Positions 1 to 64,000 of a stretch of DNA of 64,000 nt are shown here, piece after piece. How positions within the stretch are numbered: position 1 is the first letter of the stretch; each line of letters starts with the position of its first letter. This DNA comes from Spironucleus salmonicida. Taxonomy: Eukaryota. The position numbers and the translations under genes were made by a program. The notes beneath the pieces were generated by a model that saw only the letters and a program-made list of their open reading frames with translations, was not told the origin of the DNA and searched no databases. The stretch spans positions 992,001 through 1,056,000 of the forward strand of contig NC_090596.1 of the NCBI RefSeq assembly GCF_000497125.1, written 5' to 3'.

Positions 1-255
1 ACTTATTTGATCACTAAAAGTATTAGCCATAATTAAGCTTAATATTAATTCATATCCATTTTAGATCAGTTTTACTTTTGATTACTTTTAATTTCAATCA
101 TTATTAAATAGTTTCATTTATACATAATAATAACTTCTAGCCGTTTTTACAAGATTGTAGATGAAGATACTTTCTAATGTATCATAACTATTATATTTTG
201 ATTATTAAGTTATTGTATAAATATAATGTATATAATCAGTTTAAGCAAGTATAGG

Positions 256-498
256 TCAATCTGCATTAAGTTCAGGTAAGCGCTAGTTTACTAGGCTAAA
301 AAGGCATGATGAATCATACAATAACTTTGAATCTGATTTTGGACTAGTTACGTCGAAACATTTACCACATAACTTCTCGATTGGGAATGTATTGTTTAAC
401 TAATAAGGTATCTTTGCTTATTTAAAGTTTTCCTTGAAGTCATGAGACAAAAGATACTAGTTTGCGACACGTATTTGGCTAGATCCATAAATTCCCAT
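256..498 (-). CDS. Small hypothetical protein, 80 aa, MG-initiated family (MGIYGSSQIRVANQYLL...)
   Basis: Code-6 ORF from ATG498 to TGA256. N-terminal motif resembles the ORFs at 4785, 5514 and 35843. Confidence 0.6.
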
Positions 499-696
499 TA
501 ATAAAAATATCATAGTATAACAAAATTAATGTTGTTATTATGATTAGTCGATTTTTCTTTAAATTTAAGAAAAAGAATGTATATATTTAAGATAAAGTAT
601 CGCATAGAATGTATTTAAAACTTATTAACCCTAAATTTGTTATATACTAGTTATTATATATTTATATTATATTTTAATAATACTATTTGTCTGAAA

Positions 697-1698
697 ATGA
701 ATCTTTCATATGCAACAATGTCACTAATTTCTAAGTCTAAACTCAAATAATCAGCGTGCTCTACACTATCATTACAGTCATCCAGTTATTAGCAAAATAT
801 GACAAAATCACATAATTTAGAAAATTCATAGCGTGGTGTAAAAGAAAATTTTAAGAAACCAAAAAAACGGCCTTTATCATAAGTATATTTTCCAGTTAAT
901 AATGATAATTTTTAATTACCTATTAATACTGCTTTTCAGCCACTTAATATGACAACAAATTTCAAGATTCCAAATTATTTAGAGTACCTTAGTTTGATGC
1001 ATAAGCGTGCAGATTAAGTTCAACCAAATCAAATTAATATGTATTTCTTTAGCTAGTAATAGCGCACTGAATATCCAGAAGTCTTTGTTGCAGATCTAGA
1101 TATTAATCAATAGGATCTTCTTTATGATCCCAAAATTGATAATCCTAGTAAATTATTGATTTAGTCAACAATCTAAAATGATTCAGATGAAAATATTAAC
1201 TATATCATTTAAACAAATGATTTTAGACTTTTAAACAAATGTCCAACAACGATTTAATAAAAATCTTTTATAGATGCATAAACTACACTTATATTTGAAG
1301 ATTTAAAAAATATTTAATAGAAAGATGATCTATCAGTAATATATGAAAAAGAATTCAATAATAATTATAAAGTATTTCATTAGTTTTCTGATACATATTC
1401 TTAATTTTAAATATATTTAAGTGCGATAAAATCTTAAGTATTTATAACAGAGCATGATGAATTTTTTGATTCAGTAAATATAATAAGTTCCATAAATTTG
1501 TCTCGTAACAGTAGTTTAGCTAATCTTTCATTCTCTAGAAATGGAAGCTATATGAAACTTGAACGACACATTGAACAAATTGAAAATGAAGCAGTAAAAT
1601 AAAACTCTAATAAAACTGGAATAATGAAGTTTATTCTAAGGGAAGATGATGAAGATTGGAGAAGCTTTGTAGGGTGTGAGGTCGAAAAGAAGTAATGA
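697..1698 (+). CDS. Hypothetical protein, 333 aa
   Basis: Long code-6 ORF (MNLSYATMSL...GCEVEKKQ) flanked by AT-rich intergenic DNA. No family recognised. Confidence 0.75.
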
Positions 1699-2880
1699 TA
1701 TTATATCAATTCCATATTTACCGCTTTTATGGTCGTTATATTAAATATAATTGATAGTTCTATTATTAAACACTGTTTGAGTATATTATTTAGTTTTAGC
1801 CTCCAAATATTAGATATTTAGAAAATTAACAAATATAAGATAACTTCTAGATAACAAACATAAGTTACCTATAAGTTAAAATAAATTTTCAACTTTTATC
1901 TGCAATTTTTTCATATTATTATGAAATGCTAATATAAATAGCATAAATATAATTTATGCATTTGCAATTAGCAATGTTAATAAGTAAATGTGTAATAGAT
2001 TTTGATTTTAATTTATAAATAAGCAAAAATTTCGAATTATTTAAAATGACATCAAATGATTTAAATATCAATATTCCTATTCGAATATGATATTATAAAA
2101 AATAGTATAAAATATACTATTATTTTAATTTTTTGAAGCGATTTTGAATAATTATTAATGAAAAGCAGCACTACAGCATAAAATTAGCATATGCATTAAT
2201 TTACTTAATATGCTAAATTTCATACTATTGGAATAAGTTTTTATTTATGATTTTATACATGACCATAACAAAAATTTTATTAGATTTCAATAAAGATACT
2301 ATATATTGTCAAAATAAACAACATTGTTTATTTAATAAATTTTATTAGATTAATATAATCTAACATTTTACTTTACTGTCTATTATTTGAGCAAACTAAT
2401 TTCTTGATAGTATGTTAGTTTTTCATCAGTAGTTATAAATAATTTGACCAGATTAGGTTATGATTTTAGTTTATATTAATGTTTACCATTATTATTTTTA
2501 AAATTTACAAATACATATTTTTTGTAAAATCTCTTATTTTTTTATAGTGATTAATATAATACATTAAGATTTAAAAAGGATAATAATTAATGCATTTTTA
2601 AATATCGTTATATTTGTGGTTTTTACTTTATCGAGTATACTAAAGCTTTAACTATTATTATTATTTTCAAAATTGATTATTACAACGAAATGTATATGTT
2701 TAATTATATATTTAAGCGTTATTGTTAATATAAACTGAATATTTATTACAGCGAAATAATAAACAAACTCAATTTATCAAGATTATGATATATTTTATAT
2801 AACATCTTATAATTGTACAATTTGGAAGCTGTGTAACTATTTTAAGTATAGGTAATTAGGTAATATTAAAATTCTTACAA

Positions 2881-4509
2881 ATGCAGCTGGTCGTGGCAAC
2901 GCTGACGACGGAGTTCATCTATACAAAGTACCAGACCAACCTCACGAACTGCTACTCCACGCAGACCACCATCCTGTACAACCGGAACATCAACCGCATC
3001 GTGGTCACCCTCGCCTCCGAGAACAACACGCAGTGCGCCGTCTTCCCGCAGGGCGTCGAGGCGCAGCTGGCCTTCCAGACCTCCGGGATCCCCATCCAGC
3101 GCATCCAGGTCGCGAACTTCTCCTACGCCAACACCACGGAGCTCGTGTTCGAGGGCGTCCCGGACATCGTCTCCGAGGAGTTCGTGGTGCTCAACGTGTA
3201 CTCCTACGGCTATATCACAGAGCGCAGCATCTTCATCTTCCAGGAGCAGAAGTCCTCGCTCACGCAGTGCTTCGAGCCCTCCTCCACCGTGAACATCCAC
3301 GTAGACAAGCTCATCGTCACCATGCACTCCACCAAGCTCTGCACCAACCAGTTTGACACGATAACGGATGGGGAAACGCCGCCTGTAACTATCGGGGAGC
3401 TGACCTCGGCGACGCTGAACGTCCAGGGGTCTATCTTCAGCCTAGAAGTCAAAACCTTCCAAGGCGATTACAAGAAAGGTGAGAAGCTGACCCTGGAAGT
3501 ACCCCTCACCGGACCCCAATCCGAGCAGCTGCTGCTGATTGTCGCCCCCAACGCCACCGTGACCTTCGAATCGCTCCAGGGCGGCGCGGTCGTCACGTTC
3601 GACCACAACATCGGCGAGGTCACCAGCACGGGGATCGTAGTTGGCACCGACACCTTCTGGAACCCCGCGCAGAAGCCGCAGCTGGGCCTGTTTTAGGGCA
3701 TCTACATGCTCAGAATGTAGTATAGTCCGAACATTGAAAAGCTCTAACCGTAAATCGATAAACTAAAATTTGACAACATTATGTACCGCATTTCCGGATT
3801 GGCCCCGAATGCTAGCAATGCGCAGTAAGTAACGATCTAGACGACCACTTTTGACAGAAAAATCCGTTTCCTCTCATTTACGTGCGATCAAGGCCGCCAG
3901 CTGGAAAGAAATCTTTGCATGAATTTTTACAATGTGGCCAATCAGATGAACGTCTCTACGACGATTTATCTTGATCTCATATTTCAGCTAGGGTCGATAT
4001 ACGTGCATATAGAGAAATCGGTCGTCGATATTCAGAACAAGATGATTTCGTCAGCAATTGCTAGCCTGGGCCACAATTAGGCCAAGCTTTAAATACTGTC
4101 TAAAATAGCTATTGAGATTCCACCCAACACGGAGCTAAAGGTAAAATTTACGGTTTTATAAAACTCTAATCCAGCTGATTTCGACGACCCAGCCCTGTCC
4201 TTTGAGGTCCAATAGACGGTGAGTGACGTACGGGAGCTAATTCGCTTTACGTGCGATTCAAAGTGCAAAATGTTGATGAAACGCCTGCAAGTTAACCATT
4301 TGGCCTTTTACTAGCTCGAGTCTAACCTATTAGATGGCGTAATTTTTGCAAATTCTATTTTCGATGACGATTATCTAATTATGGAAGGGATAATTATAGG
4401 GGCGTCTTTGATAGTTATTCTTGTTCTAGTGATCACAAGCATAATTGGCATGGTGTTACTAATGAAGCAGATGAAAAAATAGAGCAAGAGGAAGGCCAAA
4501 AAGCTATGA
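2881..4509 (+). CDS. Type-I membrane (probable surface) protein family, copy 1, 542 aa
   Basis: The 271-aa track ORF continues through TAG=Gln to TGA4507. C-terminal hydrophobic helix (GIIIGASLIVILVLVITSIIGMVLLM), basic tail KQMKKQSKRKAKKL, several NxS/T sequons, sparse Cys. Four more same-length paralogues in the window. Confidence 0.9.
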
Positions 4510-4784
4510 GGGAGTTTTTCATTCATTTTTGCATTATAGATATATAATAATGTGATATAAGGTGTTTTTAAGTTCAAAAACTGTGAGATAAAACTACAAG
4601 AGAAGGAGTTTTGATAAAACCTCTATATATTTAAAATTATAAGGACCTCGAGATTATAATTTAGGAAAGATCGGAAATGATGATAAATGACAATTAATAT
4701 CCGTATATGATAAAAATTAAAAACTAATAATAACTTACACTATTAATATACTGATGTTTAGAGTATAATGTAAACTTAAAAATT

Positions 4785-5063
4785 ATGGGGTCTGTTTCGT
4801 CGCTTGTAAATGAATCGGATTCATACTTAATTTAACTAGATCCTAAGCAGCTACCGTAGGCCAAAGTGTAATAATCATAACCGGTAACACCTAGCACAAT
4901 AAGAAAAAATGTATCGTCTATGTTTTATGAACCTGTTAGTAAGCAACATAAAATGACATTAAGTAAGTCGCATAGTATTGTAATATAAAGAGAACTTCTA
5001 GAATAAAGTAATTTACGTCTAAATGTGCTTCTTGAAAATAGACTAAATGAGGAATCTGATTGA
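4785..5063 (+). CDS. Small hypothetical protein, 92 aa, MG-initiated family (MGSVSSLVNESDSYLI...)
   Basis: Code-6 ORF with an MGxxxS N-myristoylation-like start. Confidence 0.65.
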
Positions 5064-5513
5064 CATAGTGCATTTGATTATAATATTAGCAATTATATGA
5101 ATATTATATTCTATAATATGTAATAATTGGTTACTAAAAATATGAAGTAAAAATTAATAAATAATCATAGTTAATGAACAAATTAAGATAAAATAAGATA
5201 TATTATTAAAATAATTAACCATAAAATACTAGATACTTAAAAAATTATCACTCAGTTAAAATGTTTAGTTTTGATACTACTATTTAGTACATATTTCATT
5301 ATTTTTATTAGCTTTAATAATAAATAAGTTTTCGTTAGTTTAAGAATCTGAATGCGAAATATATTGTAAGTTTATAAATTATAATTATATTATAACTTTT
5401 AAAAATATATTTGATAATAACACTTAAAAACGATATTTATATTTTGTTGGAAGCTATACAATTGTTATTATAATCTATAAACTAATTATATGAATAACTT
5501 TAGATTTATTAAA

Positions 5514-5801
5514 ATGGGATCAGGATAAATTAACCTGGCCTCAGCAGATGAATTTTTACTAGGATAAGATAAGCAAATTCCTAAAGATTTAATTAAAACA
5601 TAATCGGCCTTGTCTGTGGTGCAAAATAATGTTCCAAAAATTTAATCAAGGTAGCATATTTCTGAGAGCTAGTTATTATAGGTTGGTTAAATGTTTTAGA
5701 GTATAAGAATTTACTAGCCTTTTATTATCCCAGAGATCGATATAATGAAAGAGAATAGTTTACATTTAAGCGATTTATTGAATAAAAGTTGTGATTTATG
5801 A
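5514..5801 (+). CDS. Small hypothetical protein, 95 aa, MG-initiated family (MGSGQINLASADEFLL...)
   Basis: Code-6 ORF. Shares SADxFLL with 35592-35843. Confidence 0.65.
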
Positions 5802-5980
5802 ACAATAAATGTGTGAATATTTTATAATAATTATATATCAATATTAAATGTGTTATATACAATTAAAAATTTCTTGATTTATTATTCATATAGACTGAAA
5901 TCTATTTTCAGATTTTTGAAATTTATATTCAGATATTGATTTAATTATTATTAAATGGTAGATATGATTCTATTTTTAAA

Positions 5981-6223
5981 ATGAAAAAGAATATTGAGTC
6001 TTTTAGTCTTGGAAAGAAGAGACTTAGGAATTCTCAAAGTTTAAATAGCTTATCCATTGATAATAAGTTTTCTATAATAAGTGATTATAAGAATTAACAT
6101 TGTGATAAAGAAACAGTTAAAAAATTGAGCATGCAGGAATAGGAAACTATAAGAGACATGCTCTCTCGGATCCGGTTAATTCAAGATAATAAACGAAAAA
6201 GAAGACATGAACATGTTGAATGA
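5981..6223 (+). CDS. Small basic hypothetical protein, 80 aa
   Basis: Code-6 ORF MKKNIESFSL...RRHEHVE. Supported by composition only. Confidence 0.45.
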
Positions 6224-6515
6224 TTCTATGATATTTAAACTTTTATTTTTTAGTTTTACTGCTAAATAGCAAATAATATTTCTGTTATTGATATGTTATT
6301 ATTATCATAATAAACATACATTATTAAATTATAGGTTAATTTAGAGTATAGTTGTATATATTTACTACTAAATTTCAGTAGAATTAATGTTAATGTGGTA
6401 AAATAATTTATAGGTAATAAGAATTTTTAAATATATTTCAACACAAATTTAGCAATTATAAAGTTATCAATTTTTAAACACTAATTCAATTAACTCTAAG
6501 CCTGCAAACAATAGA

Positions 6516-7961
6516 TCACTCCAACCCAGGTTCCACACAATCACAAATCATGTCCAAGTCGCATGCTGGCCCGATAAGATCACGAATATTGTTAATACCA
6601 TATTTGATCATGGTTGGCCTCTCTAGACTAAGTCCCCACGCAATACACTAGACTTCAGGCCCAAATCCCATAGTTCTAAGCATTTCTGGCCTGAACATAC
6701 CAGAATTACCTACCTCGATCCATTTATTAAGCCCAGGATGATGGCAGAATATCTCCATACTAGGCTCAGTGTACGGGTTGTAAGTGGGCTTGAAGCGCAC
6801 ATTTTCCATACCTAATTCCTTGAAAAATGCCTTAATCGTGCCCATCAAGTCCCTTAATGACACATTTACATCGCAAATGAACCCCTCAACTTGATGGAAC
6901 TCACAAAGATGAGTGGCATCCAACGTCTCATTTCTGAAGACCCTGTCAATAGAAAATGACTTAATGGGCTTGAAAGTTCCGTTTTTATAGTCCTGCGCCA
7001 ATTCATATAGCCTACGAGCGCTCACAGCTGTTGTATGAGTCCTGAGCAGATTTTTGCAAGTTTCCTTGTCGTCAAAAATATATTTGTAGCCAGCCTCGTG
7101 GGCTGCTTTTACAGCCTCAAAGTAGCTTTTATCGACGTTGCGCAAATCGAAATCTGCGTACTTACCTGCTACGAAAAACGTATCGTGCATGTCACGTGCA
7201 GGGTGCTGCTGCGGCTGGAAGAGCGCATCGAAGTTCCAGAATGAGGATTCGAGGTAGTTGGCCGTTTTCATCTACTGGAAGCCCATTCCTGTGAGGATAG
7301 CGATAAACTGCGTCCGGAACTTGAGCAGAGGATGCAAAGCACCCACTGACACAGGTTTCCCCCGTGCATTGAAATTTAGCGGCTTGAAACGCAACGCCTC
7401 AGCACCCTCCTAGGTCAAGTGCGCCTGTGTCAACTCCGACTCAAAAGCGATGCCAAATTCTTAGAATTTGGGCCCAGCAGTGATCAGGAAATGTTTTGTG
7501 GTGATATCCTACAGGAGTTTCGATTTTTTGAGAGCCGAAATGTCCTTCTCAGTGAGTTAATCTAGGCTGTTCAACTAGGTCTGGACATCATCTGGAGTAT
7601 TAGGGGTTTACTACAAAACCATTGGATCGGTCTTGCCAGCCGTCGTGTCGAGACGGATCAGCTTTCGGCGCAGGGCTCCTGGCGCGGCTGCTGCGAACTA
7701 GCACATTGACTTATTTTTTGGGGTTTCCACCTCCTTATAGAGGCGAAATTCAGGTGTTCCATACTATGCGGCCTCCTGACCTAATTTGGTGAGCTCAGTT
7801 GTTGTTTTGGTGACAAGTTATGCGCTCAGGATTTCTCTAGATTCCAGTGATTTCAGAGCCGGAATAATATCGGTATGTGGCATATTAAGTTGTTGTGCTG
7901 CATTCAGGCAGGTGGACTGTCCAAGTTTGATGAAGTTGTAGAGTAGCGTTTAGATATCCAT
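6516..7961 (-). CDS. FARSA: Phenylalanyl-tRNA synthetase alpha subunit, 481 aa
   Basis: Motifs [75 protein letters not shown] and [11 protein letters not shown]. One code-6 ORF ending GAG TGA. Confidence 0.97.
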
Positions 7962-7974
7962 TGATGAAATGAAA

Positions 7975-7985
7975 AGGAGTGGAAA
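7975..7985 (-). promoter_or_regulatory. C-rich upstream motif TTTCCACTCCT, 13 nt before the PheRS ATG
   Basis: The same CCACTCCT core lies just upstream of the RPL10A and OST48 start codons. Confidence 0.6.
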
Positions 7986-8227
7986 TAATTAGGTTAACAT
8001 AGCAAATACATATATAATTTATATAATATATTTTTGAACTTTGACAAAACTGCTAAATTGTAAATGACTGATTAGTACCAGATTTCTTAGGTAGAAATGT
8101 TCAATATTTTGCAGATAATTCAGATTTTGCTTTGTGGTTAGCCAGGGCTGACATTTGTGACAATAGAAATATTTACGGCAAGGAATGCATTTATACTATA
8201 TTATATAATATTAAACTTAAATTAAAA

Positions 8228-8971
8228 ATGCGATAAGTTTTAAATCACGCAAATGACGTTTCTAGTTCAATATCATCGAATATATCGCTTACCGAAGACG
8301 ATTTACTCATTCAAACCCCCAGAAATCTCAAATACAAGTCGCCAATCGTCGCGCACAACGACAAGTACTTAAGACAGCGAATCTACGATTTAGAGCATGA
8401 AAATTTTCATCTCAAGCAGCAAAACGACCATTTAACGTCTGCTGTGCTCAAGCACAGCTTCCTGAGCGCCGTCCAGCCCCCCACGACGGAGCTGGACCGC
8501 CTCTACGCGCAGAACGGCGCTCTGCTGTCAGAAGTCACAGAGCTGCAGGCCCTGGTGGCGTCCAAAAACGAGCAGCTGAATCTCATGAAATCGGAGCTGG
8601 CCGGCGGCTAGTTTTAGCGCGTGAAACAGCACTATTTGGGGCCCGAAATGCGGTACAAATTTGCCGAGAAAATGGACGAATCCGAGCTCATTTCGCGCGG
8701 CTGCGATGCGATTTTTGGGCCAAAATTTACAAAATTCGGAAAAATCGGAAAATTCGACCCGGAAACGCAAATCCGGGCAGCTCCCGCTAAAGAAAGCGGC
8801 GGGATCGACGCCGTTCTCAGCGGGATCGACGCGCAGCTGAAAAGCGGCTAATGGGGCGATGTGGAGCGGGAATGTCAAGTGGAGCATAAACTTGAACTCG
8901 AACTCGAACAGGACGCAGCTGATATAAGGCAAATACGCGCAGAATACGGCCCCTGGTAGGACGAGTTTTGA
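8228..8971 (+). CDS. Hypothetical coiled-coil protein, 247 aa
   Basis: Code-6 ORF with heptad-like segments (LRQRIYDLEHENFHLKQQNDHL). Stops about 10 bp before the minisatellite. Confidence 0.75.
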
Positions 8972-8980
8972 GCGTTCGTG

Positions 8981-11900
8981 AAAATTCGTGTTCTCACTGG
9001 AAAATTCGTGTTCTCAAAGTAGTAAATTCGTGTTCTTAAGTAGTAAATTCGTGTTCTCAAAGTAGTAAATTCGTGTTCTTAAGTAGTAAATTCGTGTTCT
9101 CAAAGTAGTAAATTCGTGTTCTCAAAGTAGTAAATTCGTGTTCTTAAGTAGTAAATTCGTGTTCTCAAAGTAGTAAATTCGTGTTCTCAAAGTAGTAAAT
9201 TCGTGTTCTTAAGTAGTAAATTCGTGTTCTTAAGTAGTAAATTCGTGTTCTCAAAGTAGTAAATTCGTGTTCTTAAAGTAGTAAATTCGTGTTCTCAAAG
9301 TAGTAAATTCGTGTTCTTAAGTAGTAAATTCGTGTTCTCAAAGTAGTAAATTCGTGTTCTTAAGTAGTAAATTCGTGTTCTTAAGTAGTAAATTCGTGTT
9401 CTTAAAGTAGTAAATTCGTGTTCTCAAAGTAGTAAATTCGTGTTCTTAAGTAGTAAATTCGTGTTCTCAAAGTAGTAAATTCGTGTTCTTAAGTAGTAAA
9501 TTCGTGTTCTTAAGTAGTAAATTCGTGTTCTTAAGTAGTAAATTCGTGTTCTCAAAGTAGTAAATTCGTGTTCTTAAAGTAGTAAATTCGTGTTCTCAAA
9601 GTAGTAAATTCGTGTTCTTAAGTAGTAAATTCGTGTTCTCAAAGTAGTAAATTCGTGTTCTTAAAGTAGTAAATTCGTGTTCTCAAAGTAGTAAATTCGT
9701 GTTCTTAAGTAGTAAATTCGTGTTCTCAAAGTAGTAAATTCGTGTTCTTAAGTAGTAAATTCGTGTTCTCAAAGTAGTAAATTCGTGTTCTCAAAGTAGT
9801 AAATTCGTGTTCTTAAGTAGTAAATTCGTGTTCTCAAAGTAGTAAATTCGTGTTCTCAAAGTAGTAAATTCGTGTTCTTAAGTAGTAAATTCGTGTTCTC
9901 AAAGTAGTAAATTCGTGTTCTTAAGTAGTAAATTCGTGTTCTTAAGTAGTAAATTCGTGTTCTCAAAGTAGTAAATTCGTGTTCTTAAGTAGTAAATTCG
10001 TGTTCTCAAAGTAGTAAATTCGTGTTCTTAAGTAGTAAATTCGTGTTCTTAAGTAGTAAATTCGTGTTCTTAAGTAGTAAATTCGTGTTCTCAAAGTAGT
10101 AAATTCGTGTTCTTAAAGTAGTAAATTCGTGTTCTTAAGTAGTAAATTCGTGTTCTCAAAGTAGTAAATTCGTGTTCTCACTGGAAAATTCGTGTTCTCA
10201 AAGTAGTAAATTCGTGTTCTCAAAGTAGTAAATTCGTGTTCTCAAAGTAGTAAATTCGTGTTCTTAAGTAGTAAATTCGTGTTCTTAAGTAGTAAATTCG
10301 TGTTCTCAAAGTAGTAAATTCGTGTTCTTAAGTAGTAAATTCGTGTTCTCAAAGTAGTAAATTCGTGTTCTTAAGTAGTAAATTCGTGTTCTCAAAGTAG
10401 TAAATTCGTGTTCTCAAAGTAGTAAATTCGTGTTCTTAAAGTAGTAAATTCGTGTTCTCACTGGAAAATTCGTGTTCTCAAAGTAGTAAATTCGTGTTCT
10501 CAAAGTAGTAAATTCGTGTTCTCAAAGTAGTAAATTCGTGTTCTTAAGTAGTAAATTCGTGTTCTTAAGTAGTAAATTCGTGTTCTTAAAGTAGTAAATT
10601 CGTGTTCTTAAGTAGTAAATTCGTGTTCTCACTGGAAAATTCGTGTTCTCAAAGTAGTAAATTCGTGTTCTCAAAGTAGTAAATTCGTGTTCTTAAGTAG
10701 TAAATTCGTGTTCTTAAGTAGTAAATTCGTGTTCTCAAAGTAGTAAATTCGTGTTCTTAAGTAGTAAATTCGTGTTCTTAAAGTAGTAAATTCGTGTTCT
10801 TAAGTAGTAAATTCGTGTTCTCAAAGTAGTAAATTCGTGTTCTCAAAGTAGTAAATTCGTGTTCTTAAGTAGTAAATTCGTGTTCTCAAAGTAGTAAATT
10901 CGTGTTCTTAAGTAGTAAATTCGTGTTCTCAAAGTAGTAAATTCGTGTTCTTAAAGTAGTAAATTCGTGTTCTCAAAGTAGTAAATTCGTGTTCTTAAGT
11001 AGTAAATTCGTGTTCTCAAAGTAGTAAATTCGTGTTCTTAAGTAGTAAATTCGTGTTCTCAAAGTAGTAAATTCGTGTTCTTAAAGTAGTAAATTCGTGT
11101 TCTCAAAGTAGTAAATTCGTGTTCTTAAAGTAGTAAATTCGTGTTCTCAAAGTAGTAAATTCGTGTTCTTAAGTAGTAAATTCGTGTTCTCAAAGTAGTA
11201 AATTCGTGTTCTTAAAGTAGTAAATTCGTGTTCTCAAAGTAGTAAATTCGTGTTCTTAAAGTAGTAAATTCGTGTTCTTAAAGTAGTAAATTCGTGTTCT
11301 TAAAGTAGTAAATTCGTGTTCTTAAAGTAGTAAATTCGTGTTCTCAAAGTAGTAAATTCGTGTTCTTAAGTAGTAAATTCGTGTTCTCACTGGAAAATTC
11401 GTGTTCTCAAAGTAGTAAATTCGTGTTCTTAAGTAGTAAATTCGTGTTCTCAAAGTAGTAAATTCGTGTTCTCAAAGTAGTAAATTCGTGTTCTCAAAGT
11501 AGTAAATTCGTGTTCTTAAGTAGTAAATTCGTGTTCTCAAAGTAGTAAATTCGTGTTCTCAAAGTAGTAAATTCGTGTTCTCAAAGTAGTAAATTCGTGT
11601 TCTTAAGTAGTAAATTCGTGTTCTCAAAGTAGTAAATTCGTGTTCTCAAAGTAGTAAATTCGTGTTCTCAAAGTAGTAAATTCGTGTTCTTAAGTAGTAA
11701 ATTCGTGTTCTTAAGTAGTAAATTCGTGTTCTCAAAGTAGTAAATTCGTGTTCTTAAAGTAGTAAATTCGTGTTCTCAAAGTAGTAAATTCGTGTTCTTA
11801 AGTAGTAAATTCGTGTTCTCAAAGTAGTAAATTCGTGTTCTCACTGGAAAATTCGTGTTCTCAAAGTAGTAAATTCGTGTTCTCAAAGTAGTAAATTCGT

Positions 11901-13360
11901 GTTCTTAAGTAGTAAATTCGTGTTCTCAAAGTAGTAAATTCGTGTTCTCAAAGTAGTAAATTCGTGTTCTTAAGTAGTAAATTCGTGTTCTCAAAGTAGT
12001 AAATTCGTGTTCTCAAAGTAGTAAATTCGTGTTCTTAAGTAGTAAATTCGTGTTCTTAAGTAGTAAATTCGTGTTCTCAAAGTAGTAAATTCGTGTTCTT
12101 AAAGTAGTAAATTCGTGTTCTCAAAGTAGTAAATTCGTGTTCTTAAGTAGTAAATTCGTGTTCTCAAAGTAGTAAATTCGTGTTCTTAAGTAGTAAATTC
12201 GTGTTCTCAAAGTAGTAAATTCGTGTTCTTAAAGTAGTAAATTCGTGTTCTCAAAGTAGTAAATTCGTGTTCTTAAGTAGTAAATTCGTGTTCTCAAAGT
12301 AGTAAATTCGTGTTCTTAAGTAGTAAATTCGTGTTCTCAAAGTAGTAAATTCGTGTTCTCACTGGAAAATTCGTGTTCTCAAAGTAGTAAATTCGTGTTC
12401 TCAAAGTAGTAAATTCGTGTTCTTAAGTAGTAAATTCGTGTTCTCAAAGTAGTAAATTCGTGTTCTCAAAGTAGTAAATTCGTGTTCTTAAGTAGTAAAT
12501 TCGTGTTCTCAAAGTAGTAAATTCGTGTTCTCAAAGTAGTAAATTCGTGTTCTTAAGTAGTAAATTCGTGTTCTTAAGTAGTAAATTCGTGTTCTCAAAG
12601 TAGTAAATTCGTGTTCTCAAAGTAGTAAATTCGTGTTCTTAAGTAGTAAATTCGTGTTCTCAAAGTAGTAAATTCGTGTTCTCAAAGTAGTAAATTCGTG
12701 TTCTTAAGTAGTAAATTCGTGTTCTCAAAGTAGTAAATTCGTGTTCTCAAAGTAGTAAATTCGTGTTCTCAAAGTAGTAAATTCGTGTTCTCAAAGTAGT
12801 AAATTCGTGTTCTCAAAGTAGTAAATTCGTGTTCTTAAGTAGTAAATTCGTGTTCTCAAAGTAGTAAATTCGTGTTCTCAAAGTAGTAAATTCGTGTTCT
12901 CAAAGTAGTAAATTCGTGTTCTTAAGTAGTAAATTCGTGTTCTCAAAGTAGTAAATTCGTGTTCTCAAAGTAGTAAATTCGTGTTCTCAAAGTAGTAAAT
13001 TCGTGTTCTCAAAGTAGTAAATTCGTGTTCTTAAGTAGTAAATTCGTGTTCTCAAAGTAGTAAATTCGTGTTCTCAAAGTAGTAAATTCGTGTTCTTAAG
13101 TAGTAAATTCGTGTTCTCAAAGTAGTAAATTCGTGTTCTCAAAGTAGTAAATTCGTGTTCTCAAAGTAGTAAATTCGTGTTCTTAAAGTAGTAAATTCGT
13201 GTTCTCAAAGTAGTAAATTCGTGTTCTCAAAGTAGTAAATTCGTGTTCTTAAGTAGTAAATTCGTGTTCTCAAAGTAGTAAATTCGTGTTCTCAAAGTAG
13301 TAAATTCGTGTTCTCAAAGTAGTAAATTCGTGTTCTTAAAGTAGTAAATTCGTGTTCTCA
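8981..13360. repeat. Tandem minisatellite, about 4.4 kb, roughly 200 units of 20-22 bp, core AAATTCGTGTTCT
   Basis: Variant units: ...CTCAAAGTAGT (22), ...CTTAAGTAGT (21), ...CTTAAAGTAGT (22), ...CTCACTGGA (20). No unique spacers. Confidence 0.99.
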
Positions 13361-13545
13361 AGATACTAATTTCACGCTCTCAAGATACTAATTTCACGCT
13401 CTCAAGATACTAATTTCACGCTCTCAAGATACTAATTTCACGCTCTCAAGATACTAATTTCACGCTCTCAAGATACTAATTTCACGCTCTCAAGATACTA
13501 ATTTCACGCTCTCAAGATACTAATTTCACGCTCTCAAGATACTAA
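13357..13545. repeat. Second tandem repeat, 8 full units plus 1 partial of 22-bp CTCAAGATACTAATTTCACGCT
   Basis: Directly abuts the main array and aligns to its unit with about 7 substitutions. Confidence 0.97.
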
Positions 13546-14312
13546 CTTTTACACCCCAATTCGCCCGAATTCGCGATTTCCGGCTCGCGTTCTCGTCGTC
13601 GAAATTGAAATTTTCACTGCCTGCAAATGCGCCGCTTTTTGGGTCATTGCGAGATGCTGAGCGCCTCGTTCGCCTTCTAATGCGCGTCTCCAGAAAAGCT
13701 GTTTTTGCGCTTTAAATTGCGCAAAAATATGTCCTAAAAGGCGCAATTTCAGCCCCACTTCATTGCTCATTTCTGTGTTTTAACTGATATAAGCGTCCCG
13801 GGAGAGTCAAAATTTCCGCTCCAGAACGTCAAAATTTCTGAAAATCGCAGAATTTTGCCCCGCGACGCCCTGGACGCAGAAACGTTGTTTTGGACGTATT
13901 CCAGATATTGGATTATCGGCGTAAAGCCCGATTTCTGCGCAAACTGGCCTGTTACTTTCTTGAGCTGCTCGATTTGGCCTCTAAGGGTATGCGCTCGCAC
14001 AACTTTTGAAATTGAATTTGGTTTTCCACTCCTTTTTGTATACTTTAGTTTTTCAGTTTCTCGATTTCGGCCTAAAATTCATTTTTGGCGATGCGAATTT
14101 CTGCAGTTTGCAGTTTTGCGTCGCTGGCTTTCTAGGCCGAAAATTCGCTTTATTTTGTCGTTCAGTTTCTGCGTTAAAAGAATAGTGTTTTCGTGGTTCG
14201 GGTTGATATAAGGGTTAGTCGTGTTTTTCAGCTGTACGATAAGCGCTGATGCGGTGGTAATAGTGGGCTTAAGTGATAACTGGTTTAGTTGCAAATCAGA
14301 AAATTCTGGCAT
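13534..14312 (-). pseudogene. Disrupted coiled-coil-like gene (internal TGA and frameshift): pseudogene or assembly error
   Basis: ATG14312 frame hits TGA at 14079-14081, resumes in the same frame to TGA13767, then needs a frameshift to reach TGA13534 inside the last repeat unit. Confidence 0.5.
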
Positions 14313-14400
14313 TTTCCAAAAATATGTATTATAATATATAATAATGTTATAGAATTTTTGATAATACTTTATATACCAATAATAAATCTACATTTCTCGA

Positions 14401-15072
14401 ATGGACTATTCGCAAGAGTTGTAGAAGCTGTACCCTGAGCTAGAGATTTAGAATGGTATTCTATACATGACATATTTGATCAAAAATGGAGCATAACCAC
14501 CTAAAAGATTTATCTTTGACACTTCATTATTATCTAGTGAAAAAGTAGTATAGATGAATCTGCGAGCAGTTGTAAAGACTGTAGAATTAGTATTAAACTA
14601 GCAGCTAGAATAACTTAATGTTAAGGAGCCAGACTTCAATAAATTCTCATTTGCTGTTTTATAGACCGGTTCGTTTTTATAAACAAAAGACGAATAGATT
14701 TCAGCTTAGATATCCGAAAAACTAAATGAAGTAGCGAAAATAGAGTTCGCAGTTTAACAAAAATAAGTATTGAAGACAGTAGATTAGGAAAATCTTCTGC
14801 ACGAAGAAGAAAAAGTAGAAACATAAAAGTTAGTATAAAAGCCATCTAAAGATTACAATTAATGGGATAAAACTGATCTAATTAGTTACATTACCATGTT
14901 AGAGTCAACTAATTTAGAATTGAGCGAATAATTGAAATAAAAATCATAAGAGTCAGAAAATCATTAGAATAAATTAAATGCATTGTTAGAGGTTAGAAGA
15001 AGAGAAAACTTCGTCCCTGATATTACTAAAAAAGGTGAAGGAGAAAAAAGAAAATTTTTGTTTTGGCTCTGA
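14401..15072 (+). CDS. Hypothetical protein, 223 aa, C-terminal coiled coil
   Basis: Code-6 ORF MDYSQELQKL...KRKFLFWL, divergent from the 14312 gene across an 88-bp AT-rich gap. Confidence 0.8.
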
Positions 15073-15132
15073 ACATTATTTCCATTTATTATTTATATTC
15101 TATTTATATTCACTTAAAATAAAGTTGTTAAA

Positions 15133-15594
15133 ATGTAATAATAATTCTGTTCAACCAAAGATTTTTAAAAGTGTGTTTTTCCACACCAAGGCACCCAATA
15201 AAATATTTTCCCTGATTCTGATGACGATACTGTGTTAATTAAAAATATTTAGCCTGTGCAACTTGAAGACTACTTGATTTTATCATAATAAATGAAAATA
15301 ACACTAAAGTAACGAGTTTCAGTTCCACAACAGATATAAAATAAAGAATATAATAAAAATATGCTAAAATGCTCATTCTAACCTCGAATTTTTCACAACA
15401 ATCCCGAGAAGCTCTTAGACGCTAGGTATATAACCACTGGTACAATTTACGATGAAAATTCATATAAGAGGTACTTGAAACTGCAATTACAGGTTGAAAA
15501 GCAATAAAAAAATGCCATATATGAACAAGATTTCGAAAGCTGTTAATTCAAGAAACTAGCTAAGATCAAGCGGAAATTGATTAAGCATAAGTGA
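15133..15594 (+). CDS. Hypothetical protein, 153 aa
   Basis: Code-6 ORF ending AAG TGA (AGTGA motif). Confidence 0.65.
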
Positions 15595-15605
15595 TGTAAC
15601 TAATA

Positions 15606-15923
15606 TCATTCTTCTAAATCGTCGTAAAAGTCAATTTATGACATCAGACTTAAAATAGGCTAAAAACTCATCCGGCTGTCCTTCTAAAATTTCATTGAAG
15701 AAGATAACTGTCCAGAAAATAACTCCATAGACTTTATCGAGGCTGAAAGTGTCAGATTCGAATAAACTGGAGATAGCTCCACAAGGTCTAGGTGATCAAT
15801 AAGATCCTCGCTGAACAAGTTTATTTTTTCAGTTTATAAATGTGTAAGACCTGTTTTTCTCTTTTTCAGCATCATAACCGGTACTTCAGGTATTGATTTT
15901 ATCTGTTAACTACCACACCCCAT
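15606..15923 (-). CDS. Small protein, 105 aa, MGCGSQ start (possible myristoylation and palmitoylation)
   Basis: Code-6 ORF convergent with 15133-15594, 11-bp gap. Confidence 0.7.
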
Positions 15924-16824
15924 TTTATAAAAATAAAAGGGGATTATTATCTATATAATAAATAATTAAAATATGCGTTTACACAGTAAATGTAGATAAA
16001 TACATCAGATGTAATAAAAATATTCAGTAAAAATAATTGTGAATAACATGGATTATACCATTAATATAATACTTTTGAATAATTAAACGACTGTAGAGTT
16101 ATTTAGATAAAACTATCGATTATATTTTATGTCTCACTAATCAAAAATTTAGTATGTTTACGCTCAATATCTGAGAATAAATTACTACAGTTCTTATGCA
16201 AATGTATCCTTATCATCAAATGCGTAAATTTTATTATGTATAAAATTCACCAATTCTCTAATCCATTGATATGAAACTAACATACAAATAGGAATCTACA
16301 CTATCATTAATGAACAAATTAACGTAAAGAATGTAAGTTTTCTGAGGTTAAACTTACAATTATTATAGAAAACTAAACAAAAATTCGAGCATATTAATCT
16401 TTAATGGACAAATTTACTGTGTAATTTACCTGTGTCTTAAATTTATCAGGAAATTGGTAATAAATTTGTCAAATTAACTAAATTTCAAATTATATGATTA
16501 TTTTTCTTAAAAATTATTATAGAATAAACTGCATAGCTATAAGTTTACTAATCATTTACTAGATGAGAATTTTAAAATTTATTTCTAAAACACGACAGAT
16601 CGCATATTAACATACAATTAGTAAATTAGCTTACCTATATTTAATTACTTAACTAAGAAATATCAGCTTTTATTTCTAAATAACTAGTTAAATGATCTCC
16701 TTAAATAATTCTACCTAGCTGTTAAATAGAAATTTTTAATCGTTTAAAGACAATCTTTACCAATATTATATTAATTTACCAAACTTAACCCAAAATATCA
16801 TACTCAATCACTCAAGCACCGACA

Positions 16825-17397
16825 TCATATCTAAAAAACTGGCCTAATATCAGTAAGGGGATCAAACAGCTAGTCCTCGTCTTTAATTCTTGTGCCATAA
16901 TACATCCGTGCCTTACTGCACACTTTCAGCTGTGCCAGGACGTTTTCTGCTACATAATGACAATTGTTTCCGGATAGCGTGTAGTCGCCCTGGCGTTGGC
17001 TAATTGAAGCAAATTTCTAGGCCACATACTGTACATTGTACGATACAACGGGAACCTGGTAGGTTTCAGTGTAGAGCCATTTGAAGTTCCCGTAGCTCCA
17101 CGATGTTTTCCCGCGTTTATTCCACTCACCCGTGACATGATGCACCATTATGGGCTGTTTTTCGCAAAATTCAACGTAGTATGCTAATCCACGCGTTGTT
17201 TCCAAAATTAATCCTGTGTGCGATATGAGACACGTTTGAAACGGAATCGCCTAGATACGACGTGTGGTTTGCGTGATCTTAGTGACAAGGCCAGAACAGA
17301 ACTGATCTAGAGTGCAGAACTCTGCATTATTTTTGCTACCCTGCAGCTTTTGCTCCGACTACTAAATCAATTCTAAGATTGATTCAGGTTTATCCAT
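16825..17397 (-). CDS. Permuted papain-fold (PPPDE/DeSI or LRAT-like) putative thiol peptidase, 190 aa
   Basis: SHTGLILET...YYVEF followed about 70 aa later by GDYTLSGNNCHYVA. His-before-Cys order and YxLxxNNC motif are typical of permuted NlpC/P60 enzymes. Confidence 0.65.
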
Positions 17398-17414
17398 TTT
17401 ATATATATCATTAT

Positions 17415-17445
<31 letters not shown>

Positions 17446-17572
17446 AAATAAATTATTATTCAATTGCAACTTGAGAATAATTTTATAATAATTATAGATG
17501 AGCAATTTAGAATTAATAGCTTTTGCTTCTTTACTAATCTCTACAAAACTATCAGGATGATTTCTAATTCTT

Positions 17573-17767
17573 TCACTACAAATATCCAATTGTTCCGCGT
17601 GTTCGGCAACCCTAGTATGATTCCTTTTTGTAGGACCTGATCTCTGCGTGCTTCTCAGCTATCAGGTCCATAAGGCTGAAACTCCTTTGCTGCTGTTACT
17701 TGACTGCTTTTGTTTCGCTTTTTTGAGATGGAAAATCGAATGTCCGTAATATTAGTTAGGCGGTCAT
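17573..17767 (-). CDS. Possible small hypothetical protein, 64 aa
   Basis: Code-6 ORF with a pyrimidine-rich motif upstream and a TAG TGA end. Frame choice is uncertain. Confidence 0.3.
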
Positions 17768-18127
17768 TTCTGAAGAGAGTGAATTACTTTATTTACCTAT
17801 AAAATATAAGTTTGGCTAGTTTCTGAAATAGGATACAGGTTTACAATACATTGTGATTTATATATACAAATATTAATGTCTCGATATACAGGTTAAACCT
17901 CCCTTTTAAATAATTAATTCTTATATATAAAATTAGTTTTTAGTTTTACATGTATTTTTATATAATGATATAATAATCTAATTTTACTCTTTTAAAATTC
18001 ACCGTAGAATTTTATTCATATTATACCTTATATATACTTAATAGAACTTTTCCATCCATATATTATAATTCATATAATTATTATATATTTTAATACAAAA
18101 TATTCTTTCAAATCCACAGCGCAGTTC

Positions 18128-18901
18128 TCACGTGACCTTCTTCCCCACCTCCCTCTCCCTCTCCCTCCCACTAACACTCTCCCTCCCACTAACACTCCCA
18201 CTCCCACTAACCTCCACATTTGTCGTGGAGCTCGCAATGCGGTTCTCGCTGAGCTGGAGCGAGTAGATGATCTTGAGCGAGTGGGGCCCCAGGACGCTCG
18301 GATCCGCGTAGATCTCCTCGACTTTGCGCTGCGTGCAGTCGCGCAGCGCGCGCCGGTGGGCGTCGATGAGCTCCAAAAGCGCCGTTTTGTAGGCCGCGAA
18401 GGCCGCGAAAATGCGCGTCCGCGCCGCCGCCAGCAGCTCGTCCGCGCGCAGTTCGTACGTCTTGGCCGTCAGGAACAGCGCCGCGAGCCGCGCCCGCGCC
18501 GTGAAAAGGCGGTCCTGCAGCGCGATCGAGAGCTCCTGGAACTGGAAAAGGCCGCCGCTCGAACGGGTCAGTTCGGGCAGCTCAGCGTAGTTCTCGACGG
18601 TTTTGAGACTCGCAATTTCAGAATTTAATTGGTCGCGGACGGACTCGAACTGTCGCTCGTAGATGGTTGTAAAATCACCGATTGATGCCACCTACCGGTC
18701 TACCAATTCCTTTAGTTAAGAAAAGGTAGTAGAAATGGTCTTATGAGTATGTGGGGGGAAAGTGCGGCGTGCACGGATGGGGTGGCCTTGGAGATGTGCT
18801 ATATTGCATGAGGTCTTGATTAAGGTTATTTGGAGTTCTTTGAGCGCCTGGGCGCGTTTTGGAAAGTTTTAGACGAGCTGGATTAATTGCTTTGCCTCCA
18901 T
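18128..18901 (-). CDS. Hypothetical helical protein, 257 aa, low-complexity C-terminus
   Basis: Track ORF 18128-18691 extends through TAA/TAG to ATG18901. C-terminal SVSGRE repeats. Confidence 0.8.
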
Positions 18902-18934
18902 TGTAAGGGTTGGGTACGGCTTCGTAGGAAAATG

Positions 18935-19005
18935 TGCCGAAACCGAGAATTGAACTCAGACCAGTCGGACCACAACCGACTGTACTACCATTATACTATT
19001 TCAGC
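18935..19005 (-). tRNA. tRNA-His (GUG)
   Basis: Cloverleaf: acceptor GCTGAAA/TTTCGGC plus A73, anticodon arm GTCGG-TTGTGGT-CCGAC, T arm CTGAG-TTCAATT-CTCGG, followed by TTTT. Confidence 0.93.
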
Positions 19006-19389
19006 TTGTTAAAAACAAGCATGTTTAAATATACTAGAAAAGTAGTGTTAATGATAAGTTGAGAATTACGTAATTTAATATAGTTATTCTGTTTAAGTGT
19101 TTTCAAAGTATTCAATTTATATATATTTTTCATCTGAAATAAGGGAAAATATAGTTTAATCATTACAATACTAATTAAATTCGAAGTTGAGTGTTAGTAT
19201 AATTTATATTTGCAAAATACCATTTCTAAGGTTAGTTAAATTAGAAACTACATCTATATAGTATAACTAGTAGTTAAATATTATATAAATTATACTTTAT
19301 TTAATCACTCTACAATATTGTTTTTATTGTTGTTTATTTTTGTTTTATAGTAATTATAACGATATTTCTATCCTTGATAAAACTGAAAT

Positions 19390-19776
19390 ATGTCTGAAGA
19401 TAAATTTATTCGCCATGTAACAAGAGTTTTAAAGAAACAAGCCAGATGTGAGTAATATTAACTACCTGAATAGTTAGTATAGGCAATCAATTCTTTGCCT
19501 TCCGATGAAAGGTTAATTCTATTTTCTCAACTTAAGCAGAAATTTAAAAGTCCTGAGTCAAAAATAATGAATTATTCATTTTAACTGAAATACAGTAGTG
19601 ATATTTAGAATAAATCAAAAATTCGTGAAGCTGTATAGAGTCTTTACTTGAAAAAGAAGTCAGTAGACGAAATAAAAATAATTATTTGGAATGAATTTGG
19701 TCAACCAAATATATTTAAAGGAATTTTGAACAAATTTATCTGGAATGTAATCTAAACGTTAGAGAGTGTCTAGTGA
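19390..19776 (+). CDS. Hypothetical protein, 128 aa
   Basis: Code-6 ORF MSEDKFIRHV...TLESVQ ending TAG TGA, convergent with OST48. Confidence 0.7.
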
Positions 19777-19788
19777 GCATAAATAATA

Positions 19789-21132
19789 TCATTCTTGCTT
19801 GTCATCTTCACCTTAAAGGATGAGACCAGCAATAATTGCTAAAACAGCATTTAAAAATAAGCAGATACTCCAAACACTATTAAATATATCAAATTTTCTA
19901 GTTTCAACTCTATCAACATGAGCATGGACTCTTTAAACTAAATTAACTCTATTAAATCCATCGATATCAAGATCAACTGACACTGAGTAAGAGCGAGAAA
20001 AATCAGGGACCATTAGTGCATAAAGTGTTCCGTTTTAAATTTAAACAAAATTAACAGCAAATTAAGATTAAATAAATAATTCTTCTGCCTATAAATGTAC
20101 ATACTTATATGACTAATTTAACACTTAACGTATACAAAAATCATAATTATTTTTGAAACTTGAAATTTATTTTTTCATAACAGATGTATGATTTGAATTA
20201 TTAAGAGTCAAAAACCCTAAAGTTTAAACCATTTAATCAAATGAATCATATGCTTCAAATATTTTAGCTCTCCAGACTTTCCCCTATAGTTCTTAAACAT
20301 TAAGTTTAATGAGAACTAAATTACCCTCTCTTACTTTGTTGTTAGAAGGAATAGACAAATCTAAACGTTTAATACAAGCTTGAGTACTTAAAGACTCATG
20401 TGACCAATCTAAAACTCTTACAAGATTTTTACGCATAGAAAACCAAGATATAATATCATAAGTAAATGGTATATTTTAATTAGCGTTAATAAAAATCTCC
20501 GAGGTACCAATATAAACAACTCTAGCATTATTTTAAATTCCCCTGAATGCTCCACACATTACTTAGTTTGATGATTCATAAATATTAAAAAGTTTTTAGT
20601 TAGGGTTCTTAAAATTTTAAGTTATTGTACGATAAGATGTAACTGGAGTAATATTATATTGCGTAATCACATTCTATGTAAAAATAGGAATGTTAGCTTA
20701 TAACTTGTTTTATTTTAAACCTAATTTATTTAACAAGAATTTAATTTCTGATGAAGAAGCAATAAGTAATGATGCACCTGGATAAGGTTCAAACTATTTA
20801 CCAAAAATTCCCTTCTTTTCAGTAAAAAATAAGGTCTCTTTTTCAAAATTAGAGGAACGAGAAAAATCAGGATCATCTTATCCATCAACAAAACGTGCTA
20901 TTTGTTCTTATTACTGTCTATTCAAATAAGAGGCATCTCCTAAAATAATAATATGGGAAAACTGTGGTGCACCTTCATTAAAAAATTATGGTAGGACTAC
21001 TCCTTCTAACATTTAGATTTTAGTGATATTCATTTCTGTTCCACTTAAAATTTAGCTAAAATCCTCAATGTCTTCCCCATTATGTAACAATAAAACCGAA
21101 TTAGGCAAATATGCTGACAAAGCAAATAACAT
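19789..21132 (-). CDS. WBP1: Oligosaccharyltransferase 48-kDa subunit (OST48/Wbp1/DDOST) homologue, 447 aa
   Basis: Continuous code-6 ORF, absent from the ORF track. Colinear motifs FSHIIILG, IARFVDG, GASLLIASS, GAFRGIQNNARVVYIGTSEIF, IISWFSMRKNLVRVLDWSH, NVQELQGKVW, VPDFSRSYSVSVDLDIDGF, then a C-terminal TM and EDDKQE. Recognised by recall of the family, not by a search. Confidence 0.8.
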
Positions 21133-21136
21133 ATTG

Positions 21137-21146
21137 AGGAGTGGGA
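21137..21146 (-). promoter_or_regulatory. C-rich upstream motif TCCCACTCCT, 4 nt before the OST48 ATG
   Basis: Shares the CCACTCCT core with the PheRS and RPL10A upstream regions. Confidence 0.55.
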
Positions 21147-21252
21147 TCAAATAGATACATTACTATTATATAATATACAATAAGAGAAAAATATCTCATA
21201 TTCTTTATACAAAGTATTAATTAATGCTCCAAATAAAATTAAACACTATCTA

Positions 21253-21600
21253 TCAGTCTTTAAGACGACCACAAAAATCGGATTTAAACTTTTTGATCCT
21301 ACTATTAACATTTTTTGTTTTAAAATCTTCGAATACCATACTCTCAAAATCATTCAGAGGAACTACTTTCCGTATTGTATTTTAATTACTTAAAATTGGA
21401 CGTATTGACTTTAATTTTTGCTCCTCTTATTCGAGAGTTTCTGAAGTAACCATATTCACTAATTTTGATTGCTTTGTTTATTAAAAATGTGTAGTTGATG
21501 ATTTTCTTAGTTTATTATTATATTACAAAGAGGAACAGAGTTACTTTGAAGATGGTTATGACTATGGACGTGTTGGAGAATGAAAACGTGGCTTGTACAT
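21253..21600 (-). CDS. Hypothetical protein, 115 aa
   Basis: Code-6 ORF MYKPRFHSPTRP...FCGRLKD. Confidence 0.6.
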
Positions 21601-22694
21601 TTTTAATTATTTGTAAAAAGGAAATTAATAGGAATTTATACTATAATATTATATTGTTTTTGTTTTATAGTAACTTAGTAAATCATATAATTTTTTAATA
21701 AGTTTCAGTTTAGCGCTAAGTATACACTTACAGTTTAAAAAACAAATTTAAAACTTCTTTAAGAAAATACGTAACATTTTAATGATTTTATTTTTATAGG
21801 ATGATGGATTTAGTTGGAAAAGTTAGTTTATGACATCTTAATTTTTACTATTTGTAAAATTTGTTTTTATACCTTTAATCTAAAATTAGTTATTGAAAAC
21901 AAAATTAAAACGACATTAAATGAGAAAATAGATTTATTTAACAATTTCATTAATAAAAGTTTACTAAATTATAACAGTTATAATATGATATTCCTTTAAT
22001 AGTAACATTTCGAAGTTATTGCAACTAACCAATAATAAATTATAATAATTAAAAATCATATATAGTTACTATATATTATGCTTTAACAAAGAAGATTGCG
22101 TTTCTGAAAAAGTTACTTATTCTAAGAATAAAGTACATCCTTTATTTGGAAATCTTTATATTTTAAATCCTTGTGGATTTATTTCTCTGGTACTCCATAT
22201 TAATAAGTAGTTAATTTATTAAAAAATATATCTTTTAATAATATAAAACTTAAGTATACATATACATAATTAAATTTTTATATTCGTTTTAAATTAACAT
22301 TAAAACATATGTATTTTATTATAGTAAATATCACTACGCTATTATTTTAATATATAACTATAAGTTACATAGGGTTTATCACCTCTTACTATAAAACAAA
22401 TATTCACAGTAATTGTTTGATATGTAGTTTGATCTTTTTAATTTAATAATTACTAATAGTGGTATATAAATTTTATCTCAATATATTATTATAATACTAT
22501 ATCCTAATTTATACATCTATTTTTCTTTTTGAACAGTGAATATTTAGTACTATCATATATATAAATGGTGTATAATCAAATAATCATGAAATAAATACAC
22601 GAGTATTAAAATTTAGATACACTGTAAAAAATAATTTAACTACTATCTAATTAAGCGTTAATATGCGTCACATGATTTAACTATCATTTTACAA

Positions 22695-24323
22695 ATGCAG
22701 CTGGTCGTGGCAACGCTGACGACGGAGTTCATCTACACGAAGTACCAGACCAACCTCACGAACTGCTACTCCACGCAGACCACCATACTCTACAACCGGA
22801 ACATCAACCGCATCGTGGTCACCCTCGCCTCCGAGAACAACACGCAGTGCGCCGTCTTCCCGCAGGGCGTCGAGGCGCAGCTGGCCTTCCAGAAGTCTGG
22901 TATCCCCATCCAGCGCATCCAGGTCGCGAACTTCTCCTACGCCAACACCACGGAGCTCGTGTTCGAGGGCGTCCCGGACATCGCCTCCGAGGAGTTCGTG
23001 GTGCTCAACGTGTACTCCTACGGCTACATCACGGAGCGCAGCATCTTCATCTTCCAGGAGCAGAAGTCCTCGCTCACGCAGTGCTTCGAGCCCTCCTCCA
23101 CCGTGAACATCCACGAGACCAAGCTCATCGTCACCATGCACTCCACCAAGCTCTGCACCAACCAGTTTGACACGATAACGGATGGGGCAACGCCGCCTGT
23201 AACTATCGGGGAGCTGACCTCGGCGACGCTGAACGTCCAGGGGTCTATCTTCAGCCTAGAAGTCAAAACCTTCCAAGACGATTACAAGAAAGGTGAGAAG
23301 CTGACCCTGGAAGTAACCCTCACCGGACCCCAATCCGAGCAGCTGCTGCTGATTGTCGCCCCCAACGCCACCGTGACCTTCGAGTCGCTCCAGGGCGGCG
23401 CGGTCGTCACGTTCGACCACAACATCGGCGAGGTCACCAGCACGGGGATCGTAGTTGGCGACGACACCTTCTGGAACCCCGCGCAGAAGCCGCAGCTGGG
23501 CCTGTTTTAGGGCATCTACATGCTCAGAATGTAGTATAGTCCGAACATTGCGAACCTCTAAACGGACATCGAAAAACTCAAATTCGACAACATTATGTAC
23601 AGAATCACAGGATTATCCCCAAATTCGAGGAATGCGTAATAAATTACTATACAGACGACAGTTTTCGACGAAAATCTCCGTTTCATCGCCTTTGCGTGCA
23701 ATCAAGGCCGCAAACTAGAAAGATAGCTTTGTATGGACTTCTACAACGTCGCCAGCACCCCAGGTATATCAACTTCGCTCTATCTCGATATTATCTTCCA
23801 GCTCGGATCGCAGTACGTCCACATCGAGAAATAGAACGTGGAGATTTAAGTCAAACAGATTTCTGCATCAGTCGTGAGCGTAGGGCATAAAGAAGCCTAC
23901 ATTTAGGTTATGTCAAAAAGCCACTTCCCGATTCCACCGAATTCGATGCTAAAGGTGAAATTCACCGTTTTGTAAAATTCGAATTCAGCTCCCTTTGAGG
24001 ATCCAGCTCTAACATTTGAAGTCAGTCAAGCTGTAAGCACTATTCTAGCTCCGATCCGTTTTGCCTGCAACGAAAAGTGCATGACGCTGATGAGTAGAGT
24101 CCAGAGCTACGACGACGCGTTTTACCAGCTGGAGCTTAGCTTGCTACCTGGGGTAATCTTTGGAGACCTCATTTTCGAGGACGACTACAGGGTAGTTTAG
24201 GGCGTTGTGATGGGCATTTCTCTACTGGTAATAGCCATCCTGATCGTAACCAGCATCATAGGGATCGTTTTGCTCATGAAGCAGATGAAGAAGCAGAGCA
24301 AGAGGAAGGCCAAGAAGCTGTGA
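22695..24323 (+). CDS. Type-I membrane protein family, copy 2, 542 aa
   Basis: Paralogue of 2881-4509, same length, C-terminal TM plus KRKAKKL. Confidence 0.9.
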
Positions 24324-24536
24324 TACTATTTTTTCAATAAATTTATTTTCATATATTTTAGGAAGGGTGTGAAATATTATTGATAGTTGATACACTTAAT
24401 TAATACATCTATATTAATGTAAAAACAAAAAACATATAATACGTCAAAAAATAACAATTAATTCCATTACTAAACATAAGATATATTTTTATTTATTAAT
24501 ATTATTCAAATAAAATACATCAAACCAAATTTATAA

Positions 24537-26165
24537 ATGCAGCTGGTCGTGGCAACGCTGACGACGGAGTTCATCTACACGAAGTACCAGACCAACCTCA
24601 CGAACTGCTACTCCACGCAGACCACCATACTCTACAACCGGAACATCAACCGCATCGTGGTCACCCTCGCCTCCGAGAACAACACGCAGTGCGCCGTCTT
24701 CCCGCAGGGCGTCGAGGCGCAGCTGGCCTTCCAGAAGTCTGGTATCCCCATCCAGCGCATCCAGGTCGCGAACTTCTCCTACGCCAACACCACGGAGCTC
24801 GTGTTCGAGGGCGTCCCGGACATCGCCTCCGAGGAGTTCGTGGTGCTCAACGTGTACTCCTACGGCTACATCACGGAGCGCAGCATCTTCATCTTCCAGG
24901 AGCAGAAGTCCTCGCTCACGCAGTGCTTCGAGCCCTCCTCCACCGTGAACATCCACGAGACCAAGCTCATCGTCACCATGCACTCCACCAAGCTCTGCAC
25001 CAACCAGTTTGACACGATAACGGATGGGGCAACGCCGCCTGTAACTATCGGGGAGCTGACCTCGGCGACGCTGAACGTCCAGGGGTCTATCTTCAGCCTA
25101 GAAGTCAAAACCTTCCAAGACGATTACAAGAAAGGTGAGAAGCTGACCCTGGAAGTAACCCTCACCGGACCCCAATCCGAGCAGCTGCTGCTGATTGTCG
25201 CCCCCAACGCCACCGTGACCTTCGAGTCGCTCCAGGGCGGCGCGGTCGTCACGTTCGACCACAACATCGGCGAGGTCACCAGCACGGGGTTCGTATCGGG
25301 AACCGACACCTTCTGGAACCCAGCGCAGAAGCCCCAGCTGGGCCTGTTTTAGGGCATCTACATGCTCAGAATGTAGTATAGTCCGAACATTGCGAACCTC
25401 TAAACGGACATCGAAAAACTCAAATTTGACAACATCATGTACCGGATTTCCGGAATAGCCCCAAATGCTAGTAATGCGCAGTAAGTAACGATCTCGACAA
25501 GCACTTTTGACAGAAATATTAGGTTTCTGTCGTTCACGTGCAACCAGGGTCGTGAGCTGGAGAGAAAACTCTGTCTGGACTTCTACGACATCGCAAACAC
25601 CCCAGATATATCAACGTCGATCTATCTTGATATTATCTTCCAGCTCGGATCGCAGTACGTCCACATCGAGAAGCAGAGTGTGGAGATTCAAAATAAGGAA
25701 GTCTCCGCGGTGGTGACCAGCTTAGGCTACAAGCAAGCCAAAATCCAGGTTTTTTCTACAGTCGCGTTTAATATTACACCTAATTCTGTTCTGAATATCA
25801 AGTTCACGGTTTTCTAGAACTCTGATCCCACTCCATTCGATGACACAAAGTTATCTTTCGAGGTTCAACAAAAGGTCAACACTCTCAGAGAGCCAATAGG
25901 CTTCCCCTGCGATGTGAAATGCATCATGCTCATTAAGCGTGTTTAGAGCAACCCGGAAGCGTTTTACGAACTGGAGCTTAGCCTGCTGCCTGGGGTAATC
26001 TTTGCAAATTTCATTTTCGAGGACGACTACAGGGTAGTTTAGGGCGTTGTGATGGGCATTTCTCTGCTGGTAATAGCCATCCTGGTCGTAACCAGCATCA
26101 TAGGGATCGTTTTGCTCATGAAGCAGATGAAGAAGCAGAGCAAGAGGAAGGCCAAGAAGCTCTGA
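24537..26165 (+). CDS. Type-I membrane protein family, copy 3, 542 aa
   Basis: Tandem to copy 2, same architecture. Confidence 0.9.
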
Positions 26166-26185
26166 GTGATCGGGTTCGTACGCTG

Positions 26186-26500
26186 TCAGTCGAAGAGGAT
26201 GTCCTCCAGGTCGATGGTTCCGCGTTGTGCGCTGGTGCTGAAGGCGTGCAGCAGCTGGCGCGGCGGTGCCGTCACGGCCACGGAGGGCCGTCTGGTGGCA
26301 GGGTGGAGCAGCTACTAGGGAGTCGGGGGCCGCTGGCTGGGAAGCGGCTGGCGGCTGTCCCGCTGCGCCCGGAGCTGCGCCAGGTAGTCCGCCTTGACGG
26401 GTCGCGGGGCTGGCTGGGGGCGCCGGGGCTCGAGCTGCTGGGCGGAGGCGGTCTGGCGGCCGCGGAAGGCATTGCGCAGCGTGACGGGGCAGACGTGCAT
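26186..26500 (-). CDS. Small Pro/Arg/Gln-rich hypothetical protein, 104 aa
   Basis: Code-6 ORF MHVCPVTLRN...IDLEDILFD, GC-rich, preceded by a short TATATATT element. Confidence 0.6.
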
Positions 26501-26535
26501 TTTCGCGGGTACGGTAATATATAGTAGCAGGTCGG

Positions 26536-27654
26536 TCACTCGCTCTTCTTGGCCTTCTTGACCGCGGCCTTGGCGGGCTCGGCCTTCTTCGGCTCGGGGT
26601 CGGACTTCTCGGCGGGGGCTGCCTCGGCCGCGGCGGAGCAGCACTTGACGGCGCACACGGCGAGGGGCACGGCGACGAGGAGGCCGGCGACGAGCGTGAG
26701 GGCGCCCACGATCAGGGCCTGCTGGAGCTGGCTGTACTGGACCACCCAGCCCATGAACTCCTGGTACCTGCCGCGGAGCTCGGCCCTGGCCTTGGCGGGG
26801 GAGCCGGCGACGGGCGCCACGAGGCCCTTGCGGACCTGGTCCACGAAGGGGAGGAAGCCGGCGAAGTCCGCGACCTCGGCGGCGTACTTGGTAGTGCCGT
26901 CCATGACGAGCGCGCAGGGGAGCACGGTGCAGTTGAAGTCCTTGATGAAGGAGTCCCACTTGCCGCCGTCCACGTGCGCGTAGTTGAAGTCCCCGGCGGC
27001 GGTCTCGACGGCCTCCACCACGTCCCTGACGTTCTCCCCGGAGGCGTGCGCGTACATGGCGAGCTTCCTGAGACTGATGTCCCTGTAGTTGTCGGGCCCG
27101 AGGGCCGGCAGCAGGCCGTGCTTCACGCTCAGAATCCATTTTCTGATAGTTTCACCATCAAATTTTCCTTAGAAAATAACTTCTCTGTCTTTACCCTTAA
27201 AAACAAGCTTATTCGCACCTTTTTTAACTTCAATTTTAACTTTTCCTTTTACTGCTTCAAAGAGCTTTTATTCTCTGCTAAGTTACTCGCTGAACCAGAT
27301 AAATTTATCACCAGTCTCTTCTTTTCCTTCAATAAGTACATCTCCTTGCATAGCTTCCATAAAATTGATCATGGCTTCAGCATTACGCTCACCATCATAA
27401 TCAAAAGTATTTCCTCCATAGAAAAACTTAAGTGCTGGGTAACCTGATACTCCATATTTTCCACAGACTTCACTGTTTTCAGTACAGTCGATTTCGACAA
27501 TATCGTATTTAGATAGTGTAGAAAGTCTTTCATACTCTGGAGCAAGAGCCTTACAGTGACCACACCATGGAGCAAAAAACTTGACAAATTGAGTTTTTTC
27601 TGGTTCAAATGTGCTTGTTGTTTGAGATAGCACTTCAGCCAAAATATATAGCAT
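26536..27654 (-). CDS. Membrane-anchored protein disulfide isomerase (TMX3-like layout), 372 aa
   Basis: Two track ORFs join in one code-6 frame: short signal peptide, thioredoxin domain FVKFFAPWCGHCK, C-terminal TM and ...KKAKKSE (KKXX ER retrieval). Confidence 0.9.
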
Positions 27655-28660
27655 TTGATTTATGGAAAGAAAATAACGATAAATTCGAAATAGCAAACGA
27701 TTATATTATATGTAGATAAATACAAATGAAAAATACCTAAGATATTATATACATAATAAACATCATTTATAATACTATTAATAATTGTTTAATTGCTTTA
27801 TATTATTGTTGATATTATTATATTGGAAAGCCTAATGTTTCGTAGTTGCGCCTAGAATCAAATTACGTGGAATAAATGTTATTTAATTAATTATGAGTAT
27901 TTATTCCTTTTGTTGTTTAAACTTTATGGATCTTGAGTAGCATTATTTCTTATAAATTGTATGCTTCATTTATATCAATTCGTATTGTACCGGAAATAGA
28001 TATCATAAAAATATGCTAAGACTAAGTATTTTATTTAAAACATATTTAAATCAAAATTTATTTTTAATCTTAAAAATGTTTTACCATTAAATCCTAAATT
28101 AAAATATTTCTAATAAACTTATATAAATATTTTAGTATTATCTTTTTTTATAGCTTGTTATTAATTTTGTGAAGCCTGATCACTTTAGTACTAACACTTA
28201 TATATCAGTAATTATTAAACATATATGTTATAATATGAAATATTATGATAACTATACTTTATATTTGAGTTTAGTTTGACTTCAAAGATTATAATAAATA
28301 AATATAGATATTCAATATGTAAAAAAATAATCCCTTATTATATTACTCTTTTGATTTTAGATATTCTTGTAAAATAATTAAATGTTTCTAATTTCGTATA
28401 AATAATTATAAATGATAAAAAGATATAATATAGAGTAAAGCTATAATTAAATTACAAATATTATTCAATTAATATATATATTTCACTAAGCAAATATCTT
28501 TGGCATATTTAATACTATTAATAAAGATTATAAAACGAAATATAAAATAATATTAAAATGAGCTAGCTAAAAGTAGTGTCTAAATTATTAACTAAGAAAA
28601 TATATTTTTCATAATGTAATTTTAAAAAATCATATTACTACAAGTGTTTAACTATTATTA

Positions 28661-30151
28661 TCAGAGCATATCATCTGAGTTTATATTTTTTACTTTTTAA
28701 TATGTTTTTAAACATTTATATTTGAGACTAAACTAAATGAAACACACCACCACAGTTATTATCATAACAATAGCCATTTGAAGACTCATAAAAAAGTAAT
28801 ACTCATCGTTTAAAGAAATCAAAATTTGCATGAAGCAATCATCTTCTGCTTCACCTTTTAATAAAAGAAGAAAACTTGTCGAATACATTTTTTACATTTT
28901 CTCAATTAGTTACTAGTTTTTTAAAAAGTTAACTTTAAATTCAGTATCAGAGGCATTGAAAAAAATATTTTTCGTCAATAAAACTTAATAGTTATCTTCA
29001 AGTTAATGCTCTAAACTGATATAACCCTGAATTAGTAATGTATAATTACCAGTTTTTAACTCACAATCTTAAACTACTTTACTATAAAGTTTCATAATAT
29101 TATTATTTAAACTAAAAATGCTATCAAAAAAACATGTTCTACCTGTTTCGGCCATTAATATATATCTTGCCATATGCCCGCGATTTACCAAGTTTATACC
29201 AAGAATAATGGCAGAATTTTCAGCATAAGATTAGATTGCACATTAAAGAAACGTAGATTTGTCTAAAAATTAATTTTAATTCAAAAATAATGAAATATCG
29301 TCATCATCCGATAAAAACTAATCAATAGGCATAATTAAATTATATGAACAAGTGCTAAATTTGAAATTCATATTTACATACTAAAATGTTTATGCAAATT
29401 TTTTGAAATTTGTATCAACTTTAATATGAACAAAAACACCATCAGAATACAAAAAAGCATCAGTAATTACACCTATAGGTGTAAGATAGCTTTCAGAGAT
29501 TAAAAATTGGTCTGTCTCAGCTGAATCTTATACTAAATCTCCATAGTATATAGTTAATAATTAACTCTGAATTCCAAATAAAGAGATGCGATCAGAAAAG
29601 TCAGGCATACTAATATTGAAACTTATTGTGGATTCTAGAGTAGTGATTATATTCTAATAAAAAGTTTAGCAATTGACTATACAAATGGTAAAAGCCACGT
29701 TTGTAACAGGTTCTACTATAACAGGATTAAGAATTACTTCAAAGTGTAGTAATTTATCGTCATATTCAGACTTATTTACTCTCTCAATTACATATGATGA
29801 ATCTGATCTTGTTAATGTTACTTCTTAAACTTACTAGAAGTACACATGAGAATATGACTTGAGATAAAATGAAACAGCTTAAATGCCAAAATAGTCTGAT
29901 ACTTAACCAACTTAAAATGTAACTATAAGATCTGTATTTGTTGTAAAATTGATAAGAGTTGTTTAAATATCCAGTGTAGAATCTGAAAATCTAAGCTCAA
30001 ATATAACACCAGGTGGAAAACTGTTACATTGTACGTCTCCAGTGGGGTAAAGATGTAGACTAACAACATTAAGTAATGCTTAAATTTTGAATTATGTTTA
30101 TATTGTGTAACAATTATCGATGGTTATGAGCTATGTAATTATAACTATCAT
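28661..30151 (-). CDS. Distant paralogue of the 542-aa membrane family, 496 aa, AT-rich
   Basis: IDNCYTIQT...QCNSFPPGV...LKSYSH aligns with LTNCYSTQT...QCAVFPQGV...VYSYGY. C-terminal TM. Reading frame spot-checked, not read end to end. Confidence 0.75.
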
Positions 30152-30554
30152 TTCTACTCAGATTCAAAGTTTGTATTAGTAAATATTATGACAAATAAAG
30201 AATTTATCAGTTATTTTTTTAAGTTATACAAACTTTTTCTATTGATAATTATAATTTTTTAAGTATAATCGTTATTATTTAATTTATTATATACTTGAGT
30301 TTAAATGTAAAAGTATTGTATTTAAAAATAACATAAATATATAAACAATACTGATACTTAATTAAAATTTTGGAACAGTTAGTACTTTCTAAATAATTAT
30401 ATCTATATTATTAATACATGTAATTATTATAATTTTTAATTAATTTTAATATAGCTTATAATTAAATAAATACAAGTTATTATTGATATAGATTATTTTA
30501 TCGAATAAAAATTATACTATATAAAAATTTGAAGCAAGAATTAATCACCTCCCC

Positions 30555-31205
30555 TCAGAAGATACGGACAGATGTGCCCATGGTAGAGCAGATATGAATG
30601 GTTTTAATGTTTTACCAACCTTTCTTTAACTGTTCGACGAGGGTATTAATGGTGAGCATGATATTTCTGGTAACGTCCTCAGAAGAGGAGTTAACAAGAC
30701 CAACAGCCCAGTTAAGGCCGAGAACTTTCTTGAACTGAACTTTAACAGTACGCTTGATCTCATTGACCTTGTTAGTAAGACTGTCTTCAGGGTTAAGGGG
30801 GAAAGGCTGTCTGTTGATCTTAGTAAGGGAAGGCCCGAGAACTTTAGTGATATTTCTGACCTGAGACTTTGAAACAAGGACTACATCATAACGCTTGAAA
30901 TAACGCTTGATCATCTTAGCATCCTTATTGAATTGAGTACCGAGAGCTTCAAAAGCAAGGAATTCGACATTCTCCTTTTCGCATCTACCGCAATCAGCGG
31001 CATCAGCAAGGCAGATGATTTTAACGTTAGCCTTGGGCATGCAAGGAAGGATGAGGGGAACGTTGAAACGAGGGTCCTTCTTAGGATCATAGTTCTTAAG
31101 ACCAACTTAGAGTTCTACGGTTTCAATAAACTTTCTGGGCTTAACCTGAGAGTTTTTGACAACGGTTTCAACAGCTTCTACTACAGTTTTGTGAACGAGA
31201 GACAT
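30555..31205 (-). CDS. RPL10A: 60S ribosomal protein L10a (uL1), 216 aa
   Basis: [24 protein letters not shown]...LKKGWQNIKTIHICSTMG. Conserved Gln positions are TAA. Confidence 0.96.
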
Positions 31206-31211
31206 CTACCG

Positions 31212-31222
31212 AGGAGTGGAAA
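31212..31222 (-). promoter_or_regulatory. C-rich upstream motif TTTCCACTCCT, 6 nt before the RPL10A ATG
   Basis: Identical 11-mer to the one upstream of PheRS. Confidence 0.6.
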
Positions 31223-31387
31223 TTACAATTTATTTGCTATTATGTATAACTATAACTATATAATATTAAGTATATATAAAAGTAAAAACCAATTATCTCA
31301 AATTTAACTATTATTTTATATTAATATCAAATAGTTATTCTGAATCAATAACTATTATTAAATAAACTTATTTTATCTAATTCCAGA

Positions 31388-31717
31388 ATGGGATGTGGAG
31401 GATCATTTATCGAAGAGTACGAAGCAGTGGCAAAAGACGCACAAAGGGAGAAACTACCGCCCTGGATGCGCGAACCATTACAGAAGTCTACAGAGGGTGT
31501 GCAGCTCTATCTGCAGATCCAGGAGGAGGAGTTCATCGATTTTGACATTCTAGAGGCAATCGGAAAGCTGGACACCGACATGCGGGACTCGGGCCGCTCA
31601 GCGATCTGGAACCCCGGCAAGGGCACGCAGAACTTCGATACGCAGTCATACGAGAAGGTCGACAAGAACCTCTTCAACATCCAGGAGAACCTCTCCGATG
31701 AGCAGGGAACGGAGTGA
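31388..31717 (+). CDS. Small protein, 109 aa, MGCGGS start (possible dual acylation)
   Basis: Track ORF ending GAG TGA. Confidence 0.8.
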   Translation: MGCGGSFIEEYEAVAKDAQREKLPPWMREPLQKSTEGVQLYLQIQEEEFIDFDILEAIGKLDTDMRDSGRSAIWNPGKGTQNFDTQSYEKVDKNLFNIQENLSDEQGTE

Positions 31718-31723
31718 AAGCGA

Positions 31724-33028
31724 TCACTCGGGAGCGCCACGCGCCACACCGGTAAGTTCCCTGCTCCGCTGGCACGTGTGCACGCTGGAGGCCAGGATCA
31801 CCGCCGTTGACTCTGCGACGTCCGCGAGCTCCTTTCTGAACTCCTGAATTTCGACTCCTTTCTAATACAAATTCTCGTAAAATGCGTCGATTTCGGCCTT
31901 GGGGCGAGGAGTGCTGGTTTGGAGCGGGTTTGCTGCGGGCTAATTTTTCTTGTTTTTCTAACCGTTCTAGGCGTCTCTGGACCGCTTTTGGAGCGCGAGC
32001 TGTGCGGCGTTTTCGTTGATTTTCGGATTGTAGCTGAACTCCTCTTCTGGCAGATCTGAGGGCGCTGCGAATTCGCGTCTGGGGAGCAGGTAGCTTAGCT
32101 CAATCGGGACTCGGTCCTCAACCGTTTTGCTGTTTATTTGGGGCTGGAAGCTGTGCGTGAGCGTTTTACTTTGCTTCACTTTTGCGCTGAGCTTCGCATT
32201 GGCCTCCTTCAGCATCAGGAACTGCCGCTGGACGACTTTTTCGGTGACCTCGAGCTCCTTTGCTAAGGTGGTGATTTTCGGCTTAAAGTCATAGTCCTCG
32301 TTGTACTTTTCGGCTAATTTGCATACTTTCGCCTTTTGAAAGTCGCTATAACCGGTTGGGTTCTGAACGAAATTCTACTACCTTTTTTAGGCAAGAATCT
32401 CTGATTTTTAGTTGATTTGTGGCTAGAAGTTATCCATCTGGACTACGACTTTCTTTTCTGGTTTCGGTCTTTCGGTAAATTAATAATCGTTTATTTTTGG
32501 AGAAAATAGGTATTTCTCTTCTTATACTTGCTTAGGCTGGGATTTTTGAATGCTGAACTCCTTGACTTCCGTGGATGTAATCAAATCAATTTTTTTTTAT
32601 TTCTATAAGTCTAGGATTCTCTATTTCACTGCAACTTGTTGAGGGGTGGCAAAAACGACCTTAGGATATAATTCAGCTCCATTTTCGATTTAAGATAGAA
32701 CTTGTTTCATAAAATTTTAAAGCAATTCCTCAGGAAGCTGAAATTATTCTAAATAATTCATCGCGATTTATGTGTGCACTTGCCTAATGGTAACCGCACC
32801 ATTATATAGGAGAGGGTCTAAAACTTTCGGTAATTTGAACGTGTGCCTTGTAGACTCTACATCCAAACCTGCACCAGGTGAATATTACTAAGGGATAAGT
32901 AAGTTAATAGTATGAAATTGAGGCTCTGTAATATTTATTTTCTATTATTTCTAAGTAGAGTTCTGTAGAAGTGCAATAGCTCTTTGTTTTCTAGACTGTG
33001 ATAAAGTAGATGAAAGTGACGAATTCAT
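31724..33028 (-). CDS. Hypothetical protein, 434 aa, repeated FxPxIN/T motifs (possibly cytoskeletal)
   Basis: Code-6 ORF with FSPKIN, FQPQIN twice, FKPKIT and YNPKIN. Ends GAG TGA, 6 bp from the convergent 31717 stop. Confidence 0.8.
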
Positions 33029-33727
33029 TTAAAATGGGAATAGATTTGTTATATATTATACCTCAAGCGGATTAACCTCAAAAAATTATAAACTATATAT
33101 TATCAATATGTTTAATGAATATAGGATATAATATTATTATGGCTCATATTTTGGAAACTTAGACATTGCCCAATGCTCAAATAATAATTAAAAACAATGT
33201 TTGATGTTAAATCGACCACTTATAAATTAAATGGTAAATTCAATCAATTTAGTGGGTAGAAAAATCAATAAATATTTTAGCATTTAATATAGTGTGATTC
33301 AAAAATATACCAGTATTTTGGTACTTATAAATAGTAAATCCTTTAATGAACTAAAATACACTTTTTTAAATCATAAATAAATGAATTAGTAAATGTAAGT
33401 GTAAATAAAATTATGTTTGGCTTATTTTCATAGTATAAATTCAAAATCATGGTTGTTGCGCTAAAACAAATTCGCAATTAATCTTTATTCGTTCATTAAT
33501 AATATTATTTCTTATAAATTTGTTTTTAATCAAATTATTACTTATTTTTAACATATTAGGATCTAAGGAGTATATTTATTTAATAATTATATTCAAATTC
33601 CATTAGTTTTCTACACAAATTTCTATATATAAAAAAATTAACTAGTTTCAGTATTACTAATCAAACTCGCGATTAAATTATATTATTATATATAATTTAT
33701 AATAAAACTAGTCAACTATAGTTGAGA

Positions 33728-34339
33728 ATGGACGAAAATTAATTATAAGAATTCAAAAACAAAACCCTAGAATTTGCATTAATAGCATCGATTCCAATTT
33801 GTTACTATCCATTTATAACGAAAACCTACCAAATGAGCCTTTACCAGCTTTCTGAATTTTTGCAAAAATCATACAAAACAACATTCTCATACATCCAAAT
33901 AGCTTTAGAGATTTTTCTCTCTTTTTCCGATTTCGTCCTCTTCAAAATCTCATTCCAGTCATCCCGAAATCAGTATTTATGCATTTTCTACCATTCTTCC
34001 ATATTCATTTACCTGCTTTACGGCTTTGCGCGGGACATCGAGAACCCTACGATTTCGCCCGTGGTCGATATTTTTAACAAAACAATGCTCTTTGGAGCTC
34101 AGTTTATCACATATAAGCTCTTCCAAAGCTACACGTCCAATTAACCGGATTTCCAGTCAAATTTCTAGTTCGGAAAGCACCTGCAGAGCCAAATCCAGCA
34201 AGTATTCGTCTGCCCCGTTGCGCTAGGCCTCTGCCTCCTGAACTTTCACCAGCTGTGCAAATTCACGAATCTGGTCCCCCAGGAGGCGCAGAACGGAGAA
34301 TTCGACAACGCAATCCTCATCAACTACCAGTTCTAGTGA
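33728..34339 (+). CDS. Hypothetical, possibly membrane, protein, 203 aa
   Basis: Code-6 ORF ending TAG TGA, with hydrophobic stretches. Confidence 0.7.
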
Positions 34340-34348
34340 GCAAACTCT

Positions 34349-35431
34349 TCACTGCGCGAACTCCGTTTCGCACATGCCTTTCCTGCTCTCTGCGTCGAGT
34401 TTGAAGGGCGCGAATCCGGCGAAAACGGCCGCAATCGGGCACGCGAACTCCCCGCACGCCGCCAGTTTGACGGGCCGGTTTTGGTAGAATACCCTGAGCA
34501 CATCGCCGGCCAAAAGCTCGAAAACGATGTCGCTGGCGAACCTCGGCAGCTCGCACTCCCAGGCCCTGTTCGTTAGCGCAGACATCAGCGGGGCGATAAC
34601 GGTATCGTGCGAGGAGAAAATACCGAATTTGAGCCCGGATTGCATGAAGGATTCAATATCGTCGAAAATTGGGCCGATTGCCGCTTTCGTGTGGCTAGTG
34701 TAGAGCGTGTCGTTTTGGTTGCAGAAGAGGCCGTTCCAGAGCTTGTTCGTTTCGGCCTATGCCATGCGGAGCTCGTTGTCAGTGGCTGGGTGCGACTAGT
34801 TCATCGAAATCGACGACTAGAACGAGTCGTAGAACATGTCCCAATTTAGAGTGGTATTCGTCTTTGCCCTGAGCGCATTCAATTTCTTCAGATCGAAGCG
34901 CGTCTGGCTCTCGATGTACTGTTTGAATCCGATACGCCAGTTGCAAAGGTAGTGTGGGAACGTGCCGTCCAGCTGCGAATTTGGAGTGTAAACGGTCACG
35001 TTTTGGGGCACTGGGTACATCCCCTCTAGCTGGCCAGCGAGCGAGGCACGCGTTCTTGGAGTATCAGAAGACCGCAAATAGACGGTTGAGGGGTCATATT
35101 TTGAGCCGATTAGGTGGGAATATGCGAGTCTCCATCTTTTTCCCAGCTCTTTGTGCTGGTCAAAGCCGAGCTACACTAAATCACCTGGTTCACAGTTTTT
35201 AGATGGCTAATTGATCTTATGCTGGTGCTTTCCGTAGGAGATTATTGGCTACAGGCAAATAGGGTCCTATTCGCCAGGCAGCGGGTGGAATGAGGTTCTC
35301 GCACCATGGCGTGAAATGACAAGAACTTTTTGCACATCTGAAATTTAGTATTTTAGGTAGCTTTACACTAGAAATAATAGCGTTGTGAAGGAGACAATGA
35401 TTAAAGTTAAATATTTAACTTTTACTGCCAT
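34349..35431 (-). CDS. Histidine acid phosphatase (branch 2), 360 aa, N-terminal signal or anchor
   Basis: RHGART active-site motif, GDLV/GLDQHKELG segment and SSHDTVI acid motif in one code-6 frame. Confidence 0.9.
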
Positions 35432-35591
35432 TAGTGAAATGGCGAAAATAAATAAATTTCTTATATGGAATACAATAGATACTTTGCACATAATTTTTAA
35501 ATTGTATTCATGGATTATATACAGCTAATCATTCTATTGGTTGAAAAAGTATTTAAATACAAGTAGATCGGTTTACAGTTAACTAATAAAT

Positions 35592-35843
35592 TCACTACAT
35601 GCTTGAATTATTCAAGTCGTTTAAAATTTGAGTTAAATTTTAAACACTTTCGTTAAATCTACTCTTTTCAGTATGCAATTAATAGTCAGTAGGCAAACTT
35701 AAAGTTCTAGATTCAATATGTGATTTTTAATCTTCGATAATAAAAGAAATAGATTTAGGCTTTGGAACACACTAGGTCATTGACTCTTACTGTAGTAAAA
35801 ATCGATCTGCTGATAAGATTGTGTTATCAACCATTGCTCCCAT
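35592..35843 (-). CDS. Small hypothetical protein, 83 aa, MG-initiated family (MGAMVDNTILSADRFLL...)
   Basis: Code-6 ORF ending TAG TGA, with the SADxFLL motif. Confidence 0.65.
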
Positions 35844-36735
35844 TTTCTAAAAAAGAGAAAGTACTCTAATTTAAAAATATCTAGTTATCTATAATAATAG
35901 ATATAATTGGTTATATATAATGTAAGGGAAAAACTAAGTAAATAGGTTAGAAGTTTGTAATTAAAGCAAAAATGAAGGATAATAAAAACTAAACAAAAAC
36001 GTATGTGTCAGTTTTTTAAATATTGTTATTTAAGGATAATATACAGAAACATGGAAAAACAATAATATACAATATAAGTTGGAAAATTAGGTTTTCTAAC
36101 ACTTGCATTATTTAAAATAACTCATCAATAAAGTGTTTCGTTTATTAGTAAGAGTTAAGGTTAAATAAAATTTGAATCTACTTAAAATTATCTTTACAAA
36201 TTCCTCGAAAGGGCCGGACGATTTTTGGGTTAGGAATAATATTAAGATTACTTATCATAAAATCTAGAAATCCATAAAAATTATAGGGTTAAGGCTTATT
36301 TTTTTATAGTACTATTAAAATATCCCATAATTTACTAAACTGTTATTTCCGATGTATGATATGCTTTTACAACTCAAAGTAGAAATACGACTAGATTAAA
36401 AGTATAACCGGAAATTTGTTATCAAAATTAATACCTATGATTAACACTTATAAATTTATTTTATTGTCGTGATATAATAATTAGTGTAAACGTCATAGTG
36501 GATGCATTTATTATTTTTTAATTTAATCTCAAATACAATATGTTGTAGAGAAAACCATTATAATGTAAACTGATATACTATTTTGTATTCATATATAAAT
36601 ATTTATCAAGTTTAGATCTTATATAAAGCATAAATGATAATATTAATTATTCAAAGTCATTAATTATCTTAAATTTTATTTATCTGCACTAAATATTATA
36701 TAATATTTTCTATTTATACCGCTTCTAACTATAAA

Positions 36736-37377
36736 ATGTCACCTGGTAATGCAGTCTAAATTATAAAAATTATAGAACAACTTATTTTCATTCATAATTA
36801 AATTACATATTCGTTATAAGTAACAAAGCATCCTCCATAATTGAAACATGTATAGATATCAATTAATCGCCAACTTGTAACTCTCCTAGAGTGTATAAAG
36901 ACAAAATCTAATTATGGATTTTTTGCAGAGCTTTCTCTACTGTTTGACTAATTTTATCAAGGGACAAAAAGTCTTAATGCATTCTTGAATTACCTTCCTG
37001 AAATTATGTCCAACATCGAAATACTTCAAGTATATGACCTCAATAAACACTCAAACCTATTTATTTTTTATAGTAAAATATTTAAGTAGAAAACTTTTAA
37101 TTTCCAGCTTTTCCATTGTGAATAAGAAGAACGAAAAGTTTTCTAGAAAGAAAAAATAAAAGATTTTAATGTTGCTACAATAAAAGTAAAAGAGCGAGAA
37201 ATCTAATCTTTAAAATATACTTAACCTAAAACTAATGTTCGGTCTATTAAAACAGTATCTGGTCTTCGAAAAATATGCCAAAAACAACAATAGTTAATTG
37301 ATAAGTTAAAAGAAAGTGGCCAGTTTATCGATGAAATCAAGCTTTTAGAATTCGAAATTAGGTAGCTAGGTATTTGA
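36736..37377 (+). CDS. Hypothetical protein, 213 aa
   Basis: Code-6 ORF MSPGNAVQII...EIRQLGI. Confidence 0.7.
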
Positions 37378-37425
37378 AATGAGAGTGGTTTTTATTTTAT
37401 CTTATTTGTCGCCTTTCATACCTAA

Positions 37426-38028
37426 TGGATTCTGAGCGTGAAGCACGGCCTGCTGCCGGCCCTCGGGCCCGACAACTACCGGGACATCAGTCTCAGGAAG
37501 CTCGCCATGTACGCGCACGCCTCCGGGGAGAACGTCAGGGACGTGGTGGAGGCCGTCGAGACCGCCGCCGGGGACTTCAACTACGCGCACGTGGACGGCG
37601 GCAAGTGGGACTCCTTCATCAAGGACTTCAACTGCACCGTGCTCCCCTGCGCGCTCGTCATGGACGGCACTACCAAGTACGCCGCCGAGGTCGCGGACTT
37701 CGCCGGCTTCCTCCCCTTCGTGGACCAGGTCCGCAAGGGCCTCGTGGCGCCCGTCGCCGGCTCCCCCGCCAAGGCCAGGGCCGAGCTCCGCGGCAGGTAC
37801 CAGGAGTTCATGGGCTGGGTGGTCCAGTACAGCCAGCTCCAGCAGGCCCTGATCGTGGGCGCCCTCACGCTCGTCGCCGGCCTCCTCGTCGCCGTGCCCC
37901 TCGCCGTGTGCGCCGTCAAGTGCTGCTCCGCCGCGGCCGAGGCAGCCCCCGCCGAGAAGTCCGACCCCGAGCCGAAGAAGGCCGAGCCCGCCAAGGCCGC
38001 GGTCAAGAAGGCCAAGAAGAGCGAGTGA
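37426..38028 (+). pseudogene. 5'-truncated duplicate of the PDI gene (no signal peptide or CGHC domain)
   Basis: Protein sequence identical to the PDI C-terminal half. In-frame TGA at 37375 upstream; first in-frame ATG at 37507. Confidence 0.8.
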
Positions 38029-38063
38029 CCGACCTGCTACTATATATTACCGTACCCGCGAAA

Positions 38064-38109
38064 ATGCACGTCTGCCCCGTCACGCCTGGAGGACATCCTC
38101 TTCGACTGA
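38064..38109 (+). pseudogene. Internally deleted remnant of the 26186-26500 ORF
   Basis: ATGCACGTCTGCCCCGTCACG is joined directly to CCTGGAGGACATCCTCTTCGACTGA; 269 bp are missing. Confidence 0.85.
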
Positions 38110-38129
38110 CAGCGTACGACCCCGATCAC

Positions 38130-39758
38130 TCAGAGCTTCTTGGCCTTCCTCTTGCTCTGCTTCTTCATCTGCTTCATGAGCAAAACGATCCCTATGATGC
38201 TGGTTACGACCAGGATGGCTATTACCAGCAGAGAAATGCCCATCACAACGCCCTAAACTACCCTGTAGTCGTCCTCGAAAATGAAATTTGCAAAGATTAC
38301 CCCAGGCAGCAGGCTAAGCTCCAGTTCGTAAAACGCTTCCGGGTTGCTCTAAACACGCTTAATGAGCATGATGCATTTCACATCGCAGGGGAAGCCTATT
38401 GGCTCTCTGAGAGTGTTGACCTTTTGTTGAACCTCGAAAGATAACTTTGTGTCATCGAATGGAGTGGGATCAGAGTTCTAGAAAACCGTGAACTTGATAT
38501 TCAGAACAGAATTAGGTGTAATATTAAACGCGACTGTAGAAAAAACCTGGATTTTGGCTTGCTTGTAGCCTAAGCTGGTCACCACCGCGGAGACTTCCTT
38601 ATTTTGAATCTCCACACTCTATTTCTCGATGTGGACGTACTGCGATCCGAGCTGGAAGATAATATCAAGATAGATCGACGTTGATATATCTGGGGTGTTT
38701 GCGATGTCGTAGAAGTCCAGACAGAGTTTTCTCTCCAGCTCACGACCCTGGTTGCACGTGAACGACAGAAACCTAATATTTCTGTCAAAAGTGCTTGTCG
38801 AGATCGTTACTTACTGCGCATTACTAGCATTTGGGGCCAATCCGGAAATGCGGTACATAATGTTGTCAAATTTTAGTTTATCGATTTACGGTTAGAGCTT
38901 TTCAATGTTCGGACTATACTACATTCTGAGCATGTAGATGCCCTAAAACAGGCCCAGCTGCGGCTTCTGCGCTGGGTTCCAGAAGGTGTCGGTTCCCGAT
39001 ACGATCCCCGTGCTGGTGACCTCGCCGATGTTGTGGTCGAACGTGACGACCGCGCCGCCCTGGAGCGACTCGAAGGTCACGGTGGCGTTGGGGGCGACAA
39101 TCAGCAGCAGCTGCTCGGATTGGGCTGTGCTGAGCTTTACTTCCAGGGTCAGCTTCGCACCGTTCTTGTAGTCGTCTTGGAAGGTTTTGACTTCTAGGCT
39201 GAAGATAGACCCCTGAACGTTCAGCGTCGCCGAGGTCAGCTCCCCGATAGTTACAGGCGGCGTTGCCCCATCCGTTATCGTGTCAAACTGGTTGGTGCAG
39301 AGCTTGGTGGAGTGCATGGTGACGATGAGCTTGGTCTCGTGGATGTTCACGGTGGAGGAGGGCTCGAAGCACTGCGTGAGCGAGGACTTCTGCTCCTGGA
39401 AGATGAAGATGCTGCGCTCCGTGATGTAGCCGTAGGAGTACACGTTGAGCACCACGAACTCCTCGGAGGCGATGTCCGGGACGCCCTCGAACACGAGCTC
39501 CGTGGTGTTGGCGTAGGAGAAGTTCGCGACCTGGATGCGCTGGATGGGGATACCAGACTTCTGGAAGGCCAGCTGCGCCTCGACGCCCTGCGGGAAGACG
39601 GCGCACTGCGTGTTGTTCTCGGAGGCGAGGGTGACCACGATGCGGTTGATGTTCCGGTTGTAGAGTATGGTGGTCTGCGTGGAGTAGCAGTTCGTGAGGT
39701 TAGTCTGGTACTTCGTGTAGATGAACTCCGTCGTCAGCGTTGCCACGACCAGTTGCAT
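38130..39758 (-). CDS. Type-I membrane protein family, copy 4, 542 aa
   Basis: Inverted near-copy of copy 3 with patch differences. Confidence 0.9.
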
Positions 39759-39971
39759 TTATAAATTTGGTTTGATGTTTTTTATTTGAATAATATTAAT
39801 AAATAAAAATATATCTTATGTTTAGTAATGGAATTAATTGTTATTTTTTGATGTATTATATGTTTTTTGTTTTTACATTACTATAGATGTATTAATTAAG
39901 TGTATTAACTATCAATAATATTTCACACCCTTCCTAAAATATATGAAAATAAATTTATTGAAAAAATAGTA

Positions 39972-41600
39972 TCACAGCTTCTTGGCCTTTCTTCTTTTCT
40001 ATTACTTGATGCTCTTTAAGAGTTTGATTATTTAAATAATACTTGTAACAATTAAAAATACAATAATAATAAGGCTGAATCCAATAATGATACCTTACAT
40101 TACTCTTACATCATCAAGATATAAAAATGTTCCAAAAATTAAACCAGGCAGAAGATTTATATCAAGCTAATAATATACATACGATTACGATTAAATTATT
40201 TCTAATAGATTGTGGCATCTTTTATCACAATCAAATACTATATCTTCCTATAGTGAGTCTACTTATTATGAAATCTCAAGTTGTAAAGACGGATCTGAGA
40301 ATGGTAATGGATTACTATTTTATAAAATTGTTATATTTATTTTTAATAATGAATTTGGCGCAATATTATATTTTTTTAAAGAGTATATCTATATAGTTGC
40401 ATCATCATTACCTATACTCAATGTTGCTTATAAAATCTCTTTATTTTAAATTTCGGCTACTTATTTTTCAATATGTACATATTTTGAACCTAGTTAAAAG
40501 ATAATATCTATATAAATTGTAGTAACTATATTTATATCTGCAGCAATGTTATAAAACTTTTCACAAGCATCTCGCTCTAATTTACGACCTTCATCGCAAC
40601 TAAAATTCATGAATCGAAGATTTGGATCAAATTTAGCACCATGAATAGTTAACTACTAAGTTTTTGTTACATTAGGTGATATCCCAGTAAGACGGAACAT
40701 AATATTATCAAATTTTATTTTATTTATTTCCGGTTCTAAAATACTAATTTATGGATTAAAATTAAATTTCAGCATATAAAGACTCTAGAACAAACCTATC
40801 TATGGATTTTAATTAATATCCCAAAAACTTTCAGAACCTACAGTTAAACCTGTTGTTGTAACAATACCAACATCATGTTCAAAATCTACGTCAGTACCGC
40901 CTTAAAACGATGCAAATGTTATAGTAGCAGTAGGAGCTACTAATAGCAAGAGATGCTCTGATTATTGTATTGTCAGAGAAACTTCTAGAGTTAATGTATT
41001 GCCGTCTTTATATTCATCCTAAAAAGTTTTAACATTTAATCCAAAAATAGATCCTTCGATATTTAAAGATGCATAAGTTAATTCACCGATAACTACAGGC
41101 GGCGTTCCCCCGTCCGTTATCGTGTCAAACTGGTTGGTGCAGAGCTTGGTGGAGTTCATGGTGACGATGAGCTTGTCTACGTGGATGTTCACGGTGGAGG
41201 AGGTCTCGAAGCACTGCGTGAGCGAGGACTTCTGCTCCTGGAAGATGAAGATGCTGCGCTCCGTGATGTAGCCGTAGGAGTACACGTTGAGCACCACGAA
41301 CTCCTCGGAGGCGATGTCCGGGACGCCCTCGAACACGAGCTCCGTGGTGTTGGCGTAGGAGAAGTTCGCGACCTGGATGCGCTGGATGGGGATCCCGGAG
41401 GTCTGGAAGGCCAGCTGCGCCTCGACGCCCTGCGGGAAGACGGCGCACTGCGTGTTGTTCTCGGAGGCGAGGGTGACCACGATGCGGTTGATGTTCCGGT
41501 TGTAGAGTATGGTGGTCTGCGTGGAGTAGCAGTTCGTGAGGTTAGTCTGGTACTTCGTGTAGATGAACTCCGTCGTCAGCGTTGCCACGACCAGTTGCAT
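39972..41600 (-). CDS. Type-I membrane protein family, copy 5, 542 aa (GC-rich 5' third, AT-rich divergent remainder)
   Basis: Same length and C-terminal KAKKL. The first ~510 nt are near-identical to the other copies, the rest is diverged. Confidence 0.88.
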
Positions 41601-42021
41601 TTGTTACCTAAGGTTAATTTATTGTTATTTTTTTAACAATATCACTTAATGTTATAGCTACTAAAATATTTTTAACAAATTCATTTCCATATCATTGTAT
41701 TAATCGATAATTACCTTATTATGAAAAACTAACTTTATTATAATCCTTTTATTTTATCCATGTTTACTTATAGAAGACCAGCTGTTTGAATTTCTTATAG
41801 ACTCAACTTTAGAAAAAAATAACAATATTCTCCATACTCTTTAAGGAACCTACATATTACCATTTTCAAAATCGCCTCATTATATCCATTTGTCAAATTA
41901 CCTTTCTGAACTTTTTCAGCTACAAGTCACTATCCACAACGATCATTCAAAATCATACGATTTCACTTCATCTTTATTATCTTATTATTATTATATATAA
42001 TTAATTATAAACACATAAAAT

Positions 42022-42720
42022 TCATAATTTAAATTTCTACTACTCCAGCTCGTAATTACGCTCAACCACCTGGTCATACTCCTCCTTCAGCTACATCCGC
42101 TGATTCCGCTCGAGCTCGCAGCGCTGCTCGGCCATCTCGTACTGCTGCCGCAGCCGCTCCAAATCCTGCATTTTTATCTGGTCCGCGGCACTCCCCTGCC
42201 CCTAGCTCCGCAGATCATGCAGGAGACCCTCGTACTTGCCCTACAGCTTTACAATGTATCCCTTGAGGCCTGTGACCTCCGTATCAAGCTGAGCTATGAT
42301 TTTTGGGTTGTTTTGGGTCCGGAACTGCAGCCGCAAGTCAGAAATCTGGCGCTTCAGGGACTGGTTTTCGACAACGAGCTCGTCGTGCAGACTGAGCTTC
42401 GCGCGGCAGACCTGCAGGTCCTCCTCGGCGACGGCCAGCGTGTCGTTGAGCCGGCTGACAATCTCTGCGAGCTGCTGGTTTTCGCCCTTTTTGCGCTGGT
42501 ATTTGAGCTGTAGGTCAATGATGTGCTAGGATAGCAGGCGGTTATTGTCACGTTCCTGCGAAAAATTCGCGTTTTGACCATTTTACGAGCCCTTGATCTG
42601 CCCCTTCGCCTACATCAAAATATGGGTCTTTATCTGGTTGTAGTTTTCGGTGGCGTGGTTCAGCGCCAGTTGGGACTGCGTTAGCTGCGACTGCAGTTGC
42701 TGCGCGGACAAATTTGACAT
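42022..42720 (-). CDS. Coiled-coil hypothetical protein, 232 aa
   Basis: Code-6 ORF MSNLSAQQLQSQL...ELEQQKFKL with strong heptad character. Confidence 0.85.
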
Positions 42721-43385
42721 TTTATTATATATTCATATCAATATATAATAATATGAATAAATTAATTATTATATGGAAAGGAGATTGTGATGGAAGAAAT
42801 AGTAAATAAGCCGAGTATGAGATTTCTATAAATAGACAAGGAAGGTACTTGTGTGGAAATTGGTCCGAATATATGATATAAGTAGTTACAGAGCAGTGGT
42901 CATGATCAGATAATTACTAGAGTTATTGTGGTAAATACTGTTCAGAAAGAAAAAAACGGATTTTGTCTACTAGTTCCGTAGAAACTGTTATTATACATAG
43001 TTTAAATATATATTAATCAACTTATTTAATAATAAACTATCTTGTAATTGTACAATTTCATTATTATGATATTAAAATGTATTATTGCCATATAATTAAA
43101 ATAATGTAATGAATCCGCAATTTAACAATAAATGTAAATTTATATAATAATAAATCCCAATTTTAAAATTAAGGAGAGTTTAATGTCAATAGGCTATATA
43201 CACTAGACTAATCCATTTTAAAAATTAAAATGAAGTATAATAACTGTAAAAAGAAGATTGTTAATTAATTGTTAGGTCTTTTATTAAACAAAAATTGTGA
43301 AATTTGATTATGAATTTGTCATAGAATATGATACGAACTAAAATGAATACTTATTTCTTACTCTAAAATCTGTAGAAACTACAAA

Positions 43386-43607
43386 ATGGAGGAGCTTGCA
43401 GAACAGTACGAGGCGTTGTTATCAAGGCCGGTGGTGACAGTGGGGTCGCTGTTGGCAGAATTGCACGTGCGGACGGATGAGCTGAAGCGTATGCGGCGGC
43501 AGGTGAGCACTCTCACGCACAACGTGGAGCAGATCAAGAAAATGCAGCAGATTATCTTCGGTAACTAGGTAAGGACTTTTAGAAACGTTTAAAGCACTAT
43601 CAAGTGA
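43386..43607 (+). CDS. Small coiled-coil hypothetical protein, 73 aa
   Basis: Track ORF extended through TAG/TAA to AAG TGA. Degenerate copies at 45447 and 47800. Confidence 0.55.
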
Positions 43608-45446
43608 ATAAGTTAATTATAGTTAGCAAAACTCGACACGGATCAAGGGCTAGGGGTCAGTGTAATCGCTGAATGGACCCTCTACAGTTTTGCGCAAAAG
43701 TTGCAAACATATTTGCTAACCTGAATGCAGCAAATGTGTTGAGTACTGGGGCGTAGAATATCTTCGGGGTTCAATTAGGGATATATATCAAGCGAGCAAA
43801 TTTGAAATATAGGTATATTACATTAAACTGCTTCTAAAAACAGAAAATTGCATAGCAAGGATATTTTTCATATATTAATCGTATAATATCACAACTTTGC
43901 GTGATAATATCCTGTTACTGGTCCAAACTGCACATATTATAACCGCACACAAACTATGGCGCACATGGCACTTAAGCTTCGCTATACTAGAATGAGTTTC
44001 ATCATTTAAAAATATATGCTCGCTATATAAAGTTCTACAATAGATCATATTATTGGTAAGCTGGTCAATTTAGTTCTAAACTACTTTCTCTATTAAATAA
44101 GAACACATTGTATAGTATTTTTTTATATAATAAACATACTATTTATAAGATAATGAATACAAGGATATTATTATCACTCATTATTAACCGATCATATTAA
44201 TAATCCATCTATTACATCTCCTAGCAATATTTAATAATAATTAATATATTTAATATTAATATTTCTGAAGTCGTAATAAATCCCATAAACTTAATATTAT
44301 TATAATATTCACTTATCTAATATTAATATATTAGTGTACCCAGAATATAATGATGTATTCGAGTTCAAACTCATGCTTAACTTAAATATTCTTTCAAAGT
44401 AATTCTGCCTACACAACTAATTACAACATTCAAATGTTTTCTAAAGGCTAATAGAGCATCTCTTAAGCGGTTATTATCAAGAACATAACTATTTATACTA
44501 GTTTAAAATGCATACTATATTTTAAGATAATGCTATAATTTATAAATTTTTTACTTATCATTTTACTATTCATGAGTTATTCTCAGACACCTCAATCATT
44601 GAATGCATTCTCATCCAGAAGTTATGTTTTATAACTTATGTTTCACCTTTTATATAATAGTATCACCTAGTGAAATTTAGTATGTAATCTATCATAGCAC
44701 TTCTTAATATGTTTCATCTTAAGTATATAAAGTTCTAATTCTTCTATTAGATATAAGTTTTACTATATAGTTAACATTCAAAATGTCATTTATTATTATC
44801 ACAAATATCTTTTTAATGAATAAACAAAATCTTTACGGTGTAAACTATAACAGTAAAGAGACTATTGGTGACTATACTGTATAACCAATCAAACCTTTAC
44901 ACAAATATATCATCTAACTAGTAGTATACTGCACATTTATCTTATTTATGAATTTACTTGCTTGTTACTCTCCTTTAATGAATATACTGCCGTGTTTAAG
45001 TCGTTACTACACTTTACGACTTATATGTTTAGTAAATCAATGGTACATATTTATACAACCAAAAATATAAGTGAATGAAAGAAATATTGTAATAACCTTA
45101 TATTTGCTTGTTAATATCACATGTTGTATGCGATCCATAAGAAGATCTAGGTAATCTAGGGCATACCGCGGTGTTTCAGTGCTACCGGTGCTCTGCATTT
45201 TGACGGATCGATCTGCACGAATAACTGCTGAAATATCGCAACTTTCATTCGAGATTCTACACATTGCAGAATAATACCCTACGATTTCTATCCGAATATC
45301 CGGATTCATTATAAGATGAGATATGCCAGCTCTGAACTCGTAGCCTGTATAGTGCAATAAATCAATTCTACAGTAAATAATCGCCTTCTCTGTAAATAAA
45401 AGTGAGCATATATTAGAGTGGCCGAAAAATGTGTAACGACTACGAA

Positions 45447-45579
45447 ATGGAGAGGTTGTGGAACAGTACGAGGCGTTGTTTTCAAGGTCGATGGCGGCAG
45501 GTGAGCACTCTCACCCACTACATGGAGCAGATCAAGAAGATACAGCAGATCATCTTCGATTACTAGGTAAGGACTTTCA
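45447..45579 (+). pseudogene. Degenerate, internally deleted copy of the 43386 ORF (mirrored at 47668-47800)
   Basis: GAACAGTACGAGGCGTTGTT and GGCGGCAGGTGAGCACTCTCAC...GAGCAGATCAAGAA match 43386-43580 with about 60 nt missing. Confidence 0.75.
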
Positions 45580-46007
45580 GGAGGGTTACTGCTAGGTTAA
45601 GTCCAAAAGTGGAAGGAAACAATATTTAAAAGGACACTCAAGATTAAAGATTCCTAAAATCATTTAATAATTAGCCAGTTACATTATGAATTTATGGAAT
45701 AGTTAAGGTAATCTTATTTTACAATTATAGTTATTGATTATTCAATGATTTTTTAATATTTGATTTGCACTATCTAAGCACAGAAGAAAATGATAGCGTT
45801 GAATCTTATGCTGAGCTTTTCATCTTAACAGTAAGATATCCTATTTTATGCACAATATGTATTGCTAATAATTTTAAACAGAGGTATCATAATTTTTTGT
45901 GGCAATCTATCAAAATATAGTGAGTCATCAAATTAAAGAGGACTATAAATTTGCTTCATCTTGCTATAAGAGTATATTACGCTAATATAAAATAAAGAAG
46001 ATAACGC

Positions 46008-46184
46008 TCACTGGGCAGAGATAGCAGTAACAGGGCAAACGCCTTCACAGGCACCACAATCGATACAATCGGCAGCAGCTATGCAAGACTTACCATCATC
46101 ATTGAAAGTAATGCAAGCTGCTGGGCAGGCACCGGCGCAGGCTTCGCAACCAATACAAATATCATGATCAACTATACGGGGCAT
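46008..46184 (-). CDS. fdx: 2[4Fe-4S] (clostridial-type) ferredoxin, 58 aa, copy A
   Basis: MPRIVDHDICIGCEACAGACPAACITFNDDGKSCIAAADCIDCGACEGVCPVTAISAQ, with two CxxCxxCxxxCP motifs. Confidence 0.95.
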   Translation of the reverse strand: MPRIVDHDICIGCEACAGACPAACITFNDDGKSCIAAADCIDCGACEGVCPVTAISAQ

Positions 46185-46700
46185 ATTAAAGAAGTGAAAT
46201 ATTGTGGAATGACTAATATATATTTAATTAATATAATATTTATTAAAATAATAAATAAATAAACTAATACGTGAATATTAAATTAAATTATGATTGACGA
46301 TAAAGACTGTGAAACAACGAGTCATCGATAATAATATTATTATATACTAATTTACAATAACTTAAATCCAGTTTGTATACTTTTGGAAGGGACATTATCC
46401 AAACCTTTATCATTATTAATGTTATAGTGCCATAAATACAATGAATACTTAGAAAACATATCGATTTTCTAATTAGAGGGAACTGTAGCTATGATATTGA
46501 AAACTTTGCTACACTTATCTGCGTAGAAATTGAGGTATTTTTTATACTAAACCTAAACCAGAAATTGATAGTTGATGTAGCCTTAAATTAAAAATGATAA
46601 TAATTAAAAATAAAAATAAATTTTTATCTTTTTTATAATAAAGAATTATTCCAATATTGCCCCTAAAGTTAAATACCTTATGACTGCCTTGTAATAAAGA

Positions 46701-48099
46701 TATAAAAAGTACCTCAATTTCTACGCAGATAAGTGTAGCAAAGTTTTCAATATCATAGCTACAGTTCCCTCTAATTAGAAAATCGATATGTTTTCTAAGT
46801 ATTCATTGTATTTATGGCACTATAACATTAATAATGATAAAGGTTTGGATAATGTCCCTTCCAAAAGTATACAAACTGGATTTAAGTTATTGTAAATTAG
46901 TATATAATAATATTATTATCGATGACTCGTTGTTTCACAGTCTTTATCGTCAATCATAATTTAATTTAATATTCACGTATTAGTTTATTTATTTATTATT
47001 TTAATAAATATTATATTAATTAAATATATATTAGTCATTCCACAATATTTCACTTCTTTAATATGCCCCGTATAGTTGATCATGATATTTGTATTGGTTG
47101 CGAAGCCTGCGCCGGTGCCTGCCCAGCAGCTTGCATTACTTTCAATGATGATGGTAAGTCTTGCATAGCTGCTGCCGATTGTATCGATTGTGGTGCCTGT
47201 GAAGGCGTTTGCCCTGTTACTGCTATCTCTGCCCAGTGAGCGTTATCTTCTTTATTTTATATTAGCGTAATATACTCTTATAGCAAGATGAAGCAAATTT
47301 ATAGTCCTCTTTAATTTGATGACTCACTATATTTTGATAGATTGCCACAAAAAATTATGATACCTCTGTTTAAAATTATTAGCAATACATATTGTGCATA
47401 AAATAGGATATCTTACTGTTAAGATGAAAAGCTCAGCATAAGATTCAACGCTATCATTTTCTTCTGTGCTTAGATAGTGCAAATCAAATATTAAAAAATC
47501 ATTGAATAATCAATAACTATAATTGTAAAATAAGATTACCTTAACTATTCCATAAATTCATAATGTAACTGGCTAATTATTAAATGATTTTAGGAATCTT
47601 TAATCTTGAGTGTCCTTTTAAATATTGTTTCCTTCCACTTTTGGACTTAACCTAGCAGTAACCCTCCTGAAAGTCCTTACCTAGTAATCGAAGATGATCT
47701 GCTGTATCTTCTTGATCTGCTCCATGTAGTGGGTGAGAGTGCTCACCTGCCGCCATCGACCTTGAAAACAACGCCTCGTACTGTTCCACAACCTCTCCAT
47801 TTCGTAGTCGTTACACATTTTTCGGCCACTCTAATATATGCTCACTTTTATTTACAGAGAAGGCGATTATTTACTGTAGAATTGATTTATTGCACTATAC
47901 AGGCTACGAGTTCAGAGCTGGCATATCTCATCTTATAATGAATCCGGATATTCGGATAGAAATCGTAGGGTATTATTCTGCAATGTGTAGAATCTCGAAT
48001 GAAAGTTGCGATATTTCAGCAGTTATTCGTGCAGATCGATCCGTCAAAATGCAGAGCACCGGTAGCACTGAAACACCGCGGTATGCCCTAGATTACCTA
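46701..48099. repeat. Right arm of the palindrome, 1399 bp
   Basis: Mirror of 45148-46546. Confidence 0.97.
47063..47239 (+). CDS. fdx: 2[4Fe-4S] ferredoxin, 58 aa, copy B (identical to copy A)
   Basis: Same sequence, ends CAG TGA. Confidence 0.95.
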   Translation: MPRIVDHDICIGCEACAGACPAACITFNDDGKSCIAAADCIDCGACEGVCPVTAISAQ

Positions 48100-48839
48100 T
48101 AGATAAATATGGAGTTAGAATTAAATATTAATACAAATATAGCCTAAATAAATATGTTAATGAAAGGAATAAATTATATAAAATTAATGTTTTACTTATA
48201 CTTAACGTTATTCATGTGAAGATTATATAGATTAGTAAAATATTCTTAATATTTTTTGATATCTCTTCATTTTATGCTTAACTTAACATTCTGAAATATA
48301 GTTTATTTCATTAACTATAAATTCATATATAATCGTAAATAATATATTGCTGGTATTTGTAAAATTATATTCTAATTTGGTTACTCTGTATAATATTAAA
48401 CAAAATACGTTAGTGGGACGATTTTATATCTAGCTTTCGTAAATTTTGTTAATGTTTCTCAAATAGTATCAAACTTTGTCATAATATTATGAATTTTTTA
48501 GTATTAAAAATTTTAACGTTAAATTATTATAATAAATGGATTTAACTTTGGATAATAGACTTGACCAAATTAGACTATAATTATAAGTTATATATTCAAA
48601 ATATTGATGGGCTTATATGTTTGGTGACTACTCTTCATAATTTAGAAACACTTATAATTTATTGAATACAATAATAATACTTTATAAATTAAATTTAATA
48701 AAAGTTAACGCAATTAATTTTAATAAATTTCTTTTATGTAAATTTTAATATCTGGAACAAATTTAAATTTTGAAAGTATTTAATAAGACTAACGCATAAT
48801 ATTATATGCAACATACTATTTTGTTGTATTAATTATACA

Positions 48840-50438
48840 ATGCCTGTTAGAAAATAGAAATCATCCGTATCATTTGTATTAGTTTCATAAATGATGGGTG
48901 CATCACTGCTAGCTATACCTTACATATTTTCATAATTAGGAGCCATTTTATCAGTACTAAGCTTTATTATTGTCTATGCTGTAGTTCTGATATTACTACC
49001 ATCTTTCACAGAAGCTATTCATTACACACAATCATTATCTTATAGATAAGCTACACATAGAATCTGTGGCAAAAGAACATGCCAATTACTTAATATTTGT
49101 CTAATAGTTAGTTATTATGGATTTTGTACTGGATATGTGATCATTTCATCTAGAGCAGTATATTAGTTTATGATTAACGTATTTAAGATGGCAGCCTTCA
49201 ATATTATATATGTAAAGACAATTATTTCATTCCTCATTATTTTACCTCTTACTTTAATACGTAAAATGTCTATACTTTCTAAAATAAGCTCTATTAGCTC
49301 ATTAATCATTGGCACGACTGTCATTTCAATAATCATATTGTTTTCAATAAAATTTTCTGCAAAAACTGTGTGTGGTAATGGATAATATTAGATGGATATT
49401 ATACCACAAGATTCTATACTGAATATAATACTCAAATTTTTGATGTACATACCTTCAATTCAATCTAATTTTGGATCTTATAATACTATTCCATCCTTGT
49501 TAAATTCTATTTAAGGCCCTCCATTATTTAGAAAGAAAACTGTTAAATTGGCAACTCGAATAGCTGCTACTGTTGGCTCATTATTTTTTATAAGTGTAGG
49601 ATATTTAGGTGCAATTATGTTTGGTGCTTCAATAAAAAATAATATATTTGATAATATCGGTCTTTGCAAATTTATTTATTTTGATATTTTAAGTTTACTT
49701 TATGGTATAGTTGTAATAATAGCATATCCTTTAGCGATTTTTCCCATCAAAGAGACAATTCTACTGTCGTATAAGTTATCTATGGATACTATGAAAGGAT
49801 ATTGTTACTCTATTGGTATCGATATACTATTTATTTTGCTAAGCTTTTTACTTTCTGTTTTATATGAAGATATAGTGGTAATTTTTGCTATTTTTGCATG
49901 TATTTCTGGATTTGTGTATATATTTTTGCTGCCTTTTATATTTGCGTTATAACTACCTAAGTTAAGAGCTTAGAACTTGCATTTAGACGTAGATGATTAA
50001 CCTTCTTATACTCTAGATCCTCTTATAGTACCATTGTTAGGCCACATTATGCCTGTGAATAATGCTAGAAAAATTACAGAAAAAATATTTGGAAGAGATG
50101 AATAAGGCGTTGGAGACTTTATTAGCATGGATTAACTAAGCCTATTCAGATCTAGATCAGTAATGGTCGAATCTACGCTAGAAGGACCTCTATATTAAAA
50201 AAGCCTACAGGATACATTATAGTTTAGATCAATTGATGATTTAGATATTTCAGAGCCTTTGCTATAGCAAGAAAATGCCCAAGATCTATAAGCTCAATAT
50301 ATACCTAATTAAATAGACATCCCCATATCGAAGTTGAGAAAAGTGATAGTCTACTCCGCCATTGTAGGAAGTTCGCTAGTTTGCCTCATCGGCGCGGTAA
50401 TGAACATTAAAAAGATGATAGTTGGCATTGCGGGTTGA
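48840..50438 (+). CDS. Amino acid transporter, AAAP/SLC38-like family, 532 aa
   Basis: N-terminal SQMMGASLLAIPYIFSQLG motif, about 11 hydrophobic segments and a long hydrophilic loop before the last TM. Both track ORFs are in one frame. Confidence 0.88.
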
Positions 50439-50928
50439 AGCTTTAAATAGTGAATCTAATGCTATTGAGTTAATTTATATGATCAGCATATTATACTAAA
50501 TAATACATAACAACAAGCACAAATTTTAAGCGAATTTCAGGATAGAACTAGCTAGTTCAAAATTGAAGTAACCACAATAAATGCAGTTAAAACATGATGA
50601 ACATACGCTTTATGAGGGAATCTTCCACTTTTTGCGTTTAAGACGCGAATTGAAAGCGTTTCGACCTAAAAAAGTAACCAAGCTATGAAACAGCATGCAT
50701 TCAGATTTTACATCTTCAGAATACCAATTTTTATCGCTTCTAAACTTAAAATCCCGATTTCCTTGCAAAACCTCTTCTGAAACAAGTAGAACCAGTAATT
50801 TCAATTTCAGTTTCTTTCGACCTCCATTCCCTTCCATATTAATTTTAAAACCACCTAATATCATATAATAATACTATTCACTTACCAATTCCCCTCCACC
50901 CAAAATTCTAAAACTCCAAACCGCTCAC

Positions 50929-53900
50929 TCAATTGTCGTTCAGCAGCACGGCCACGCCCTACAGAATCCACAAACTCTCGTGGTCGAAACTGGCCACGTC
51001 AGCTGCGAAAACGAGCCCAACGCCCATAGCGTTAGTGCGCGCCGTCGTGACGTACACGGGCGCCTTAAACTGATTTCTGAGCTTTATACGACTTGCCTCG
51101 GCCGGAATCACCTTCACGAGTGGCAGCTGCACCATCAACTCCTTCTTGCGCGAGCTCACGAGGCACTCGTGCTCGGCACTCCATGAGGCCCCCTCCAGGA
51201 ACAGCCCCTGCAGGTACGTCCCGAACTCGAGCTTGCTCTTCACCTCGGCAGAATTCACGATTCCGCTCACCTGCGTGAAGAGCGCTGAGCGGTCCAGAGG
51301 CCACTTTTTGATCCTGGAACACGTCTAAACCAGCGCCGTCAGATAGCTCTCCGGGATGTGCAATCCGCTCAGCCACACGACCGCCGGCTCGCCCAGCGCG
51401 AGCCACTTTTTGTACTGGTCCGCGCGGTTTATCAGGTGCTGCATCCAGCCGCTCAGGTTCTTCAGCGTCGCTGGTGCGAATTTGCGCCATTTTTGCGGCA
51501 TTTGGCCCACGAAAAGCATGTTCGCCATGCCATCCAAATCGCTCGACATGCCGATCTCGCCAGCGAGTGCACGCTGCAGGTCCAGGATGTTCTCGCGCAT
51601 CACTACCAATAAGCGGTTGAACCGCTCGATTTCCTGCAGCAAAACGATGTCCGTCGGCTGCGGGATTTTGAACTTTTTGCGCGCCGCCAGCAGGTCGATT
51701 TCGGTCGGAACGCGCGTCTCGAGCGTCTTGCAGAGGCCGATCAGGAAGTCCTCCTTCTGGATCGAGTCCGCGGACTGCGTGCGCGGTTGTAATTCGGCCA
51801 AATTGAGCCACATCTCGCGCGACGCGGCCTCCAAATACGAGATTTCGGCGTTCGAGTGCAGCCCGAAGACGAGCGGCGTCGAAATTAGCGGGATTTTGTT
51901 GATGAAATAGGCCTCGTAAATCCGCTTTATCGACGGCTGCTCCTTGAGAACGGAATCAACGATTTCGGGCGAGATTTTGTCGCCGTAGCGCTCCGCAGAC
52001 GTCTGCAGCAGCGAGGAGATAACGAGGTTGCTCTGAACGCTCGGATTGAGCGATTTGTCGACTTCCACGACCGGCGGAATCTGGTAGTTGAAATCGTCGT
52101 CTTTGAAGAAGCTGAATTTCTGGTGCGTGTCGAAGAGGAAATCGCCGAAAAACTCACCCAAATAGCACGAAACGAGGCGCCTGTCCCAGTCGTCCATCAC
52201 GCGCCCGCCGTAGTTGACCTCACCGATCAGGTAGCGGATCGATTCCCACGGGATTTCGGTATTCTAGAGGTGCGCGTTCGTCAGATACGTGCTAATAACG
52301 TCTAAAGAAATCGCGAAATCCGAGTCGTTGAAGTCGTACTTGACGTTCCAGCCGATTTTGCCGAATTTCTGGCGCTCCTGAATCGAGGCGTGGAAGAAAG
52401 CCAGCGTGAAGATTAGGGGTCTGAAATATGGCGATGGGCACGCAGAAAGCTGGTCCTCCGTCAGCTTGGAAAACGTCGACATGACGTTCAAACGGAGCGA
52501 ATTTGGAGGCTCCGTGACGATTTTGATCGAATTTTGAAGGACTGCGAGCGGGAAATTGTCCGTTGGTTCAGTTGTCATAAAGAGCCTGAAATCCTCGTTT
52601 ACGGACTTGTTTAGCTGCTGCAAAACGGTGTTTTCGACGACGGTGCCGTCCTCCTCTTCCTGGGTCTGCGACTGCATCTGAATTAGTTGTTCTACTGCAA
52701 TAACGGGCTCTAGAATTTTGTCTAGCTATTTCAGCCATTTTGGCAGTAAATGACAGTTCATTAGCAGGATCCACTGACCTCTTGTGATGCCAGTTTTGAC
52801 GTAATTTTCAGCAATCGGCGACTGACCCTGACCCAACGCGACGAATTTGAAGCGCGAATTCAAGAAATCGTGCTTTTTGGCCAGCGCCATTATCTGATTC
52901 AACGGATCCGAGCCTGGGGTGATAATGAAGAGAATTGGCGTTGAACGCGTTGATTGCTTGTAGATGTAGTCGAATGACAGAACTGGGGGTGTAATGTACT
53001 TTTCACCGATAATGGAGGCTACGAATTAACCTACAGCGATATAGACGCGATCTGGGCGCAAACAGCGTAAAATACAGAGTTTTTAAAGATCTGTGACAAA
53101 CGGATTTTCACCGATTTTTCCAGGTAGCTGTAAGGTCTCAGGACGTTCATGGTCCCAATATGCTTTCCAAGGCTTGTCATTATTCGTAATATCATTAACT
53201 AAATCTGCAAAAATTTCAGACGTTATGGTTGGGAATTTAGCAGTTACATTAGAATCTTCACATTATTCTACGAATTTCTTAACTGATCCAATTACCACAG
53301 ATTAGTCTGCCTAGTTAAGCTGAGACGATTTGAAAATTTAGTTCAATTTAATAAGGTCTTTCCACCCTGCTGGGGCAATCCAGTTATGAGGGTTAAGGAC
53401 AGGACAATCGTCCAAGGAGAAATCACCTTTGACGAAGAAATCTAGTTCAGCATAAGGAATTGCATTTGAATTGTATTCCGCCATAATGATTCTAGTTGTG
53501 AGCATGAATGAGAACATTAATTTATGTTTTTCAAATAATGAAGTACAAACTAAGTTGTAAACATTATCTGTAAGTGTCTCAATGACATTTATAATTCTTT
53601 ATTCAACATTAGAATCGGCAGTTGCGTCGGTCAAAGATTTGGTGAAGATGTCCATAAATGCTTGCAATGAATATTAATACATAGTATTAATTGTAGCCAG
53701 AACGCTCATTGCAAAATAGCAAACTCGACCTCTTACTGCGACAGGAAGATAATTTTATCTAGCAGCTTCTGTCTGCTCTGCAGTTATCTTCATTGATGCT
53801 AGAGCTTCAGTAACCTCAAGGGCCTTGGCCTTAGCTTTTTCTAAAGTTGTAATTAGCTCAGTATTATCCACGATATTACCAGTAGCAGTTGATAGAGCAA

Positions 53901-56900
53901 CCAAAAGCTTTTCTTCTTCTGACTTCAAAGTATCGTTAGCAGCTGCCATAGTTTTAACTAATTTTTCACGCTACTATTCGATATCAGGACGTTCACGCTT
54001 AACAACAACATTAAGAAGCTGAGATTCTAGACCTGATTCAGTAACACAATGGTTAATAACAGAAAGAGTTGAGAAAATATCAGGTGGAAGCTATGGGTTA
54101 AACAACTTAGATGTCAAGTAAAGCTTGAAATTATTATCGTAATCGACATCTTTATCACCAAGTCTAACAGTTTTCTACGAAGAACCTTTAATTCTGATAT
54201 CCTTCTCTAATACCGAAGTTAAAATAGGGTCTAAAGACTCGCCCACATTGTCTAGTAAAAATGGACGACCATATTATATCGCATTTTCTAATTACTTTAG
54301 GAAATCATCATCATTTTAAGTTCTAACAATAAGTTAGTTTGATTTTTCTTTTTCCTTTATCCACCTAGATGTTTGAAGTTATGGATCTATAATCAAAGGC
54401 CATTTAGATGTTCTGGTAATCATAACACCATTCATAACAGAAAGTTCATCAGATGGTAAGCCTTCAGAGCCCCAATTGAGAACTTCAACGTCGCTGACTA
54501 AAAGTAATTCTGGTCTATATTATTTAATATTGTTTTTATCGTCAAATTCTATACTTAATGGTATTTTTCTATCTGAACAGTCTGAAACCCATGCTTAAAT
54601 TAATCTATTTCTAAATTCGAAAGTGAAACCACCTGCATACGACATCATAGCACTAGTAACTAAGCAATCACCAACATATTATCTTTAAATCTTTTGCAGC
54701 TTATCGGCCTCCGCTGCCCAACGGACTTTTTCAGTACTTAAACCAGTGATAAGTCTTTAAGCAGCATCTAAACGCTTAGCCATTAACTCTGCAGCATCTG
54801 CCAGTTCTTGCTACTCAGCTTGAGCAGCATCCAATTTTTCTTTCAATATAGCAGATTCTGCAGATAATTATTCTAAAGTTTATTGCAAAGAAGTTAATTC
54901 CTTCTTCGCCTTATCTAACATTGCTTCTGCTTCTCTAACCTTTTTCCTCTTAGGTTCAACATCCTTAGCTACTTCATAATATTTCTGCATTGAAAGGACC
55001 CACTTGTATATGCAAAGAGCAGCACCAGATGATTTTTGGACTGATTCATCAGTTAATTTACTTGTAATAGTTTTGGTATAATTTACCGATCTTTATGCTA
55101 ATCTACTTTTATCGAAATTAGTCAGCTCGTTCTTTAAATCACCTAAAAGACCTTTGGAAGTACCCCAATCTATATTGCTGATGCTATTTTCTTTTAGTGC
55201 ATACACACAACCAATGATATCTTCTACGGCCTTGGGAGCCACTTTCAAAGTACGAATTTCTGCAATTTCTGAATTATTTAAGTTTTACAGCGCTTACTCT
55301 GCAGCTTCAAGAGCGGGTAGTGCTTGCAAAAGCTAAGCCTCTGCTTCTGATTTATCAATCTCAATAGCAGCCGATTACTTAGAAAGTTCCTCGTTTTTAG
55401 TGTTAGCTTACTATTGTAATTTATTTGTTTCTAGTGTTTATTCCTCAATTTAAGTAAGCATCACAGTACAAGATTTAGTTTTTTCATCTAAGATGATCTT
55501 TCTTTCCTCTAGTTCCACCTACATAACATCGACTTCACTTTTAGCCTGAGATAATTTATCGAGTCCTTTCTTGAATTTATCAATATCAAGCATACACGTA
55601 TAACGTTTCTATGACAAAATTTTTAAATAAGTTTGTAAGAAATCAACAAAGTTACGTGGGGTAACAAAATTTCTTCTACGTATAGACTACCAATATTCTT
55701 CTGAAAAAACAACAGCAGTCTTATGGACTTAAAGAGCGTGTTCAATAATATTATAAATAAGCTGCTTCTTGAGCTCTGGAAGTTAATCTACAGGTCTGTC
55801 TGGGAAGATAGAATCATCTGCTATTTAGATTTATTGTGTTTTGCTAACTGTTAAAATACTCTTAGATACAGTTCTGAGGCCATCATCTGACCATGATTCA
55901 TACCAATCAATAACACAGCTAGAAACTAAACCCGGGAATGACCTGCAACGTTATCTCAAAACCTCTCCAACAGGGGACATAGATAATACAATATGGAGAC
56001 GCTCTCTACAAGAATTTACAAAGAATGTCCAAAGAGCATCTTTTGTTTCAGGAACTCCATTCTCTATAGCCAAATTTCTTACTAAATTAATACATTGTTC
56101 CTTTTCATCAGATGAGAAAAGTGCGGGAACAATACCCGTTGTAAGAATAGAATTAATAGCTTCTAAGAAGCTTTCATCTGCTACATGTTAATCTGTGAAA
56201 AGGAATGTAATTTATTTATTAATATTTGCTGGGGGAGCAAGCCTCATATACAATGACTTTAAGTCTTCTTTAAAATTAACTTCTGTATAAGACTTAGAAA
56301 GTTGAATTTCAAATAACTCATAACCAGCCATATAGGTAGCCAGACGAGTTAAGCTACGACGACCTGAACCTCCATAACCAACTAAAAGAGCACAACCCTT
56401 AGGAGTTCTTAATATCTTATGCAACCTCAATAAATGGCTTACTGCATCGTCAAACAATACAATACCATGAAGTGGTGGTTTAATATGTTAGTTATAAGAA
56501 TCTAAACCTAAGTGAGCAAGCTTTCTTGCTAATCTATAAACACTCTCATCAACCTCTTCTGGTTACTTTTGTTCCTCTTCAACAATTTCTGGCTGTTTCT
56601 CAGCTTCCGCTTCATCAATAATATCATCATCTTCATTCTTATGTGCTTATCTTTCTTCGGGTTCACCATCGATAAGCTCTTCATAACTTCTGAAACAAAC
56701 ATTTTCTGGTTCTATACCATTTCTTTAACTATCATAATTTTCTAATAGTTTGGGTATTTCTCTGAAATCACCAAAAATAAGATTATTGTCTAATACGACA
56801 TCTAATTAATCAACGTCACCAAAGTATTCATTAATAGTAGATGCAATCTTATTATTGACTAAATCTTTATCTTCCTGACAGATCAACCTGTCGCAGAAAA

Positions 56901-59900
56901 TTCTAGTAAACTCATTTCTCCATAACTTTAATAACAGACTAGTGTTCTTAAACTTATCGGGGCTAGCAAATGTTAAACCTTCATACACTCTGGAAAGATC
57001 TCTTAAGTTAAATAGATAATGGAATCTAGAAGGCGTTGGGGATAGTGCCTGTAAAGTTGCAGTATAAACAACAAGAGTGGCCGTAGTTAATTTCTTACTA
57101 AGGGTATCTATGTAGCGATAATTTGCTTCTGAATCAGATAAATCAAATTGGAAATTAGCAGACTTCAGATGTGATGATAAAATAGAAGAATAAATATGTG
57201 TTAATGCATCTTCTGATGGTGTTGCTATATTAAGACTGCAGAACAATGAAACAAAACGGGGGTCAAGTTTATTATGAGATCCGCCTGGAATAGGTAAGCA
57301 ACCAATAGATTAAACATCGATGACTTTCTTCCAGATTAAAGCCTTCTTATCATAAATACCTTTACCTTCTGTGAATAATTTTAATAACGCAATAGGCTAC
57401 TGAGTACCATAAATATCAATCGTAGGCATAGAAATTTCATCTACAAAGAATACTAATTTTTTACCAGCTGGAGGACCTAAATCTTTAAGACGTTTTTCTA
57501 AATTATCCTCTAATGCAGTTTAAACTTCTGTTGCACCAGTTCTAGATGAAAAGTTCATAGACAAGGTGTTAAAAGTTTCTGGATCAAGGGATCGTAAATA
57601 GTTTTTAACTATGGTTGTCTTAGCAGTACCAGATTCCCCGACAAACAAAACATTTCTTCCAGCTTTTACAAAAGTATCTAAAACCCAAGTATTTCTAATT
57701 GTGTCTTAGGTCTCAACGACAATATTAGCGAAAGAGCGATCTGGTCCGGGTTAATACGGCAACAAGAAGCTACTCCATGGGCACCATACTTGTCTACGCA
57801 AATCGAAATAGAAATCAAACAATGTTGATTGCTATTATCCACCAATACCAGATGAAGAGGCTGATGTTATAATCCCACCTGGGAAGTGGGAGGCTGATAC
57901 AGTTTCGTTAGTAGCTACGCCAGATTTCATTGGTAAGCCAGAAAGTTCTCTTAAATAGGAATCTAAGTTACCGCGCTCGTGTTCATCTACTCCAGCTCCA
58001 ATTGACCAAATAATACAGAATAAGAATAATGCTTCTAAAATAAGGGGATCATTAAGTATGCTAGCTTTATATTGGGAGAAAACAACATCTTATGGATACT
58101 TTAAAACTTGATCGCTTCCTTCTTCAGCTTTCTTAACGCAATCATCGAATAATACACAGAATTAATTAACTAGATTCAAATCTGTTACTGGCATAGCCAA
58201 CTTCAATAGACCTACTACCTCTGGTTATCCAGAACTAGAATTAATTCTAACACCGTTATAAATATAATCTAATAATTAAGGAATATACTTATTGTATAAT
58301 TGTAATGCATTATTTTTAGCATCAGTTAGGTCAGTTTTCTATTCGCCTGAGCCTGCAGATGTGAACTTTTCTCTAATCCAACGCATAAACCTTGGGGCAT
58401 ATCCCAAATTTTTAGTATCAACCCAAACCATACCACAACGAGATACCGTAGCAGGTGATGCATATTGGAGATCAGCGACTTCAAAAACTAATTTACAATT
58501 ATCTAACATTCTAATACGCTCGTTATTAGGTAGAGTTAATAATTTATTATCGTCCATGACCGAATTCATGTTTTCAATCCAAAGGGCATCCACATCACCA
58601 TCAAACAAAATAATATTTTATACTTTATCATTACCAGAAAATTCAGGAGAATTTAAATTTCTGAAAATCTTAGATAATAAACCATCTTACCATTCTCTAG
58701 TATCAGGATTTAGGACACCATAGAGTTCATTAACAGTCTACGCTTTTGGATTTACGATTTAATAAAATGTCTTAATGCCCATCTCAGAGTTAGCACGAGC
58801 ATACGCTTGTCTAATAACTGACTTGCCACCACCAGTTGGGCCTACCATCATAACTGAATGGCGGGAACCTAAGGTATCATAAAATTATTGAACTTTCAAA
58901 ACTTAATCTGGAATAACTTCCATGGAAAGAGCACTCAACGCATTTTATGCTGCTGCCTTCATATCTAAGACTGCAGATTTTTTAGATTCTTTTCCTCCTT
59001 CCTTAGGAGTATCCTCATCAATCTTAATACCTGGGCACAGATCTGTGATTAACCCCATAAATAATGGAACGTCTTCGAAAATAAATTTCGGTAAATTCAT
59101 ATCACGGAGAGCACGCATAAGAACACGATCTTCATCTTCATCAGGCTACTATCTTTTCAATTTACCTGCATTAACTAAAACAGATTTCAAAGCACGAAGA
59201 CCAAAATCATAATGGTACTGCTTTGATAGTTATTCTGATGCCAATTTATACAAAACAGTCATTTTCATGGCTAAAACTCTAGCTGTAACAAAACCTTCTG
59301 AAAACAACATATTTTCGCAAATAGTAGACAAATTTGGTTTTGACATGACGACTGGTCTGAAAAGTACCTTTAAATTATCTGGTAATTCTGAACGACCCGC
59401 ATAACCTGGATTCATAGTACAGAAGACACCAGCTGTATTTCTTAACACAATATCACGACCTTCAAATAAGAATTTAACACTAGGTATATCTTTAGACCCT
59501 TCTTAAACAGTGCACAATTTCAGAGCATTAAGTATAATTTTAACTTGCTATGAGATAACTGATAATACAGCTGGTTCAATTCTATTAAACTCGTCGAAAC
59601 AAATCCAACATCCTGCTTCACAGGCTCCAGATAATATTGAACCCATTGCACGAACATCTAAACCTTCTGAGCAATTAATAACTACACACATTCTACCTAA
59701 CTATTTTGATAAATCTTTAACTCCTTCAGTTTTACCTGTACCAGCAGGTCCGGCAGGAGCTCCAAAAAATCCTTTGTTTAATGCAGTGGTGATAGTCATG
59801 TTAAGTCTATCCAACAAAGGAGTAACAACTAATCTACCGCCTAATCCCTAATATTCAAAGAGATAAGGATGCGCGGGAGGTGTAGTTTATAGAATCTATA

Positions 59901-62900
59901 AATTATCCTATCTAGCTAAATAATAAAATCTTAATTAAGATTCATAATTAAAATCGGAAGTTTTAATAACATTTTACTTGATAAGCTCATCTAAAATAGT
60001 TTGATGGTGGATATCCACAATCAAAAGTGTGTTAATTTTTATTCTCGCCGTCTTAGATAGATCCGTACGAATTTCGGTGACTAAATTGTCGATTTATTCG
60101 TTCTTACGTTGCAAATTTACTTTCATGGCATTGTGATTTTCTGTATTGTCAGAGTCCGAATTAATTAATCTAAATGCATCTTCACAATCCCAAGTATGGT
60201 AAACTTCGCTAGCAACAATACAAACCTAGCCTATATGCTTATGTACCCATTAAACTCTATCTTATTGAGCATAATTTGCTCCAAAATCATAAATACCTGT
60301 CTTTATTGCTATTCTTAATGACTCCTTCATCTCATTATCTATCTGAGTCATCCACTATTCAATAGGAGCATTTTATTCTATTTTAACTATAGTATTATAC
60401 ATTAACTATTCACCTTCTGGTGAATTCATGCCAATAACTATATTATTTGATCCACGCTAAAATTCTAAACTAGCGACATTGTCAAACATTTTTCTCATAT
60501 GCTCTTAAACTGAAGTTGGATCTGAAGCAGAACCTAGGATTGAAAGCAACTCGTCATCAGAGATAAAGTAAAATCTTTGATATTACGATCTTTTACTATT
60601 AAGATAGTCTGTTAATGCTTTTTAGCAAGCATCCATAGAGGCTATTTACGCTTTGATCATATCTAATCTTCCACTAGCACTACAAGCATCATAAACATTC
60701 GGGTTGGTCTTACCCATTTCTGACATTAATTTAACAAATGCCATATCAATTCTATCGAAACGTTTGGCTTCATCTGGCAATTATACTCTTAAATCTTCTG
60801 AACCAGCAAATATACCTTCCAAATACATCCACTATCTTTGATATTATAACCAGCTTTCTAAAACATCAGATATTATACCTAGACGCTTCTCCCATAATCT
60901 TACATCACTAGTAAAAACAGCAACATATTTACTACTGCTCATGCTTTATAAACTCATGCTGTTATCTTCAATAATAAGCATAATTTCATCTAAACTACGT
61001 AATACATAACCACGTTCTTTACCTTTACTGTTTGTAAATTTTTAAATTGGTAATCTAGTTTATGTCCAAATTTCTGCAATTTTGGCCAAATCACTTTCAA
61101 TTTGAAGCTCTTTCTAAGCCCCAATAACAATATCTGAAATAGCGTCCTTATATTTAGAAAGGTCTAAACTTGTAATCTAGCCTAAAGTTAAGTTTGAATT
61201 TTCATTTCCTGAGAAAATTTACTAATTACAAGCTTCCTCTACTTTAACCCAATGTCTCTAACGCAAAGCTTTATTCGTTAAATCTTCTAAAAGTGGTATA
61301 GATTGCTTATATTAAATAATCATAGTCTCGACTAATTCATAACATTTATGATGCTTGAAATCAACTCCTAGTCTAGCTAACTATACCATTAACGTATCAC
61401 AACCAGTTTCTAACATTTTAGCGTTCAGTTACGCGAATAAAATTCTATCCCAATCTGAAAAGTTCTCCTTAACATTTCCATAAACGACTAAAATTGTGCC
61501 GAATTTGTCCATTTCACGCTCAACAGCAGGTAAACCTGCACAAGAAATAGGTTCTTAATTAAAAAGTCTTTGAGCGAGTAAGGTTTTATCCTTTTCTTTA
61601 ATCATAGCATCAAGTTTTGATTTTATTTCGCTATAAACATCAGAAACAACATCTAACGTCTATGAAATGCTTCTAGATGGAACAAACGTATTATCAATTT
61701 ACTATTTATTGAATTCTTAGTTATATAGTTAAATTGGCTGCATTGGCCCGGACTCTTTAAACTGTAAAATGAAAGCCTATAATTGCTTTTCAAATTCTTT
61801 ACTCTGTTTTGCAGTAACATCGCTAAATTTCTTCTTTGTGGCATCTAAAGCGCCATCAATTAAGCCAGAATGTACTTAAATTGTCTCCCATTTTCGCTTG
61901 AAATCTTATGCCGCCACCATTTCAACATGGTGAATCTTACAATTAACCGTTTTGAAGATTTTTTTCTTCATATTTTCTGATTTTCCAGTCAAAAACGATA
62001 ATTCTATCCCAGAAGGCTACCCAGAGCCTCCAGTAGTGATACTGGTCGTCGCCAAAGGCCCAACTTCGCTATTACATAATTCAGCCATAGTTTCGCAGTT
62101 TTAGACGAATTTGAACAGACTTCCGTAACTAAACCCATAATTCAAATGCTGAGTTATTTCGCTTATAAAATCGCTATTGCTCTGCAAAGAAAGCAGCTAA
62201 ACCTCCTAATCGTGCTCGCTATTGCCGATAATTCCATCATAGAGGTAAATTAGCCTGTAAAGCTCAAAAACGCCTTCGGATTTGAGCTCAATGCTCATCG
62301 TATTTTGCTGAATCCGAACGATCGTTTGCAGGACGCTCTTCAAATTGTCGATTACAGCGCATTCTTCGCTAACTTATTTGAGCTCCAAATCGCACGTCTG
62401 ATATAACTCCAAAAGCAGCGGACGCGCCTTTTCGATCACCATGCGCATCACGCAATCGCGCCACAAATAGCACTCATTTATGATGCTTTCGGCGAGCTGC
62501 GTGCCCTCCAAAATGCAGAAAACGACGATTGCGCGATACGGCGGATGCGAGCTGATTTCGCCCGAAAACGGCAGCGACTGCATCAAATTGCAGTTCTCAG
62601 GAATCCTGAAAAACGAGTTTTCGTCGATTTTGAACGACTGCAAATCGTCGATTTCGTTCGATTCCTGCGACTGGCCGTCGACCAAAACCGTCAAAAGCGA
62701 CGCCTTTTCGCGCTTTTTGTTGCTGTTCAAAACGAACGTTTTTTCCTGTTTTCCCTGCTCCAAAAACTGCGCTGTGGACGTGAAAAAGTGCAGCAAATAG
62801 TCGAAATCTGAACTCGAGAGCTCAAATTACTGGAATTTGTTGATGACTTAAAGCCGTTAATTTTTGTAAAAATCGGTAAATTTGCTCCAAGAATTCACGT

Positions 62901-64000
62901 ATTTTTGGATCTCTACGAGCGTTTATTGGACCTTTTCCTGGATGTCTGTGATGATTGTCGTCACCGTCGACTGGTTGATTACTTGGATGTGGAAAGAGCG
63001 GACGACGACTTCTTCTTGGAGCGTTACGTCGTCTAATTGCGCTTATTTGCGGAATTCGAACAGCTCAGATTTTCTGAGCGTTGTAGCGTCAGAAGAAATT
63101 AGGATTTAAGCGCCTTTTTGGGACGTTGCGGATTCGAAATTATGCTGTTTGACGGTTCCGTCTTCCCAGAGAACGAAAGGCTGAGCGACGCGTGCGATTG
63201 CCTCCACTTGGTAGTTTAGTGTGTTTCTGAGCTGCTCAATTGACGGGTTAACAAGAATTTCTGGGAGCTGCAAACTGGCTTATAAATGGAAAAGTGGGGT
63301 GTAGTTATATTTTAAGAATTTGTTATTTATTTCCTTGTTATTTACAGTTTGACCTTTGATGAGGGTGTTGTAATCTTTAAGCGCGTTAGTGACCATTTGG
63401 ATCAAAGCATTAAACACCTTTTGGGCCCAGAATTTGTAATATTTCTCAAGTTTTCCTGTATCATTTCCTAAGTTAGCATTCTCTTCAATTTTTAATAATA
63501 ACTAGGTAAGACCAGAATATTTTTCGAGAGCAAGTGTTACTTATCTATTTCTATATTCCTCAATTCTTTCGCTGAACTCTTACAAACTCAAACTTGCCAA
63601 ATCTTCGAACATTTTTTCATTCATTGCAGCAGCTTTGAGTTCCATATCTCTTGCTGCAGCCCTCATTGCCTGTTCTGGTGGTAAATTAGCATACTTTGTC
63701 GGGTCTATAGACACGTTGACAAGATTTTAGGGATTTGCCGCAGCATATGAAAGTTCAGAACCTGAAAATAGTATTTACTGCGAAGGTACTAACTTTGTAT
63801 TCTTTATGAATTTAATATTTTATTCAACATTTCCAATAGTTTTCAGCATTTATTAGCAAGTTTATTAAAGTTCTGACGCTGCTGAAATAGATCGTTCTAA
63901 ATAATCATCTACAGATAATGAATTCCAGTTCAAAGGGCCAAAACCTGGTCTAATGATGATTGATGCCTTTTAAACTGCTTTTTCAATTAAAACATGAGCC
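50929..64000 (-). CDS. DNAH10: Axonemal dynein heavy chain, inner-arm I1/f alpha (DNAH10-like); 5' end outside the window
   Basis: P-loops [24 protein letters not shown] and [16 protein letters not shown]-terminal [19 protein letters not shown]...NAMGVGLVF...WILQGV. All dynein-like track fragments share one frame over 13 kb. Subtype assigned by recall of DNAH10 motifs. Confidence 0.93.

Follow-up and report, generated by a model that had tools for sequence, protein, structure and literature searches.

Five intact genes for a Cys-poor membrane protein lie within 39 kb of a 64,000-nucleotide stretch of the Spironucleus salmonicida genome (hereafter the window), in tandem and inverted orientation, and they are probably the product of mosaic concerted evolution in which ectopic conversion is strongly biased towards GC. 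This process is known to homogenise gene copies and is not a demonstrated device for surface variation. Their tracts do not follow a tree, GC3 and identity break at coinciding positions, GC3 rises with the number of similar copies, and the variable half is saturated at synonymous sites; from these observations, we infer that conversion is the molecular event and that biased repair produced the GC enrichment.

The five copies and the inverted duplication

Copies c1 to c5 are colinear 542-codon reading frames without stops under table 6 and without indels, in agreement with the five intact 542-aa membrane-protein genes proposed by an earlier sequence-only reading of this DNA. The features of the locus are as follows.

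2881-4509, forward strand: copy 1 (c1), 542 aa; nt 1-926 highly identical to c2-c4, 3' half diverged, own upstream region
22695-24323, forward strand: copy 2 (c2), 542 aa
24324-24536, forward strand: intergenic region between c2 and c3, 213 bp, 16% GC, 4 differences from its inverted copy
24537-26165, forward strand: copy 3 (c3), 542 aa; four modelled beta-sandwich domains and a C-terminal helix with the transmembrane segment (TM)
26186-26500, reverse strand: 104-codon ORF, GC3 0.89; the 268 bp in its middle have been lost from the right arm
26536-27654, reverse strand: protein disulfide isomerase (PDI-2), ending KKAKKSE and fitting the description of S. salmonicida PDI-2
28661-30151, reverse strand: distant single-copy family member lying between the arms of the inverted duplication, 496 aa, about 15% identity, GC3 0.21
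37424-38085, forward strand: 5'-truncated PDI-2 copy, 661/662 nt identical, without the thioredoxin domain
38130-39758, reverse strand: copy 4 (c4), 542 aa; 28 differences from c3
38833-38972, reverse strand: c1=c4 identity stretch (nt 787-926), 140 bp, extending the shared 5' block
39125-39171, reverse strand: c4-only patch, KNGAKLTLEVKLSTAQ (KNGAK patch); 9 substitutions and 6 amino-acid changes in 47 bp
39759-39971, reverse strand: inverted copy of the 213-bp intergenic region, between c5 and c4
39972-41600, reverse strand: copy 5 (c5), 542 aa; first ~167 codons (about 41095-41600) in common with the other copies

The pairs c2-c3 and c5-c4 lie in an inverted duplication, missed in the earlier reading, which also takes in the intergenic region of 213 bp and some of PDI-2. 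Owing to the deletion on the right arm, little of a partner remains for the ORF at 26186-26500, a GC-rich relic. The genome, searched with proteins and with DNA, yielded neither further close copies or fragments of the five-copy subfamily nor silent cassettes of it, all counts from these searches being minima. A word-based homologue search with c3 returned, among 6111 candidates, only the four clusters of the window itself.

Mosaic tracts

The alignment of the five copies reproduces the split noticed earlier, with QTSG (nt 200-207) and HVDK (nt 422-425) in c1 and c5 vs QKSG and HETK in c2-c4. Copy c2 has no differences from c3 over nt 1-753, 799-890, 1093-1136, 1475-1529 and 1550-1625, and the agreement claimed for their last ~200 bp holds, with 3 differences from nt 1475 to the end. 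Tree-likeness was judged with our own permutation tests on the five copies: a PHI-like statistic over 139 biallelic informative sites was 0.293, the permuted mean being 0.400 and none of 10,000 permutations being as low, while c4 follows c1 at 16 of the 280 sites where c1 and c3 differ, 13 of them consecutive (0/100,000 permutations). Thus, the proposal that variants are shared in patches conflicting with a single tree is confirmed, and such tracts support ectopic segmental conversion among the copies; they would be of the non-reciprocal type of segment transfer, although reciprocity and direction are not readable from one genome.

Between c3 and c4, 28 of 1629 nt differ, 12 of them at 38838-38902, where c4 equals c1. 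The ~65-bp copy-1 tract described earlier is therefore real as an identity but is just part of the 140-bp stretch listed above. Moreover, at 8 of these 12 sites (nt 857-885) c2 equals c3, so that a transfer from c2 to c3, which are tandem neighbours, may account for the tract equally well as an origin from copy 1.

The c4-only patch was said to have no donor in the window, and none was found there or in the searched genome, the four matches being c4 itself and c1-c3 at 91-92%. None of 77 shorter database proteins covers c4 aa 150-330. Among the contig pieces listed for four public runs, none carries the patch, and two of the runs have c3-type letters there; however, contigs drop minority variants, so this absence is no evidence, and we consider it rather unlikely that the patch is artefactual or a minor allele. 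The c5 boundary is crossed by contigs X1, X2 and X6 and the c1/c3-type junction of c4 at 38808-38932 by X5, all without differences, and among the contig pieces listed no run covers 41224-41471, where the c1/c5-type variants lie. None of the runs listed as carrying the sequence is recorded as RNA; in two guessed to be RNA, contig depth reached about 120-520 across most of the c4/c3-type sequence and 0-18 across c5, values that cannot rank the genes.

Homogenised front and diverged back

Homogenised and diverged segments coexist in the same genes. Domain 1 is 98-100% identical among the copies, and synonymous sites are near-identical too over aa 1-165 (pS 0-0.10). The homogenised blocks are nested, reaching about codons 1-167 in all five copies and continuing to about codon 285-305 in c1-c4, the first boundary, that of c5, cutting through domain 2 and the second, that of c1-c4, through domain 3, neither at a domain edge. 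Over aa 286-497, pS is 0.64-0.95 vs a pN of 0.18-0.34 in nine of the ten pairs, the tenth (c3/c4) being near-identical. Since pS is saturated and pN far lower, the variable half represents old divergence under purifying selection. Consequently, the near-invariant N-terminal part and variable proximal half reported earlier are a real pattern, but the variability is old, and the idea that conversion is diversifying a surface family finds little support, as it is the membrane-distal domains that are homogenised.

The TM, previously taken as largely conserved, shows only 55-58% identity whenever c1 or c5 is compared, and 97-100% solely among c2-c4. The tail fares better, being identical across c1-c4, but is 60% identical in c5; in c1 it matches the c2-c4 protein despite a pS of about 0.7, suggesting its maintenance by selection.

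GC3 follows the shared tracts

GC3 is raised in the homogenised segments, with exceptions, a feature absent from the earlier reading. Counting as partners the copies that are at least 90% identical, the mean GC3 per 20-codon window was 0.35 with no partner (39 windows), 0.54 with one (18), 0.72 with two (20), 0.81 with three (18) and 0.96 with four (40), these windows not being independent of each other. In c5, GC3 is 0.95 in the shared ~167 codons and 0.14-0.19 (about 0.17) in the unshared remainder up to the tail, with breakpoints at codon 167 for GC3 and 169 for identity. The same occurs in PDI-2, where GC3 is 0.23 in the unique 5' part and 0.98 in the duplicated 3' part, and the breakpoints fall at codons 174 (GC3) and 172 (duplication). 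For c3, the single best GC3 breakpoint (157) departs from the identity breakpoint (285) because two GC3 steps are present.

Over aa 166-285, 79 third-position differences have W in c5 and S in c3 vs 4 of the opposite kind, and the first two codon positions show the same tendency (34 vs 13), giving 113 W-to-S and 17 S-to-W differences in total, all unpolarised. Among segregating S/W sites of the five-way block, S is carried by one copy at 2 sites, two copies at 4, three at 4 and four at 7, a weak excess of the S allele which is absent in the four-way block (6, 7 and 6). Glutamine codons TAA/TAG number 0/13 in the five-way block of each copy and predominate in unshared c5.

Elsewhere in the family, four of five near-identical pairs are GC-rich where shared: L006/L007 (GC3 0.96-0.97), L012/L015 (0.89-0.90), L027/L029 (mostly 0.7-0.9 by window) and L019/L020, with 0.81-0.83 in 112 shared codons, 0.23-0.24 outside and the step at the tract edge. 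The exception is L010/L013, with 0.40 in the shared codons, while 13 of 16 unpartnered members examined are AT-rich. L015 has an in-frame stop in its unshared 5' end and GC3 0.90 in its shared body, and a broken copy that is still GC-rich argues against codon selection. Two other stretches are AT-rich despite near-identity, the 213-bp intergenic duplicate and a 1.4-kb palindrome at 45134-48113; together with L010/L013, they fit the model only if young or constrained. Conversely, L017, L025, part of L024, an acid phosphatase gene and a dynein 3' end are GC-rich without a partner; of 27200-37400, the genome search took in 33700-35700.

Proposed mechanism

Old paralogues of the membrane protein would have acted repeatedly as repair templates for each other through non-allelic gene conversion. 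Exchange would last only where the copies remain alike, homogenising the 5' part, which encodes the membrane-distal domains, in nested blocks, while the 3' part would have escaped conversion, diverging slowly under purifying selection. Heteroduplex repair favouring G and C would raise converted tracts from the AT-rich level of the genome, a GC3 of about 0.17, towards 1, more so where a stretch has more partners, and short tracts yet to spread would leave the patchwork.

Protein family and cellular location

Each copy has 8 Cys in 542 aa (1.5%), no CXXC and no two Cys 2 or 3 residues apart. A single hydrophobic stretch (aa 497-533 in c3) followed by a basic tail points to a type-I topology. The c3 model has beta-sandwich domains at about aa 21-125, 126-250, 251-386 and 387-496, then the TM-bearing helix. 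Its best structural match is the ligand-binding region of Enterococcus SgrA (5fce_B) for domain 1 (Z 9.1, rmsd 3.0 A, 101 residues); all others have Z < 8, with at most 6.7 for domains 3-4, and whole-protein TM-scores are 0.12-0.23, a generic beta-sandwich likeness. Such matches of a predicted fold would neither show nor exclude a known family. A HAP2-like fusogen was considered, but apart from a single low-placed match to an Ig-like domain of EFF-1 (Z 5.9), nothing in the fold lists speaks for it.

Pfam gave no family for c1 and c2 and, for 97 family members, five families, each matched by one member and none significant; a PDB sequence profile search gave four matches (best E 0.11), and the ESM Atlas, with a best score of 0.85 to unnamed clusters, offers a lead at most. 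The five proteins represent an undescribed family, poor in Cys and built of four beta-sandwich domains, which has at least 35 loci in S. salmonicida and relatives in Hexamita and Giardia, with many copies in the free-living Hexamita inflata. The nearest relatives outside the window have 25-40% local identity, and in a tree of 58 proteins (quick method, long branches), the window copies group with three other S. salmonicida genes, most clusters being lineage-specific. A search of article texts for six locus tags of family members returned nothing.

Judging by the model, a secretory-pathway or surface receptor/adhesin-like scaffold is most likely. Tandem beta-sandwich ectodomains are typical of surface proteins, which speaks against the five being ER-resident through C-terminal dilysine retrieval. 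Nevertheless, all five end in KAKKL, a KxKxx motif kept even in diverged c5 and of the same signal class as the KKxx end of ER-resident PDI-2 (KKAKKSE), and an ER-like location was seen for one of the three CRMP-1 proteins that were tagged (PMC3916229, in the part of the paper available). As a terminal dilysine occurs in just 6 of 24 family proteins checked, four of these being the distinct window proteins, and basic tails, common throughout the family, may just set topology, ER residence would be a serious possibility, though not the favoured one.

Other explanations

Conversion may also be generic, with selection keeping domain 1 common for a ligand or dimer partner and purging conversions in the specialised domains 3-4. 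This can be true alongside GC-biased conversion, and a similar proposal exists for mammalian pairs (PMC2720389, in the text available). Domain 1 is the sole homogenised part in the independent pair L019/L020, and the c1 tail is preserved as protein; yet the block boundaries fall off the domain edges, and domains 1-2, the most conserved part across the whole family, would remain convertible longest even without selection on a tract edge, leaving this explanation rather unlikely.

Regional mutation bias, allelic recombination hotspots or codon selection could instead raise GC, with duplication merely correlated, as the GC-rich single-copy genes of the window might suggest; mutation bias and selection were raised by Andersson et al. 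(PMC1805757, as far as the available text goes). This is quite unlikely, because the GC step of two unrelated genes of the locus lies no more than two codons from where their duplication ends, that of L019/L020 coincides with the edge of the tract, highly expressed genes of the species have GC3 near 0.4, not 1, and broken L015 is GC-rich.

Even less probable is antigenic variation, in which segmental conversion is kept for new surface variants escaping fish antibodies. The chimeras c4 and c5 are real, the c4 patch concentrates six amino-acid changes, S. salmonicida is a systemic fish pathogen, and the RKAKK tail fits a CRMP-1 motif, with one of three tagged CRMP-1 proteins at the cell surface (PMC3916229, same part). 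However, the homogenised part is membrane-distal, opposite to VSG or VlsE, pN in the variable half is well below pS, five intact copies have no silent store, relatives abound in a free-living species, and the ER enzyme PDI-2 bears the same tract and GC signature, indicating that the process is not family-specific. Finally, errors of consensus building or polishing in an assembly rich in repeats, for which the c4-only patch speaks (contigs and shorter proteins above), are hardly credible, as saturated synonymous divergence and GC steps are beyond their reach and contigs agree with c4 at its junction and with c5 across its boundary.

Significance

GC-biased ectopic conversion thereby becomes directly testable in a binucleate protist for which, to our knowledge, no sexual cycle is known. 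The locus is a within-gene, multi-copy test: the more conversion partners a stretch has, the higher its GC3, and in each of two unrelated genes GC3 changes abruptly where a tract ends. The high-GC3 genes of S. salmonicida had been called hard to explain in two surveys, and a later paper noted, in its available text, just GC-rich duplicated regions (PMC1805757, PMC2874811, PMC9509377). Codon-usage and dN/dS analyses of the gene families of this species are confounded by conversion, and a large unnamed membrane-protein family, common to Spironucleus, Hexamita and Giardia, is exposed.

Tentatively, there may be a diplomonad-wide family of Cys-poor receptors or adhesins, each with four beta-sandwich domains; in S. 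salmonicida, ectopic conversion with an unusually strong GC bias may keep a common distal domain on differing proximal domains, make new chimeras and explain the genes of this species with GC3 near 1. If true, diplomonads have a further large set of membrane proteins in addition to those rich in cysteine, and GC3 could serve to chart where copies recombine or once recombined with one another, even when the partner has since been lost. The importance would be much greater if the copies switch on the surface, although the evidence points away from this.

Comparison with known systems

Borrelia vlsE, Anaplasma msp2 and trypanosome mosaic VSG achieve antigenic variation by segmental conversion, likewise with short tracts between homologous surface-type genes that yield chimeras. 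Unlike them, the present locus has five full-length intact copies in place of one expression site with silent donors, its distal domain is homogenised, not varied, and aa 286-497 have no sign of diversifying selection in nine of ten pairs, the exception being the 47-bp c4 patch. Proteins with tandem Ig-like/FnIII-like ectodomains have a beta-sandwich per domain as well, a generic fold likeness with no Pfam or PDB sequence match.

Giardia VSPs and S. salmonicida CRMP-1/CRMP-2 are also multigene, with one C-terminal TM and a short basic tail (PMC3916229, PMC11437800, in the parts available). Taking VSP-like as >10% cysteine and CRMP as at least three CXXC/CXC motifs, the five copies are neither, and the earlier description as Cys-poor and not VSP-like stands; they differ too in their beta-sandwich ectodomain, in being five close copies and in having no evidence of switching. 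Their RKAKK fits the CRMP-1 pentapeptide (PMC3916229, same part), but [KR][KR]X[KR][KR], present in the last 30 residues of 10 of 24 family proteins, is easily met by basic tails.

Regarding S. salmonicida itself, high-GC3 genes, sharp GC shifts, duplicated regions averaging 44.7% GC vs 30.7%, and a suggestion of gene conversion in cysteine-rich families appear in the available text of PMC1805757, PMC2874811 and PMC9509377, and no literature linking Spironucleus with biased gene conversion was found. Compared to these surveys, the present locus adds an intragenic link between the GC step and the edge of a conversion tract. The closest parallel is given by the mammalian pairs BMP8A/B, DDX19A/B and TUBG1/2 (Carson and Scherer 2009, PMC2720389, in the text available), which are likewise partly homogenised and partly diverged, direct as well as inverted, with a higher GC3 in the concerted part put down to biased gene conversion. 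Unlike those pairs, the present genes number five, their blocks are nested and the organism is a protist poor in introns; moreover, GC3 changes between about 0.17 and 0.96 at a point no more than two codons from the tract edge, and it scales with the number of partners.

Gene copies and layout of the locus

The window is AT-rich and gene-dense (PheRS, PDI, ribosomal protein L10a, acid phosphatase, an amino-acid transporter and a dynein heavy chain), and long ORFs appear in it only under NCBI table 6. The five 542-aa membrane-protein genes (c1-c5) are intact, as the sequence-only reading had proposed, all ORFs being stop-free and colinear, and their pairwise differences range from 28/1629 nt (c3/c4) to 521/1629 (c3/c5).

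Members of the family in the window
2881-4509, plus strand: c1, 542 codons without stops or indels
22695-24323, plus strand: c2, 542 codons without stops or indels
24537-26165, plus strand: c3, 542 codons without stops or indels
38130-39758, minus strand: c4, 542 codons without stops or indels
39972-41600, minus strand: c5, 542 codons without stops or indels
28661-30151: distant family member

The pairs c2-c3 (plus strand) and c5-c4 (minus strand) are the arms of an inverted duplication, with c1 placed 18 kb outside it. Its first piece, 24303-26210 versus 39992-38085, is 98.2% identical including the 213-bp intergenic region, and the second, 26479-27140 versus 38085-37424 (99.85%), corresponds to the 3' part of PDI-2, a protein disulfide isomerase gene beside c3 (26536-27654, minus strand); the right arm lacks 268 bp between the two pieces. 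The truncated PDI-2 copy at 37424-38085, devoid of its 5' part, keeps the TM and KKAKKSE tail and has lost the CGHC thioredoxin domain. Two runs guessed to be RNA show a poly(A) loose end at 38039, which either PDI-2 copy could have produced. When 22400-28400 was searched against the genome at the DNA level, no further close copy came up.

Elsewhere, the window has a 4.6-kb satellite (8982-13548; 31% GC) built from a 22-bp unit repeated about 203 times, followed by 8.6 perfect copies of another 22-bp unit, and about 90 bp at 18929-19022 matching two places on contig C9 with 93-98% identity.

Mosaic relationships among the copies

The variants said to be common to particular copies are present in c1-c5, and their patches indeed conflict with a single tree, as seen by a PHI-like test on 139 informative sites (0.293 against 0.400 permuted, with 0/10,000 permutations as low) and by a run of 13 consecutive sites, among the 280 separating c1 from c3, where c4 agrees with c1 (0/100,000 permutations). 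Tracts are shared between the inverted partners c1/c5, c1/c4 and c3/c4, and also between the tandem neighbours c2/c3 and c4/c5. The 65-bp tract of c4 attributed to c1 is identical to it, forming the end of a 140-bp stretch common to both; c1 may or may not have been the donor, because c2 equals c3 at 8 of the 12 diagnostic sites of the tract, where a transfer from c2 to c3 would fit as well.

Contigs from four public runs (X1, X2, X5 and X6; two studies; X5 and X6 guessed to be RNA) were compared with 38000-41700; the best-matching DNA runs may be the source sample. In X1, X2 and X6, contig records run across the c5 boundary without any difference. The X5 record covers 38808-38932 identically to c4, thus joining c1-type letters (nt 909-921) and c3-type letters (nt 927 and 936) on one contig, where sites of both types lie nearer each other than one assembly word. 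The patch assigned to c4 alone (39125-39171) is unseen in these contigs, X1 and X5 bearing c3-type letters and X2 and X6 giving no cover, in records that drop minority variants. A donor for it is absent from the window, as had been noted, and likewise from the searched genome; the patch may be a relic that escaped conversion, what remains of a copy since lost, or an allele.

Homogenised distal and diverged proximal parts

Across aa 1-165, pS is 0-0.10 and pN 0-0.02 in every one of the ten pairs; as silent sites are uniform too, protein constraint alone is insufficient to explain this constancy. In aa 286-497, nine pairs reach pS of 0.64-0.95 with pN of 0.18-0.34, and this variable part reads as old divergence under purifying selection. 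Identity by modelled domain falls from 98-100% (domain 1) to 73-100% (domain 2), 54-95% (domain 3) and 42-58% (domain 4, c3/c4 excepted). The TM, described before as largely conserved, is only 55-58% identical in every comparison involving c1 or c5.

The proposal that conversion diversifies a surface family is therefore not supported, since the distal domains are homogenised and proximal pN lies well below pS. Antigenic variation, as a reading of this conversion, is improbable: in classical variant antigens the distal end varies and the proximal end is constant, the reverse of c1-c5, where the distal end is common and the proximal end differs; pN stays below pS in the variable part, and all five copies are intact, with no silent cassettes found in the genome searches.

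GC footprint

GC3 (third-codon-position GC) is 0.94-0.95 in the block common to all five copies and 0.80-0.81 in the block common to four, where c5 has 0.17; in the proximal half it is 0.51-0.58 in c1-c4 and 0.14 in c5. Across 135 non-independent windows of 20 codons, mean GC3 rises through 0.35, 0.54, 0.72, 0.81 and 0.96 with zero to four near-identical partners. In c5, GC3 breaks at codon 167 and identity at codon 169. PDI-2, an ER enzyme unrelated to c1-c5, has a similar step, from 0.23 to 0.98, at codon 174, its duplication breaking at 172.

Elsewhere in the family, four of five near-identical pairs have high GC over their matching stretches (for L019/L020, solely the common N-terminal 112 codons), and 13 of the 16 unpartnered members examined are AT-rich. 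Partners were looked for within the collected loci, which formed two separate sets, and genome-wide for L017 only. The loci L015 (G000:C8:450572-451405) and L012 form an inverted pair; the 5' end of L015, AT-rich and unshared, is interrupted by an in-frame stop, the rest being GC-rich and 96% identical to L012. L015 is thus a broken gene with a body that L012 maintains.

Exceptions occur in both directions. The pair L010/L013, the duplicated 213-bp intergenic region and a perfect 1.4-kb palindrome show near-identity without high GC, which would fit young or constrained duplicates. The palindrome (45134-48113; AT-rich, 1413-nt arms reported as 100% complementary, 154-nt spacer) is matched elsewhere only by short stretches at 43365-43582, and reflects either a recent inverted duplication or an error of assembly. 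Conversely, L017, L025, part of L024, the acid phosphatase and the dynein 3' end combine high GC with the lack of a partner. These may be relics of lost partners, as suggested by a 104-codon ORF at 26186-26500 with GC3 of 0.89, most of whose partner is visibly deleted. The acid phosphatase (34349-35491) is single-copy, with GC3 of 0.7-0.8 across its 3' two-thirds. In the dynein heavy chain gene, GC3 is 0.5-0.9 over the last ~700 codons (50929-53000) and about 0.2 further inside, with a lesser peak close to the start (about 62500-63000); the genome holds no near-identical copy of its 3' GC-rich patch.

The protein and its family

The copies look like type-I membrane proteins, with a single hydrophobic segment (aa 497-533) followed by a basic tail, 5-8 N-glycosylation sequons and 8 invariant Cys. 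Their N-terminus is short and only mildly hydrophobic; PMC3916229 calls S. salmonicida signal peptides divergent. The C-terminus, KAKKL in all five copies, fits both the KxKxx dilysine motif and the CRMP-1 pentapeptide. The same paper associates the PDI-2 tail with ER location and places three tagged CRMP-1 proteins at the surface, cell body and ER-like structures, so the motif does not decide between surface and ER.

The genome carries at least 35 family loci (two single-protein searches, 21 matches and 14 more among 26), and 10/10 paralogues match annotated hypothetical or transmembrane proteins of S. salmonicida letter for letter. A profile search with a cut-off of E 0.001 gave 171 representatives; among 20 looked up, six are from Hexamita inflata, two from S. 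salmonicida, ten lack an organism name and two cluster with Giardia proteins of 572 aa (EES98282.1; E 5e-22) and 887 aa (E 1e-10). In the 887-aa Giardia protein EES99634.1 (P0112 cluster), a Cys-rich N-terminal extension precedes the family domains, and its sequence offers no obvious support for the annotation "putative serine/threonine-protein kinase". C24, C52, Y82, C130 and C154 are conserved at ≥90% in 97 sequences, and the Cys presumably form disulfides. Structural matches split the AlphaFold2 model (mean pLDDT 92.9, pTM 0.78) into four beta-sandwich domains, whose resemblance to Ig-like or FnIII-like folds is generic; SgrA scores best (Z 9.1, domain 1), and no family name fits.

Comparison with known systems

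The family had been described as not VSP-like, and this agrees with its failing the cysteine criteria of both VSP and CRMP. It also shows neither the silent cassettes, as far as the genome searches went, nor the diversifying selection of conversion-based antigenic variation. In the literature, high-GC3 genes of S. salmonicida are called unexplained (PMC1805757, PMC2874811), its duplicated regions are GC-rich and gene conversion is proposed for cysteine-rich families (PMC9509377); no report of biased gene conversion in Spironucleus was found among the openly accessible papers searched. The c1-c5 locus probably represents a known process, mosaic concerted evolution with unusually strong GC-biased ectopic conversion, acting on an undescribed protein family. 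Its mechanism matches the mosaic concerted evolution with GC enrichment of mammalian gene pairs (PMC2720389).

What the first reader, a model, noticed from the sequence alone, without database searches (positions are those of the whole stretch)
26536..27654. Abrupt AT-to-GC codon switch inside PDI at the duplication boundary
Seen: the unduplicated 5' half uses AT-rich codons and TAA-Gln (...TTC TAA GGA AAA TTT GAT GGT GAA ACT ATC AGA AAA). From about 27140, the arm boundary, third positions become almost only G/C (CTG AGC GTG AAG CAC GGC CTG CTG CCG GCC CTC) and Gln is CAG. One mRNA should not have two expression-driven codon optima. Inference: GC-biased gene conversion between inverted arms. 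The still-open truncated copy differs by very few bases, which implies continued homogenisation. Caveat: the duplicated intergenic at 24324-24536 stays AT-rich, so promoter selection or another factor is also needed.
Basis: partly seen in the sequence, partly recalled or inferred. Interest (0 to 1): 0.7.

Follow-up and report, generated by a model that had tools for sequence, protein, structure and literature searches.

The report
GC step marks duplicated gene half
In a fish parasite whose DNA is mostly A and T, the half of one gene that has a mirror-image twin nearby is written almost entirely in G/C-ending codons, most likely because the twins keep correcting each other with a repair bias towards G and C, a known process that is unusually strong here.

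Summary
Real. In the PDI-2 gene (26536-27654, -) of Spironucleus salmonicida, synonymous GC3 jumps from 34/167 to 190/193 at 27132, 8 bp inside the edge (27140) of an inverted duplicate (661/662 identical). Public-run contigs support both junctions and one transcript-like contig spans the step. It is a genome-wide rule: the duplicated part is GC-richer in 21 of 26 part-duplicated genes and 5 of 6 held-out ones. Mosaic tracts show conversion; private third-position variants run GC>AT 19:7, favouring a fixation bias over a mutation bias. Best reading: GC-biased non-allelic conversion. A two-copy model needs a 99.6% bias; eight copies per cell (two arms, four alleles) need only about 69% (post hoc). 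Against: single-copy DNA also reaches GC3 0.7-0.9, some identical arms are AT-rich, and no orthologue DNA was found to polarise. The coarse correlation is in print (PMC9509377) and the scan noted this on eight other pieces of this genome.

The parts
26536..27654 (-). Protein disulfide isomerase gene (372 aa; thioredoxin domain with CGHC, b-type domain, membrane segment, C-terminal KKAKKSE), intact
   Evidence: the KKAKKSE tail is that of S. salmonicida PDI-2 in PMC3916229; RNA-like contig 26531-27630
27141..27654 (-). Single-copy 5' part of PDI, codons 1-172, GC3s about 0.20
26536..27140 (-). Duplicated 3' part of PDI, codons 173-372, GC3s 0.98; GC1 0.67 and GC2 0.45 against 0.48 and 0.33 in the 5' part
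24303..27140 (.). Left arm of the inverted duplication (2838 bp)
   Evidence: DNA contigs of X1 and X4 break at 27140/27111
37424..39992 (.). Right arm (2569 bp; 269 bp shorter, the gap lying in the small ORF)
   Evidence: contigs of X1, X4 and X7 run from the unique flank into the arm
37424..38028 (+). 5'-truncated PDI copy, open, one synonymous difference from the full gene; upstream DNA shows no remnant of the PDI 5' half
26186..26500 (-). Small 104-aa ORF inside the arm, GC3 0.89; its partner at 38064-38109 lacks 269 bp in the window sequence
   Evidence: the gap is not seen in the listed contigs of X1 and X4
24537..26165 (+). Family gene C (542 aa, no Pfam match), in the left arm; partner D at 38130-39758 (-)
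39972..41600 (-). Family gene E: second step in the window, GC3s 157/165 in the part shared with copies A-D, 60/370 beyond; change point 41099-41108, homology edge 41083
22695..24323 (+). Family gene B (copy A lies at 2881-4509); shares conversion tracts with C and others
24324..24536 (.). Duplicated spacer that stays 16% GC (4 differences from its partner 39759-39971)

Best explanation
The 3' 200 codons of PDI-2 lie in an old inverted duplication whose arms repair each other by gene conversion; where a mismatch pairs G/C with A/T the G/C base tends to win. Over time this drove third positions, some first and second positions and most spacers inside the arm to near saturation, while DNA one codon outside, having no partner, stayed at the AT-rich background. 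Shown: the step, its match to the edge, its recurrence, mosaic tracts between non-allelic copies. Partly shown: that the bias acts on fixation, not on mutation. Inferred: the age of the arms, the direction of change in PDI, and the amplifier: the cell has two diploid nuclei, so two arms are eight interconverting copies and a per-event bias r compounds as r^(n-1); an ordinary 70:30 bias then gives GC3 0.99 for eight copies and 0.76 for four.
For: Step 8 bp from the edge. 834-kb sample, 275 called genes: GC3 0.34 with no partner in the sample, rising through 0.39, 0.43, 0.48, 0.63 to 0.81 at 98% or more local identity; 211 of 392 duplicated 50-codon bins exceed 0.9 against 18 of 2000 partnerless bins. 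Duplicated part GC-richer in 21 of 26 part-duplicated genes (one self-repeat gene of 27 set aside; paralogue pairs are not independent; Wilcoxon p 1.3e-5) and 5 of 6 in 210 kb of mostly fresh sequence, three of them 0.18-0.20 to 0.94-0.99. In 11 genes picked for clear contrast, 14 of 15 edges have the change point within 12 codons, searched over +-70. A partnerless GC3 0.98 block proved to have an inverted twin outside the sample. Family A-D: 70 sites split AB|CD but 9 split AD|BC, all in codons 286-307. Private variants in families of 3 or more copies, third positions: 19 GC>AT to 7 AT>GC when isolated (p 0.03), 39 to 11 in all; mutation-only equilibrium predicts equality. 14 of 16 duplicated spacers (both copies counted) are 44-70% GC against medians of 21-28% for 73 unique ones. 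Both C and G rise at four-fold sites. Gene-level median GC3 0.30, 0.86, 0.94, 0.92 for 0, 1, 2, 3+ partners.
Against: No orthologue DNA, so no substitution in PDI is polarised. Seven of eight GC-rich stretches checked genome-wide have no near-identical partner (GC3 about 0.7-0.9), and about half of all bins with GC3 of 0.6 or more are partnerless in the sample (316 against 318). Four of 171 single-copy genes have a contrast of 0.55 or more (10 of 98 among genes with partners). Some arms of 99.9-100% identity are AT-rich (C1:967541-971098 GC3 0.22; C3:403007-403850 0.28; an inner gene of the arm at C1:952994); calling them young is an assumption. Tandem arrays at 8982-13545 (30% GC) and C8:427071 (19%) stay AT-rich. 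Private variants outside called genes show no bias (14:10 isolated, 49:57 in all), and the held-out blocks had no families of three copies to repeat the test. In the C8 pair the unshared middles are 0.77 and 0.22, which equal decay from a shared GC-rich past does not explain. The eight-copy model is post hoc and assumes that all copies interconvert freely.
Confidence: 0.68

Rival explanations
1. Reverse causation: GC-rich patches arise first by a regional process (as the single-copy patches do), and duplication or lasting conversion is favoured inside them, so homology ends where GC ends.
For: Single-copy patches of GC3 0.7-0.9 exist. PMC3924832 (passage) reads Drosophila data this way: composition may promote conversion without biasing it.
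Against: Single-copy patches are mostly graded and seldom pass 0.9 (18 of 2000 bins, several with a twin found); steps at edges are abrupt and face either way along genes. No decayed PDI 5' half lies beside the right arm. AT-rich DNA duplicates too.
Confidence: 0.12
2. One-off paste: an AT-rich PDI took its 3' half from a close paralogue that was already GC-rich, so the step is a recombination scar and GC did not build up in place.
For: In family E and in the C8 pair an AT-rich copy carries GC-rich tracts identical to a GC-richer paralogue. Building GC3 0.9 in place needs about 0.7 neutral substitutions per site even at B 5.3, a long life for a truncated copy with a sharp edge.
Against: It leaves open why the donor was GC-rich; the shared tract is not markedly the AT-rich version in any of the 26 + 6 genes (largest reverse gap 0.79 against 0.92). 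The protein aligns through the junction without a gap with P0002 and the in-genome paralogues; only two copies exist.
Confidence: 0.1
3. A homology-triggered mutator: paired or repeated DNA is rewritten from A/T to G/C by a dedicated or error-prone process (a mirror image of fungal repeat-induced point mutation, recalled), with unbiased conversion keeping copies alike.
For: Saturation to 0.98 is far beyond the two-copy expectation of 0.37 at a 70:30 bias. Per site, private AT>GC variants (7 on 264 columns) outnumber GC>AT (19 on 2512). No bias among private variants outside called genes.
Against: GC>AT private variants exceed AT>GC in number at third positions. Both C and G rise, needing transversions as well as transitions. 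The eight-copy model reaches 0.99 with no new enzyme.
Confidence: 0.06
4. Selection on codons or mRNA (translation speed, structure) in the 3' half, or an assembly chimera.
For: PMC1805757 section 15 raised selection for high-GC3 genes. The 269-bp gap of the right arm is not seen in the listed contigs, so the window sequence of the arms may not be exact.
Against: Steps follow homology edges at 5', middle or 3' positions; spacers shift too; the truncated copy shares the codons. DNA contigs of two runs (one sample, possibly the source) cross both junctions and an RNA-like contig of another study spans the step.
Confidence: 0.04

Closest known systems
GC-biased gene conversion in primate X-chromosome palindromes (PMC8981503; abstract and section 17 read)
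   Same: Inverted arms above 99% identity, GC higher in arms than in flanks, also outside genes; bias of about 70% inferred.
   Different: There arms are 46% against 41% GC; here 68% GC in the PDI arm block against 18-30% flanks and GC3 0.98 against 0.20, with the edge inside a gene, arms of 0.3-11 kb, in a binucleate protist; here no outgroup polarisation.
Ectopic gene conversion of Drosophila amylase and Hsp70 pairs (PMC3924832; passages read)
   Same: Linked inverted paralogues homogenised in tracts; GC higher in tracts than in flanks.
   Different: The review finds no compelling GC bias and coding-only homogenisation; here most duplicated spacers are homogenised and GC-raised, and the effect is near saturation.
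GC mosaic of Spironucleus salmonicida (PMC1805757 section 15; PMC2874811 section 7; PMC9509377 parts 1-2 of 3)
   Same: Same species and phenomenon: sharp GC shifts, genes with GC3s near 1, lower in S. barkhanus orthologues; duplicated regions 44.7% against 30.7% GC.
   Different: The 2007 and 2010 texts leave it unexplained; the 2022 text gives the average and names gene conversion only for surface-protein expansion. None of the parts read reports steps inside genes at homology edges or a biased process.
Mouse Fxy gene across the pseudoautosomal boundary (recalled; the primary paper did not come up)
   Same: One gene with two GC3 regimes split at a recombination boundary.
   Different: There allelic meiotic recombination; here a non-allelic duplicate.

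Membership tests
GC-biased non-allelic gene conversion | Near-identical non-allelic copies | tested here: met
   661/662 and 98.2% over 1908 bp; junctions in public-run contigs
GC-biased non-allelic gene conversion | Tract-wise exchange between copies (incongruent tracts) | tested here: met
   9 AD|BC sites in codons 286-307 against 70 AB|CD; shown for the family in the arm, not for PDI itself, which has two copies
GC-biased non-allelic gene conversion | GC excess confined to the homologous stretch | tested here: met
   exceptions
GC-biased non-allelic gene conversion | Acts on all site classes, non-coding included | tested here: inconclusive
   14 of 16 duplicated spacers raised, GC1/GC2 raised; but 24324-24536 is not, some spacers may hide short genes, and variants outside called genes are unbiased
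GC-biased non-allelic gene conversion | Fixation bias, not mutation bias (variant spectrum) | tested here: inconclusive
   19:7 isolated, p 0.03; 39:11 in all; one genome, small numbers, not repeated in held-out DNA
GC-biased non-allelic gene conversion | AT-to-GC excess of substitutions polarised with an outgroup | not testable with these tools
   no orthologue DNA found
GC-biased non-allelic gene conversion | Biased transmission observed in conversion events | not testable with these tools
   needs lineage or population sequencing
Protein disulfide isomerase, membrane-anchored PDI-2 type | Thioredoxin domain with CGHC, b-type domain, C-terminal di-lysine tail | tested here: met
   PF00085 E 4e-24; PF13848 31.5 bits over cut-off 27; KKAKKSE
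Repeat-induced point mutation type mutator (recalled definition) | One class of transition, making copies diverge | tested here: not met
   copies stay alike; C and G both rise at four-fold sites, 0.46 and 0.36 against 0.09 and 0.09

The most novel reading that the evidence does not exclude
The whole GC mosaic of this parasite is a map of how many copies a stretch converts with inside one cell: about 0.2 where conversion is rare, up to about 0.76 in single-copy hot spots (four alleles in two nuclei) and about 0.99 in duplications (eight or more copies), all from one bias near 70:30 compounding as r^(n-1) without need of sex. Ploidy would then act as an exponential amplifier of GC-biased conversion, and the single-copy patches and the arms would be one process.
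Probability: 0.25. Interest if true: 0.8.

Novelty: new variant of a known kind. Interest (0 to 1): 0.5.

Why it matters
The GC3-near-1 genes of S. salmonicida were called hard to explain by mutation or selection in 2007 and 2010. Genes cut by a homology edge are internal controls (same mRNA, promoter and protein) that tie the extreme class to having a twin, and they can be found by the dozen. If the copy-number model holds, it gives a measurable prediction for polyploid or multinucleate clonal eukaryotes, makes GC3 a rough clock for duplication age here, and warns that codon-bias, amino-acid and gene-transfer inferences in this genome are distorted. The mechanism class is known and the coarse correlation is published, which caps the surprise.

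Tried and rejected
Orthologue DNA: the word-index search of residues 100-372 returned only the protein itself (1 of 8000 candidates); the HMMER search gave 9 hits, the best other being P0002 (42%, 155 aa); a metagenome scan with P0002 found 112 pattern matches and no relative. Decayed PDI 5' half beside the right arm: tblastn no hit; blastn only short AT-rich matches, best E 0.002. Fusion of unrelated genes: rejected, alignment continuous across the junction. General 3' gradient as the cause: single-copy genes rise only from 0.32 to 0.40 along their length (149 genes), and family E steps the other way. My first gene caller picked wrong frames in GC-rich DNA and was replaced; the final calls cover 36-60% of each block, are not an annotation and may favour GC-rich frames. 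'No partner' means none in the sample unless a genome search is cited; genome DNA searches miss paralogues near 55-60% identity. No RNA holder was on record; X5 and X7 are guessed to be RNA, and contig depth was not used to rank expression. Literature searches that gave no paper on biased conversion in diplomonad duplications; only open-licence papers are searched, and no supplements were read.

Full report
Organism and gene. The window reads under genetic code 6 and lies at G000:C1:992001-1056000. A PDI paralogue on C9 (L003) is letter for letter the protein P0008, which its sources name as Spironucleus salmonicida. The gene in question gives a 372-aa protein with a thioredoxin domain and ends in KKAKKSE, the tail given for the ER-resident PDI-2 of that species in PMC3916229 (passage).

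Synonymous GC3 is 34/167 up to codon 174 and 190/193 after; the change point is 27132. Self-alignment puts the edge of an inverted duplicate at 27140: 26479-27140 pairs with 38085-37424 (one synonymous difference) and 24303-26210 with 39992-38085 (34 differences). Only these two copies of the 3' half exist in G000. GC1 and GC2 rise as well, though the domains differ.

It is not an assembly seam. Contigs of DNA runs X1 and X4 (one sample; X1 may be the source of this DNA) break at 27140/27111 and run from the right-hand flank into the arm. One contig of X5, guessed to be RNA and from another study, covers 26531-27630 in one piece with one difference; X7 has a poly(A)-like loose end at 26525. 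One point is unsettled: the right arm is 269 bp shorter, inside a small ORF, but the listed X1 and X4 contigs run through that stretch and no joint is listed (79 pieces were not shown); X4 carries three variants found in neither arm of the window. The gap may be a minor allele or an error. The protein aligns without a break across the junction with P0002 and two paralogues, and no remnant of the 5' half lies beside the right arm.

It is a rule. The window holds a second case: family gene E is 157/165 in the part shared with four siblings and 60/370 beyond. In 834 kb from four contigs (275 genes called by my own script) GC3 climbs with local identity to the best partner from 0.34 to 0.81. Among 27 genes only partly duplicated, one self-repeat set aside, 21 of 26 are GC-richer in the shared part. 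In 11 genes chosen for clear contrast, 14 of 15 edges have the change point within 12 codons (chosen, so not a blind count). In 210 kb examined afterwards (20 kb seen before) 5 of 6 agree, three with steps from about 0.2 to 0.94-0.99; the sixth is 0.79 against 0.92. A block with GC3 0.98 and no partner in the sample had an inverted twin just outside it. Direct copies and an internal tandem repeat behave alike.

Conversion and its bias. Copies A-D of the family split AB|CD at 70 sites and AD|BC at 9, the latter confined to codons 286-307: a conversion tract. In families of three or more copies, variants private to one copy run GC>AT 19 to AT>GC 7 at isolated third positions (p 0.03) and 39 to 11 overall; outside called genes 14 to 10 and 49 to 57. 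If arms were GC-rich through a local mutation bias at equilibrium the two classes would be equal, so this leans to a fixation bias, modestly. The spacer may be a late extension of the arm or a constrained promoter; an AT-rich gene inside another near-identical arm suggests that arms grow in steps. This is inference.

Strength. The odds ratio across the step is 248 (57-1822). With two copies correcting each other the ratio equals the per-event bias, so 99.6% of events would have to favour G/C; a 70:30 bias, the figure of PMC8981503 (abstract), gives only 0.37. But diplomonads have two diploid nuclei (PMC9509377). With n freely interconverting copies the ratio is r^(n-1), checked by simulation; eight copies need 69% (64-75%), or 80% if the flank is already biased among its four alleles. 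At 70:30, four copies give 0.76 and eight 0.99. These match the levels of single-copy patches (dynein 3' end 0.73) and of arms. The fit is post hoc; the partnerless bins show a shoulder at 0.5-0.8 in the first sample but only a tail in the second.

What does not fit. Seven of eight GC-rich stretches searched genome-wide are single-copy (the eighth is), and half of the GC-rich bins have no partner in the sample, so duplication explains the saturated, sharp-edged class and not the whole mosaic. Some identical arms and tandem arrays are AT-rich. The C8 pair has unshared middles of 0.77 and 0.22. No substitution in PDI could be polarised; reaching 0.9 in place needs about 0.7 neutral substitutions per site, so a paste from an already GC-rich paralogue remains possible.

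What is known. PMC1805757 (passages and section 15) and PMC2874811 (passages and section 7) describe the GC mosaic and leave it unexplained. PMC9509377 (parts 1-2 of 3) reports 44.7% GC in duplicated against 30.7% in other DNA and names gene conversion for surface-protein expansion. PMC8981503 (abstract, section 17) is the nearest worked case, with a 5-point difference. PMC3924832 (passages) offers the reverse-causation reading. My searches found no paper on biased conversion at duplication edges in diplomonads. Earlier unchecked notes of this scan report the same pattern on eight other pieces of the genome; I did not examine those loci, and they are no independent support.

Verdict. A real feature and a strong example of a known process: it works like GC-biased non-allelic conversion, and membership is met on three features, inconclusive on two, untestable on two. 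Interest 0.5; the copy-number amplifier is the part worth testing.

Noticed in passing
window 50300-53000, 31388-32400, 33730-35050; C8:385346-386400, C8:475453-477200: Single-copy, mostly graded GC3 peaks often sit on convergent 3' ends: last 60 codons average 0.52 for 34 convergent genes against 0.40 for 32 co-directional ones (p 0.03; not significant after subtracting the 5' level, p 0.10).
   Followed up: partly
window 8982-13545: 4.5-kb tandem array of a 22-bp unit, about 200 copies at 93%, with an inverted-looking variant run at 13356-13545; stays 30% GC.
   Followed up: no
window 45148-48099: Near-perfect 2.9-kb palindrome (97%) holding two small ferredoxin-like ORFs (label from the cysteine pattern, no family search), 33% GC; 88-bp pieces recur at 43365-43582.
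   Followed up: no
window 2881-4509, 22695-26165, 38130-41600; C2:575007-576756 and 582350-584097: Five copies of a 542-aa membrane-tailed protein with no Pfam match; distant relatives (67%) on C2 form their own inverted pair with GC3 0.96.
   Followed up: partly
window 26632: Both RNA-like runs carry G>T here, absent from both arms of the window and from the X1 and X4 contigs; a third-position GC-to-AT change, strain or allele unknown.
   Followed up: no
window 37118-37453: A contig of RNA-like run X7 crosses the right junction into the truncated PDI copy; read-through from the upstream ORF is possible, DNA carry-over not excluded.
   Followed up: no
G000:C8:438513-440072 and 448358-449917: Inverted gene pair identical at both ends but about 60% identical in protein over codons 241-449, with GC3 0.77 in one middle and 0.22 in the other; no third copy found.
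   Followed up: partly
G000:C1:1068876-1098852: Three near-identical 6.3-kb blocks within a 10.8-kb inverted pair, GC3 0.95.
   Followed up: no
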